NCBI GenBank assembly: GCA_010202845.1
Contig: CP047921.1
Location: forward strand, 690,001 to 722,000
Reading direction: 5' to 3'
DNA length: 32,000 nucleotides
Origin: Candidatus Saccharibacteria bacterium oral taxon 488
GTDB lineage: Bacteria; Patescibacteriota; Saccharimonadia; Saccharimonadales; Saccharimonadaceae
Part shown: positions 1 through 32,000 of the stretch, piece by piece
Layout of the letters: every line of letters starts with the position of its first letter
Position numbering within the stretch: the first letter of the stretch is position 1
The notes under the pieces: generated by a model
What the model was told of the DNA's origin: nothing
Databases searched by the model: none
The model's input: the letters and a program-made list of their open reading frames with translations, nothing else
Translations under genes and position numbers: made by a program

Positions 1-93
1 GTCCACTCATCATACTCAAAACAAAGCGGCGAATTGTTAAATAGCGCAAATTTATACTTCTTGCGCCGCCGAGTGATAACGAATTGATTTGGA

Positions 94-122
94 TCGACAA
101 AACTCATACTTTTCATTATACT
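94..122 (+). promoter_or_regulatory. Promoter of the MscS gene: TCGACA-17-TATACT, 6 nt to ATG (leaderless)
   Basis: -35 at 94-99, 17-nt spacer, -10 at 117-122, ATG at 129. No SD. Confidence 0.6.
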
Positions 123-128
123 AAACTC

Positions 129-1031
129 ATGACGGATACGCTTATCAAACAACTGTTAAATTCGTCGCGCTTTGATGAATGGATGACTGAGCATGGACTA
201 GGCTGGCTGGTAAGCGAGCGGATGGTTGAAACAGTCAGTATCGTCATTGGCGCGGTTATCGTTTATTATTTTGGCCGCATGTTTATCACCTGGGCGATCC
301 GTTACGCGATCCATTCCACTGCCAAGCACCGCTCGTGGCACCGCAAAGATATCGAAAAGCGCGAAAATACGCTGACGCAGCTGATCCGTAGTTTTTGGCG
401 CATCACTATCATTGCCTACATCGCCGCCATGGTCGCCAGTAAGTTATTCTACTTCGACTTGTCACCACTGTTTGCCAGCGCCGGCATCATTGGCGTAGCG
501 CTCGGATTTGGTGCACAATCACTTGTCAAAGATTTTCTGGCCGGCATCTTTATCATCGCTGAAAATCAATATCGCGTCGGCGATATCGTTGATGTCATGG
601 GTGCGAGCGGCACTGTCGAGCGCGTCGGCACCAGGTCAACCGTGCTCCGCGATGCTGATGGTAATGTGCACTACTTACCAAATGGCACCATCCAGCATGT
701 CATCAACAAAACGATGGGGTATAGCATGTCGCGCTTTACCTTGCAGCTTGATCCAAGTACCGACATCAGCCGCGCCGCTGATATCATCAACGAGACCGGC
801 CAGCAATTGAGCAAGGAAAAATCTTGGGACAAGAAAATTATTGAACCGCCAAAATTTGTCTCCGTCGGCGATATCACCGGCCGCTCGGTCGAATTGATCG
901 TTGCCGGTAAGGTCCAGCCATCAGATCAATGGGCGGTTACCTCAGAGATGCGCCGCCGACTCCTCAAAGAATTTGAAAAACAAGAGATCGAGCTAGCTGT
1001 CATCCCAACGGCGATAACGCATAAAAAGTAA
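129..1031 (+). CDS. Small-conductance mechanosensitive channel (MscS family)
   Basis: MscS core 'LVKDFLAGIFIIAENQYRVGDIVDV' preceded by TM helices. Start moved from TTG 84 to ATG 129 because a TCGACA-17-TATACT promoter ends 6 nt upstream of ATG 129. Confidence 0.85.
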   Translation: MTDTLIKQLLNSSRFDEWMTEHGLGWLVSERMVETVSIVIGAVIVYYFGRMFITWAIRYAIHSTAKHRSWHRKDIEKRENTLTQLIRSFWRITIIAYIAAMVASKLFYFDLSPLFASAGIIGVALGFGAQSLVKDFLAGIFIIAENQYRVGDIVDVMGASGTVERVGTRSTVLRDADGNVHYLPNGTIQHVINKTMGYSMSRFTLQLDPSTDISRAADIINETGQQLSKEKSWDKKIIEPPKFVSVGDITGRSVELIVAGKVQPSDQWAVTSEMRRRLLKEFEKQEIELAVIPTAITHKK

Positions 1032-1038
1032 TCATAAC

Positions 1039-1455
1039 TCACTCTGGCGAACTGTCTTGACCCTGTGTCGTCGTACCGCCCGCGCCATTGCCACTACCAC
1101 TGACGCCCAGCTGATCATCGCTCAACACATCGCTAGCAAACGCCCGCGCACCATCGGCTTTCTTTTCTTCTTGCTTATATTTTTGCAGAAAATCATCCAG
1201 CACTTTGCCCGTCACCTCACCCTGCGCCTCAAACATGTCTCGATTATGATTATTGGAATTATCAATCTGCGCTCGATACGGTACATAGTCCGGCCGACTC
1301 AAATCCACTCGGAAAGCATCTGACGAGTAATATAAGTGCATCGAGATACCAACGAGCACGATCGACACCACGATCACGCTAATTACCATCGTCGGTAACT
1401 TATGCTGCATAATTAACCTGACCATCCGGCGACCGAGTCGCTTGAACTTATCCAC
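1039..1455 (-). CDS. Hypothetical membrane-anchored protein (one N-terminal TM helix, Gly/Thr-rich C-terminus)
   Basis: 138-aa ORF. GTG start at 1455 with GGAGG 5 nt upstream. 8-nt overlap with the stop of the upstream ORF (operon-internal). TM 'LPTMVISVIVVSIVLVGISMHLYY'. No family recognised. Confidence 0.6.
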   Translation of the reverse strand: MDKFKRLGRRMVRLIMQHKLPTMVISVIVVSIVLVGISMHLYYSSDAFRVDLSRPDYVPYRAQIDNSNNHNRDMFEAQGEVTGKVLDDFLQKYKQEEKKADGARAFASDVLSDDQLGVSGSGNGAGGTTTQGQDSSPE

Positions 1456-1990
1456 GACTGCCTCCGCTCGATAGCTTTACCTTGAGCTGTTCCACCGCCA
1501 CGCGATAATCCGCCGCCAGTTTACTCATCGTCGTCACCGACTCACTGACCTGTCGACGTGCGTCGCGCGTCTTGATCAGCTGTGCGTAAAATTCGCCCGG
1601 TTTGTCGGTACAATCTGTCTTGACCAACGCCGTCAAATTGGACTCATACTCATTGTACTGCTGAGCAAACGCCTTGCGCGCTTCCTCGTAGTCGCGAGCG
1701 ATCATCACCATCCGCGAGCTATCAATCTGCGCTAGCGCCAAGCGGCTATTTAGTTTGGCGATGAGATTAGTCGAGATCGTGTTATATGCTTGGCCGGCGT
1801 TAACCCGCAGCAAGGCGTCGTTATGCTGAATCCGCTGCAATGTTGAACGAATGGACTGGCACTGACTGCGGATCAGATGGAGCGGCGGTGAACTCGGCGC
1901 AGTCTGCGCCACAGCAATACCCGACCGTATCATTACGCCGGCCAGACTAATGCCGCACACAAAAAACGCGAGATTACGAAGATATTTCAT
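1448..1990 (-). CDS. Hypothetical secreted protein (signal peptide plus helical region)
   Basis: 180-aa ORF. N-terminal signal-like 'MKYLRNLAFFVCGISLAGVMIRSGIAVAQT'. Its own TTGACC-17-GATAAT promoter ends 7 nt from the ATG. No family recognised. Confidence 0.6.
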   Translation of the reverse strand: MKYLRNLAFFVCGISLAGVMIRSGIAVAQTAPSSPPLHLIRSQCQSIRSTLQRIQHNDALLRVNAGQAYNTISTNLIAKLNSRLALAQIDSSRMVMIARDYEEARKAFAQQYNEYESNLTALVKTDCTDKPGEFYAQLIKTRDARRQVSESVTTMSKLAADYRVAVEQLKVKLSSGGSRG

Positions 1991-1997
1991 CTTTTTT

Positions 1998-2026
1998 ATT
2001 ATCTCGCGTTTTTGCGTTTAGGTCAA
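1998..2026 (-). promoter_or_regulatory. Promoter of the 180-aa/138-aa operon: TTGACC-17-GATAAT, 7 nt to ATG 1990
   Basis: The reverse complement reads TTGACC (2026-2021), a 17-nt spacer and GATAAT (2003-1998). Confidence 0.6.
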
Positions 2027-2033
2027 ACTGCTA

Positions 2034-2309
2034 CTACGACTTCTTGAAATGCTTCTCGGTATCGGCCTTGACCGTACGAGCGGTTCCAGTAACGACATCG
2101 CCAACTTTTTGAGCGCCAGCCTTGACTGCTTCAGCGCTGTCTTTGGCGGCAGCTTGGGCTTTTTTGGCGGTCTTGACGGTAGCCGTTTTCAGCTCGCCAG
2201 CTTTTTTCTTGATATCAGCACGAGTTTCCTTGCCACTTTTTGGTGCGGTCAAAATACCAGCCGCGAAACCAGCCGCTGCGGCGCCGAGAACTGTTAATAC
2301 TTTTTTCAT
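2034..2309 (-). CDS. YtxH-domain protein (general-stress-type small membrane-associated protein)
   Basis: N-terminus 'LGAAAAGFAAGILTAPKSGKETRADIKKKA' matches the YtxH signature as I know it. The rest is Lys/Ala-rich and helical. AAGGAG lies 6 nt upstream of the ATG. Confidence 0.75.
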   Translation of the reverse strand: MKKVLTVLGAAAAGFAAGILTAPKSGKETRADIKKKAGELKTATVKTAKKAQAAAKDSAEAVKAGAQKVGDVVTGTARTVKADTEKHFKKS

Positions 2310-2357
2310 ATATATCTCCTTGTTTGTTTCTATTAAATTGATATATGGAACAGATGA

Positions 2358-2579
2358 TTATTTTTTGCGAAAGAGTTGCACGACTTCAGTAAATAATTTT
2401 ACTGGAGACAGCCACTCAGTTGCTTGAGCGATGTTGGACACCGCCGCTTCGGCTTGGTTGACGAGGCGCTTAAGCTTCGTCAGCAGTGAAATTATTACAC
2501 CGAACAAGACGATAATCGTCACCGAGTGGATAATGATCACTACGGTCATCAGTATAATAACTGTTTGCATGTCTTCCAT
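2358..2579 (-). CDS. Small membrane protein, DUF948/YtxG-like (tentative)
   Basis: 73-aa ORF with one TM helix followed by an amphipathic helix. It sits directly upstream of the YtxH gene, as in Firmicute ytxG-ytxH pairs. AAAGGAAAGG SD and a consensus promoter lie upstream. Confidence 0.5.
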   Translation of the reverse strand: MEDMQTVIILMTVVIIIHSVTIIVLFGVIISLLTKLKRLVNQAEAAVSNIAQATEWLSPVKLFTEVVQLFRKK

Positions 2580-2624
2580 ACCTTTCCTTTGTTACTGTTT
2601 ATGTTTGTCGTATTGACTGTGGCT

Positions 2625-2653
2625 ATGATAGCATAGGCAGTTTGAAATGTCAA
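2625..2653 (-). promoter_or_regulatory. Near-consensus promoter of the DUF948-like/YtxH pair: TTGACA-17-TATCAT
   Basis: The reverse complement reads TTGACA (2653-2648), a 17-nt spacer and TATCAT (2630-2625). A ~40-nt leader carries an AAAGGAAAGG SD. Confidence 0.7.
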
Positions 2654-2673
2654 TAGCTTAGCGCTCTATTCTA

Positions 2674-3438
2674 TCACTTTGCAGCAATGAGGCCGTCCCG
2701 TCGCAGACCATCTAGTGCCGCCGCAAATCGCGGATCATCCTGTAGCTCGGCGGTGATTTCGGCCAGCGACCGACCGTCAACGTATCGACGCAAGATCTCG
2801 CCACGCATCTGACGGAGACTGCCAGTGAATTGTGATTGCTTGGTGTAATGACGACTGGCGGACAATTTACCCTTTCCCTGAGATTTGAGCTCACTACCAT
2901 AGTCCATCAGTGCCCAAAACCACTGACGCGGATTTGCCTGGTCCATCGTCCGCTCGACAATAGGCAGTATGTCACGATCCGCTACCGCCGTCTGGTCCGC
3001 AAAGAAATGATTGAGATAGACGGTGCGAATATTGGTCTCAATGAACGGCGTTGGTACTTGGTAAGTATAGTTCATGATAGCACCAGCAGTATTGACGCCA
3101 ATGCCCGGCAGCTGGACAAGGTCATGAAGGGTGGCCGCCAGAGCACCACCAGTGATAGCTCGCGCTGTTTGGTGAATGTACCGAGCACGGCGGTTATAGC
3201 CCAACCCCTGCCACGCGCGGAGCACCTCGGTCAGCTCGGCCGCTGCCAGCGACTCAATGTCTGGAAACTCTGTGGTAAATTCTGTAAACTTCGCCAAGAC
3301 GCGAGCAACTTGCGTTTGCTGCAACATCAGCTCACTCACCAGCACATAGTACAGGGTTGGCCGGTCACGCCATGGCATTGGCCGGTACAGTTCGCGGCCC
3401 TTTTGGTGGATCAGTCCCTGGAATTCATCAGTCGTCAT
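2674..3438 (-). CDS. HhH-GPD DNA glycosylase, MutY/Nth-like, cysteine-free and lacking a NUDIX-like C-terminal domain
   Basis: 'VSELMLQQTQVARV' (MutY-type catalytic Glu region) and HhH 'LVQLPGIGVNTAGAI'. The 254-aa protein has zero Cys residues. TATACT lies 6 nt upstream of the ATG. Confidence 0.75.
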   Translation of the reverse strand: MTTDEFQGLIHQKGRELYRPMPWRDRPTLYYVLVSELMLQQTQVARVLAKFTEFTTEFPDIESLAAAELTEVLRAWQGLGYNRRARYIHQTARAITGGALAATLHDLVQLPGIGVNTAGAIMNYTYQVPTPFIETNIRTVYLNHFFADQTAVADRDILPIVERTMDQANPRQWFWALMDYGSELKSQGKGKLSASRHYTKQSQFTGSLRQMRGEILRRYVDGRSLAEITAELQDDPRFAAALDGLRRDGLIAAK

Positions 3439-3444
3439 TGCTTT

Positions 3445-3450
3445 AGTATA
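3445..3450 (-). promoter_or_regulatory. -10 box TATACT, 6 nt upstream of the MutY-like ATG 3438
   Basis: The reverse complement of 3445-3450 is TATACT. No convincing -35 and no SD. Confidence 0.45.
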
Positions 3451-3478
3451 CGCGAATAAAACTCACAACACCTAATTG

Positions 3479-3487
3479 TGCTATAAT
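3479..3487 (+). promoter_or_regulatory. Extended -10 TGcTATAAT, 9 nt upstream of the VIT1 ATG 3497
   Basis: TG at 3479-3480, TATAAT at 3482-3487. No SD between the box and the ATG. Confidence 0.6.
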
Positions 3488-3496
3488 GGCACGGTT

Positions 3497-4030
3497 ATGA
3501 AAATATTTTTTAGACGATACATTTCAGAATTTGTCTACGGTGCGGTGGACGGCACAGTCACGACCTTTGCCGTCGTGGCAGCTTCGGCTGGCGCCGGGAT
3601 TTCCAGCGCGATCATCCTTATCTTGGGGGTTGCAAATTTGATCGCCGATGGTTTTTCAATGGGCGCTAGTGCTTACCTGGCAGCCAGCGCCGAGCACGAA
3701 GAATCAGCCCGCGACACCCAAAAGCGAGCATCCCCTAAGATCATTGGTGCAATAACCTTCCTAGCTTTCGTTGTAGTCGGTAGCGTACCGGTATTGCCGT
3801 ATTTAGTCGACGTCGTTGCAGTCTCAAAAGTACCAGGCACCACCCTGTTTTACGTCAGCTCCGCACTGACGGCGGTGACGTTCCTAGCAATTGGCTTCAC
3901 CAAGGGTAAAGTTGGCAAGCAATCACCATGGCGAGAAGCAGTTATCACCCTCCTCCTCGGAGCGGTCGCCGCTGGACTGGCGTACTTTGCCGGTGATGTA
4001 TTGGCGGCGTGGTTGGGCGTTCAGTTATAA
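3497..4030 (+). CDS. VIT1/CCC1-family iron/manganese transporter
   Basis: 'FVYGAVDGTVTTFAVVAASAGAG' VIT-family N-terminal motif plus 5 hydrophobic helices. Start moved from TTG 3476 to ATG 3497 because TGcTATAAT ends 9 nt upstream. Confidence 0.75.
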   Translation: MKIFFRRYISEFVYGAVDGTVTTFAVVAASAGAGISSAIILILGVANLIADGFSMGASAYLAASAEHEESARDTQKRASPKIIGAITFLAFVVVGSVPVLPYLVDVVAVSKVPGTTLFYVSSALTAVTFLAIGFTKGKVGKQSPWREAVITLLLGAVAAGLAYFAGDVLAAWLGVQL

Positions 4031-4041
4031 TCAATAGCGTG

Positions 4042-4563
4042 TCAGATGCCACCGAGTAATCTTTCCCGGTACGCCCAGGCCTCATCATACGATAGATACG
4101 GTACGCTATCTGTTACATTATTGAGAGATCCCTTTGGTAGTTTTTGCGCTTGCGCCATAAAGTATACGGCGGGCCTGCCAAATTTCCCGTAATCCCAATT
4201 ACGAGGGGCATATTCATCAAGAAACCGTGTTGCAGCAACTGCCACGAACCCGTACTTAGCGTATTTACGACATAAATCCTCACCAAAACAATCTAATTTT
4301 GTCACTCCAAAAGATAACACCGACGGCATCATAATATCTAGCGACTGTTTCACAGGGTTTTGTCTTGAGCTAAAGATATTTGCCAAATTATCCCCCTCAA
4401 GAGCAAACCCAGCCTGATCATTATACATAAGAACCGTCACCATCGTTTCGTAATCAACCTGTGAGTAATCAGACAAAAAACACTCCCTGCTATCACCAGC
4501 CATAGCTTGTTTTATTGCCACGTAAAATTCTTCGGCAGTAACGCGACGTAATTTCTCGTGCAT
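4042..4563 (-). CDS. Hypothetical protein (possible N-acyltransferase-like fold, unverified)
   Basis: 173-aa ORF with a strong TTGACC-17-TGaTATAAA promoter ending 9 nt from the ATG. 'LDCFGEDLCRKYAKYGFVAVA' is reminiscent of a GNAT beta4-alpha3 region, but no motif is decisive. Confidence 0.5.
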   Translation of the reverse strand: MHEKLRRVTAEEFYVAIKQAMAGDSRECFLSDYSQVDYETMVTVLMYNDQAGFALEGDNLANIFSSRQNPVKQSLDIMMPSVLSFGVTKLDCFGEDLCRKYAKYGFVAVAATRFLDEYAPRNWDYGKFGRPAVYFMAQAQKLPKGSLNNVTDSVPYLSYDEAWAYRERLLGGI

Positions 4564-4572
4564 CGTGTGAAT

Positions 4573-4601
4573 TTTATATCATACTATAAAAATATGGTCA
4601 A
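4573..4601 (-). promoter_or_regulatory. Promoter TTGACC-17-TGaTATAAA, 9 nt upstream of ATG 4563
   Basis: The reverse complement reads TTGACC (4601-4596), a 17-nt spacer and TATAAA (4578-4573). Confidence 0.6.
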
Positions 4602-4617
4602 ATTTATACACCACACA

Positions 4618-5031
4618 TCAATCGGGCCACCACTTCAACAAAAAATCCCGATAACCCGGCGCGAGTTTGTCGGTAGCTTCAACTTCTGTCCGCGTCAACC
4701 AGACTGGTCGCTCCTCACCGCCATCACACGCTCGGTCCGGTAGTTCAATGTTACCGTCAACCGTGGCCGTGTAGCCAAGAATAATTTTATGGTCTCTTAC
4801 GGTACCGCCCTGTGGATCGCGCACATAAAAATCAGCTGGGGTCGCATCAATTGTAACGCCCAGCTCCTCGCGCAATTCCCGCCTCAATGCCACGTCAGGC
4901 GTTTCACCAGCGTCAATATGCCCGCCCGGCAGGCCAAAACCATCATCGTGCGGATAATACATCACTAGCGCACGCTTGCCATCACTACTATACAACGCTA
5001 CTTTTACACTAACTTCGTGTCGATCATACAT
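4618..5031 (-). CDS. NUDIX hydrolase
   Basis: Nudix box 'GGHIDAGETPDVALRRELREELGV' (GX5EX7REUXEEXGU). Start placed at ATG 5031 (MYDRHEV...) because TGgTATAGT ends 7 nt upstream. The ORF track starts at GTG 5040. Confidence 0.85.
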   Translation of the reverse strand: MYDRHEVSVKVALYSSDGKRALVMYYPHDDGFGLPGGHIDAGETPDVALRRELREELGVTIDATPADFYVRDPQGGTVRDHKIILGYTATVDGNIELPDRACDGGEERPVWLTRTEVEATDKLAPGYRDFLLKWWPD

Positions 5032-5038
5032 CAATGTC

Positions 5039-5047
5039 ACTATACCA
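5039..5047 (-). promoter_or_regulatory. Extended -10 TGgTATAGT, 7 nt upstream of the NUDIX ATG 5031
   Basis: The reverse complement of 5039-5047 is TGGTATAGT. Confidence 0.5.
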
Positions 5048-5078
5048 AACCTAGACCCCGACCGACAAGTAACTTCAC

Positions 5079-5909
5079 TTACCTCGTCTGTTTTTTAGCT
5101 ATTTGCTCAAAGACACCATCGCCCAAGAGATGCCGTGCGTAGAAGAGAACTCTCGCCAATTTACCAACAAGATACCGACGTCGTGGATGCTTACTCTCAA
5201 TAACTGTTGCTACTGTATACGCGACCACGCTAGGCGGTGACATGGTCCTATATGACTGAGATAAGTTGTGCGATATTGCCTTTGCCACGCCGCTATAGGC
5301 CCCATTTGACGAATAACGAGTAAGCGGCTCTTCAGCTAATTTGTAGAAATTTGTAGCGATCAAGCCAGGCTCAACTATCACAAGCTTGATGTTGTATTCC
5401 TGCAGCTCTAGCCGCAAGCTATCGGAAAACCCCTCGATAGCGTGCTTTGAAGCATGATACCAGGCACCGAGCGGAAAATACACTCTGCCTCCAACCGATG
5501 ACATATTAATAATCAAGCCCGAGCCCGCCTCTCTCATGCTAGGCAGCACAAGCTGCGTCAGCCTAGCCAACCCAAATACATTCACCTCAAACTGCCTGCG
5601 GGCCTGTTCAATTGGAACGTCCTCTACCGCCCCCAGTAATCCATAGCCAGCATTATTGATAAGTACATCTATTCTTCCCTGCTCGTCACAAATCTTTTTT
5701 ACCGCAGCCTCAAGTGATTTTTCATCTTTCATATCACCTGGTATTGGCCGAAGGCCTTTAATTTCTTGAAGCACCTCACTATTTCGAGCAAATCCGTACA
5801 CTATGTGGCCTTTCTGCAAAAGCAGCTCGGCGGTCGCTCTTCCGATACCGCTGGATGCTCCAGTAATTAACACTACTTTATGATTTGAATTATACTTTTT
5901 TCTACTCAT
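5079..5909 (-). CDS. Short-chain dehydrogenase/reductase (classical SDR)
   Basis: 'VVLITGASSGIGRATA' (TGxxxGxG), 'NNAG', 'YHASKHA' (YxxxK). Start placed at ATG 5909 (MSRKKY...), 6 nt downstream of a TATACT -10 box. Confidence 0.85.
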   Translation of the reverse strand: MSRKKYNSNHKVVLITGASSGIGRATAELLLQKGHIVYGFARNSEVLQEIKGLRPIPGDMKDEKSLEAAVKKICDEQGRIDVLINNAGYGLLGAVEDVPIEQARRQFEVNVFGLARLTQLVLPSMREAGSGLIINMSSVGGRVYFPLGAWYHASKHAIEGFSDSLRLELQEYNIKLVIVEPGLIATNFYKLAEEPLTRYSSNGAYSGVAKAISHNLSQSYRTMSPPSVVAYTVATVIESKHPRRRYLVGKLARVLFYARHLLGDGVFEQIAKKQTR

Positions 5910-5915
5910 AATAGT

Positions 5916-5947
5916 AGTATAATCTATGGAGTATACTCTATAGTCAA
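5916..5947 (-). promoter_or_regulatory. MerR-type promoter of the SDR gene: TTGACT-20-TATACT, 6 nt to ATG 5909
   Basis: The reverse complement reads TTGACT (5947-5942), a 20-nt spacer and TATACT (5921-5916). The over-long spacer is the MerR-family hallmark. Confidence 0.65.
5924..5943. promoter_or_regulatory. 20-bp palindromic operator CTATGGAGTATACTCTATAG (putative MerR-regulator binding site)
   Basis: 9 of 10 symmetric base pairs, centred on GTATAC. It fills the spacer of the SDR promoter in the merR-SDR divergent region. Confidence 0.65.
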
Positions 5948-5973
5948 TAGGTAATAATGAGGGAGGTTTTACC

Positions 5974-6324
5974 ATGCTAATTCATCAACTTTCCAAAAAA
6001 TCTGGTGTTTCTATTGATACCATTCGTTACTATACAAAACTCGGTATTTTACCGGTAACACAACGTCCTGCTGGAAGCCGCAGTTATTCAGACTACGACG
6101 AGAGTGCACTCGAGTACCTCACGGAGATACGCCTCGCTAAATCAGCAGGCTTTACGCTGATGGAGATCAAGCAATACATCAAGGAATGGAATGACGGCCA
6201 GATTACACCCGATACGGCTATTGATATATTGCATAAAAAGATTGCGATGGTACGAAAGAAAAAGTCTGAGCTTGATGCAATAGAAGCGATATTAAAAAGC
6301 AAAATAACACAGCTCCATTCCTAG
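5974..6324 (+). CDS. MerR-family transcriptional regulator
   Basis: N-terminal HTH 'IHQLSKKSGVSIDTIRYYTKLGIL' followed by a coiled-coil dimerisation helix. GGGAGG lies 7 nt upstream of the ATG. Divergent from the SDR gene. No C-terminal Cys metal-binding motif. Confidence 0.85.
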   Translation: MLIHQLSKKSGVSIDTIRYYTKLGILPVTQRPAGSRSYSDYDESALEYLTEIRLAKSAGFTLMEIKQYIKEWNDGQITPDTAIDILHKKIAMVRKKKSELDAIEAILKSKITQLHS

Positions 6325-6369
6325 CTACATTGCCATAATTGAGCATCTGCTACCTACTTTGGGAGGCTA

Positions 6370-8211
6370 CTACAGTCCCAACTCCTTTATCTGCGCTGAA
6401 TCAACCGTTGATGGCGAATCCATCATCACGTCAACGCCCGAGCCGTTCTTTGGAAAGGCCAAGGTTTCGCGGACGTTCGTTTCGTTAATGAGCTCCATGA
6501 GGATGCGGTCGACGCCAAAGGCACAGCCAGCGTGCGGCGGTGCACCGTATTTGAAGGCGTTGAGCATAGCACCAAACTTTTCCTCGACGTAGCTTTCACT
6601 AAAGCCAAGTAGGTCAAATACTTTGTACAGCACCGCCGGGTTGTGGTTGCGCACGCCACCGGAGCAAATTTCGTAGCCGTTCATCACCATGTCGAATTGG
6701 TCAGCCACGATGGCCAGTTTTTCGGCATCGGTCGTCGCCGATTCCAGCACCTCTAGTCCGCCCTTTGGCATACCGAATGGGTTATGACCAAAATCAAGTT
6801 TCTTGTCATGGTCGTCCCATTCATAGAATGGAAAGTCGATAATCCAAGCCAGGGCTACCTCATCCGATTTTTTCAGGTCGAAGTGAGCAGCAAATTCGTT
6901 TCGCAGGCGACCAAGCACAGTGTTAACGACTGGGCGAGTGTCGGCACCGAAGAATATAACATCACCATCCTCAGGATTCATCTTCTCTATAAGTAATCTA
7001 TGTTCTTCGTCCGACAAGTATTTTGCCACTGGCGAAATCGCATCATAGCCATAAAAGTTACTACCAACAACCGGGATCGTATAACCCTGCGCCTCGTCTG
7101 CATTTTTGATTGTCACGTACTTGATGTAAGCCAAACCGCCCGCCCCTTCACTTTTGGCAATGTCAGTAAACTGGTCGATTTGCTTGCGGCTCAAACTAGC
7201 GCCGTTTTTCACGCAAATCGCCTTGATGCACTCAGCGTTTTTGAACACGCCAAACTCGGTATTGGCGAACACGTCGGTCAGCTTAATCAGTTCCATGCCA
7301 AAACGCAAATCCGGCTTGTCCGAGCCGTAGGTCTCCATGGCGTCGCGGTAAGAAATCCGCGGAATTGGACTACCGTCACCAACCGCGAGACCGCTCAAGT
7401 CCAGCAACTTTTTGCCAGCAAACTCAGTCGCTAGCTGCCGCATCAATGGCTCGACTTCCCGGCGAACCACCTCACCGTCTTCAACAAAGCTCATCTCCAG
7501 GTCTAGCTGATAAAACTCACCGTACAGTCGATCAGCTCGCGGATCTTCATCGCGGAAACACGCCGCCAGCTGGTAATACCGCGGCACGCCGCCAACCATC
7601 AGCAGCTGCTTGAACTGCTGGGGTGCTTGCGGCAAAGCGTAAAACTTATTTTCCTGCAAACGGCTCGGAATGAGGAAATCACGCGCGCCCTCGGGGCTGG
7701 AATTTGCCAAAATCGGCGTCTGAATCTCGATGAAGTCGCGGTCGTCCATATACTGATGCATCCGGCGGTACATTTCAGCGCGTTTTTTCAGCATCTCCTG
7801 CATCTTCGGCCGGCGCAAGTCGAGATAGCGATATTTGAAACGCAAATCCTCACCCGCCTGGTTTTCTTCGGCAAATGGTTGGATCGGCAAGGTTTCAGCT
7901 CGGTTGAGAATTTCCAGATTTTCCACCACAATTTCCACATTACCACTGGCAATATTTGGATTTTTCAAACCTTCGCCACGCTCCGTCACCACGCCGCTAG
8001 CACGAACGACAAACTCATCACGCAGGCTTTCCGCCAGACGAAACGCTTCCGCCTGCTCGGGATTAATCACCAACTGTACCAAGCCGGTATGGTCACGCAT
8101 GTCAATAAAAATCAGCCCGCCGTGATCGCGCCGGGAATGCACCCAGCCAGCCACTGTCATCATTTCCCCAACACTATCAGGGGTATGTATCGCCAAAACT
8201 CTCTTTTTCAT
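6370..8211 (-). CDS. aspS: Aspartate--tRNA ligase (bacterial type with insertion domain)
   Basis: N-terminal OB fold 'VAGWVHSRRDHGGLIFIDMRD', class II motif 2 'CFRDEDPRADR', motif 3 'GAPPHAGCAFGVDRI'. 613 aa. Confidence 0.95.
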   Translation of the reverse strand: MKKRVLAIHTPDSVGEMMTVAGWVHSRRDHGGLIFIDMRDHTGLVQLVINPEQAEAFRLAESLRDEFVVRASGVVTERGEGLKNPNIASGNVEIVVENLEILNRAETLPIQPFAEENQAGEDLRFKYRYLDLRRPKMQEMLKKRAEMYRRMHQYMDDRDFIEIQTPILANSSPEGARDFLIPSRLQENKFYALPQAPQQFKQLLMVGGVPRYYQLAACFRDEDPRADRLYGEFYQLDLEMSFVEDGEVVRREVEPLMRQLATEFAGKKLLDLSGLAVGDGSPIPRISYRDAMETYGSDKPDLRFGMELIKLTDVFANTEFGVFKNAECIKAICVKNGASLSRKQIDQFTDIAKSEGAGGLAYIKYVTIKNADEAQGYTIPVVGSNFYGYDAISPVAKYLSDEEHRLLIEKMNPEDGDVIFFGADTRPVVNTVLGRLRNEFAAHFDLKKSDEVALAWIIDFPFYEWDDHDKKLDFGHNPFGMPKGGLEVLESATTDAEKLAIVADQFDMVMNGYEICSGGVRNHNPAVLYKVFDLLGFSESYVEEKFGAMLNAFKYGAPPHAGCAFGVDRILMELINETNVRETLAFPKNGSGVDVMMDSPSTVDSAQIKELGL

Positions 8212-8218
8212 ATCTGTT

Positions 8219-8227
8219 ATTATAGCA
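8219..8227 (-). promoter_or_regulatory. Extended -10 TGcTATAAT, 7 nt upstream of the aspS ATG 8211, containing the ruvB TAA stop
   Basis: The reverse complement of 8219-8227 is TGCTATAAT. The ruvB stop TAA (8222-8220) forms nucleotides 3-5 of the hexamer. Confidence 0.5.
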
Positions 8228-9218
8228 TATTGATGTGTTTTTTCGCCTTCGGCGTCACCCGCCGACCACGCGGCGTACGCTCAATAAAGCCAATTTGTAG
8301 CAAATACGGCTCATAAAAATCCTCAATCGTCGTCGCTTCGTCACCTGTCAGCGCAGCAATGGTCGTCAGCCCCACCGGATTATCACCATAATTTTCCAGA
8401 ATTGACTGTAGTAAATTGCGGTCGGCTGGGTCCAATCCCAGCTCGTCCACTTCCAACATTTCCAAGGCGCTCGTTGTCGTTTTCACATCAATTATCCCAT
8501 CACCGTTGACGTCAGCGTAGTCGCGTACGCGCTTGAGTAGGCGGTTAGCGATGCGCGGTGTCAAGCGGGCTCGTGTTGACAACAAGTTCGCCGCTTCATG
8601 CCGAATCGACGATTCCAGGATGGCTGCACTCCGCGTCACAATTTTAGCAATGTCCTCTGGCTCGTAAAATTCCAAGCGGTAAATATGTCCAAACCGATCG
8701 CGCAGCGGCGCCGCCAGACTGCCTGTCCGCGTCGTCGCACCAATCACCGTAAACCGCGGCAGATCCAACCGAATTGACCGAGCTGCCGGGCCCTTGCCGA
8801 TGACGATATCCAGCTTGAAATCTTCCATCGCCGAATATAAAATCTCTTCCACCGCCCGGCCGAGCCGATGAATCTCATCAATGAACAAAATATCGCCGTC
8901 TGCCAAATTGGTCAAAATTGACGCCAAGTCGCCGGCTTTCTCAATGGCCGGGCCGCTAGTGATGCGTAAGTTTGTCCCCATCTCATTAGCGATCACCGTC
9001 GCCATCGTCGTCTTACCCAGCCCTGGCGGACCGTAAAGCAGCACATGATCCAGCGGCTCGCTACGCTTCTTTGCCGCTTCAATTGCCAAGCACAAATTAC
9101 GCTTCAACCGCTCCTGACCAACATACTCACTAAAACTCTGCGGGCGCAGACTGACTTCAATCCGCTGCTCCTCGGCGTCATCGTGCGGACTAGTATCGAC
9201 TATTCTTTGAATTGCCAT
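8220..9218 (-). CDS. ruvB: Holliday junction branch-migration ATPase RuvB
   Basis: '[16 protein letters not shown]', Walker A 'GPPGLGKTT', Walker B 'ILFIDEIHR', sensor 'TLIGATTR'-like '[10 protein letters not shown]'. Confidence 0.95.
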
Positions 9219-9224
9219 AAACTA

Positions 9225-9233
9225 ATTATATCA
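9225..9233 (-). promoter_or_regulatory. Extended -10 TGaTATAAT, 6 nt upstream of the ruvB ATG 9218
   Basis: The reverse complement of 9225-9233 is TGATATAAT. No SD. Confidence 0.55.
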
Positions 9234-9249
9234 TCCACAGCGGAGCGCA

Positions 9250-9735
9250 CTAATCTCTCGTAAGCCGACTACGCAGCGCCTGCATAATTTCACAAAACAT
9301 CTCGTCGCTCACCGTGTGTACTGCATCCTCTAAATGCCGCGGCCATTTTGGATCAGGAAATTCCTCACCAGCAAAGGTGGTTCCACCGAGATAGCGCGGA
9401 TACAAATGCCAGTGCACGTGCGTTGGCCGACCAGCCTTCACTGCATTATTCATCAGGCATTCCCAGTTACACACATCGGCGCCAAACGCTGCTTTGACTG
9501 CCTGCTCAATTTGACGAATCACCTGATGCAGCTCCGTCCAATCTACCTCATCCAGCTCCGACAATGTCTGCTTGTGCTGGCGCAGAGTGATAAATGACTT
9601 ACCCAAATAGCACTGATTCTTGTCAAGCACCGCCACCCAACGTTCAGTCTGCAATATGACATTGTCGTCAGCCGCCGTCTGACCAACGAGCAGCGGACAG
9701 ATTCCACATTCTTTCTTTGTCGCGCATGTATTCAT
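9250..9735 (-). CDS. HIT-family nucleotide hydrolase/transferase
   Basis: Histidine triad 'THVHWHLYPRY' (HxHxHxx). N-terminal Cys cluster C4/C10/C13. GGAGG SD and TGgTATAAT upstream. Confidence 0.8.
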   Translation of the reverse strand: MNTCATKKECGICPLLVGQTAADDNVILQTERWVAVLDKNQCYLGKSFITLRQHKQTLSELDEVDWTELHQVIRQIEQAVKAAFGADVCNWECLMNNAVKAGRPTHVHWHLYPRYLGGTTFAGEEFPDPKWPRHLEDAVHTVSDEMFCEIMQALRSRLTRD

Positions 9736-9752
9736 GATGCCTCCTAGTATGA

Positions 9753-9761
9753 ATTATACCA
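9753..9761 (-). promoter_or_regulatory. Extended -10 TGgTATAAT upstream of the HIT gene (leadered, with GGAGG SD)
   Basis: The reverse complement of 9753-9761 is TGGTATAAT, followed by tcatactaGGAGGcatcATG. Confidence 0.55.
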
Positions 9762-9800
9762 CTTGGCGAGGAGTGTCTGTCCACAATCCGTACCATATTA

Positions 9801-9829
9801 TTGCATAATTATAAATTATATTTTATAAT
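9801..9829 (+). promoter_or_regulatory. Promoter of the metzincin-like gene: TTGCAT-17-TATAAT, 10 nt to ATG 9840
   Basis: -35 at 9801-9806, -10 at 9824-9829. No SD. Confidence 0.65.
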
Positions 9830-9839
9830 TGTTATCGTT

Positions 9840-11177
9840 ATGAGCGAAAAGAGCAGCATGTCGACTAGTGATAAACCGAAAGAACTGCCATTACGAGTAA
9901 GAGTTCCGTGTGTAATACTAGGCGGGATAATAGGAGGGGTGACGGGTTTTGTGGGTTATAACCATATAGCTCATCGTAGCCCTAAACCTCAACCTGCAAC
10001 TGCAACCGCAATAATAACCGAAACCGTTCAGCCGGCTGAGCCGCTAGAGACACAGGGGCCATTTAGCCTGCCTGATATTCAACCTGTTATTATCACCGAC
10101 TCCTCAACAACAGAACAACATGTTGCCGAAGTAAGCAAACGCGCAAGAGCAGAACTTGATAGAGCCGAAGACATCCTAGCTACCACCATGGACGTCTCCA
10201 AGAGCACCGTTTATGAAGCAGTAACCATGCCAATGGATGAACAGCCAATTGATCCAGAAACAAAAAAGCCCTGCCCCCCTGTCGAAAAGATACGAGAAGT
10301 AGCCAATAAAATCCCCTCCCTCGGCGGTACAGCGATTCGCTATTTTATCCTGCCACCTCATTTATGCAACAACAATCAGTTCGGCGCCTACGCCCAATAT
10401 CACACACGAGACATCGTCACAAGATCAGACAATATGAATATCATCAACTCTGGCGTTATTATGCACGAAGCCGGACATTTGTTTGGACTGCCACACGTAA
10501 GAAGGTTGAGAATTGAACACCCAGACCTAAAAGATGAGGAATGGCATAATATCAAACCAGAAGATTACGATATTACCAATGATTTGCGAAATGGTTACGG
10601 TCAATTCCCTATGCAAGCAAATGGCAGCATCGATCCAGCATCCGGGAAAACAAGTGTCATGGGCTATCATTACGAAATTAACAGCTGGTGTCTTACGCAT
10701 GGAAGTTGTACTCACGTCTATAATGGACCCGAAAGAAACAAGCTCGACGGTGAAAAATTCCCGATCCGTGACGTTGACCCAGCAACATTGCGAGAGACTC
10801 CCGTTGACCTCGTAGTGTCTCCTGAGGCGCGCAATATTCAAGGTATCCGCGTTCCTGTGCCAGAAGATCATCCAATCCGCCACATTCGTGGCTGCGAGTC
10901 AGTCACCCATATTATCATTGGCGTTGATCACTTATATTATTCGGCCATCAACGGTAGCCCAGGCTTCACAACGTATGTTGTTGCCGTTGATCAGGACGAT
11001 AACCTCATTGAGATAGACGCACCGAAATTTGAAGAGTTGGCGTACTCGCCAACAGTATCAGATGAATTATTTGGTGAAAAACCGCAATATATCTACAATG
11101 ATAGTATGCTAGGCATCAGCGTTACCGCACGGCTTGTCAATAAGCAGGCTGTGCTGCGTATGACAGCGTTTAAGTGA
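9840..11177 (+). CDS. Membrane-anchored metzincin-like zinc metallopeptidase (hypothetical)
   Basis: 'HEAGHLFGLPH' = HEXXHXXGXXH at 10464-10496. Met-turn-like 'SVMGY' at 10653-10667. N-terminal TM 'VPCVILGGIIGGVTGFVGY'. Start placed at ATG 9840, 10 nt after a TTGCAT-17-TATAAT promoter. Confidence 0.65.
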   Translation: MSEKSSMSTSDKPKELPLRVRVPCVILGGIIGGVTGFVGYNHIAHRSPKPQPATATAIITETVQPAEPLETQGPFSLPDIQPVIITDSSTTEQHVAEVSKRARAELDRAEDILATTMDVSKSTVYEAVTMPMDEQPIDPETKKPCPPVEKIREVANKIPSLGGTAIRYFILPPHLCNNNQFGAYAQYHTRDIVTRSDNMNIINSGVIMHEAGHLFGLPHVRRLRIEHPDLKDEEWHNIKPEDYDITNDLRNGYGQFPMQANGSIDPASGKTSVMGYHYEINSWCLTHGSCTHVYNGPERNKLDGEKFPIRDVDPATLRETPVDLVVSPEARNIQGIRVPVPEDHPIRHIRGCESVTHIIIGVDHLYYSAINGSPGFTTYVVAVDQDDNLIEIDAPKFEELAYSPTVSDELFGEKPQYIYNDSMLGISVTARLVNKQAVLRMTAFK

Positions 11178-11182
11178 TAAGA

Positions 11183-11761
11183 TCACTTCTTCAGCGCCTC
11201 GGTCACCCGCTGTGCCGTCGGCAGATTGACATCGATATTTTCCAGCGCCTTCGTGGCGTCAGCCAAGGTGTAGCCCAGCGCCATCAGCGCCTCTAACGCT
11301 TCGTCGGAAGTATTCAATTCAGTTTGGACTGGCGCGGCCGCTCGGCCGTACTGCGTCGGTAGGCCAACTTTATCGCTCAAATCAACCACCACGCGCTCAG
11401 CGGTTTTTTTGCCGACACCAGCAGCTTTTTGCACAAACGCACTGTCAGCGTTGGCAATGGCATTGCGTACGTGCTCTGCATCACCGAGGCTGAGAATTGC
11501 CAACGCTGCTTTCGGACCGACACCCTGAACCGTGATGAGCATTTCAAACAGCTTCTTTGCCGCCAGACTCGAAAAACCGAATAGCTCCTCCGCCTGCTCG
11601 CGCACATGATGATAGGTGTAAAACTTAGCGTCTTGACTGAGCGCCACCGCCTCGAAATCACCAGCCGACACGCTCACTTCATAACCGACGCCGTGAACGT
11701 CAATCACGATGCTGCCCGCGCCAAACTTTTCAGCGATCGTACCAGAGAGATGGGCGATCAC
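11183..11761 (-). CDS. ruvA: Holliday junction DNA helicase subunit RuvA
   Basis: 'MIAHLSGTIAEK...VIDVHGVGYEV' and HhH motifs 'LITVQGVGPKAALAIL' and 'KAAGVGKKTAERVV'. GTG start overlaps the PBP stop (GTGA). Confidence 0.9.
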   Translation of the reverse strand: MIAHLSGTIAEKFGAGSIVIDVHGVGYEVSVSAGDFEAVALSQDAKFYTYHHVREQAEELFGFSSLAAKKLFEMLITVQGVGPKAALAILSLGDAEHVRNAIANADSAFVQKAAGVGKKTAERVVVDLSDKVGLPTQYGRAAAPVQTELNTSDEALEALMALGYTLADATKALENIDVNLPTAQRVTEALKK

Positions 11762-14184
11762 GGTCGTCTGTCTCCGCCGCCCGGAGGATTGGTTGGGCCG
11801 GGCGAGGTGCCGCCACTGCCACCACCCGAACCGCCACCGCTGCCACCGCCACTGCCATTACCGCCACCTGGATTTTGATCGTCATCACCGGTACTGCCAC
11901 ACGACGCAGTCTTTCGCGAATGTTTCGTCGCATCAAATTTGTCTTCGCTGATGGTGATGAGCCGCTTGGTGGCTAGGTCACAGACAGTGATCTGCTTAGT
12001 GGTGGACGTTTGCCGACAATCAGCAGCGTTCTTGGAATATTTAGCGGCATCAAATTGATCTTCAAAAATTGACTCCATTTGCTTGGTGGCGAGGTTACAC
12101 ACCTCAATCTTTGGCTTGGTCTGATCACATTTCTCGGTCGGGAGGGCGTTTGAAAGGAAGTATTCTTTGTAAGCACCGGGGCTGGAATCGTCAGCCAGAC
12201 CACCGTTGCTACTACACACACTCCGCTGGACAACGCCGTTTGGCACATCAAAACCAGTTTTCGCGCCCGCCAGCAGCTTGGTCATTGTCGCCCGCCAAAT
12301 TGGTGCTGCCACATCCGAGCCACCGCTGTTCATGACTTTATTGTTGTTATTGCCGACCCACACGCCGACAGCATATTGCGGCGTATAGCCAATCGTCCAG
12401 GCATCGCGGTTATCATTGGTGGTACCCGTCTTGACAGCGACCGTTTTACCGCCCACCGTCAGGCTACTACCAAACATCCCTGCCCGCGCGGCATTGTCCG
12501 ACAGGATGCTAGAGATGAGATAGGCACCGCTCTGGCTGATAGCTTGGCGTGTGTTCGCTGCTTTCCACGAAACGTTTTTGTTGAATTTGTCCTTGACTTC
12601 GGTGATAAGATTGAGCGATTCGTACTGCGTACCGCCATTGGCAAAGGCCGCGTAGGCGTTAGTCATCTCGCTCAGGCGCACCTCGGCCGAACCAAGCGCC
12701 AGTGACAATCCGTAATTTTTGTTTTCATCAAGGGTGCTAATGCCGAGTTTCTTAGCGGCTTGGATGGAACGATTGATGCCGTACTTTTGCATGATCAGAA
12801 CGCTCGGTATGTTCAGCGACCAGCTGAGCGACTTGCGCGTCGTCACCTTGCCGTTCCAGCGACGGGTGGCATTGTACGGTACGTAGCCATTAAAGTCGGT
12901 TAATTTATCATCAAAAACTGTCGCCGGCGTAATGATGCCGTCAGCCATCGCCTGCGCATAATACAGCGGCTTGAAGCTCGAGCCAGGCTGACGCGGCGTG
13001 GTCACCATGTTGACCTTACCCCACTCGGCATTATTGTAATCAGCGCTGCCGACCAGTGCCCGCACCTCGCCGGTTTTTGGATCAATGACGATACCACTGG
13101 CGTTAGTGCCACCGAGGCGATTGATTTGCTTCATTTGTTTGGCGATATTTTCTTGGAGGAGATGCTGGGTGTCGAGATTCAGCGAGGTCTTGACGCGGTA
13201 GCCCGAGCGCATAACTTTTTCGTAACCGTATTTGTCACTGAGCTGTTTGATGACCATCTCGGCAAAATGCGGTGCTTCGGAATTTGTGTGAGCCGCACCG
13301 CCGCCAGTATATGCCAGCTGTGTGGCTTCTGCCTGCCGCTTCTGCTCCTCGGTGATAAAGCCTTCAGTCTGCATTCGACCGAGCACCGTCTTTTGGCGCT
13401 GCTTGGCGTATTCGGCATTACCGCTGATCGGCGAATAGCGACTTGGTGCCGGCAGCACGCCAACTAGCATGCTACTCTCAGCCAGTGTCAAATCCTTCGG
13501 CGATTTATTGAAATACACCTTGGCCGCCTCCTCAATACCAAAGGCGTTTTCACCAAAGTACACCGAGTTGAGGTACATCATCAAGATCTGCTCTTTGCTA
13601 TAATTTTGCTCGATGGCGATGGCCATAAATAACTCTTGGTATTTGCGCATAAAGCTGTGTTCATTGCTGAGTAAATTATTCTTAACCAACTGTTGCGTCA
13701 AGGTCGACCCACCACCATGCCGAGTAATCGCTGCCCGGAAAATACTGAAGATATTAAAGCCGCTGTGCTTATAAAAATCCTTATCCTCGCTAGCGATCAG
13801 CGCCTTTTTCATATTCTCAGAGATATCGTTAAGCTGCACCAAGTTCCGCCGCTCGGCATTGCCAACGCTATAAATCACCTTATCCTTGGCGTCGGTCAGC
13901 ACGATACCGGTATTGTTGCGGTTCATCAGCCGCTCCTGATCAGCGATGTCGCGCGCATAGTAAAGATAGCTGGCAATCGGCACGATGATCAAAAACAGTA
14001 GAATCGGCAGCAGACACACCATAATTTTTTTCGGCCGGCTCAGCCGCCAAAACCACAAAAAGTGTTTGTGTTGACGCGGTAATTTACCGGATTTCGCCTT
14101 GACTTGACCGAGATTGGCATACCGACCCATGTGCGGCGGCTGCTTCTTTATCGGAGCTCGTTTTCCCTTGCCTAATTGCACCAT
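11758..14184 (-). CDS. Class A penicillin-binding protein (GT51 glycosyltransferase plus transpeptidase) with a novel C-terminal extension
   Basis: GT51 motifs 'EDKDFYKHSGFN' and 'GGSTLTQQLVKN'. Transpeptidase motifs 'SSFKP' (SxxK), 'SLN' and 'KTGTT'. N-terminal TM anchor. C-terminus carries 2 Cys-bracketed repeats and a Gly/Ser/Pro tail. Confidence 0.9.
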   Translation of the reverse strand: MVQLGKGKRAPIKKQPPHMGRYANLGQVKAKSGKLPRQHKHFLWFWRLSRPKKIMVCLLPILLFLIIVPIASYLYYARDIADQERLMNRNNTGIVLTDAKDKVIYSVGNAERRNLVQLNDISENMKKALIASEDKDFYKHSGFNIFSIFRAAITRHGGGSTLTQQLVKNNLLSNEHSFMRKYQELFMAIAIEQNYSKEQILMMYLNSVYFGENAFGIEEAAKVYFNKSPKDLTLAESSMLVGVLPAPSRYSPISGNAEYAKQRQKTVLGRMQTEGFITEEQKRQAEATQLAYTGGGAAHTNSEAPHFAEMVIKQLSDKYGYEKVMRSGYRVKTSLNLDTQHLLQENIAKQMKQINRLGGTNASGIVIDPKTGEVRALVGSADYNNAEWGKVNMVTTPRQPGSSFKPLYYAQAMADGIITPATVFDDKLTDFNGYVPYNATRRWNGKVTTRKSLSWSLNIPSVLIMQKYGINRSIQAAKKLGISTLDENKNYGLSLALGSAEVRLSEMTNAYAAFANGGTQYESLNLITEVKDKFNKNVSWKAANTRQAISQSGAYLISSILSDNAARAGMFGSSLTVGGKTVAVKTGTTNDNRDAWTIGYTPQYAVGVWVGNNNNKVMNSGGSDVAAPIWRATMTKLLAGAKTGFDVPNGVVQRSVCSSNGGLADDSSPGAYKEYFLSNALPTEKCDQTKPKIEVCNLATKQMESIFEDQFDAAKYSKNAADCRQTSTTKQITVCDLATKRLITISEDKFDATKHSRKTASCGSTGDDDQNPGGGNGSGGGSGGGSGGGSGGTSPGPTNPPGGGDRRP
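11809..11868 (-). repeat. Gly/Ser low-complexity coding tract (GGGNGS-GGGS-GGGS-GGGS-GG), imperfect 12-bp periodicity
   Basis: The plus strand reads ccgccactgcca/ccacccgaaccg/ccaccgctgcca/ccgccactgcca-like units. It forms the extreme C-terminal tail of the PBP. Confidence 0.8.
11899..12108 (-). repeat. Two 31-aa Cys-bracketed repeats in the PBP C-terminal extension
   Basis: IEVCNLATKQMESIFEDQFDAAKYSKNAADC and ITVCDLATKRLITISEDKFDATKHSRKTASC, separated by 8 aa. Confidence 0.85.
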
Positions 14185-14190
14185 GTATCA

Positions 14191-14199
14191 ATTATACCA
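14191..14199 (-). promoter_or_regulatory. Extended -10 TGgTATAAT, 6 nt upstream of the PBP ATG 14184, containing the ruvC TAA stop
   Basis: The reverse complement of 14191-14199 is TGGTATAAT. The ruvC stop TAA (14194-14192) forms nucleotides 3-5 of the hexamer. Confidence 0.5.
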
Positions 14200-14674
14200 C
14201 GCTGGGGCGCGTCATCGCTGCGTGGGTGATGGCCGCCGCCAGCGCATCGGCGCAGTCATCTGGTTTTGGTGCTTGGCTGAGGCCTAAGTTGAGGCGCACC
14301 ATTTCCTGAATCTGCTTTTTGTCAGCCTTGCCGTAGCCAGTCAGCGTCTGTTTGATCTGTAGCGGTGTGTATTCACTGATCACGAGGCCTGCCTTGTGTC
14401 CAGTCAGCATGGCCACGCCACGAGCATGGGCCACAGAAATAGCAGTGGTGACATTACGCGCAAAAAACAACTTTTCAATTGACATCACCTCAGGTCTGGT
14501 CTCAGCGATGATCTCCGTCAGGCCATCAAAAATCTCCGCCAGCCGCTCGTCCAGTGGCGTGTGCGCTGGCGTCTTGATCACACCAGCCGTCACCAGCCGG
14601 TAGCCGCCCCGCTTCGTGTCAATCACACCAAAGCCCAAGATACCAGTCCCCGGATCAATGCCAATAATTCTCAT
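14192..14674 (-). CDS. ruvC: Crossover junction endodeoxyribonuclease RuvC
   Basis: 'MRIIGIDPGTGILGFGVI', 'SIEKLFF', 'DCADALAAAITHA'. Start placed at ATG 14674 because TGcTATAAT ends 6 nt upstream. The ORF track starts at 14704. Confidence 0.9.
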   Translation of the reverse strand: MRIIGIDPGTGILGFGVIDTKRGGYRLVTAGVIKTPAHTPLDERLAEIFDGLTEIIAETRPEVMSIEKLFFARNVTTAISVAHARGVAMLTGHKAGLVISEYTPLQIKQTLTGYGKADKKQIQEMVRLNLGLSQAPKPDDCADALAAAITHAAMTRPSVV

Positions 14675-14680
14675 GCGTTT

Positions 14681-14689
14681 ATTATAGCA
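14681..14689 (-). promoter_or_regulatory. Extended -10 TGcTATAAT, 6 nt upstream of the ruvC ATG 14674
   Basis: The reverse complement of 14681-14689 is TGCTATAAT. No SD. Confidence 0.6.
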
Positions 14690-14744
14690 CCCGGCCGGTG
14701 ACAATAATTAATGCGAGGGCCACCTCGACGAGCTACTCACCAAA

Positions 14745-16574
14745 TTATCGCTTGCCGCGCGTGATGGCGTGTTTTAGCCAGGCAGCAGCTCGGCCGATTT
14801 CCCAGCGCCACTGCCAGCCAGCATAGCCAACCGCCAGCAGGCTGACGCCGCCGAGCACCCACCAGCCCCACATCGCACCCGTCACCTGCTTGACCTGCTC
14901 CGGCGCAAAGCCAGTTTTCGGTGCAGTAGCCAGCGCGACCTTGCGGCAGCGGCGGGTCTTTGGATTGCGCTCAAATCCTTCTGGACAATCTTTTAGGATG
15001 TCATCGGCGGCAGCGATTTTCTTGCAGCGGCCAGTTGCTGGGTTACGAAATTGACCATCAGGACATGGCTTTAACACTTTGGCGGCGGCTGAGGCGATTG
15101 AGCGACAGCGACCCGTCGCCTCGCTGCGATAATACCCTTCTTTACACGGCGTTACAGTCTTTGCTGCTTCGATTTTCCGACAGCGACGCGTTTCAGGATG
15201 CCGATATTGACCAATTGGACACGGCGCTAACACATCAGGCACAGCAGGTGGCACCGAAATCTTCACACATTTACCCAGTGCGTTACGCTCATAGCCATTC
15301 TGGCAGTCCGCATATTCCTTAAACACATTGGCAGCATTTTCAGTCACCGCAAACGTTTGCTTCCATTCCCCGTTAAATAAACTCCACGACGAGTCTTTGG
15401 CTAGACCGGCAAACGACGTCTGGTCAATTTCATTGCCGCTCTCGTCCAGCGCGTACACTTCACCGCCACCAGTTTTTGTTAATTTGAGGTTTGTCTCTGC
15501 CAGCCGAATGACATGCAGTGCCCCGGCCGCCAGCTCAATACTCCTGAACGTGTGCGTTGTGTCCTTATTCTTGCCTCGACCTTTCACGAGAATGGTGCAG
15601 CCCGTAAGGTCGAGATCGCTGATCCCGGCGTTAATAATCTCGATAAACGGCGCGTCGACATTGGTCGCGATCTCATGTAATTTCAAGCCACTGCAGCGAT
15701 TGATCGGTGGCGCCGGATCAACTGGCGGACGCGGTTCATCAGGCTCAGTACACGCCGGCAGTTCACGCAGGCGCGGCGCCTCGCCGACCGAAAAATCGCT
15801 AGCGTTATTATTCGTATCAGTCACCACGCCATTTATTTGGCAGCGCCAGGCGTGTAGCTTATCGTCCAGATTGATCGGGCTGCCTTCGCGCTCTGACGCC
15901 GCGCCCCAACCAACCAGATCCGACACCTGCCCATCACTCATCACCAATTTGACAGAACCGCCGGTTTTTGCCAGTACTTTCTTGCTATCAAACCGCAGGT
16001 CAGCCTGCTCATCGGTTAGCCGGCTATCACCGACCACCAACGCCCCGCCCGCCGGCACCATTAGGTCAGTCGATATTGTTTTAAGCACTGTCACATGCCC
16101 CTTTTGGTTAACATACTGCAGCGTCCAGCCAGCGATATTGACTGGCCCTGGCGACGGATTGTAGAGTTCGACGTACGCGCCGCGCGCTGTATCGAGGCCA
16201 ATTTTAGTGATCAAGAGTTTAGCCGATGTACGAGCCGCAGCTGGTGGTGCAGGAGGTTCGGAAGGCGTTGGCTTGGCCGGTGCGGGTGTCGATGGAGTCG
16301 TGGTCGGCGTTGACGGAGCGGGCGTAGACGTAGACGTACCGCCAGAAGCTGTGTCCGGCGTGGTCGCTACTGGGGCTAGTGGCTTGGTCGGAGCTGCCGA
16401 GCTGGGTACTGGATTGGCTGGACGCGGCGCGGGCGTATCCGTTGGCGCAACCGATGTCGAGCCACCAGCAGGAGGTGCAGCCTCTGGCGGGGAGTCGCTT
16501 GCAAACGCCACCACCGGCTGAAACACCAGCGCAATTATCGTTGACATAAGTAGTAGGCGGGTCAAAACCTTCAT
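14745..16574 (-). CDS. Secreted, C-terminally membrane-anchored surface protein with two lamin-tail domains (LTD) and five Cys-pair repeats
   Basis: Signal peptide '...VVAFA|SD', a P/T/A/S linker, LTD-like 'LLITKIG...AYVELYNPSPGPVNIAGWTLQY' and 'LKLHEIATNVDAPFIEIINAGISDLDLTGCTILV', 5 Cys repeats, TM 'WGWWVLGGVSLLAVGYAGW' and a basic tail. GGGAG SD. Confidence 0.75.
   Translation of the reverse strand: MKVLTRLLLMSTIIALVFQPVVAFASDSPPEAAPPAGGSTSVAPTDTPAPRPANPVPSSAAPTKPLAPVATTPDTASGGTSTSTPAPSTPTTTPSTPAPAKPTPSEPPAPPAAARTSAKLLITKIGLDTARGAYVELYNPSPGPVNIAGWTLQYVNQKGHVTVLKTISTDLMVPAGGALVVGDSRLTDEQADLRFDSKKVLAKTGGSVKLVMSDGQVSDLVGWGAASEREGSPINLDDKLHAWRCQINGVVTDTNNNASDFSVGEAPRLRELPACTEPDEPRPPVDPAPPINRCSGLKLHEIATNVDAPFIEIINAGISDLDLTGCTILVKGRGKNKDTTHTFRSIELAAGALHVIRLAETNLKLTKTGGGEVYALDESGNEIDQTSFAGLAKDSSWSLFNGEWKQTFAVTENAANVFKEYADCQNGYERNALGKCVKISVPPAVPDVLAPCPIGQYRHPETRRCRKIEAAKTVTPCKEGYYRSEATGRCRSIASAAAKVLKPCPDGQFRNPATGRCKKIAAADDILKDCPEGFERNPKTRRCRKVALATAPKTGFAPEQVKQVTGAMWGWWVLGGVSLLAVGYAGWQWRWEIGRAAAWLKHAITRGKR
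14913..15305 (-). repeat. Five tandem 25-28-aa Cys-pair repeats in the LTD protein (C-x2-G-x2-R-x5-6-C-[RKV]-[KS]-[IV])
   Basis: CQNGYERNALGKCVKI / CPIGQYRHPETRRCRKI / CKEGYYRSEATGRCRSI / CPDGQFRNPATGRCKKI / CPEGFERNPKTRRCRKV, each followed by a short Ala/Pro linker. Confidence 0.85.
16224..16496 (-). repeat. Pro/Thr/Ala/Ser-rich low-complexity linker (about 90 aa) of the LTD surface protein
   Basis: 'SPPEAAPPAGGSTSVAPTDTPAPRPANPVPSSAAPTKPLAPVATTPDTASGGTSTSTPAPSTPTTTPSTPAPAKPTPSEPPAPPAAA'. Confidence 0.85.
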
Positions 16575-16605
16575 TGTGAACTCCCTGCTTGGCTTATGTT
16601 GACTG

Positions 16606-16611
16606 ATTATA
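16606..16611 (-). promoter_or_regulatory. -10 box TATAAT upstream of the LTD surface-protein gene (leadered, GGGAG SD)
   Basis: The reverse complement of 16606-16611 is TATAAT. It lies just downstream of the yebC terminator, about 31 nt from ATG 16574. Confidence 0.45.
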
Positions 16612-16632
16612 TTGTAAAAGAAATTCCTCCGA

Positions 16633-16661
16633 AACGCAAAAGAGCGCCGTCGGGGGCGCTC
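16633..16661 (-). terminator. Rho-independent terminator after yebC
   Basis: The minus strand reads GAGCGCC-CCCGAC-GGCGCTC followed by TTTTGCGTTT. Confidence 0.7.
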
Positions 16662-16693
16662 AATACATAGTCGATGTATAGCCTGAGCGAAGA

Positions 16694-17410
16694 TTACTCC
16701 GCGGTGATGTCGGCATTGGTGTGCACATTCACCACGTCGTCCAGGTCATCCAGTGCATCAACCACCTTCATCAATTTCTGTGCGGTTTCCGTATCAGCAA
16801 TCTCGACCGGCGTATTGGCGATGTAGCGCAGCTCGGCGTCTTTTACTTTCAATCCCTGCTCTACTAATTTATTCCTGACACTCGCCAAATCTTTCAGCTC
16901 CGTGTAAACAATAATCTCACCGTCTTCCTCAACCGCATCTTCAGCGCCAGCATCTAACACTTGCAGGAGCAATTCTTCGCCCGTACCCTCCACGGTGATT
17001 ACGCCCTTGCGGGTGAATTGAAATGCCACACTGCCAGCGTCAGCGATTCGCCCGCCGTTTTTGACTAGTGCCGTCTTCACTTCTGGCAAAGTACGATTGC
17101 GATTGTCAGTTGCTGTTTCGATGATGATGCCGACGCCGCCCGGACCATAGCCCTCATAGGTAATTTCTTCCAGCGCTGCTGCGCTTTTGTCAGCCACGCG
17201 GTCAATCGCCCGCTGGATATTAGCGCTTGGCATATTGGCAGCCTTGGCTTTTTCAATGGCCATTGCCAAACTTGCATTTAATGTCGGATCAGTGCCGCCG
17301 CGCGCCGCGATTGCAATTTGGTTACCCAACTTCGTGAAAATCGCACCACGCTTCGCATCAACAATCGCTTTCTGCCGGTGCGTCGTCGCCCATTTACTGT
17401 GTCCTGCCAT
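16694..17410 (-). CDS. yebC: YebC/PmpR-family DNA-binding transcriptional regulator
   Basis: 'MAGHSKWATTHRQKAIVDAKRGAIFTKL' canonical N-terminus, full length of 238 aa. GGAGG lies 9 nt upstream. Confidence 0.95.
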   Translation of the reverse strand: MAGHSKWATTHRQKAIVDAKRGAIFTKLGNQIAIAARGGTDPTLNASLAMAIEKAKAANMPSANIQRAIDRVADKSAAALEEITYEGYGPGGVGIIIETATDNRNRTLPEVKTALVKNGGRIADAGSVAFQFTRKGVITVEGTGEELLLQVLDAGAEDAVEEDGEIIVYTELKDLASVRNKLVEQGLKVKDAELRYIANTPVEIADTETAQKLMKVVDALDDLDDVVNVHTNADITAE

Positions 17411-17442
17411 GTGTCTATGCCTCCAGAAAATTCGTTTCTTTT

Positions 17443-17451
17443 AGTATAGCA
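17443..17451 (-). promoter_or_regulatory. Extended -10 TGcTATACT upstream of yebC (leadered, GGAGG SD)
   Basis: The reverse complement of 17443-17451 is TGCTATACT. GGAGG at 17424-17420 lies 9 nt from the ATG. Confidence 0.55.
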
Positions 17452-17467
17452 GAAAACGGGCGAGGGG

Positions 17468-18466
17468 TTAACTATTGAGCCGGTCAGTAGTGTTTTCTGG
17501 AAAGGTAAAGCCGCCGCAATCTGATTCTATGCGCACCTCCCTGATATATACCCCGTCGTAATAGCTTCCTTCATCGACACGTACCCTATATCGAGGAGAG
17601 ATAATGCCCCCACGAACATACGGCCCCAACGTCCCTCTTATATACCCCTCAATCATGCCCTTGTCTTGCTCCAAAATACCCGGCGGAAACTGTAGAGCAG
17701 CACGCCGGCGACTCCCCGACAAAGCTTCACAATCATTTGTGGCATATGCTACAGGAGACGCCTCACTTAATTTCGCTGCCCAGGGAGTCGCCTCCTCACA
17801 CTCAAGGTCTGCATTGATCCGCAGAATATCTTTTCTCTGTTGAGAATTCCTTTCGGCAATAGCTATCACAAAATCCGATAACTGTATGTCATCAGGCGTC
17901 AGCTTGCCTCGCTCCTGCCGCTCGTCAAAGTCACTAATAAATTGGCGTAATGTCTCATCACTAGCCTTATCAGCTGCAACGAGGGGCGCCATCACCTCGC
18001 CCATGAGTTTCGAACTGTCTTCTTTAATTAGGGCTAGTTTCTGGGCATATGCCCGGGCATCCTCCGTCGATTCCTTAATTTGCTGCAGCCGCACAGATGT
18101 TGCCTCTCTAATTCTCCTGCACCGCTCGTCAAACTCATCCCTGGCTTGTCTGATTTGTTCTGCTTCGTCAGCCAAAATTTCCTCACGTTGCCGTTGAGTA
18201 CCCGGCTTGGTATTACCTTTCTTGTTGTTGTATTCCCGATATACGTCGTTCATTGCAGTAACTGTTCGGCGAAGATCATCAAATGTCATCGGAGCAGCCA
18301 CCTCCTGTTCTCTCTGCGCCTCATCACCCTGTGCATCCTCATGAGCTTCAATCTCATCAGACTGTTGCTCACCATCATTAGTCGATGCGGCCGCCAGCCC
18401 CTCCCATGGACCCGTCAAGCCCCGGCCTTGATTACTGCTATCTCCACCTACTCTTTCTTTGCCCAT
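17468..18466 (-). CDS. Hypothetical acidic, helix-rich cytoplasmic protein (orphan)
   Basis: 332-aa ORF from ATG 18466 with GGAGG 7 nt upstream. The track start at 18550 lacks an SD. Glu/Asp/Gln/Arg-rich N-terminal two thirds, compact C-terminal ~100 aa. No signal peptide, TM or recognised motif. Confidence 0.55.
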   Translation of the reverse strand: MGKERVGGDSSNQGRGLTGPWEGLAAASTNDGEQQSDEIEAHEDAQGDEAQREQEVAAPMTFDDLRRTVTAMNDVYREYNNKKGNTKPGTQRQREEILADEAEQIRQARDEFDERCRRIREATSVRLQQIKESTEDARAYAQKLALIKEDSSKLMGEVMAPLVAADKASDETLRQFISDFDERQERGKLTPDDIQLSDFVIAIAERNSQQRKDILRINADLECEEATPWAAKLSEASPVAYATNDCEALSGSRRRAALQFPPGILEQDKGMIEGYIRGTLGPYVRGGIISPRYRVRVDEGSYYDGVYIREVRIESDCGGFTFPENTTDRLNS

Positions 18467-18642
18467 TTCATTCCTCCAAACAAAATAACGTTTAGTACTC
18501 ACCAGCCGCTGCCCGAGCGAGGGCCAAAACCTGAACCCGCGCTCACTCACCCCGAGGGATTAGCTGAATGAACCCATGGTAGTACATCCATCAGGTTTCC
18601 TCAAGTATGAGCGGGATCAGTAGCCTGCCATAGTCGTCCACG

Positions 18643-20097
18643 CTACTCAACCACATTACTCTCGCGCAGCCGCAGCCCGGTCTGTCGCCGCATCCACCAC
18701 ATTGCCCCGATAATGATGAGGTAGGTAATGATTACCCACGGCCAGCTCAAGTTCACCTCCAGCTGCGCCCAGTCCAGCCCTGCCAGCCACGTGGCGACGC
18801 CGACCATATACTGGAGCAGCCACGTTGTCGGCGCGGCGATGAGCCCGGCCACCACCGGCACATCTACGCACACGCCAACCACAAAGGTCAGCAGCATTGC
18901 CAGCGGCACCAATGGCAGAATGAGCACATTCGCGATCAGCGCCACGTTACTGATCACGCCAAACGACGCCACCAAGAGCGGTAATGTCATGATCTGGGCC
19001 GACACCGTCTCGCCGATAATCTGCCGGATCACCCCGGGCGACTTCGTACCAAAAAAGTATCGCTGCAGCAGCGGCGCCAGGATAATCACCCCACTAAACG
19101 CCGCGAAGCTCAATTGCCAGCCGAGATCGTTCCAGCCAAACTGCGGATTGATAAGTAGCGTCATCGCCGCAGCGACCGGTAGCAGCACCAGCGGATGAAT
19201 CGTCCGGCCATAATACCACGCGGCTAGGCTGAGGCCCGCCACCAGCCCGGCCCGCGACATGCTCGGACTGAGGCCGGTCATCGCCATAAAGCCAATGATC
19301 ATCGCGCCGGCACTTAGCGCTGCCAGATATTTCGACACCCGAACGAACAGCCGCCGTGCCAGCCGCACCAAAATCGTTAAGTTATAGCCGCTGGCCACGA
19401 TAACGTGCGTCAAACCCGCAACCTGCAGCGCCGTCATCAATTCCAGCGGTAATGCCCGCCGTAAACCCATCAAGAACCCGAGGCCCAGCGCCGCCTCCGA
19501 CTCCGGCACGTACCGTCGCACCCGCTCCGCAAACCAGTCACGGACGCCCACCGCCACGTCGCCCGGCTGCTCGCGCGTCACTTGCTCGACCGCTGCCCTG
19601 GACATCCGCGCCGCAAACGCCCCGAACCCATCAATTAGCGTACCCCGAACGGTGACCACGTCGCTACGTTTCATCGCCTGACTATGCCTCGTCACCACCC
19701 AAACACTACCAGGTAGCCGCCGATCATTACTCACGATATCGCCCAGCCGCAACACTGTCTGCCCCTTTTTATCAACATCAGGGTCTTCCAGCACCCGCCC
19801 GCTCAGCCGCACCGTTTGGCCGAACAGCGTTTGATAGTGCTCCAGTCCAATCTGCCCCAAACTGCCTCGCCACAGCCCAACCAGCACTCCGCCGACTAGA
19901 GCCACTATGACCAGCCAGCGCCGCGCCCCGACGAGCGACGCTAGGGCCAATACCATTCCCGCCACTAACCACATCCAGCCAGCAAACAACCCGTACGGCG
20001 CTTGCATCACGCCGATAACGCCGATGACGATGCCGACACCAGCCGCCGCCAACAGCCACGACACATGCAAACGCTGAGTGAGGCCGAGAGACTTCAT
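18643..20097 (-). CDS. comEC: ComEC/Rec2-family DNA uptake channel (short form: OB/DUF4131 plus competence domain, no beta-lactamase-fold domain)
   Basis: Polytopic protein. OB-like 'VRLSGRVLEDPDVDKKGQTVLRLGD'. Competence-domain signature 'LQVAGLTHVIVASGYNLTILV'. Only 484 aa. Confidence 0.8.
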   Translation of the reverse strand: MKSLGLTQRLHVSWLLAAAGVGIVIGVIGVMQAPYGLFAGWMWLVAGMVLALASLVGARRWLVIVALVGGVLVGLWRGSLGQIGLEHYQTLFGQTVRLSGRVLEDPDVDKKGQTVLRLGDIVSNDRRLPGSVWVVTRHSQAMKRSDVVTVRGTLIDGFGAFAARMSRAAVEQVTREQPGDVAVGVRDWFAERVRRYVPESEAALGLGFLMGLRRALPLELMTALQVAGLTHVIVASGYNLTILVRLARRLFVRVSKYLAALSAGAMIIGFMAMTGLSPSMSRAGLVAGLSLAAWYYGRTIHPLVLLPVAAAMTLLINPQFGWNDLGWQLSFAAFSGVIILAPLLQRYFFGTKSPGVIRQIIGETVSAQIMTLPLLVASFGVISNVALIANVLILPLVPLAMLLTFVVGVCVDVPVVAGLIAAPTTWLLQYMVGVATWLAGLDWAQLEVNLSWPWVIITYLIIIGAMWWMRRQTGLRLRESNVVE

Positions 20098-20103
20098 ATA
20101 GTT

Positions 20104-20109
20104 AGTATA
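20104..20109 (-). promoter_or_regulatory. -10 box TATACT, 6 nt upstream of the comEC ATG 20097
   Basis: The reverse complement of 20104-20109 is TATACT. No SD and a weak -35. Confidence 0.45.
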
Positions 20110-20161
20110 CGCGAAGTGCGGCCAGACTTACATCAAATCACCTGATAATGAATACGCGAAT

Positions 20162-20188
20162 TAAAAAATCCTAGTTCTGAACTAGGAT
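20162..20188 (-). terminator. Rho-independent terminator after tRNA-Lys
   Basis: The minus strand reads ATCCTAGTT-CAG-AACTAGGAT followed by TTTTTTAA. It begins 12 nt after the tRNA 3' end. Confidence 0.75.
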
Positions 20189-20199
20189 TATTCTCCACT

Positions 20200-20276
20200 T
20201 GGAGGGCCCACCGGGGCTTGAACCCGGGACACCCTGCTTAAAAGGCAGGTGCTCTAACCAACTGAGCTATGGGCCC
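20200..20276 (-). tRNA. tRNA-Lys (anticodon UUU), CCA encoded
   Basis: The reverse complement folds as a cloverleaf: acceptor GGGCCCA/TGGGCCC, D stem GCTC/GAGC, anticodon stem CCTGC/GCAGG with loop CTTTTAA, T stem CCGGG/CCCGG with loop TTCAAGC, then T-CCA. 77 nt. Confidence 0.9.
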
Positions 20277-20320
20277 GCACATGACGCGCAGCGCAACGAA
20301 GCGAGGACGCGACTTCTCAC

Positions 20321-20349
20321 ATTTTATCACAGAGAAGCGGCATTTTCAA
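20321..20349 (-). promoter_or_regulatory. Promoter of tRNA-Lys: TTGAAA-17-TGaTAAAAT
   Basis: The reverse complement reads TTGAAA (20349-20344), a 17-nt spacer and TAAAAT (20326-20321), about 40 nt upstream of the mature tRNA 5' end. It overlaps the stop of the upstream membrane-protein gene. Confidence 0.6.
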
Positions 20350-20837
20350 CGCTTTGTTTTCTTGGAGGCGGGCGCCTTGGCCTTGAGTGGCACACTCATA
20401 TCAAGCAGCCCCGCTACCAGCCCAACGGTCGCCGCATAGCGCCACCAGTCGCTCAGCAATTTGTATGTCTTCATCGCCTCCGCATCCAAGCTCATAAACT
20501 TGCCCAGTGGCCGCACCAGCATCGCCGCTGCTAGCACGCCGACTAGCACTGCCGAGATTAGCCGCAGTAACTTGCCAGGCCCCTTTGGCCCAGTAACTAA
20601 TAATAGCACCAGCGGCCCCACCGTCAAGATAATCGTCGCCACGACACCATTCGGTAGCCCTGCTACGTTACTGACGCCCAGCCCGCCGATCACCCCGGCC
20701 AGCCACTCCGCCCACAATTCCGCCAGCAGTGCGCTGGCCGCCAGTGACAGCGCCAACACGCCAAATCGCCGATTCAACACGAACACTAGTGCCGTCACCG
20801 CCACGGCCACGCCGCCAAACAACAACACCATGCTCAT
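20346..20837 (-). CDS. Hypothetical integral membrane protein (about 4 TM helices)
   Basis: 163-aa hydrophobic ORF. ATGA 4-nt overlap with the upstream DUF192 gene stop. Lys-rich C-terminus. No family recognised. Confidence 0.6.
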   Translation of the reverse strand: MSMVLLFGGVAVAVTALVFVLNRRFGVLALSLAASALLAELWAEWLAGVIGGLGVSNVAGLPNGVVATIILTVGPLVLLLVTGPKGPGKLLRLISAVLVGVLAAAMLVRPLGKFMSLDAEAMKTYKLLSDWWRYAATVGLVAGLLDMSVPLKAKAPASKKTKR

Positions 20838-21322
20838 CGCTGCGCCCCCGCACTAAACCGCGCAGTGACGCCCGGCTTGATACCATGCTCCTTGGCACTA
20901 CCCGCCGGCAGCTCTAACACGTACCGCGCCGGAACTGGCGTGTGATATACCTCATGCGGCTCATTGTCAGGCCAGACATCACGCTTGACGTGCACGACCT
21001 TTTTCTTGGCATCTAGCCAGATAATATCAATCGGGACGCGCATACCCTTCATCCAAATTGGTATATCACCGTCTTTCTCGGCCACGAACAACATCCCCTC
21101 GCTCTTACCCAGCTCCTGCCAACCGCCCAAGCCTCGCGCCCGCGTCTCGTCCGTATCAGCGACCTCCACTCGAAATGTACCCTTGCCGATGTCAACAGTC
21201 GTGTACGTTTTATTCATCTGGCGCGCCACCGCCCATACGCCGTAGCCGATCCCGGCCAACACGCCGAGCACGATCACCCAAACGATGATCCGCTGCACTA
21301 TCGACACCGACTTCGCATTCAT
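20834..21322 (-). CDS. DUF192-domain protein with N-terminal membrane anchor
   Basis: 'ETRARGLGGWQELGKSEGMLFV...IPIWMKGMRVPIDIIWLD' matches the DUF192 pattern (GL..R....GMLF...WM.....P.D..). TGcTATAAT ends 6 nt upstream of the ATG. Confidence 0.75.
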   Translation of the reverse strand: MNAKSVSIVQRIIVWVIVLGVLAGIGYGVWAVARQMNKTYTTVDIGKGTFRVEVADTDETRARGLGGWQELGKSEGMLFVAEKDGDIPIWMKGMRVPIDIIWLDAKKKVVHVKRDVWPDNEPHEVYHTPVPARYVLELPAGSAKEHGIKPGVTARFSAGAQR

Positions 21323-21328
21323 ACTCCC

Positions 21329-21337
21329 ATTATAGCA
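21329..21337 (-). promoter_or_regulatory. Extended -10 TGcTATAAT, 6 nt upstream of the DUF192 ATG 21322
   Basis: The reverse complement of 21329-21337 is TGCTATAAT. Confidence 0.55.
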
Positions 21338-21346
21338 AGTTTATCT

Positions 21347-22264
21347 TCAGGCGCCGACTTTATCTTTTTTGTTACCGCGCTTGGCGTTGCGATTAATATA
21401 ATCAATAATCCGACCAGCCACATTGCGGCCCGTCACCTTTTCGATGCCAAATCCTGGGCTGGCGTTCACTTCCAACACCAACGCGCCACGACTTGAGCGC
21501 ATAAAATCAACGCCGGCTACCACCAAGCCCATCGCCTTGGCGGCTTTGACGCACATTTTTTGCTCATCAGGCGTCAACTTGATAGCCGTCCCCTCGCCAC
21601 CTTTGTGTAAATTACTGCGAAAATCATCATCCAAGCTCTGCCGCTTCATACTGGCCACCACTTGACTACCGACCACAAACGCCCGAATATCGGTGCCGGC
21701 CGACTCTTTGATAAATTCCTGCAATAGCACGTTTGTGCCGTCAGAATTGCTGAGATAAAACGCCTGCATGACCGACTTGGCGGCCTTGATCGTCTCCGCC
21801 AGCACTACACCGTTGCCATGCGTGCCGCGCGCCAACTTGATGATCGCTGGCGTACCGCCAATCTCGTCTAGTAGCACGTCAATATCGGTTTCGTTGCGTG
21901 AGAACACTGTCTTTGGAATTGCTACGCCAGCCCGCGCTAGTAACTGCGTCGAGCGCAGTTTATCCCGCGCCCGCGTAATGGCGATTGACCGATTCATAAA
22001 AAACGCCTGCGGATTCGCCATCTCCAGCTGTCGCAATACCGCCGTCCCGTAGCGCGTCATATAACTAGCAATCCGCGGGATGAACACATCGAAATTATCA
22101 ACCTCCTTACCGCGATAAATAACCTTCGGATGCTGCTCGTCAATTGACACGTAGCAGTTTTTATACTTGATAACCTTAATTTGATGACCGCGTTTTTCGG
22201 CCTCTTCTCTGAGGCGGAGGGTGGAGTAGTTAATATTACCGTTACTGAGGATTGCAATTTTCAT
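21347..22264 (-). CDS. rimK: RimK-type ATP-grasp alpha-L-glutamate ligase
   Basis: Collinear with E. coli RimK as I recall it: 'MKIAILS', 'YGTAVLRQLEM', 'ARDKLRSTQLLARAGV', 'GVVLAET', 'DIRAFVVG', 'DFRSNLHKGG', 'VAGVDFMRSSRGALVLEVNASPG'. Confidence 0.9.
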   Translation of the reverse strand: MKIAILSNGNINYSTLRLREEAEKRGHQIKVIKYKNCYVSIDEQHPKVIYRGKEVDNFDVFIPRIASYMTRYGTAVLRQLEMANPQAFFMNRSIAITRARDKLRSTQLLARAGVAIPKTVFSRNETDIDVLLDEIGGTPAIIKLARGTHGNGVVLAETIKAAKSVMQAFYLSNSDGTNVLLQEFIKESAGTDIRAFVVGSQVVASMKRQSLDDDFRSNLHKGGEGTAIKLTPDEQKMCVKAAKAMGLVVAGVDFMRSSRGALVLEVNASPGFGIEKVTGRNVAGRIIDYINRNAKRGNKKDKVGA

Positions 22265-22266
22265 GA

Positions 22267-22776
22267 CTACTTATCCTTTGGCTTATGGTATTTTTTATAA
22301 AATTTGTGGGGATTCTTTGCCAGCTCCTTATTCAGTACTTTGTTATCGGTAGCATATTTGTATCGATGCGCCGCATCACCCTCACGCACATCAACCAAGA
22401 ACTTGCCCGCAACAGTACGACGTCCTATTAGAACTGGGTAGAGATTACCAGAACGATCCGAGAGGTTAAATAGTGCTTTAATTTTACGCCCCTTGATAGT
22501 CACGGTAAAATGTGTTCTATAGCGAATTTGCTCATGTCCAGATGAGCTGCGTACCATTGCTACAGTGAAATCCGTTCGCTTGAAAATCTTCCCGTTATAG
22601 TAAGGCGAGCCTTTGCCGAATAGGGCAAACTTTAACACACCATCTTTATCAACACGAATATTGCTCGCCCATACCGATGAGCTGTCTGCACCAGTATCAA
22701 CTTTGGCCGATATGCCAATAGCCCGCCGACCAAAATCAACACGGACATTTCGTCCAATAACCTGCCTAGCCAACAT
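22267..22776 (-). CDS. Retropepsin-like aspartic protease of the RimK-associated family (PF05618-type, RimB-like)
   Basis: 'AKVDTGADSSSVWA' with D-T-G-A at 22687-22698. Size and position (2 nt upstream of rimK) fit the family. ATG 22776 overlaps the upstream gene by 11 nt. Confidence 0.7.
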   Translation of the reverse strand: MLARQVIGRNVRVDFGRRAIGISAKVDTGADSSSVWASNIRVDKDGVLKFALFGKGSPYYNGKIFKRTDFTVAMVRSSSGHEQIRYRTHFTVTIKGRKIKALFNLSDRSGNLYPVLIGRRTVAGKFLVDVREGDAAHRYKYATDNKVLNKELAKNPHKFYKKYHKPKDK

Positions 22777-23683
22777 CAATACCTACCATTTCTAGAAGCA
22801 TCTCACTATATTTTCTCACTTTCTCATCCTGAAACGCACCAGAGGAAACCTGCGGTGCATTATTGACCTCCAGCAAATACGACTTATTGTTGGTACTGTC
22901 AAACATCACGTCAACACCCGCAACTTGCAGCCTCGCGATAGATGCAGCTTTAACGCAGACATCAATAACTTCGGGCGAAACCGACTCGATCGGTACGACC
23001 TGTGCGACACCACCTTGAGAAGTGTTGTTAAGATGTGAGCCGTCGACACCCTTGCGTTCAATTACTAAAACTGGCTTACTGTTAAAAACCAACACCCGCA
23101 AATCGCCAGAGTTTGGAATAAACTCCTGCAAGACAAATCGTTTGTCTGGGTACTGCTTTTGGATATCGCTAATCTCTGCGACCGACTCAACTAAAAAATT
23201 TGAACGACCCTTTGAGCCTTCATTGTCTTTCATAATTGCCTTTCCGCCAAACTCTGGAAAGCGTCGGATCATTTCATCTATATTACCATAAAAGGTGTGT
23301 GGCCAATTTTTAATACCATTAAACCACAGTAAAAATTGTGTACTTATCTTATTATCCAGCATTAGCCGATTCAAGTACTCGTCTGTATAACGAATGCCAA
23401 AATACTCACAATACTGCACAATAGCCTGAGCTTCATTCGCCATCTTACCAATATGACGAATGACAACCAAATCAAAATCACGAAGATCAAACTTCTTCTG
23501 AGAGTGATAGATATTAATTGCATATGCACTTAACTCAAAAAATAGCTCAGATATTTCACAGTGTTCAATCTCAACACTCTCCCCGATACTATTTTGTACA
23601 CGGCTAGCAAAACCTCCAGCCTTGCCCCTTGCTTCTTCGCTCACCGCTCGTGCTATCAGTAAGACTTTCTTTTTACTCTTCAT
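22766..23683 (-). CDS. Divergent RimK-like ATP-grasp ligase (second paralog, unknown specificity)
   Basis: ATP-grasp landmarks: 'DNKISTQFLL', 'GGKAIMKDNEGSKGRSNFLV', 'FVLQEFIPNSGDLRVLVF', 'HLNNTSQGG', 'VAGVDVMFDSTNNKSYLLEVNNAPQV'. Alignable with the adjacent RimK but clearly divergent. Confidence 0.75.
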   Translation of the reverse strand: MKSKKKVLLIARAVSEEARGKAGGFASRVQNSIGESVEIEHCEISELFFELSAYAINIYHSQKKFDLRDFDLVVIRHIGKMANEAQAIVQYCEYFGIRYTDEYLNRLMLDNKISTQFLLWFNGIKNWPHTFYGNIDEMIRRFPEFGGKAIMKDNEGSKGRSNFLVESVAEISDIQKQYPDKRFVLQEFIPNSGDLRVLVFNSKPVLVIERKGVDGSHLNNTSQGGVAQVVPIESVSPEVIDVCVKAASIARLQVAGVDVMFDSTNNKSYLLEVNNAPQVSSGAFQDEKVRKYSEMLLEMVGIDVG

Positions 23684-23725
23684 TTACAGGATCCCTTTCT
23701 GTGGCTTTTTAATAAATTATATGGG

Positions 23726-25042
23726 TTATTGTATGTCGTAGGAAATATGGTCTGGATTTGTTGGATCATAACGTACGCTAAGAATATGACGCAATTTTTC
23801 TAGCCTTTCTTCTTCTGGAAGTCGGGCAATATCATTCAACCAGCCAGCGGCTTTTTGTGCACCCACAAAATATGCACTATCACGCGTATCAATTGCGCCG
23901 CCGCGACGGGTACGATGAACCTGACGTTGAGCATTTGAGCGAGCCTTATCAATATCTACCACACCACCATTTTGCTCCATCAACAACACTTCACGCCGCC
24001 AAAGAATTTCGAATGTCTCACGATAATTACGCGGATCACCGCCTCGATCGGCACCTGCCTGCAGACCAATTGATAAATAATACTGCTTGCCGGGAACACG
24101 TTTTTGACCCGTAATAACCTGTTCTAGACACGTTGCCAAACCCTCTTCAAAATCTAGCCCACCAGGACCACTTCCCCGACCACCATGAACCACCGCCTCA
24201 TGAAATGCAACACCTATAGCGGCTAGCTCATTAGGAAAATCTGCCCGGTTCTCACCATAGTATACCGTTTTCTCACGAATACTTGTGTGTGCTGATTTAC
24301 CCGAATCTAGTTGTACACTCCATTCTTCTGGCAACCCAGCGACCTGTATCACTGCTTTACAAACATCAATAGCCTTATCCACGGGCACCGGCTCTTTAGA
24401 TGCCTTATCAATCATGGAGCCAATCTCTGGATATATATTTCTTAAGTCATCATGAATAATTTTCATAGTTTCATCATTTAGCCCAAGCACCTCATGGCCA
24501 CCCTCATCAATAGGCTGTTTTTCAAGAAGACTCAACAGTTCAGTCGCCTCTTTACGCTGCGAATTACTCACCAAATCAATTAACTCGTTTACCATCGCAG
24601 CAAAAGCCGGTTTATCAATACCTCCCATAATATCTAGCGACAACTCTGCAGCTAAACGGCGGTGCTCAAGGCAATCTGATGATGCTACCGACCCAAGAGC
24701 CAACTGCAACTCCTCGTAACGAAACAGTTCGCCCGTCTTGCGAATGATTTTATCTATTAGTTCTTCATGTGTCTGTGATCGATCCTCAGATGGAGTGCGC
24801 ATTAGTTCATTAAGGAGGCCCTCATAGAGCTCAATCGTCTCTTTAACCGTCTCTGTGTTGTGTCGTCCGTCCATCATCTGCCGTGGTTCGGTTAAGTCTG
24901 GATTATTAAGAAATTCATGAATTCTATTCTGACGTTCAGTAGCACTAGTGTTCAGGTTAAGGTAATGCTCATAGCCAGGTGTCGCTGTAAAAGGATTTTG
25001 GTCAAATATCTGTTTTTTAGAATCTATTGTACTAGTTACCAT
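23726..25042 (-). CDS. DUF1704/MATCAP-like metallocarboxypeptidase (QEGLA-motif family), tentative
   Basis: 'FHEAVVH' (HEXXXH, 24185-24202) followed 13 aa later by 'EEGLA' (24134-24148). 438 aa from ATG 25042. TTGTAT-17-TATTAT promoter ends 7 nt upstream. Confidence 0.6.
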   Translation of the reverse strand: MVTSTIDSKKQIFDQNPFTATPGYEHYLNLNTSATERQNRIHEFLNNPDLTEPRQMMDGRHNTETVKETIELYEGLLNELMRTPSEDRSQTHEELIDKIIRKTGELFRYEELQLALGSVASSDCLEHRRLAAELSLDIMGGIDKPAFAAMVNELIDLVSNSQRKEATELLSLLEKQPIDEGGHEVLGLNDETMKIIHDDLRNIYPEIGSMIDKASKEPVPVDKAIDVCKAVIQVAGLPEEWSVQLDSGKSAHTSIREKTVYYGENRADFPNELAAIGVAFHEAVVHGGRGSGPGGLDFEEGLATCLEQVITGQKRVPGKQYYLSIGLQAGADRGGDPRNYRETFEILWRREVLLMEQNGGVVDIDKARSNAQRQVHRTRRGGAIDTRDSAYFVGAQKAAGWLNDIARLPEEERLEKLRHILSVRYDPTNPDHISYDIQ

Positions 25043-25049
25043 AGCTAAT

Positions 25050-25078
25050 ATAATAACATAAATCTTATAATAATACAA
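25050..25078 (-). promoter_or_regulatory. Promoter of the MATCAP-like/ATP-grasp/protease/rimK cassette: TTGTAT-17-TATTAT, 7 nt to ATG 25042
   Basis: The reverse complement reads TTGTAT (25078-25073), a 17-nt spacer and TATTAT (25055-25050). No SD. Confidence 0.55.
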
Positions 25079-25204
25079 TATAGTAGTCCTGGCCGAACAA
25101 CCCCCTCCTCACACCGTCAAACCACCCTAGCAATCGCCCCTACGTTTTGATTAGCTTAGTCGTCATACAACAAACGTCGACGACGTTGTAATAACACTCT
25201 TAAG

Positions 25205-28200
25205 TTATTTCTGTTTACCCCCTTGTCTTCTCGCTACCACAACCACCACTGCCGTGATAATCGATAGTCCGGCCAGAATAGCCAGCGCATAAGCATAGCC
25301 TGACAGCAGATAAATTAAAGCCAACGTCACGCCGACAGCGCCCCAGATAGTAATCAGTCGCCTGCCGAGCGCCAAACCGATGATAACCATCAGCGAATGC
25401 TCGACTAAGAACAATATCTTCATAACATTGTCCCCCGCTAGCGCCAGGACAAGGGTTGATAAACTAAATACAGCGAGCGCTAGTGCTAAGTGCGCAATGG
25501 TAGATATCTGAGTATATCCTAGCCAGCGCCAGGACATCACCGCCCCCGACAAAATTGCCACTGAACAGAGATATGGCATCACGATACTATGAATCGGTAC
25601 AATTAGCATATGAACCGTAAACAGAATACCACACAGCACCAAAAGAACACCCGAGTCGAAGTATAGAAGACTCTTCTTCGGCAACCCCTCAGCTATTAGG
25701 GCGCTGCCATTGACCGCCCACATTAGTGTTACTAGCAGTACCGCCTCCGTTGCGACACTGGCCGGCATAGCCATCAGCAGTAAAGTCATCGACCAGCCGA
25801 TAGCACTCCAAAATGATGCATAATACCAATAAACTGATAATTTCTTGGTTCGCGCAGTCACGGCGGCGCCATAAAACACCGCAAAGATAATTAGTGAAAC
25901 GATCGACATAAACTCAAGCTTAACGCCGAGCCATTGTGCAGTTAAGTAGAATAACAATACCAAACTTGGATGCGCCAATATCGCCATCGGCCGCCAATCC
26001 TGCTTGGCATACACTACCATATAAAGTGCCGCGACAGCTGCCAACCAGCCCAAGATTTTGAACGGTAATCCATACGTCGTCAATAGATTTATCATCGGTA
26101 ATATCACCGCTGGTACCGTAGCAGCCAGCAGAGTCATATCGCTAGTGATTGACGCTCGCTTATTCATCGCTAACGACCAATATACTACCCCGAAGCCGAC
26201 GAGCACCACCCAAGCAGTGATAGTGAAATTGTCGCTTAGCGGCACGCGTAGCCAATGCAAGAACAGCAACACCAAAGCAATTGTCGCCAAGTATGCTCCG
26301 CCCAGATAACCATCCTCACGCCGCCGATAAAACGCATAGTACAGCAGCGCTACTAACGGCAGCCAAACCGCCGGATGAATAGACGAAAAGATGATCAAGA
26401 TAGCCGCTCCAATAGCAGAATATAACAACAATTCGCGGCACTTAACCGCCGCCTCTTTGCGGTAATTATACAGCCACTCTACCAATAGTAGCAACGACAA
26501 GCCGTTCAGCCACGCCATCAAAATGGCAATATCTTCGCCAGCAATCTTGAAATACGAAGCTATCAGCAGTGCCATCAGAAGTAGAGAAGCATGAATACCA
26601 ATCACTAGACCGTAAGCTTTCTCACGCCACGCAGCGATACCCATGATGACAGCAGCAACCGCCACCGAATCTGACAGATACAGCATGCCTTCTCCTGCTG
26701 GATAAGCAGTCAAAAAAGCTAAGGCTATAAACACTGTCATTAACCACCAAGCGGCCGCAGCGCCGTACACTAGTATTGCTTGACTTTTAGTAATATTTGG
26801 GCGCTTCAAAACCAGTAATCGGCAGACAACCGGCAGGAAAGTCATAAGCATAAAGATAGAGTAATGTGTATGCAAGGTTGTTATGGGATCGAGGCTAAAT
26901 AGCCTGACGCCAGCCGGCACTAACAAAATTCCAGACATTACTACCATGCCGCCAAAACGGGCGCGGCGCAGCAATGAAAGCGCCATAAAACTCACTACCG
27001 AAACCATACTCAACAGGATAAATATGATCATATCTCTTAGCGGACTTTCGACGCCAGCTATAGTCGATACAGCAGCCAGCGACGCAACGAAACTAATCCA
27101 CAACACTATTTCGTGCTGCTTGTCGGGCTGCTTTTGGGCATACATCGACCTGATAGACCAAATTATATTACCAAGTGCCGCCACACCCAGCGCTATACCT
27201 GTGACCAGACCATCATTATTTGACAGATACATAGTAAAACTAGCAGTCGCCGCCATCAGCAGCACGCGCGCCGTCGTTAGTTCATACGTGCGCATATCCT
27301 TTGATTTTTCAACAAAAGCAACAGTAAAATAATATATAACGCTGATGAGCAGCAGCATGCTGACGTCAAGCGTTCCCATATGCACCGACGAACCGATAGC
27401 GAGAAGCAAAGTGGACGGGACGATAAACGGATTAACCAGCGTCAACGGCTCGGTGAATTGGCGCGGAAAACGATTAGAAAAATACGCAGCCAAGGTCATC
27501 AGGCATCCGAACAATAGCACCGCAGCATAATACCACACCAACTGAGCATGCATAACAGCCGGCAAGCTGGTCGTCATCGTAAACATCGACAGCAGCGAAA
27601 TATAGGCGAGCGGTTGGCTATTGAGCCTGACTGTAGCATCCACGCATAAGAAAGTGCCGATGAAGGAAGTGGCAAGCCAACACAGCGCTGGATCAATCCC
27701 CAAAAGCAAGTGCATGCTCCAGCCGCCGATCGGCACAGCAGCCAGCGCCGTACCAATAAACGCCGTTGAGGCCGGCTTTAAGATCGGTAATCTAGCGTAT
27801 AACACCTGGCCAGTAACATAATAGACAAAAATAAACAGCCAGACCAAACTAAACCTGAGCTGCGCCGAAAGTTCAATCGTTTGTGCCAATAATAATATAC
27901 CGGCGGTTAGCAATAATGATGCCGTATAGAGCGCCACATTGATGGTAGTTTGACGATTTTTCTCTTTTTCTTTATTGCTGACAGGGGATAGCCGCTCGAC
28001 AATCTGTGTCTTTTCGTCGGGAATATTAGTCTTTCCTTCAATTGGCGCGGCATCAGTAGGTGGCGCAGCATCAGGCTCTTCCTCTTCGTCGCCAATTAGC
28101 ACAAGACCAGTAGACTGCGAAGCTGCAGCCTGATTCTCGGTAATAAGCTTGGCTTGACCGTCGCTACCTTCAATTTTCGCACGGCCATTCTGCGCATCGC

Positions 28201-28318
28201 ACACGCCGTCCCAATAACCGCGCTGATAATCCTCAGATTGACGAGACAGCCGATTACCGCCTCCCTGCGCCACCTTAATTATCACGATGATAATCACTAA
28301 CAGAAAAATTAATTCCAT
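25205..28318 (-). CDS. Very large polytopic membrane protein (1037 aa, on the order of 25-30 TM helices), unknown function
   Basis: N-terminal TM, then a ~120-aa soluble segment ('DYQRGYWDGVCDAQNGR', acidic 'GDEEEEPD'), then almost continuous hydrophobic helices to the C-terminus. AAGGGGA SD and TGcTATACT upstream. Confidence 0.7.
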   Translation of the reverse strand: MELIFLLVIIIVIIKVAQGGGNRLSRQSEDYQRGYWDGVCDAQNGRAKIEGSDGQAKLITENQAAASQSTGLVLIGDEEEEPDAAPPTDAAPIEGKTNIPDEKTQIVERLSPVSNKEKEKNRQTTINVALYTASLLLTAGILLLAQTIELSAQLRFSLVWLFIFVYYVTGQVLYARLPILKPASTAFIGTALAAVPIGGWSMHLLLGIDPALCWLATSFIGTFLCVDATVRLNSQPLAYISLLSMFTMTTSLPAVMHAQLVWYYAAVLLFGCLMTLAAYFSNRFPRQFTEPLTLVNPFIVPSTLLLAIGSSVHMGTLDVSMLLLISVIYYFTVAFVEKSKDMRTYELTTARVLLMAATASFTMYLSNNDGLVTGIALGVAALGNIIWSIRSMYAQKQPDKQHEIVLWISFVASLAAVSTIAGVESPLRDMIIFILLSMVSVVSFMALSLLRRARFGGMVVMSGILLVPAGVRLFSLDPITTLHTHYSIFMLMTFLPVVCRLLVLKRPNITKSQAILVYGAAAAWWLMTVFIALAFLTAYPAGEGMLYLSDSVAVAAVIMGIAAWREKAYGLVIGIHASLLLMALLIASYFKIAGEDIAILMAWLNGLSLLLLVEWLYNYRKEAAVKCRELLLYSAIGAAILIIFSSIHPAVWLPLVALLYYAFYRRREDGYLGGAYLATIALVLLFLHWLRVPLSDNFTITAWVVLVGFGVVYWSLAMNKRASITSDMTLLAATVPAVILPMINLLTTYGLPFKILGWLAAVAALYMVVYAKQDWRPMAILAHPSLVLLFYLTAQWLGVKLEFMSIVSLIIFAVFYGAAVTARTKKLSVYWYYASFWSAIGWSMTLLLMAMPASVATEAVLLVTLMWAVNGSALIAEGLPKKSLLYFDSGVLLVLCGILFTVHMLIVPIHSIVMPYLCSVAILSGAVMSWRWLGYTQISTIAHLALALAVFSLSTLVLALAGDNVMKILFLVEHSLMVIIGLALGRRLITIWGAVGVTLALIYLLSGYAYALAILAGLSIITAVVVVVARRQGGKQK

Positions 28319-28343
28319 GCTTAATTCCCCTTATGCTAAATTT

Positions 28344-28352
28344 AGTATAGCA
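28344..28352 (-). promoter_or_regulatory. Extended -10 TGcTATACT upstream of the 1037-aa membrane-protein gene (leadered)
   Basis: The reverse complement of 28344-28352 is TGCTATACT, followed by aaatttagcatAAGGGGAattaagcATG. Confidence 0.5.
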
Positions 28353-28379
28353 CGAGAAAACTTTTTATGGAGGAATTTG

Positions 28380-29495
28380 CTACGAAAACAACCCCCGCTT
28401 CCGTGCGCCATCAAACTGCTCCAGGAGTTCTCGCTGTTTCTTGCTGAGCTTAGTTGGCGTATCGACAATGACACCGACAATGTGCGGGCCGCGTTCATCA
28501 TTTCTCAGATGTGGCACGCCGTGGCCTGACAACTTAAAATCAGTCCCCGACTGGGTGCCGGCTGGGATTTTCATTCGCACCGTACCGTCCACGGTCTCGA
28601 CATCAATTTCCGTTCCCAATGCCGCATCAACCATCGAGATATGCTCTTCTGAAAGGATGATATCGCCTTCACGCGTGAACTTCTTATGGGCTTTGACGCG
28701 AATGTGAACGTATAGATCGCCGCGCGGGCCACCCTGAACCGCTTCGCCGCGACCATGCAGGCGGATCGTCGCGCCATCATCAATGCCAGCTGGGATCTTG
28801 ACCGTAATCTCCTGGCGCTGGCGAGTCGTACCCTTGCCGCCACAGACTGAACAGTTTTGCTCTGGGATCTTGCCACGGCCGTGACAGGTCGGGCAGGTGA
28901 CTGCTTGCTGAATTTGTCCAAAAATCGAGTTCATGACGCGAGTCTGCTGACCGGAGCCCTTGCAATCCTCACAGGTTTTTAAGCTATGACCTGGCTCGAC
29001 GCCATCGCCATGACAATGCTCACACTCAGCATCGAGCGTTATATTCAACTTCTTTTCTGCGCCAAACACCGCTTCCTCAAAGGTCAGCGTCACATTGGTT
29101 TCAACATCACGACCACGCCGCGAGCCACCCCGTGAACCAGCTGCGCTGCCACCAAAAAATTGGCTAAAAATATCGCCAAACATGCCGCCATCGCCACCAA
29201 AGTCGAACTGCACGTTTTGCCCACCAAAGCCACCAAAGCCTTCGAACGGATTACCGCCAAAGCCACCACCCGCCGCGCCGCCGACACCAGCATGACCAAA
29301 CTGGTCGTAGCGCTGGCGCTTTTGCTTGTCTTTTAGGACTTCATATGCCTCATTGACCTCTTTGAATTTGGCTTCATCACCGCCTTCTTTGTCGGGGTGG
29401 TACTTCACCGCTGCCTTACGAAAAGCCTTCTTGATCTCATCCTCAGAAGCGGTTTTCGACACACCTAACACTTCATAATAATCGCGCTTACTCAT
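28380..29495 (-). CDS. dnaJ: Molecular chaperone DnaJ (type I)
   Basis: J domain 'DYYEVLGV...YHPDK', G/F-rich region and four CxxCxGxG motifs ([32 protein letters not shown]). Confidence 0.95.
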
Positions 29496-29503
29496 ATATG
29501 TTC

Positions 29504-29532
29504 ATTATACGCTTTTAGCACTCGACATGCAA
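29504..29532 (-). promoter_or_regulatory. dnaJ promoter TTGCAT-17-TATAAT, 8 nt to ATG 29495
   Basis: The reverse complement reads TTGCAT (29532-29527, inside the CIRCE loop), a 17-nt spacer and TATAAT (29509-29504). No SD. Confidence 0.65.
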
Positions 29533-29541
29533 GAGTGCTAG
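29515..29541. promoter_or_regulatory. CIRCE element (HrcA operator): TTAGCACTC-N9-GAGTGCTAg
   Basis: 17 of 18 arm positions match the consensus TTAGCACTC-N9-GAGTGCTAA. It lies in the dnaJ/CYTH divergent intergenic region and overlaps the dnaJ -35 and spacer. Confidence 0.85.
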
Positions 29542-29550
29542 CCTCGCCCG

Positions 29551-29559
29551 TGCTATACT
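29551..29559 (+). promoter_or_regulatory. Extended -10 TGcTATACT upstream of the CYTH gene
   Basis: TG at 29551-29552, TATACT at 29554-29559. GGAGG at 29569-29573, ATG at 29578. The -35 region would overlap the right CIRCE arm. Confidence 0.5.
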
Positions 29560-29577
29560 GAGCATAGAGGAGGTGTT

Positions 29578-30129
29578 ATGAAACGAACAGCAATTATCAA
29601 TTCAGAAATCAAGGCCCGGTGCGCGGATCAAGAGTCGGTGCGCCACTATCTACGTGAGCACGGCGCGGACTTTAAGGGGACCGACCATCAAATTGACACG
29701 TATTTTCATGTACCCGAGGGGCGCCTGAAACTACGTCAAGGGCCGATCGAAAATAACCTTATCTTTTATCAGCGGGCCGATACCAATGGGCCAAAACAAT
29801 CGACTATCAACTTATCACCCGTGGCGCCGGACTCAACTATTGGCGAGGTGCTAACAGCGGCGCTTGGTGTGCGTGTGGTTGTTGATAAGCAGCGCGAGAT
29901 TTACTTCATCGACAATGTCAAGTTTCATATCGACACCGTTAAGGGTCTCGGGAATTTTGTCGAAATTGAAGCTATCGACACCGACGGTAAACGAAACGCC
30001 GAGGAGCTGGAGCAGCAATGCTCACACTACATGCGTGAACTTGGTATCAAGGATACGGATTTAGTGGTTGGCTCGTATAGTGATTTGCTGGAGGGTGCAG
30101 CTCTTTCCGAGTTAGCCGCAAACAATTGA
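29578..30129 (+). CDS. CYTH-domain protein / class IV (CyaB-like) adenylate cyclase
   Basis: 'NSEIKARC', 'HQIDTYFHVPEGRLKLRQ', 'LIFYQR', 'KQREIYFIDNVKFHIDTVKGLGNFVEIEA' fit the CyaB/CYTH pattern as I know it. GGAGG SD and TGcTATACT upstream. Confidence 0.7.
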   Translation: MKRTAIINSEIKARCADQESVRHYLREHGADFKGTDHQIDTYFHVPEGRLKLRQGPIENNLIFYQRADTNGPKQSTINLSPVAPDSTIGEVLTAALGVRVVVDKQREIYFIDNVKFHIDTVKGLGNFVEIEAIDTDGKRNAEELEQQCSHYMRELGIKDTDLVVGSYSDLLEGAALSELAANN

Positions 30130-30160
30130 CTAGTGACAGATAGCGTACACTGAGTTCACA

Positions 30161-30193
30161 AGAATATAAAACTACCCCCGATAGAGGGGGCAG
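30161..30193 (-). terminator. Rho-independent terminator after dnaK (possibly also serving the convergent CYTH gene)
   Basis: The minus strand reads CTGCCCCC-TCTATC-GGGGGTAG followed by TTTTATATTCTT. It lies between the convergent stops at 30129 and 30219. Confidence 0.75.
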
Positions 30194-30218
30194 TTCATGT
30201 TACGAGTTGGTGCCGAGA

Positions 30219-32000
30219 CTACTTCTCGTCAACCACCTCGCCCTCGACTGGCTCATCCTTGTCAGACTTTTTATCGTCCTTGGACTCATCAGTCTTGTTG
30301 TCCTCAGCAGCTTGCTGATACATCTTGGCGCCGATTGGCATGATGGCATCCTGCAGTGCTTTGGCTGCTGCTTCCAGCTCGTCTTTGTCGTCAGCGTCTT
30401 TGTGCTTTTCCGCTTCCTTAACCGCTTCGTCAATCGCCTTCTTGTCGTCGTCAGAAATCTTATCCTTAAACTCGTCTGGCATTTTCTTTGCCTGATAGAT
30501 GGCGTTTTCTAGCTGGTTTTTGGCGTCAACCGTTTCACGCTTTTTCTTGTCCTCGTCAGCGTGTAGTTCGGCTTCTTTCTGGGCTTTTTCAATATCTTCC
30601 TTACTCATGTTACCAGAGTTTTGGATGGTGATTGATTGCTCCTTGCCAGTACCCTTGTCCTTAGCCGTAACATTGAGGATGCCGTTAGCGTCGATATTGA
30701 ACGTCACTTCAATCTGCGGCACGCCGCGCGGTGCTGGCGCGATGCCGTCAAGCACAAAACGACCCAAACTCTTGTTGTCATTGGCAAATTCGCGCTCACC
30801 CTGCAAGACGTGAATCTCCACTTGCGGCTGGTTATCGGCAGCCGTCGAGAATACTTCGCTCTTGCTGGTCGGCACGGTGGTATTGCGCTCGATCAGCTTG
30901 GTCGACACACCGCCCATCGTCTCGATACCAAGACTGAGCGGCGTCACGTCCAGCAGCAGCACGTCCTTGACGTCGCCTGCCAACACGCCGCCTTGAATAG
31001 CTGCACCGACAGCCACCACTTCGTCTGGATTGACTCCCTGCATCGGGTCTTTGCCAAACAATTTCTTCACCCGCTCGACCACTGCTGGCATACGGGTCAT
31101 ACCGCCAACCATGACGACATTATTGATGTCAGATTTGCTGAGTTTGGCGTCTTTGAGCGCCTTCTCGACCGGACCGTCCAAACGCGCCAACAAATCTTTC
31201 ACCAAATCTTCCAACTTCGCCCGCGTCAGGCTCAGTTCAAAGTGCTTTGGCCCATCAGCATCAGCGGTGATGAATGGAATGTTAACTTCGTATTCAGTGA
31301 CTGTCGATAGCTCCTTCTTGGCCTTTTCGGCTTCGTCCTTCAGGCGCTGCATGGCTGCATTGTCTTTGCGTAGGTCGATGCCTTCTTTAGACTTAAAGTC
31401 ATCCAGGAAATAGTTAACGATGATATTGTCAAAGTCCTCACCGCCCAGGTGAGTGTCGCCATTCGTGGCCTTCACCTCAAACACGCCGTCGCCCAATTCC
31501 AACACCGACACGTCGAAGGTACCACCGCCAAGGTCAAACACCACGATAGTTTCGTCATTTTTGCCTTTCTCCAGGCCGTACGCCAAAGCAGCGGCCGTCG
31601 GCTCATTAATGATGCGCTTAACTTCCAGGCCGGCGATTTTACCAGCGTCTTTGGTCGCCTGGCGCTGCGAATCGTCAAAGTAGGCTGGCACGGTGATGAC
31701 TGCTTCGGTGACTTTTTCGCCGAGGAACGCCTCGGCGTCGGCCTTGATTTTGCCGAGAATCATGGCTGAAACTTCTTCTGGCGTGTATTCCTTGCCACCC
31801 ATTTCCACGGCCACACCCGCACCTTTCTTGACGATCTTAAACGGCATGAGGCCACGGTCTTTTTGGACTTCTTTGTCATCAAACTTACGGCCAATAAAGC
31901 GCTTGACACCATAAATTGTATTCTTTGGATTAGTCACACGCTGACGCTGCGCCACTTGTCCGACCAAGCGTTCGCCCTTTTTATTAATCGCTACCACTGA
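30219..32000 (-). CDS. dnaK: Molecular chaperone DnaK (Hsp70), 5' end beyond the window
   Basis: '[20 protein letters not shown]', '[12 protein letters not shown]', '[13 protein letters not shown]', C-terminal 'EGEVVDEK'. About 45 N-terminal residues are missing at the window edge. Confidence 0.95.

Follow-up and report, generated by a model that had tools for sequence, protein, structure and literature searches.

Promoter boxes placed directly before start codons, giving rise to leaderless mRNAs, are well known from the Actinobacteria and Deinococcus. In Deinococcus deserti this geometry has been proved by dRNA-seq and proteomics and applies to 60% of the mRNAs (de Groot et al. 2014, PMC4007540), and according to studies summarised in PMC6028130 (Cortes 2013; Shell 2015) more than 25% of mycobacterial transcripts are leaderless with the -10 element at 6-8 nt. 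The Actinobacteria and Deinococcus-Thermus make up 'group C' of GeneMarkS-2, in which a Pribnow box is found 6-8 nt from the starts of first genes, a Shine-Dalgarno (SD) sequence precedes internal genes, and predicted leaderless transcripts constitute 25-50% of the total (Lomsadze et al. 2018, PMC6028130). The main text of that paper does not name any genome of the Saccharibacteria or CPR, and we found no report in the literature of a leaderless layout in the Saccharibacteria phylum, which would add a further lineage to an architecture already known elsewhere.

The window analysed here, a stretch of 32,000 nt from Candidatus Saccharibacteria bacterium oral taxon 488 that was traced to a Nanosynbacter-like member of the phylum from a human oral metagenome, shares with D. 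deserti a -10 element (TAnnnT in the latter) directly before the start codon and the coexistence of SD-led genes, and the Saccharibacteria share with group C the combination of a -10 element close to first-gene starts and SD sequences at internal genes. Leaderless genes amount to 60% of mRNAs in D. deserti, and the box-led genes to about half of the genes in the window, but the phylum is a different one and what was proved there is deduced from sequence here. Unlike in D. deserti, TGn-extended boxes dominate in Saccharibacteria, and the start codons differ too, since 91% of box-led starts in Saccharibacteria are ATG (78% of SD-led starts), whereas GUG starts are common in D. deserti (176 listed) and GTG starts are widely used in the mycobacteria, which are high-GC Actinobacteria. 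It may also be mentioned that Actinobacteria are the hosts of oral Saccharibacteria, a parallel that may be suggestive.

Boxes and start codons in the window

The initial annotation had listed 16 genes with a -10-like hexamer ending 6-10 nt before the ATG, and all hexamers, TGn extensions and spacers were recovered when read back from the sequence (Table 1). Its estimate that about half of the genes are of this kind is likewise borne out, since a strict box, defined as T1, A2 and T6 and at least five of six matches to TATAAT, is found 6-10 nt before the ATG in 15 of the 31 gene starts in the window. Such a box precedes 31 of all 989 ATGs in the window at these spacers (3.1%; binomial p of about 5e-15 for the gene starts against this background), 2000 shuffles of the 60-nt upstream regions gave 0.85 boxes at these spacers on average and never more than 6, and about one would be expected by chance among the 16 sites. 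Two of the hexamers, GATAAT of the 180-aa gene and TATAAA of the 173-aa gene, are non-canonical; orthologs of the former gene keep TTGAC-17-GATAAT. The claim that none of the sites has an SD sequence holds; the one SD-like string, a GGGAG before the DUF192 gene, lies only 1 nt from the ATG, which is no functional distance for an SD. Among the seven boxes that lack TGn, those of mscS, the 180-aa gene and SDR have -35 hexamers matching in five of six positions, and the -35 hexamers are poor upstream of most TGn boxes; the 173-aa gene has both TGn and a -35 element, and the HhH-GPD glycosylase gene, comEC and dnaJ have neither TGn nor a good -35.

Table 1. Putative promoter elements and starts of box-led and SD-led genes (window positions)
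Gene	Span (strand)	-35 element, spacer	-10 box	Box to start	Start	Remark
mscS	94..131 (+)	TCGACA (94-99), 17 bp	TATACT (117-122)	6 nt	ATG 129	
180-aa	1988..2026 (-)	TTGACC (2026-2021), 17 bp	GATAAT (2003-1998)	7 nt	ATG 1990	
HhH-GPD glycosylase	3436..3450 (-)		TATACT (3450-3445)	6 nt	ATG 3438	
VIT1	3479..3499 (+)		TGcTATAAT (3479-3487)	9 nt	ATG 3497	
173-aa	4561..4601 (-)	TTGACC, 17 bp	TGaTATAAA (hexamer 4578-4573)	9 nt	ATG 4563	
NUDIX	5029..5068 (-)	TTGTCG (5068-5063), 18 bp	TGgTATAGT (hexamer 5044-5039)	7 nt	ATG 5031	
SDR	5907..5947 (-)	TTGACT (5947-5942), 20 bp	TATACT (5921-5916)	6 nt	ATG 5909	
MerR family, next to SDR	5974-6324 (+)					divergent; Pfam MerR_1, MerR-DNA-bind
aspS	8209..8227 (-)		TGcTATAAT (hexamer 8224-8219)	7 nt	ATG 8211	hexamer contains ruvB stop codon
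ruvB	9216..9233 (-)		TGaTATAAT (hexamer 9230-9225)	6 nt	ATG 9218	in-frame stop directly 5' of ATG
445-aa M11-like	9824..9842 (+)		TATAAT (9824-9829)	10 nt	ATG 9840	
PBP1	14182..14199 (-)		TGgTATAAT (hexamer 14196-14191)	6 nt	ATG 14184	hexamer contains ruvC stop codon
ruvC	14672..14689 (-)		TGcTATAAT (hexamer 14686-14681)	6 nt	ATG 14674	
comEC	20095..20109 (-)		TATACT (20109-20104)	6 nt	ATG 20097	tRNA-Lys and terminator-like hairpin 5'
DUF192	21320..21337 (-)		TGcTATAAT (hexamer 21334-21329)	6 nt	ATG 21322	
438-aa	25040..25058 (-)		TGtTATTAT (hexamer 25055-25050)	7 nt	ATG 25042	
dnaJ	29493..29509 (-)		TATAAT (29509-29504)	8 nt	ATG 29495	
138-aa	1453..1465 (-)			SD GGAGG (1465-1461), 5 nt	GTG 1455	operon-internal
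73-aa/ytxH unit	2577..2653 (-)	TTGACA, 17	TGnTATCAT (-35 to -10: 2653-2625)	45 nt, AAGGAA	ATG 2579	
HIT	9733..9761 (-)		TGgTATAAT (hexamer 9758-9753)	17 nt with SD GGAGG (9744-9740)	ATG 9735	
yebC	17408..17451 (-)		TGcTATACT (hexamer 17448-17443)	32 nt with GGAGG (17424-17420)	ATG 17410	
332-aa	18464..18477 (-)			SD GGAGG (18477-18473), 6 nt	ATG 18466	raw ORF over-extended to GTG 18550
1037-aa	28316..28352 (-)		TGcTATACT (hexamer 28349-28344)	25 nt with AAGGGGA	ATG 28318	
CYTH	29551..29580 (+)		TGcTATACT (hexamer 29554-29559)	18 nt with GGAGG (29569-29573)	ATG 29578	

Ten of the 16 ATGs are reported as the first possible start after an upstream in-frame stop (1990, 3438, 4563, 8211, 9218, 14184, 20097, 21322, 29495 and, nearly so, 3497). 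For the six contested genes that lie within the contig used for comparison (mscS 300, VIT1 177, NUDIX 137, SDR 276, M11-like 445 and ruvC 160 aa), the shortened starts proposed in the initial annotation were also those chosen there by an independent gene caller; the other contested gene, of 438 aa with its ATG at 25042, falls beyond that contig. The shortened starts are furthermore in agreement with the N-termini of the families. Read from its ATG, ruvC begins with the canonical MRIIGIDPG, and the J domain of dnaJ begins at residue 5. The labels 'metzincin-like' and 'MATCAP-like', on the other hand, find no support in Pfam at Pfam thresholds. The box of the M11-like gene is among the weaker calls, since it lies in an AT-rich region with several boxes, and the same holds for the box of the 438-aa gene with its AT-rich surroundings; both could be due to chance.

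The list of SD-led genes was found to be correct, including the start of the 332-aa gene, and the notion that two initiation modes coexist is upheld, with gene families tending to keep their class. The promoters of the SD-led genes in the window are of the same TGn -10 type, found 17-45 nt upstream of the start.

Conservation across Saccharibacteria

The motif, its fixed position and its promoter-like features are conserved and spread through the Saccharibacteria. The positional enrichment, a check that the initial annotation had proposed, holds across 266 protein families from 42 Saccharibacteria loci and is absent from the controls; 89 of the families have a box-led member. In these loci, which were gathered around a single anchor gene and analysed with naive ORF and first-ATG calls, a box is found at 6-10 nt in 195 of 642 ORFs, against 24.7 +/- 4.7 in dinucleotide shuffles. 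Strict hexamers occur 89, 42, 25, 33 and 10 times at spacers of 6, 7, 8, 9 and 10 nt, with a background of 4.3 per position, which amounts to a sharp main peak at 6-7 nt and a secondary peak at 9 nt; no comparable peak is seen in 444 proteobacterial control ORFs, and the box is found at the matching position in 0 of 83 low-GC control ORFs. When the promoter motif is taken as the starting point, 101 of the 242 extended -10 motifs have, 6-10 nt further on, an ATG that begins an ORF of 80 codons or more, compared to 0 of 24 in the controls. ATG is strongly preferred, the counts of ATG, GTG and TTG at spacers of 6-7 nt being 77, 6 and 1, and SD 4-mers in the same loci peak 4-9 nt before the starts.

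The box is kept in 9 of 10 mscS orthologs (at 7-9 nt), in 8 of 11 VIT1 orthologs and in 8 of 16 orthologs of the HhH-GPD glycosylase gene, and in 27 of 38 aspS orthologs it is kept with unrelated sequence further upstream. Orthologs of three SD-led genes have no box (0/17, 0/11 and 0/12; 0/40 together).

Leaderless transcription as the most probable explanation

We consider it very probable that the 16 boxes are sigma-70-type -10 elements giving leaderless mRNAs. They would be the -10 elements of housekeeping promoters, mostly of the extended TGnTATAAT form with little or no need for a -35 element. Transcription usually starts about 7 nt after the -10 element (PMC12641261, in which this distance is noted to be more variable in a coverage-inferred data set of TM7x starts), and with the hexamer ending 6-7 nt before the ATG, the first base transcribed by RNA polymerase should therefore be the A of the ATG or a neighbouring one. 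The resulting mRNA would have neither a 5' leader nor an SD sequence, and the ribosome with initiator tRNA would bind the 5'-terminal AUG directly by the leaderless pathway; the position of the transcription start and the mode of ribosome binding are strong inferences from the sequence. Operon-internal genes and a minority of first genes would instead be preceded by a GGAGG-type SD in a short leader, with the same type of promoter 17-45 nt upstream.

Spacers of 8-10 nt would leave a leader of 1-4 nt, and for the VIT1, 173-aa and M11-like genes, with spacers of 9-10 nt, an ATG strictly at the 5' end is less likely than a leader of 2-4 nt. Such leaders are still within the leaderless pathway, which extends to leaders of about 5 nt (PMC4007540). 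It might be argued that this applies generally, the boxes being real promoters whose transcripts begin a few nt before the ATG, which would give most mRNAs leaders of 1-5 nt and an AUG that is not strictly 5'-terminal. The spacers of 8-10 nt at four of the 16 sites, the secondary 9-nt peak of the comparative set and the purine found as the seventh base past the hexamer in several 9-nt spacers point in that direction, but the main peak at 6 nt puts the usual start on the A of the ATG, and we therefore regard this as unlikely; functionally the pathway would be the same in any case, since leaders of up to about 5 nt use leaderless initiation (PMC4007540).

Less likely still is that the A/T-rich hexamer is not a promoter, but a non-SD ribosome-binding or enhancer element acting at the RNA level on leadered or polycistronic mRNAs, like the 'group B' motifs of Bacteroidota type. 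This notion gains something from box-led genes such as aspS and PBP, separated by 7-8 nt and no terminator from the same-strand gene before them, so that internal SD-less initiation must sometimes occur, and from the first 36 nt being weakly structured in both gene classes. An RNA element would however have no need for TGn, which is found in 103 of the 195 box-led Saccharibacteria genes (53%; about 12 expected), for TTG exactly 17 bp upstream (24 of 195, against 3.7 at other spacings), or for the invariant T1, A2 and T6 of hexamers whose middle bases vary, and it is in poor agreement with the identical motif 17-45 nt upstream of SD genes and with the MerR-type spacer and operator of the SDR gene. 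The box is moreover depleted in tightly coupled internal genes, occurring in 11 of 115 genes (10%) at most 15 nt behind a same-strand gene as opposed to 68 of 134 (about 50%) where the gap is 16-100 nt, and depletion of this kind is what GeneMarkS-2 uses to separate promoter motifs from RBS motifs (PMC6028130). A function of the boxes as sigma-70 promoters rather than as ribosome sites thus appears supported; T is in addition enriched at position -5 of box-led genes, as in TRTGn, and the TM7x tuf and rpsJ promoter fragments, which serve as reporter drivers in Saccharibacteria, carry the same motif (PMC10633639 Table S4). The rule that the motif belongs to the first genes of transcription units holds, with exceptions in aspS and PBP, where the promoter is inside the end of the upstream gene. 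Several box-led genes are found behind same-strand genes without a terminator, in HIT-ruvB-aspS and in ruvC-PBP, for which read-through transcripts with internal, SD-less ATGs probably also exist.

That the whole pattern merely results from AT-rich intergenic DNA and from choosing, post hoc, the ATG that follows a box seems very unlikely, for although the 'best ATG' was picked by eye and seven starts had longer alternatives, it is contradicted by the shuffles and the all-ATG background (about one expected, 15 observed), by the mechanical first-ATG rule giving the same peak in the 642 ORFs, by the empty low-GC controls, by the ten starts that are the first possible codon of their ORF and by the matching choices of the outside gene caller.

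The MerR-type promoter arrangement of the SDR gene

Promoters of the MerR family (merT, zntA and copA type) are characterised by an over-long spacer of 19-20 bp with a dyad operator inside it and by a divergent merR-family gene. The SDR gene shares the long spacer, the dyad within it, which is a 20-bp dyad-symmetric palindrome, CTATGGAGTATACTCTATAG (5924-5943), and the divergent merR-family gene, and judged by this arrangement its box is the putative -10 element of a classical MerR-type promoter. Unlike the known promoters of this family, however, that of the SDR gene is predicted to yield a leaderless transcript, its -10 element ending 6 nt before the ATG.

Box-to-ATG geometry and start codons in the window

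Re-reading the 50 nt upstream of each ATG reproduced every hexamer, TGn and spacer of the 16 -10-like boxes that the initial annotation had placed 6-10 nt before start codons, and its list of genes led by a Shine-Dalgarno (SD) sequence, the 332-aa gene included, is likewise correct. With a strict box defined as T1, A2 and T6 plus at least five of six matches to TATAAT, one is found 6-10 nt upstream of 15 of 31 gene starts as compared with 31 of the 989 ATGs of the window (3.1%; binomial p 5e-15), and once the upstream regions are shuffled, gene starts have 0.85 strict boxes on average; the pattern is well beyond chance. The weakest of the 16 sites are those of the M11-like and 438-aa genes, owing to their AT-rich surroundings.

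In ten of the 16 cases the ATG is the earliest possible start codon of its ORF, and the ATGs of ruvB and PBP have an in-frame stop directly upstream. Under the box-to-ATG rule seven raw ORFs become shorter and none longer, and the shortened starts proposed earlier agree with the gene caller of a public collection for the six contested genes on the same contig, the 438-aa gene lying outside it. Furthermore, ruvC acquires the canonical N-terminus MRIIGIDPG from the chosen start, and in the SDR protein a TGxxxGxG motif follows 14 residues downstream. The rule can be used to settle where genes begin in Saccharibacteria and other CPR genomes.

The stop codons of ruvB and ruvC fall within the TATAAT boxes of aspS and PBP1, respectively, with intergenic gaps of only 7-8 nt, and these two promoters are thus built into the end of the preceding gene. 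The same-strand arrays without terminators (HIT-ruvB-aspS and ruvC-PBP) imply extra read-through transcripts.

Coordinates of the features discussed (L handles denote loci from an AspS scan of other genomes)
Feature	Sequence	Coordinates	Strand	Remarks
SDR promoter	Window	5907-5976
ruvB stop codon in aspS box	Window	8219-8224		TATAAT
ruvC stop codon in PBP1 box	Window	14191-14196		TATAAT
End of shared synteny	Window	8220-9735		side beyond aspS start
gcgTATA(C/A)T	Window	3445-3453
gcgTATA(C/A)T	Window	20104-20112
gcgTATA(C/A)T	Window	29504-29512
332-aa gene	Window	18466		SD-led
Promoter-like sequence of tRNA-Lys	Window	within 20167-20349		TTGAAA-17-TGnTAAAAT
tRNA-Lys (UUU)	Window	20200-20276	minus	Rfam and tRNA scans
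Segment of lower G+C	Window	22000-26000
438-aa gene	Window	23726-25042
1037-aa gene	Window	25205-28318
SD-led distant aspS	L015, L018, L030, L032, L038, L039	~9950-10000 each		GGAG-type SD
Peribacteria site	L044	~5150-5190
Peribacteria site	L044	~6670-6707
Peribacteria site	L045	~9490-9507
Peribacteria site	L046	~11800-11830
Peribacteria site	L046	~13850-13872

Distribution among Saccharibacteria

Scanning species-representative genomes for AspS yielded loci of at most 21.8 kb, 42 from Saccharibacteria, 3 from Peribacteria and 35 others (mostly Alphaproteobacteria), in which a mechanical rule picked the ORFs (greedily by length, counting 120 or more codons from stop to stop) and took the first ATG as the start. 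Among the 642 Saccharibacteria ORFs, strict boxes at spacers of 6, 7, 8, 9 and 10 nt number 89, 42, 25, 33 and 10 over a background of 4.3 per position, whereas the 444 control ORFs give 1, 0, 0, 1 and 0 (background about 1.0) and the 83 low-GC control ORFs none (background about 0.6). A box at 6-10 nt thus precedes 195 of the 642 ORFs (30%) against 24.7 +/- 4.7 in dinucleotide-preserving shuffles. The positional enrichment that the initial annotation had suggested looking for is consequently present in Saccharibacteria loci around aspS and absent in controls. Taken from the promoter side, the Saccharibacteria loci hold 242 extended -10 motifs, and in 101 cases an ATG that begins an ORF of 80 codons or more lies 6-10 nt downstream; the controls give 0 of 24. 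The pattern is seen in 39 of the 41 Saccharibacteria loci having ORFs, at AspS identities down to 58%, and it does not stem from a single syntenic block, as box-led members occur in 89 of 266 protein families.

SD 4-mers peak at 4-9 nt in Saccharibacteria and controls alike, in agreement with the earlier claim that two initiation modes coexist. This mixture of classes, together with the variable spacing, blurs the base-frequency profile upstream of all 642 unselected ORFs, which has small peaks only, at -14 (G) and at -11 and -9 (A). Starts that follow the extended -10 motifs at spacers of 6-7 nt comprise 77 ATG, 6 GTG and 1 TTG, and among in-frame candidate starts the share of ATG is 91% for box-led and 78% for SD-led genes, a preference in line with the known need for a 5' AUG in leaderless translation (PMC4007540). 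In Peribacteria, another CPR lineage, a few genes in a sample of only 34 ORFs have TTGACA-17-TATTAT-6-ATG or TGnTATAAT near the ATG.

The box as a probable promoter element

Five lines of evidence point to the box being a promoter rather than a ribosome binding motif. TGn precedes the hexamer in 103 of the 195 box-led genes (about 12 expected), T is enriched two bases ahead of the TG, and TTG lies exactly 17 bp upstream in 24 of the 195 as compared with 3.7 at other offsets. TGnTATA(A/C)T is furthermore found 17-45 nt upstream of the SD-led HIT, CYTH, 1037-aa and yebC genes and the 73-aa/ytxH unit. TATAAT-type -10 elements also occur in the TM7x and Southlakia promoter fragments used to drive reporters in Saccharibacteria: rpsJ has TGaTATAAT, and the two tuf fragments have gtTATAAT and caCTATAAT. 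The leaders of both tuf and rpsJ are long and contain an SD (PMC10633639 Table S4). A box precedes 11 of 115 genes located at most 15 nt behind a same-strand gene and 68 of 134 with gaps of 16-100 nt, the same gap criterion by which GeneMarkS-2 separates promoter motifs from non-SD ribosome sites (PMC6028130).

Most promoters in the window are of the extended -10 type with a weak -35. Three of the seven window boxes without TGn (mscS, 180-aa and SDR) have -35 hexamers matching at five of six positions, and most boxes with TGn have a poor -35, which partly follows the trade-off expected for extended -10 promoters; the 173-aa gene has both TGn and a good -35, and HhH-GPD, comEC and dnaJ have neither. 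With -35 elements this weak, a two-hexamer promoter scan was of limited use: the first half yielded 36 hits (15.4 expected) and the second 20 (17.3 expected), the mscS, 180-aa and NUDIX promoters being recovered. The first 36 nt of box-led and SD-led genes are both less structured than the gene interior, which speaks for neither reading of the box. Three box-led promoters without TGn or a recognisable -35 share gcgTATA(C/A)T, which may be a second upstream context of the -10 box.

The SDR promoter consists of TTGACT, a 20-bp spacer holding the 20-bp palindrome CTATGGAGTATACTCTATAG, TATACT, 6 nt and ATG, and a MerR-family gene is divergent from it. The box corresponds to the -10 of a MerR-type promoter, and the regulated SDR transcript would be leaderless.

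Conservation of the initiation mode

Orthologs keep their class, and a given family is usually of one kind, box-led or SD-led: the box is kept in 27 of 38 aspS, 9 of 10 mscS, 8 of 11 VIT1 and 8 of 16 HhH-GPD orthologs, and in none of those of the SD-led 138-aa (0/17), ytxH (0/11) and 73-aa (0/12) genes. TGnTATAAT-N7-ATG persists in the aspS alignment, where the sequence upstream of TGn is unrelated across clades, and in the 180-aa gene orthologs retain the atypical GATAAT jointly with TTGAC at 17 bp. Six distant aspS orthologs have a GGAG-type SD instead of the box, one of them starting at GTG, and aspS at least appears to toggle between the two modes in evolution. Synteny with other Saccharibacteria (L003-L043) is shared on the mscS-to-VIT1 side and ends at the aspS start, and ortholog conservation therefore covers 7 of the 16 sites: no orthologs of ruvB through dnaJ occur in the 10-kb flanks of the aspS loci, nor do ruvB, HIT, ruvA, PBP1 or ruvC lie less than 10 kb from aspS in the 42 related loci.

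Probable leaderless initiation and its implications

We observe the motif directly, along with where it lies, its promoter features and how well it is conserved, and from these we infer the transcription start and the mode of ribosome binding; that the boxes are promoters of leaderless mRNAs is in our view very probable. RNA polymerase usually starts 7 nt past the -10 (PMC12641261), so that a 6-nt spacer would make the A of the ATG the +1 position, and spacers of 7-10 nt would give leaders of 0-4 nt. The same geometry defines the GeneMarkS-2 'group C' genomes (PMC6028130) and was proven with dRNA-seq for Deinococcus deserti, in which leaderless transcripts make up 60% of mRNAs (PMC4007540), whereas here it is predicted from sequence. 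Full-text literature searches, which leave aside the GeneMarkS-2 tables where such genomes might already be listed, turned up no paper that describes leaderless mRNAs or this promoter geometry in Saccharibacteria or CPR, and a TM7x transcriptome preprint makes no mention of promoters or start sites. What we rate as new is hence the lineage, the architecture being already known elsewhere.

Abundant leaderless translation has so far been linked to Actinobacteria, Deinococcus-Thermus and archaea, and the present reading would add an ultrasmall epibiont whose ribosome is reduced, making Saccharibacteria a concrete system for asking if leaderless initiation accompanies ribosome and genome reduction. 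We lean slightly towards the broader notion that it is class-wide in Saccharimonadia, as the default for first genes of transcription units and for about one third to one half of genes. If true, this would be accompanied by toggling of orthologs between the two modes, by packing so extreme that a stop codon lies inside the next gene's -10 box, and by hints of the layout in Peribacteria; it would be either a Terrabacteria-type trait passed on by descent or the product of convergence with the Actinobacteria hosts, and gene-start annotation would be affected in thousands of CPR genomes.

Genetic tractability of Saccharibacteria is recent. Cassettes in use draw on tuf and rpsJ promoter fragments that are long and SD-led (PMC10633639), and a TGnTATAAT-N6-ATG module of 15-20 bp would be a far smaller expression element.

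Gene content and nearest relatives

With a G+C content of about 50%, the window contains some 31 protein genes, most of them on the minus strand, and one tRNA-Lys, the sole match of Rfam and tRNA scans, which found no leader RNA elements. The tRNA has a promoter-like sequence upstream and, directly 3', a 10-bp terminator-like hairpin immediately preceding the comEC promoter. Pfam gives no match for the 1037-aa and 438-aa proteins, and the 'MATCAP-like' label previously given to the latter is unsupported by sequence profiles. The segment of lower G+C (43-46% vs 55-58% in the 4 kb before), with the gene neighbourhood DUF192, RimK, Zn-protease, RimK, holds the second of the RimK-like ATP-grasp genes as well as the 438-aa gene, and may have been acquired. 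Two metagenome contigs encode an identical aspS protein, and one of them derives from a human oral metagenome. The closest genomes by AspS are Candidatus Saccharibacteria / Nanosynbacter MAGs (top identity 87%), which together places the organism among the oral Saccharibacteria (TM7, Patescibacteria/CPR).

Follow-up and report, generated by a model that had tools for sequence, protein, structure and literature searches.

The four co-directional genes on the minus strand between positions 25042 and 21347 of the window, by which we mean the whole 32,000-nt stretch of Saccharibacteria DNA analysed here, form one unit, which on present sequence evidence seems reasonably likely to be an expanded Rim-type system that would build and remove short acidic tails at a C-terminal carboxylate. 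The four products would most likely act as two writers and two erasers of C-terminal tails, one eraser being endo-acting and the other exo-acting, and the tails would probably consist of poly-alpha-glutamate. The unit and its borders are composed of the following features.

25173 to 25187, minus strand: terminator-like hairpin, from a consensus scan only, just after the stop of a gene for a 1037-aa membrane protein
25050 to 25078, minus strand: promoter, with -35 TTGTAT (25078-25073), a 17-nt spacer and the extended -10 TGTTATTAT (25058-25050)
23726 to 25042, minus strand: MATCAP-like metallopeptidase, 438 aa, HExxxH and EEG motifs, by profile homology
22766 to 23683, minus strand: second ligase (ATP-grasp2), 305 aa, PF08443
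22267 to 22779, minus strand: RimB-like retropepsin, 169/170 aa, PF05618, catalytic D28-T29-G30
21347 to 22264, minus strand: RimK, alpha-L-glutamate ligase family, 305 aa, PF08443 and PF18030
21329 to 21337, minus strand: next extended -10 element, TGCTATAAT, 6 nt 5' of the DUF192 start (21322)

The coordinates, lengths and junctions of the four genes were all found in the sequence as originally predicted, as were the HEAVVH, EEGLA and DTGA motifs. The first two genes lie 42 nt apart, the second and third overlap by 11 nt (ATGTTGGCTAG), and 2 nt separate the third from rimK. The longest ORF of the 438-aa gene opens at TTG 25078, and homologue alignment favours ATG 25042; the retropepsin starts either at ATG 22776, giving the 11-nt overlap with the upstream gene, or at TTG 22779, giving a 14-nt overlap. 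Because each ORF has strong homologues and matches a public genome record exactly, we regard the four as real genes and not chance reading frames. A single promoter lies ahead of the cassette. Its TATTAT (25055-25050) is separated from the first ATG by only 7 nt, which implies that the mRNA would be leaderless or near-leaderless. The promoter had been described as TTGTAT-17-TATTAT; this string is indeed present, but the -35 is weak, matching three of six consensus positions, so that a generic promoter scan missed it, and the element is really the extended -10 TGTTATTAT. An element of the TGnTATAAT type stands 6-9 nt 5' of the orthologous start codon in four related loci (L002, L005, L009 and L012), and a weaker form precedes it in L004. 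Within the window TGNTATWAT occurs 17 times where 2.3 are expected, a 7.5-fold enrichment that none of 100 shuffles reached, and it also lies 6-7 nt ahead of several other starts. On the minus strand none was found from 25050 to 21337, and the following one, placed just past rimK, marks the putative downstream boundary of the unit. The hairpin at 25173 to 25187 weakly suggests the upstream boundary.

The first gene had been assigned to DUF1704/PF08014. As a direct match this did not stand, no Pfam or NCBIfam model matching the 438-aa protein, but profile homology bears it out. The close homologues of the protein form 29 clusters, and PF08014 is matched by two of the 29 members. The family profile reaches 989 representatives, nine of ten sampled matching PF08014/TIGR02421, and aligns with PF08014/TIGR02421 proteins at 100% probability (hhalign, E 2.9e-54) over about 390 columns. 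These bridge proteins in turn match human MATCAP (7z5g) with HExxxH and EEG in register. Across the MATCAP-like family H281, E282, H286 and E300 are invariant, HExxxH being formed by H281-E282-H286 and EEG including E300-G301. An AF2 model of the protein has a pLDDT of 89.5, and its top Foldseek matches are M32 carboxypeptidases and MATCAP, all of them weak (for MATCAP, TM 0.21-0.27, E 4e-3 to 1e-2). These alignments indicate that the protein is a divergent subfamily of the MATCAP/DUF1704 superfamily, and it is predicted to be a C-terminal exopeptidase. It has HExxxH and EEG in common with MATCAP/TMCP1-2 (KIAA0895L/KIAA0895), PF08014 (formerly DUF1704) and the TIGR02421 'QEGLA motif protein', but unlike MATCAP/TMCP it comes from a bacterium, where there is no tubulin to act on, and is encoded within a rim operon, and its subfamily, so far found only in Saccharibacteria-type contigs, is divergent from them in sequence (about 29 close clusters) and only weakly matches the 7z5g fold. 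The eukaryotic enzymes are deglutamylases with the HExxxH and EEG motifs (PMC10499314); they take Tyr and Glu off the C-terminal ends of acidic tails and also cut back polyglutamate chains. The MATCAP-like enzyme may likewise remove leftover C-terminal residues singly, as TMCP/MATCAP does on tubulin tails, which would finish erasure and recycle glutamate.

The last gene is RimK, as predicted: it matches PF08443 (5.4e-57) and PF18030, the RimK N-terminal pre-ATP-grasp domain (3e-31), scores 254.7 on TIGR00768 (cutoff 143.4), aligns with solved RimK structures (7qyr, 2.7e-88; 4iwx, 3e-85) and retains 60-73% identity across distant Saccharibacteria. On the S6-ligase equivalog NF007764 it scores 324.2, just under the cutoff of 331. 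The second ligase matches PF08443 at 3.5e-16, below the rimK_fam cutoff, with all ATP/Mg residues conserved in alignments, which upholds its description as a divergent ATP-grasp; we take it to be a RimK-like one with a complete ATP/Mg site. It has a conserved substrate loop of its own (HLNNTSQGG; NAPQVSSGAF). Its AF2 model (pLDDT 90.7) finds RimK and then ArgX/LysX as top Foldseek matches, and its nearest structures are those of RimK (5zk6, the complex with RpsF, among them) and of LysX/ArgX, every one an enzyme that ligates to the C-terminal carboxylate of a protein. PsnB-type graspetide ligases are also among its structural neighbours, and RimK weakly matches graspetide maturase models. Together with the LysX/ArgX matches this could indicate a RiPP (graspetide-type) or amino-group-carrier (LysW/LysX-type) cluster, in which a small precursor or carrier peptide would first be modified by the ligases and then be matured or set free by the peptidases. 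We disfavour this reading as exceedingly improbable, since the scores on graspetide and LysX models fall well short of the cutoffs, lysine/arginine biosynthesis genes are absent nearby, a transporter is absent, and none of the small ORFs (20-90 aa) between 20300 and 25300 lies between genes or ends in an acidic C-terminus.

The retropepsin was correctly placed in PF05618, on which it scores 44.6 bits where 27 is the cutoff, with the DTG catalytic motif intact; the equivalent D31 of RimB, within DTG, is catalytic (PMC11957791). It matches PDB 2pma and 9g59. On the RimB equivalog it scores 35 against a cutoff of 200, and it is also far below the cutoff of the RloA3 equivalog, on which it scores slightly higher than on the RimB model. 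This last result, the membrane-protein genes that flank the cassette, the presence of MurT/GatD nearby in relatives and the occurrence of PF08014 with ATPgrasp_ST and 7TM_transglut outside Saccharibacteria would fit an envelope-directed Rlo-like system, with ligases and peptidases acting on a cell-wall or surface peptide. Such a system would resemble Pseudomonas RloABC (P. aeruginosa, PMC12239564) and the ATPgrasp_ST/7TM-transglutaminase/DUF1704 cassettes, in which an ATP-grasp ligase is likewise paired with a peptidase (retropepsin or PF08014). The PF08014-containing versions of those cassettes (L015, L016) include a ligase::PF08014 fusion. The window differs in having neither a 7TM inactive transglutaminase nor a secreted protease, and its ligases are RimK-type. 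Neither the window nor any of the Saccharibacteria loci examined contains a 7TM-transglutaminase gene, most relatives do not have the large upstream membrane protein, and the second ligase is nearer RimK (PF08443) than ATPgrasp_ST. All four proteins look cytoplasmic, with no signal peptide or TM-like segment in any of them; the retropepsin (pI 10.4) and RimK are basic. We therefore consider an envelope role distinctly improbable.

The four genes proved co-conserved in the Saccharibacteria loci sampled, as had been proposed, all components being present in every locus with enough sequence. In the window's proteins the predicted active sites are complete, including the ATP/Mg sites of both ligases. 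Synteny extends well past the cassette, to dnaK/dnaJ upstream and to DUF192 and comEC downstream, so that adjacency alone is weak evidence. Four functionally unrelated neighbours in a gene order frozen in these small genomes could explain it, and in the window the GC3 of rimK is very different from that of the three genes before it. The gene order within the set, however, differs between L009, L012 and L005 while the set persists. The retropepsin and second ligase are split in the window, L001, L012 and L017-L019 and fused in L004-L008, L010 and L011, and both orders, RimB::ligase and ligase::RimB (the latter in P0312 and P0314), are found in relatives. In L009 the cassette is rearranged and the sequence ends before rimK. 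In L013 and L014 a Pfam-recognisable PF08014 gene occupies the equivalent site after dnaJ and is followed downstream by RimB and RimK, and outside Saccharibacteria PF08014 adjoins or is fused with ATP-grasp ligases. It is the fusions and rearrangements, rather than adjacency, that argue for functional coupling. With the tight or overlapping junctions behind one promoter and the PF08014::ATP-grasp fusion of another lineage, they make a merely frozen order very improbable, and we disfavour it.

Among the closest known systems is the Rim module of Pseudomonas (RimK and RimB, in some cases joined by RimA), whose activity is the polyglutamylation of RpsF/S6 (PMC4741518, PMC7343187, PMC11957791). 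There too a RimK with its N-terminal domain adjoins a PF05618 retropepsin that is cytoplasmic and whose DTG is catalytic, with tight gene coupling and a write (ligase)/erase (protease) logic. The Saccharibacteria unit differs in having no RimA (EAL phosphodiesterase), in its two additional enzymes, ATP-grasp2 and the MATCAP-like metallopeptidase, in a retropepsin that scores far under the RimB equivalog and whose fusions link it in evolution to ATP-grasp2 and not to RimK, and in its host, a reduced epibiont genome. RimBK hybrids, such as DP2392 of Desulfotalea psychrophila, occur mostly in Flavobacteriales and Rhodobacterales (PMC11957791). Most Saccharibacteria relatives similarly join RimB and RimK-like domains in one polypeptide and also have a separate rimK, a combination seen in 0.9% of rim-containing accessions (PMC11957791). 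By domain make-up, on which this comparison is based, the halves in the window are instead separate overlapping genes in reverse order, the ligase gene preceding that of the retropepsin; some relatives do have ligase::RimB fusions, and the ligase half, to which ATP-grasp2 is orthologous in RimB::ligase proteins, is divergent, with the HLNNTSQGG loop. In Pseudomonas, free-polymer and protein-tail modes are not mutually exclusive.

In the expanded Rim-type system that we favour, RimK would add alpha-linked glutamates onto a protein C-terminus, S6 being the default candidate (rpsF was not found in the 32,000-nt window), and might also make free poly-alpha-glutamate. The retropepsin, as a ligase-bound dimer, would cut poly-Glu endolytically and tune ligase activity like Pseudomonas RimB, which takes Glu off polyglutamylated RpsF and stimulates RimK (PMC11957791). 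ATP-grasp2 may start the tail on a C-terminus unusable by RimK, add another residue or use another acceptor. It may not act on S6, since the D. psychrophila hybrid, although proteolytically active, did not glutamylate Pseudomonas RpsF (PMC11957791). Alternatively, no protein is tagged, and what the ligases produce is poly-alpha-L-glutamate in free form, or some other short acidic peptide, an osmolyte, glutamate/nitrogen store or envelope component, which the peptidases, endo first and then exo, break down again to amino acids. Saccharibacteria are amino-acid auxotrophs to which a store could be useful; an endo and exo peptidase pair fits polymer recycling, no window-encoded protein has a Glu-Glu end, and RimK falls just below the S6-ligase cutoff. 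RimK also makes poly-alpha-glutamate, and RimB boosts its synthesis (PMC11957791). We nevertheless think this unlikely, as the C-termini of proteins are the substrates of those enzymes that come closest to the two ligases in structure, and characterised MATCAP-family enzymes so far work on protein tails (PMC10499314).

The original prediction of a reversible tail-modification cycle is thus supported at the level of sequence, and none of the refutation tests that were run went against it. Its tubulin analogy holds for the write/erase likeness: in the eukaryotic tubulin code (TTL/TTLL; CCP, VASH, MATCAP) ATP-grasp ligases extend acidic C-terminal tails and metallocarboxypeptidases trim them, and the MATCAP eraser family is common to both. 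For tyrosination the analogy is one of function only, the ligases in the window resembling RimK/LysX and not TTL; the top 50 fold matches of ATP-grasp2 include no TTL, and the TTL Pfam match is local only, over 30 residues. The relation is an analogy plus one common family, and not an orthologous system. The unit is also less unprecedented than the description 'surprisingly elaborate' had implied, because RimK/RimB write-erase and RimBK hybrids have already been described (PMC11957791) and DUF1704 is paired with ATP-grasp ligases in other lineages too. What the locus adds is that a tiny-genome oral bacterium carries, beside two RimK-type ligases and a RimB-type protease, what appears to be a bacterial enzyme related to MATCAP, which trims tubulin in humans.

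All four minus-strand ORFs that the original prediction had assigned to the cassette were found in place:

25042->23726, minus strand: ORF of the MATCAP-like gene, 438 aa
23683->22766, minus strand: ORF of ATP-grasp2, a second, divergent RimK-like ligase, 305 aa
22776 or 22779->22267, minus strand: ORF of the retropepsin, a PF05618 RimB-like protein, 169/170 aa, two possible starts
22264->21347, minus strand: ORF of rimK, 305 aa

The junctions predicted between them, 42 nt, an 11-nt overlap (ATGTTGGCTAG) and 2 nt, are also as described, the retropepsin gene overlapping that of ATP-grasp2 by 11 nt and lying 2 nt from rimK. Shine-Dalgarno-like purine-rich stretches precede the three internal genes. 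All four proteins match records of Candidatus Saccharibacteria bacterium oral taxon 488 exactly (QHU94117-QHU94120), and in NCBI the 438-aa protein and ATP-grasp2 are named 'hypothetical protein'.

The 438-aa protein had been proposed to be a DUF1704/MATCAP enzyme. This assignment holds at the level of profile homology and of the HExxxH and EEG motifs; a direct PF08014 match is missing, as the protein has no match at E <= 0.1 in Pfam or NCBIfam. Its close relatives form 29 clusters in a word-indexed search, among which the only cluster with a source name comes from Saccharibacteria; one member carries a PF08014 annotation. In the alignment of these 29 sequences H281, E282 and H286 (HExxxH), E300-G301 (EEG) and nine arginines are invariant. 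Only two of the 29 match PF08014 (best E 7e-13). An exhaustive profile search with the family reached 989 cluster representatives, and nine of ten distant matches sampled match PF08014 (eight above the gathering score), the same nine also matching TIGR02421 'QEGLA'. In a profile-profile comparison (hhalign), the family alignment and that of 20 PF08014 proteins are related with a probability of 100% and an E-value of 2.9e-54 across 389 columns in which the motifs coincide, and the PF08014 profile in turn matches solved human MATCAP (7z5g) at E 1.8e-7, where HEIGTH and EEGLA line up. This intermediate profile was needed for the link to MATCAP, since searches of PDB sequences with the protein and with its family profile gave nothing relevant. 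The AlphaFold model is confident (pLDDT 89.5, pTM 0.86), and a Foldseek search with it places M32 metallocarboxypeptidases and MATCAP on top, the matches being weak. Two motifs define MATCAP/TMCP1, HExxxH and an EEG motif providing the third metal ligand; TMCPs also take off C-terminal glutamates and shorten polyglutamate chains (PMC10499314). From these sequence relationships we conclude that the 438-aa protein represents a divergent subfamily of the MATCAP/DUF1704 superfamily, though it falls below the Pfam model itself.

The identity predicted for RimK is borne out. The protein matches PF08443 (192.9 bits, 5e-57), carries the N-terminal pre-ATP-grasp domain PF18030 (108 bits, 3e-31) and scores 254.7 against rimK_fam TIGR00768, above the cutoff of 143.4; against the S6--L-glutamate ligase equivalog NF007764 it reaches 324.2 bits, slightly under the cutoff of 331. 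It aligns end to end with the solved RimK of Pseudomonas and E. coli (E 2.7e-88 and 3e-85). By default, S6 would be its target; the S6 gene, rpsF, was not found in the window. Among the window ORFs, DnaK (30219-31997, minus strand), about 5 kb upstream of the cassette, is alone in having a markedly acidic C-terminal tail; because it ends in Lys it is not an obvious RimK-type acceptor.

ATP-grasp2 matches PF08443 at 3.5e-16 and lies under the rimK_fam cutoff. Across 30 relatives it keeps the residues K112, K152, Q186, D194, R196, R210, N220, D258, E272 and N274 that are common to RimK, and it has invariant substrate-loop motifs of its own, H-L-N-N-T-S-x-G-G and N-x-x-P-Q-x-x-x-G. The structures nearest to its confident AlphaFold model (pLDDT 90.7) are RimK, including the RimK-RpsF complex, followed by ArgX/LysX, all of which ligate onto a protein C-terminal carboxylate. 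Its top 50 fold matches contain RimK, ArgX/LysX, synapsin, PsnB and GshB and no TTL, and membership of the TTL/TTLL family is not indicated by sequence either, the PF03133 match being confined to residues 253-283 (27.9 bits).

The retropepsin-like protein with a DTGA motif proved to be a PF05618 member (44.6 bits against a gathering score of 27) in which D28-T29-G30 aligns onto the DTG of the PDB matches 2pma and 9g59. The counterpart of D28 in Pseudomonas RimB, D31, is essential (PMC11957791). Neither the RimB equivalog NF052261 (35.4 bits, cutoff 200) nor the RloA3 equivalog (42.9, cutoff 210) is reached, and we therefore regard the protein as RimB-like in its working by context, not as an equivalog-level member of RimB. 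Its pI is 10.4. A simple window count, as distinct from a dedicated predictor, found no hydrophobic N-terminus of the signal peptide type.

The same arrangement occurs on closely related MAG contigs, and every related locus with enough sequence has all four components, in line with the co-conservation expected from the prediction. Three cassette layouts were seen among the related loci (L numbers):

Split, in the window order (ligase then retropepsin): window, L001, L017-L019 and L012 (47% identity)
Fused, retropepsin::ligase of about 440 aa: L004-L008, L010 and L011
Rearranged, with the ligase upstream of the MATCAP-like gene: L009, whose contig ends inside the retropepsin gene, short of rimK

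The ATP-grasp2 family comprises 427 clusters and includes fusions of the opposite order, ligase::retropepsin, of 448-472 aa. Fusion in both orders, together with persistence through rearrangement, is strong evidence for joint action of the retropepsin and ATP-grasp2. In RimBK hybrids RimB and RimK-like domains share one polypeptide, whereas the two halves in the window are separate ORFs in different frames. We considered that the 11-nt overlap might be an assembly frameshift splitting such a fusion and rejected this, as a 99%-identical protein (P0227) with the same stop is found on nine contigs; the same stop on independent contigs and the exact protein in the NCBI record of oral taxon 488 indicate that the split is no assembly error.

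In two more distant Saccharibacteria loci (L013, L014) a Pfam-recognisable PF08014 gene takes the same position after dnaJ, and downstream of it come RimB-like and RimK genes, in some cases with additional ATP-grasp or GNAT genes. Additional genes are located at 3087-4052 in L009, 4839-5795(-) in L012, 7341-8935 in L013 and 8357-9550(-) in L014. In some Saccharibacteria cassettes they encode a third ATP-grasp (D-Ala-D-Ala-ligase-like or ATP-grasp_4) or a GNAT acetyltransferase, and in L013 an extra 331-aa protein has no Pfam match and an ATP-grasp-like E-x-N motif. At a locus outside the phylum (L015, 1100-3433) a 777-aa protein with ATPgrasp_ST (PF14397) and PF08014 adjoins a 7TM-transglutaminase-like gene; the translation of the locus DNA is not exactly identical to the 777-aa query. 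By its predicted domains this protein is a direct ligase-peptidase fusion in a context of non-Saccharibacteria type. Also outside the phylum, the PF08014 gene of L016 adjoins both an ATPgrasp_ST ligase and a 7TM-transglutaminase. The pairing of PF08014 with ATP-grasp is not universal, as L022 has no ligase within 4.3 kb; the L021 locus is incomplete.

An envelope-directed role of the Rlo type is disfavoured for the cassette. The Rlo system (RloA-RloB-RloC) has a 7TM inactive transglutaminase, RloB, and a secreted retropepsin, and the cassette has neither: no gene for the former (PF14402) was present in the window or in the Saccharibacteria loci examined, and signal peptides are absent by the simple hydrophobicity count, from which all four proteins are judged likely to be cytoplasmic.

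The promoter proposed for the cassette, TTGTAT, 17 nt, TATTAT and 7 nt to the ATG, is present in the sequence; the predicted transcription start is 25042 +/- 1. It is omitted by a generic sigma-70 scan because its -35 matches at only three of six positions, and the relatives show the true signal to be an extended -10. TGnTATAAT stands 6-9 nt upstream of the orthologous start codon in L002, L005, L009 and L012, the last additionally with a perfect TTGACA; in L005 the MATCAP-like gene starts just about 30 nt past dnaJ and the extended -10 is kept nonetheless. The window contains the motif TGNTATWAT 17 times where 2.3 would be expected, and none of 100 shuffles had at least 17. Examples are:

3479-3487, plus strand: extended -10 TGNTATWAT
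8219-8227, minus strand: extended -10 TGNTATWAT
9225-9233, minus strand: extended -10 TGNTATWAT
14191-14199, minus strand: extended -10 TGNTATWAT
21329-21337, minus strand: extended -10 TGNTATWAT
25050-25058, minus strand: extended -10 TGNTATWAT

It lies 6-7 nt ahead of the starts of aspS, ruvB, the PBP (PBP1) gene, the DUF192 gene and the MATCAP-like gene. This enrichment and spacing suggest that the oral taxon 488 genome has many leaderless mRNAs and that leaderless transcription appears to be habitual there. The ruvC ORF (14192-14704, minus strand) has a listed start TTG at 14704 and an internal TGCTATAAT at 14689-14681; since the RuvC Pfam match begins only with residue 13, the actual start probably lies about 10 codons further downstream and is leaderless. 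No TGNTATWAT was found on the minus strand inside the cassette, and the next minus-strand element past it, TGCTATAAT at 21337-21329, lies 6 nt ahead of the DUF192 start, so that the four-gene unit is bounded. DUF192 was for now rejected as an operon member on account of this extended -10 of its own; read-through is possible.

Downstream of rimK, the window, L004, L005, L007, L010 and L012 have a DUF192 (COG1430) gene whose product has a hydrophobic segment at its N-terminus; in the window, L004, L005, L007 and L012 it is followed by a small hydrophobic protein of about 160 aa without a Pfam match (20346-21322, minus strand, for the pair in the window). The DUF192 protein of the window (20834-21322) is 36% identical to the L018/L019 versions, while the adjoining RimK is 87% identical, which suggests a recombination breakpoint directly after rimK, at the DUF192 promoter. 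GC3 is 0.35-0.42 in the MATCAP-like, ATP-grasp2 and retropepsin genes (22267-25042) as against 0.61 in rimK (21347-22264), and 0.53-0.75 in the genes flanking the cassette; the cassettes of relatives are homogeneous in GC3, unlike this compositional step inside the window operon. By composition, the first three genes resemble a block derived from a Saccharibacteria lineage of lower GC, set beside a host-like rimK. Other genes recorded in the window are:

9801-11177, plus strand: 458-aa protein, weak gametolysin (M11) peptidase match
14745-16574, minus strand: 609-aa protein with lamin-tail domains
25205-28318, minus strand: 1037-aa protein with long hydrophobic stretches and no Pfam match, between dnaJ and the cassette
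29578-30129, plus strand: CYTH-domain gene, on the opposite strand between dnaK and dnaJ

The 1037-aa protein is apparently a polytopic membrane protein. It is present in L002 (1042 aa), and in L012 a 1130-aa gene without a Pfam match takes its position; most other relatives lack it, and there the cassette comes directly after dnaJ.

Catalytic motifs are intact in both ligases and both peptidases of the cassette, which has one promoter and shows co-inheritance and fusion. By analogy with characterised relatives, RimK would add alpha-linked Glu onto a C-terminal carboxylate, the retropepsin would cut poly-Glu endolytically and modulate a ligase, and the MATCAP-like enzyme would remove the remaining C-terminal residues one by one; ATP-grasp2 may start the tail, add a different residue or use a different acceptor. 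Pseudomonas RimB requires about five Glu residues and stimulates RimK, and the RimBK hybrid of D. psychrophila is proteolytically active and did not glutamylate Pseudomonas RpsF (PMC11957791). The main rival to modification of protein tails is that free poly-alpha-glutamate is made and recycled. Against a RiPP or carrier-protein cluster speaks the search for small ORFs, which found no candidate in 20300-25300. PADLOC gave no matches, leaving an anti-phage defence role without support, and an Rfam search found tRNA-Lys only.

We also entertain, as a rather improbable reading, that the cassette is a prokaryotic tail code with two writers and two erasers, including an initiase or capping role for ATP-grasp2 and an extension to the origin of MATCAP. 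ATP-grasp2 would here put the first, or a non-Glu, residue on a C-terminus unusable by RimK, RimK would then elongate poly-Glu, the retropepsin would cut long tails and the MATCAP-like enzyme would take off the last residues or the cap. If this tail code were real, bacterial PF08014 proteins would be dedicated exo-erasers of tails written by ATP-grasp ligases, and the MATCAP arm of the eukaryotic tubulin code would have evolved from such ligase-peptidase operons.

Eukaryotic MATCAP/TMCP enzymes were recognised as tubulin tail carboxypeptidases and deglutamylases just in 2022-2023, and TIGR02421 proteins have been described as neighbours of TIGR02291 RimK-related ligases. Likely prior art on ATP-grasp/peptidase neighbourhoods is the amidoligase paper of Iyer and Aravind from 2009. 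The RimK/RimB write-erase system and RimBK hybrids are already published, rimBK with a separate rimK making up 0.9% of rim-containing accessions (PMC11957791). The idea of bacterial ATP-grasp ligases paired with tag-reversing peptidases, comparable to TTL, dates from 2009-2012 (PMC3495828). The literature searched contained no paper on Saccharibacteria plus RimK, none with KIAA0895L together with ATP-grasp, and no function described for bacterial PF08014/DUF1704 proteins. Three features appear to be undescribed in that literature: that a MATCAP-superfamily peptidase belongs constantly to a rim operon, that Saccharibacteria retain it there across the phylum, and that the RimB-ligase pair exists in split and permuted forms.

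A PF08014-superfamily gene is kept here within a rimK/rimB operon across a phylum with sub-megabase genomes, and elsewhere it is fused to ATP-grasp ligases. This context and these fusions suggest a testable function for bacterial DUF1704 proteins, as exo-erasers of ligase-written acidic tails. The cassette offers a minimal experimental system of four proteins, all soluble-looking and below 450 aa, and for oral Saccharibacteria of this group co-culture with a host bacterium is possible. It would extend the Rim paradigm of ribosome modification beyond Proteobacteria, and it suggests a reason for the coexistence of RimBK-type hybrids with a separate RimK. That an 853-kb genome keeps four such genes suggests that the system matters to these epibionts.

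Follow-up and report, generated by a model that had tools for sequence, protein, structure and literature searches.

A divergent MATCAP/DUF1704-like peptidase gene in a conserved RimK/RimB-like gene cluster of Saccharibacteria

Described peptidases and ligases of acidic protein tails

The tubulin carboxypeptidases TMCP1 and TMCP2 are metallocarboxypeptidases that act on Glu-rich tails. TMCP1, also called MATCAP, converts tails ending in ...EEY into ...EE and trims them further, while TMCP2 deglutamylates (PMC10499314). The catalytic residue of human MATCAP is E281 (PMC10499314, PMC13269789), and the third metal ligand of TMCP1 is carried by an EEG motif (PMC10499314). Our comparisons covered MATCAP1/TMCP1 (KIAA0895L; PDB 7z5g, 7z5h and 7z6s), TMCP2 (KIAA0895) and the Pfam family PF08014. 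Bacterial DUF1704/MATCAP-like proteins are numerous, and no published peptidase activity of any of them was found in the literature searched.

Two bacterial gene pairs are described in Vibrionaceae. One pair, in Photobacterium damselae, consists of the QEGLA gene RS17025 and the adjoining ATP-grasp gene RS17020 ('GshB'); low salt strongly induces these two genes and, with them, rimK (PMC10308900). The other is found in Vibrio vulnificus, where VV2_1203 (COG3930) adjoins VV2_1204 (COG0189) (PMC3091676). In the Rim system, where RimB and RimK also occur fused as RimBK, Glu is taken off polyglutamylated RpsF by RimB (PMC11957791). Our search of the Rim literature yielded no paper naming RimK together with MATCAP, TMCP1 or KIAA0895L and no description of a MATCAP-like component.

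Here we analyzed a 32,000-nucleotide stretch of the Candidatus Saccharibacteria bacterium oral taxon 488 contig CP047921.1 (positions 690,001 to 722,000; hereafter the window), where a peptidase gene is followed by RimB-like and RimK genes. Its main features are collected in Table 1.

Table 1. Genes and protein motifs of the peptidase locus, in positions of the window (A1 and A2 are the alignments described in the text)
Feature	Position	Strand	Basis
MATCAP/DUF1704-like gluzincin metallopeptidase gene (putative)	23726..25042	-	ORF and translation, 29 homologues, profile chain
HEAVVH, H281-E282-A-V-V-H286 (codons CAT GAG GCG GTG GTT CAT at 24202-24185)	24185..24202	-	sequence; invariant in A1 and A2
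EEGLA, E299-E300-G-L-A, residues 299-303 (codons GAA GAG GGT TTG GCA at 24148-24134)	24134..24148	-	sequence; E300 invariant
Conserved Arg/Asp/Tyr block, R377-T-R-R380-G-G-A-I-D385-T-R-D388-S-A-Y391	23870..23914	-	A1/A2 conservation
ATP-grasp2, second divergent RimK-family ATP-grasp ligase, 305 aa	22766..23683	-	PF08443 at 3.5e-16
RimB-like retropepsin-type aspartic peptidase	22267..22779	-	PF05618, 44.6 bits (cutoff 27)
RimK, ribosomal protein S6/alpha-L-glutamate ligase-type ATP-grasp enzyme	21347..22264	-	profile matches
DUF192 protein with N-terminal membrane anchor	20834..21322	-	PF02643 at 9.4e-29; translation
Small polytopic membrane protein, 163 aa	20346..20837	-	translation

Motifs, predicted fold and family membership

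The peptidase ORF runs from an ATG to a TAA codon and encodes 438 aa. An alternative longer TTG start is present at 25078, but the homologues begin at the ATG position. The protein has neither a signal peptide nor a TM segment, so a cytoplasmic location is predicted. A scan for promoters and terminators revealed nothing exceeding shuffles.

The preliminary description of this DNA had placed HEAVVH and EEGLA 13 residues apart on the minus strand, and both motifs were confirmed there; 12 residues lie between them, and H286 and E299 are 13 positions apart. H281, H286 and E300 fall at the positions of the three metal ligands of human MATCAP and E282 at that of its catalytic base, and the corresponding roles are predicted for these residues. 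In the joint profile alignment HEAVVH aligns with HEIGTH of human MATCAP and EEGLA with its TEEGLA. Since an HExxxH arises in 3.4% of shuffles of the query protein, and an HExxxH with EG downstream in 0.9%, the motif by itself is weak evidence; as judged from the alignments, its significance comes from its conservation. In the narrow-family alignment A1 (30 sequences, the query and 29 homologues) H281, E282, H286, E300 and G301 are invariant. The alignment of 75 sampled relatives (A2), which reaches down to 17–20% identity, has only five invariant columns, four of them being H281, E282, H286 and E300, while E299 and G301 are at least 90% conserved. The fifth is Y391 in the Arg/Asp/Tyr block, where R377, R380, G381 and D388 are also at least 90% conserved in A2, and where R377, R380, G381, G382, D385, D388 and Y391 are all invariant in A1. 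This block aligns with RAKRGQ...KDQVYLDG of human MATCAP and is a candidate for binding of the substrate carboxylate and stabilisation of the transition state.

The AF2 model of the peptidase (pLDDT 89, pTM 0.84) contains strands at residues 242-246, 251-254 and 259-263, followed by a predicted active-site helix carrying HEAVVH (272-287) and by a next helix carrying EEGLA (296-311). This predicted order of sheet, active-site helix and glutamate helix is that of a gluzincin and supports assignment to the zincin clan MA(E). The residues up to 235 are all-helical in the model, and the N-terminal ~230 residues cannot be aligned to MATCAP. The N-terminal ~280 residues had earlier been described as featureless, in agreement with the Pfam and NCBIfam scans, which gave no match there.

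Comparison of the model with MATCAP, suggested in the preliminary description as a check, supported a gluzincin peptidase fold and pointed to MATCAP specifically only weakly. Human apo MATCAP (7z5g_D) was the top Foldseek match of the full-length model, with a probability of 0.97, a marginal E of 6.8e-3 and a TM of 0.22-0.27. With the re-predicted catalytic half MATCAP was absent from the match list, and generic gluzincins were returned. The best superpositions of this half were with archaeal minigluzincins and M32 (Taq-type) metallocarboxypeptidases: jannalysin matched with a probability of 0.99 and 2.7 A over 69 columns and the M32 enzymes with a TMq of 0.46-0.50, the E values being not significant (>0.1) in both cases, and selecase was also among the matches to the gluzincin core. 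These proteins have the same gluzincin core as the query, a sheet followed by the active-site helix and the Glu helix, but they use HExxH instead of HExxxH, and a sequence relationship is undetectable. The placement of H281, H286 and E300 on successive predicted helices, as in gluzincins, and the superposition of the core on minigluzincins would indirectly agree with a common metal site of these residues.

The spacing between the two motifs had seemed shorter than in the eukaryotic enzyme, and a distinct subfamily had been proposed on this ground. This guess was right: the distance from the catalytic Glu to the ligand Glu is 18 residues in the query and 21 in its sister clade, as against ~31 in most relatives (the wider bacterial clade) and 35 for the human enzyme. 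The loop that joins the active-site helix to the glutamate helix was shortened stepwise (~31 to 21 to 18).

Direct searches did not assign the query to a family. It matched no Pfam family at E<=1, so that the gathering score of PF08014 (27 bits) was not reached, and there was no match to TIGR02421 in NCBIfam at E<=1. No relevant match in PDB was found by phmmer with the query or with P0028, a family member 35% identical to it, or by a search with the A1 profile. Enterotoxin C3 and acetylornithine deacetylase, the sole matches in these searches, were rejected as chance matches.

The family was reached through intermediates. P0028 matches PF08014 with 48.6 bits (cutoff 27), and 61 of the 75 sampled relatives match this family as well. 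The A1 profile found 985 cluster representatives at E<=1e-3. Aligned by hhalign with A3, an alignment of distant PF08014-positive relatives that are ~20% identical, it gave a probability of 100 and an E of 2.2e-57 over 385 columns. The joint profile built from A2 matched human MATCAP 7z5g with an E of 7.3e-7, and HExxxH, EEGLA, R..RG and D..Y..G were all in register. A word-index search with A3 found five proteins only, a metagenome scan with A1 added only four loci, and tblastn of one PF08014-positive relative against the PLSDB plasmids found nothing. At the level of profiles, homology of the query to the MATCAP/DUF1704/QEGLA family, as first proposed from the motifs, is therefore established, only via intermediate sequences: the profile search recommended earlier fails with the query itself and succeeds with the chain of profiles, which extends to PF08014 and to human MATCAP. 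By these comparisons the protein is a new, highly divergent member of the known MATCAP/DUF1704 superfamily within a Saccharibacteria clade, and because this clade is so divergent, Pfam/NCBIfam annotation leaves the protein 'hypothetical'.

Along with the alignable motifs, which follow one another as they do in human MATCAP, several differences from the human enzyme were revealed. The ligand loop of the query is 17 residues shorter, its helical N-terminal part has no alignable counterpart, the microtubule-binding extensions are missing and the organism has no tubulin as a substrate; there is no direct sequence or Pfam match, and the Foldseek likeness is marginal. The TIGR02421 (QEGLA) family is part of the MATCAP/DUF1704 superfamily too and is matched by relatives of the query at E values from 1e-3 to 2e-23; these include weak matches of five family members and of 36 of the 39 distant relatives, and the scores of family members (15-37 bits) lie far under the equivalog cutoff of 338.65. 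The query differs from this family in having EEGLA instead of QEGLA and in being ~70 residues longer.

Gene context in the window and in related lineages

The cluster opens with the peptidase gene, behind which the genes for ATP-grasp2, the RimB-like protein and RimK lie closely packed and on the same strand. ATP-grasp2, whose gene is separated from the preceding peptidase gene by 42 nt, reaches 85.6 bits with TIGR00768, below the cutoff of 143, shows a weak TTL match and is 27% identical to the adjoining RimK. Its end is overlapped by the start of the RimB-like gene, whose product has a DTG motif within VDTGADSS and matches NF052264 and NF052261 weakly, under the equivalog cutoffs (35 vs 200 bits for RimB). 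RimK itself scores 324.2 bits with NF007764 (cutoff 331) and 254.7 bits with TIGR00768 (cutoff 143.4) and also matches PF08443 and PF18030. Thus, the window contains a Rim cluster, in which a RimK-family ligase adjoins a RimB-type retropepsin-like peptidase. The rpsF gene (S6), which was sought for the C-terminus of its product, is absent within the window.

As in Pseudomonas RimABK, RimK and RimB-like genes are adjacent here, and the RimB-like/ATP-grasp fusions found in sister lineages match the RimBK hybrids (PMC11957791). The locus differs in having no RimA (EAL) gene; moreover, the ATP-grasp protein that is fused to a RimB-like domain in other lineages is the divergent paralogue ATP-grasp2, and a canonical RimK is additionally present. 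We also considered whether the separate ATP-grasp2 and RimB-like genes are a frameshifted RimB-ATP-grasp fusion. This was rejected, since the two domains stand in the opposite order and the split arrangement is met again in L014, L016, L017 and L019.

As in the window, the peptidase gene adjoins RimB-like and/or RimK-type genes in 11 other distinct lineages (L001, L004, L010, L011, L014-L017 and L022-L024). Such neighbours are lacking for one relative (L012), and one locus (L013) was uninformative. In nearly all Saccharibacteria lineages examined, the Rim cluster thus includes the MATCAP-like gene as a conserved member. The core of MATCAP-like, RimB-like and RimK genes is kept across lineages whose peptidases are only ~20% identical, and stop and start codons of the core genes often overlap (by 4-8 nt with the RimB-like gene in L022 and L023). 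The adjacency is kept despite rearrangements: the orientation is divergent in L015, an ATP-grasp gene is inserted in L016, and in L024 the cluster has been relocated.

It should be noted that dnaK-dnaJ on the upstream side of the cluster and comEC-yebC-ruvCAB on its downstream side are likewise conserved; since these genes are unrelated to it, frozen synteny may account for some of the adjacency. Phylogenetic independence is limited as well, because all syntenic lineages are Saccharibacteria-like. Outside this group, the Vibrionaceae QEGLA genes adjoin a gene for a ligase of the ATP-grasp type (COG0189), which is GshB-like there; the partners of the query are RimK and a RimB-like protein.

Possible function of the peptidase

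The conserved clustering of the gene with enzymes for the addition and cutting of glutamate tails suggests a role in tail trimming. We consider it probable that the protein is a cytoplasmic zinc-type metallocarboxypeptidase of the MATCAP family which trims ligase-made acidic C-terminal tails, both activity and substrate being inferred. It would act as an exo-carboxypeptidase, much as MATCAP/TMCP1/TMCP2 trim Tyr and Glu from tubulin tails, and the tail would be written by the neighboring RimK-type ligases, which may be compared, as C-terminal ligases of the ATP-grasp type, with TTL/TTLL for tubulin (PMC3495828). The tail might be poly-alpha-glutamate, carried by ribosomal protein S6 or some other target, or might consist of a residue that ATP-grasp2 adds. 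Beside the RimB-like protease, which is endo-acting, the peptidase would then be a complementary second 'eraser', or editor of tail length. Its coupling to RimK and the RimB-like protease gives a concrete substrate hypothesis, the trimming of ligase-made glutamate tails.

An unlikely alternative is a MATCAP-family peptidase with a general housekeeping or nutritional role, for instance the trimming of peptides from import or turnover in an episymbiont that is auxotrophic; its adjacency to rimK and rimB would then be inherited synteny with no link in function. The conserved dnaK-dnaJ and comEC-yebC-ruvCAB genes indicate that gene order is generally stable in the class, and the L012 relative manages without Rim neighbours; yet the adjacency outlasts broken gene order in L015, L016 and L024, the peptidase and RimB-like genes overlap at their stop and start codons, and proteobacterial QEGLA genes also adjoin ATP-grasp ligases.

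Still more doubtful is a priming carboxypeptidase that acts before the ligases, removing the native C-terminal residue(s) and exposing Glu for RimK or ATP-grasp2. The conversion of ...EEY tails by MATCAP/TMCP1 (PMC10499314), the position of the peptidase gene at the head of the cluster and the fact that glutamate removal is already supplied by RimB (PMC11957791) would fit such a role, but no target with a suitable C-terminus was found, rpsF being absent from the window, and nothing in the sequence separates priming from erasing.

A non-proteolytic regulator that uses the zincin scaffold for binding only is very improbable. It would agree with the NCBIfam name of TIGR02421, 'flavohemoglobin expression-modulating', given to proteobacterial relatives, and with the literature searched, where peptidase activity of bacterial members was not found, but the full H-E-H-E set, invariant down to 17–20% identity, is the signature of an active enzyme. 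Hardly credible is an unrelated zincin that gained HExxxH and EEG by convergence: the query has no direct family match and the domain-only fold search yields generic gluzincins, not MATCAP, but the chain of significant profile matches is unbroken and four separate motifs align in the order of human MATCAP.

Returning to the trimming of ligase-made tails, one may tentatively hypothesize that Saccharibacteria possess a writer/eraser module in which RimK-type ligase(s) write, the RimB-like endopeptidase cuts and the MATCAP-family exopeptidase trims residue by residue. Taken with the Vibrionaceae pairs, the pairing of a ligase with a MATCAP-like peptidase might then be ancient and prokaryotic, and the eukaryotic TTL/TTLL-MATCAP tubulin cycle could descend from such a module or reuse it. 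If this is true, the Rim ribosome-modification system would gain a third enzymatic component, the ligase/carboxypeptidase logic of tubulin tyrosination and glutamylation would have a prokaryotic precedent, and a small loop-minimised MATCAP-type enzyme would be at hand for structural and mechanistic work.

Two further genes are conserved downstream of the cluster. The DUF192 gene is kept in L001, L004, L010, L015-L017 and L022, and the gene for the 163-aa membrane protein, which has no match in Pfam, is a conserved neighbor overlapping it by 4 nt. Their products were considered as acidic-tailed substrates and rejected, because they are membrane proteins with basic C-termini. The conservation of these membrane-anchored proteins does not fit purely cytosolic tail editing. 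In one relative a GGDEF gene is located next door.

Relationship to the MATCAP/DUF1704 family

Only 29 homologues of the window protein, the product of the MATCAP-like gene, were found in a search of 5.8 billion proteins (98–34% identity); 28 of them are unannotated and one is named as originating from Candidatus Saccharibacteria. Scanning of one genome per species (185,579 species) revealed six loci, of which five carry the label Saccharibacteria/Nanosynbacter and the sixth that of an 'uncultured bacterium'. An essentially identical protein is encoded by a MAG contig, with neighbour genes 89–99% identical.

At E ≤ 1 the query matched nothing in Pfam or NCBIfam, a PDB sequence search gave no relative, and the profile of its narrow family missed MATCAP in the PDB as well. 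P0028, the family's most divergent member (35% identical to the query), passed the Pfam model PF08014 'MATCAP' (48.6 bits vs a cutoff of 27; profile positions 113–321 of 365), and five tested members weakly matched the NCBIfam model TIGR02421 'QEGLA'. An exhaustive HMMER search of 1.84 billion cluster representatives with the family profile yielded 985 proteins at E ≤ 1e-3, of which 587 reached E ≤ 1e-10. In a 75-sequence alignment sampled from these relatives (identity down to 17%), 61 sequences matched PF08014 (best E 4e-25). The profile of this alignment matched human MATCAP (KIAA0895L, 7z5g/7z5h) with E 7.3e-7, pairing HExxxH with HEIGTH, EEGl with TEEGLA, RifRG with RAKRG and KDlaYfnG with KDQVYLDG. 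When the narrow family was aligned with 39 distant relatives by hhalign, the match (probability 100, E 2.2e-57) spanned 385 columns and ran from residue 40 to the end of the protein; 36 of the 39 weakly matched TIGR02421. One relative of this kind already bears the NCBI name 'tyrosine/phenylalanine carboxypeptidase domain-containing protein'.

Since this chain leads from P0028 through PF08014 relatives to the profile match with human MATCAP, homology to MATCAP/DUF1704, judged from sequence, can be regarded as secure, but transitive. The membership proposed in the preliminary description is thus supported via intermediate profiles, with no direct match of the query itself. Its subclade has drifted beneath the detection limits of the family models, and the protein adds a strongly divergent member to a known family that is uncharacterised in bacteria.

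Active-site motifs and predicted structure

Translation of the ORF placed HEAVVH and EEGLA exactly where they had been described, 12 residues apart. The alternative longer start is a TTG at 25078; homologues begin at the ATG position. HExxxH arises by chance in 3.4% of shuffles of the protein, and HExxxH with a downstream EG in 0.9%; because the motif alone turns up in shuffles, it is by itself only suggestive and conservation carries the weight. In a 30-sequence alignment H281, E282, H286, R289, E300 and G301 are invariant, as is an Arg-rich C-terminal block (R377, R380, G381, G382, D385, D388, Y391); the 75-sequence alignment retains just five invariant columns, H281, E282, H286, E300 and Y391. 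The nine family-invariant arginines of the 30-sequence alignment are suggestive only, being compatible with an acidic substrate.

In the relatives TMCP1/MATCAP1 and TMCP2, catalysis depends on the Glu of HExxxH, and the Glu of EEG has been proposed as third ligand, the pair being E329/E364 in TMCP2 (PMC10499314); the catalytic role is also indicated by the MATCAP E281Q mutant (PMC13269789). The window protein and its three closest relatives have a glutamate-to-glutamate distance of 18 residues; the next clade has 21, most bacterial relatives have about 31 (30–32), and human MATCAP has 35. The earlier suggestion of a shortened spacing and a distinct subfamily was therefore borne out, and the shortening reflects stepwise deletion in the loop that links the active-site helix to the glutamate helix.

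A confident AlphaFold2 model built with the family alignment (pLDDT 89, pTM 0.84) is all-helical up to residue 235, followed by a three-stranded sheet (242–263), a helix with HEAVVH (272–287) and a helix with EEGLA (296–311), which corresponds in the model to the gluzincin order. The model retrieves gluzincin peptidases, so the predicted fold is not unrelated, and the placement in an unrelated fold that the preliminary description gave as a refutation did not occur. Comparison with MATCAP gave a divided result: in a Foldseek search of the PDB with the full model human apo MATCAP ranked first, although marginally (probability 0.97, E 6.8e-3, TM 0.22–0.27), ahead of M3 and M32 peptidases, but it was not retrieved by a model of residues 215–438 alone (pLDDT 89.5). 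The latter matched M32 carboxypeptidases (TMq 0.46–0.50) as well as minigluzincins, with jannalysin superposing to 2.7 A over 69 columns (probability 0.99). The predicted structure adds little beyond 'gluzincin peptidase'.

Conserved Rim context

The minus-strand order in the window is dnaK, dnaJ, a membrane ORF, the MATCAP-like gene, ATP-grasp2 (a divergent RimK-family ligase), RimB-like, RimK, a DUF192 gene, a small membrane protein gene and comEC. ATP-grasp2 lies 42 nt from the MATCAP-like gene and overlaps the RimB-like retropepsin gene (DTG motif), which is followed by RimK after 2 nt; the DUF192 and small membrane protein genes overlap by 4 nt.

Coordinates of features in the window and in compared loci (L numbers)
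Feature	Position	Strand	Remarks
MATCAP-like gene	23726..25042	-	ATG start, TAA stop, 438 aa
H281-E282-A-V-V-H286	24202-24185	-	CAT GAG GCG GTG GTT CAT
E299-E300-G-L-A	24148-24134	-	GAA GAG GGT TTG GCA
Highly polytopic membrane ORF, 1037 aa	25205..28318	-	between dnaJ and MATCAP-like gene
CYTH-domain ORF	29578..30129	+	between dnaK and dnaJ
Two conserved genes 3' of rimK	20346..21322	-	membrane-anchored DUF192 protein; 163-aa polytopic membrane protein
Lamin Tail Domain protein, 609 aa	14745..16574	-	PF00932, 1e-18
458-aa protein	9801..11177	+	sub-threshold gametolysin M11 peptidase match, 4e-4
Fused RimB-like/ATP-grasp, 437-440 aa	L001:9389-10702, L004:6188-7510		counterpart of window 22267..23683 (-)
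Peptidase_C26/GATase gene	L003:7242-7838, L004:3981-4577, L005:144-740		
GGDEF (diguanylate cyclase) gene	L023:5159-5764	-	directly upstream of MATCAP-like/RimB-like/RimK trio

Besides the window, 13 distinct lineages were compared, which are not fully independent because all loci share the dnaK-dnaJ ... comEC-yebC-ruvCAB backbone synteny of Saccharibacteria. RimB-like and RimK adjoin the peptidase gene in L001, L004, L010, L011, L014, L015, L016, L017, L022 and L023; in L024 two ATP-grasp genes lie close by, no RimB-like, RimK or ATP-grasp gene stands beside the peptidase gene in L012, and the L013 sequence stops at that gene. The association is kept despite rearrangement: L015 shows a divergent orientation, L016 carries one more ATP-grasp, and in L024 the cluster has been relocated. 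In L022 and L023 the peptidase gene shares 4–8 nt with its RimB-like neighbour. ATP-grasp2 is missing from L015, L022 and L023, separate and upstream of RimB-like in the window, L014, L016, L017 and L019, and fused C-terminally to RimB-like in L001, L004, L010 and L011; the unfused form, in the window and others, consists of two overlapping genes in reverse order (ATP-grasp, then RimB-like). L010 has three ATP-grasp genes.

Vibrionaceae gene pairs, in which we take COG3930 (VV2_1203) to be DUF1704, provide independent support for the QEGLA/ATP-grasp ligase association. The QEGLA gene of Photobacterium damselae, RS17025, adjoins the ATP-grasp 'GshB' gene RS17020, and at low salt both are induced 27–38-fold and rimK 52-fold (PMC10308900); in Vibrio vulnificus VV2_1203 lies beside the COG0189 ligase VV2_1204 (PMC3091676).

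Possible role and accompanying genes

TMCP1/MATCAP1 and TMCP2 are metallocarboxypeptidases taking Tyr/Glu off acidic tubulin tails, with deglutamylation by TMCP2 (PMC10499314). RimK puts alpha-linked Glu on the S6 C-terminus, RimB is a retropepsin-like endopeptidase removing it, and RimBK hybrids are known (PMC11957791). The window protein may be an exo-acting trimmer of the tail written by the adjacent ligases; alternatively, it might prime the target by taking off a terminal residue. Pairing of ATP-grasp 'peptide-tag' ligases with tag-reversing peptidases in bacteria was proposed for transglutaminase-like peptidases, as was a bacterial origin of TTL-type ligases (PMC3495828). Our literature search revealed no publication connecting RimK to MATCAP, TMCP1 or KIAA0895L. 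On the whole, the initial observation was confirmed and its MATCAP-like interpretation is supported, with carboxypeptidase activity and substrate as predictions; of all aspects, the conserved Rim context is of greatest interest, and it lends itself to direct testing.

It should be added that in the P0028 lineage a Peptidase_C26/GATase gene (gamma-glutamyl-hydrolase-type), one more glutamyl-peptide enzyme, lies between dnaJ and the MATCAP-like gene. The GGDEF gene beside the L023 trio recalls Pseudomonas RimABK, where c-di-GMP control acts through RimA. The 1037-aa membrane ORF, with no match in Pfam/NCBIfam, was found only in the closest relatives (L006, L007, L008, L018, L019) and is missing at the equivalent position in more distant Saccharibacteria loci. 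GC content is 0.41–0.46 in the MATCAP-like, ATP-grasp2 and RimB-like genes (22000..26000), clearly below the flanking rimK, DUF192 gene, comEC, dnaJ and dnaK (0.51–0.62). The 163-aa membrane protein has a Lys-rich C-terminus, and the remaining genes of the window are housekeeping ones (aspS, ruvABC, class A PBP, yebC, comEC, dnaJ, dnaK).
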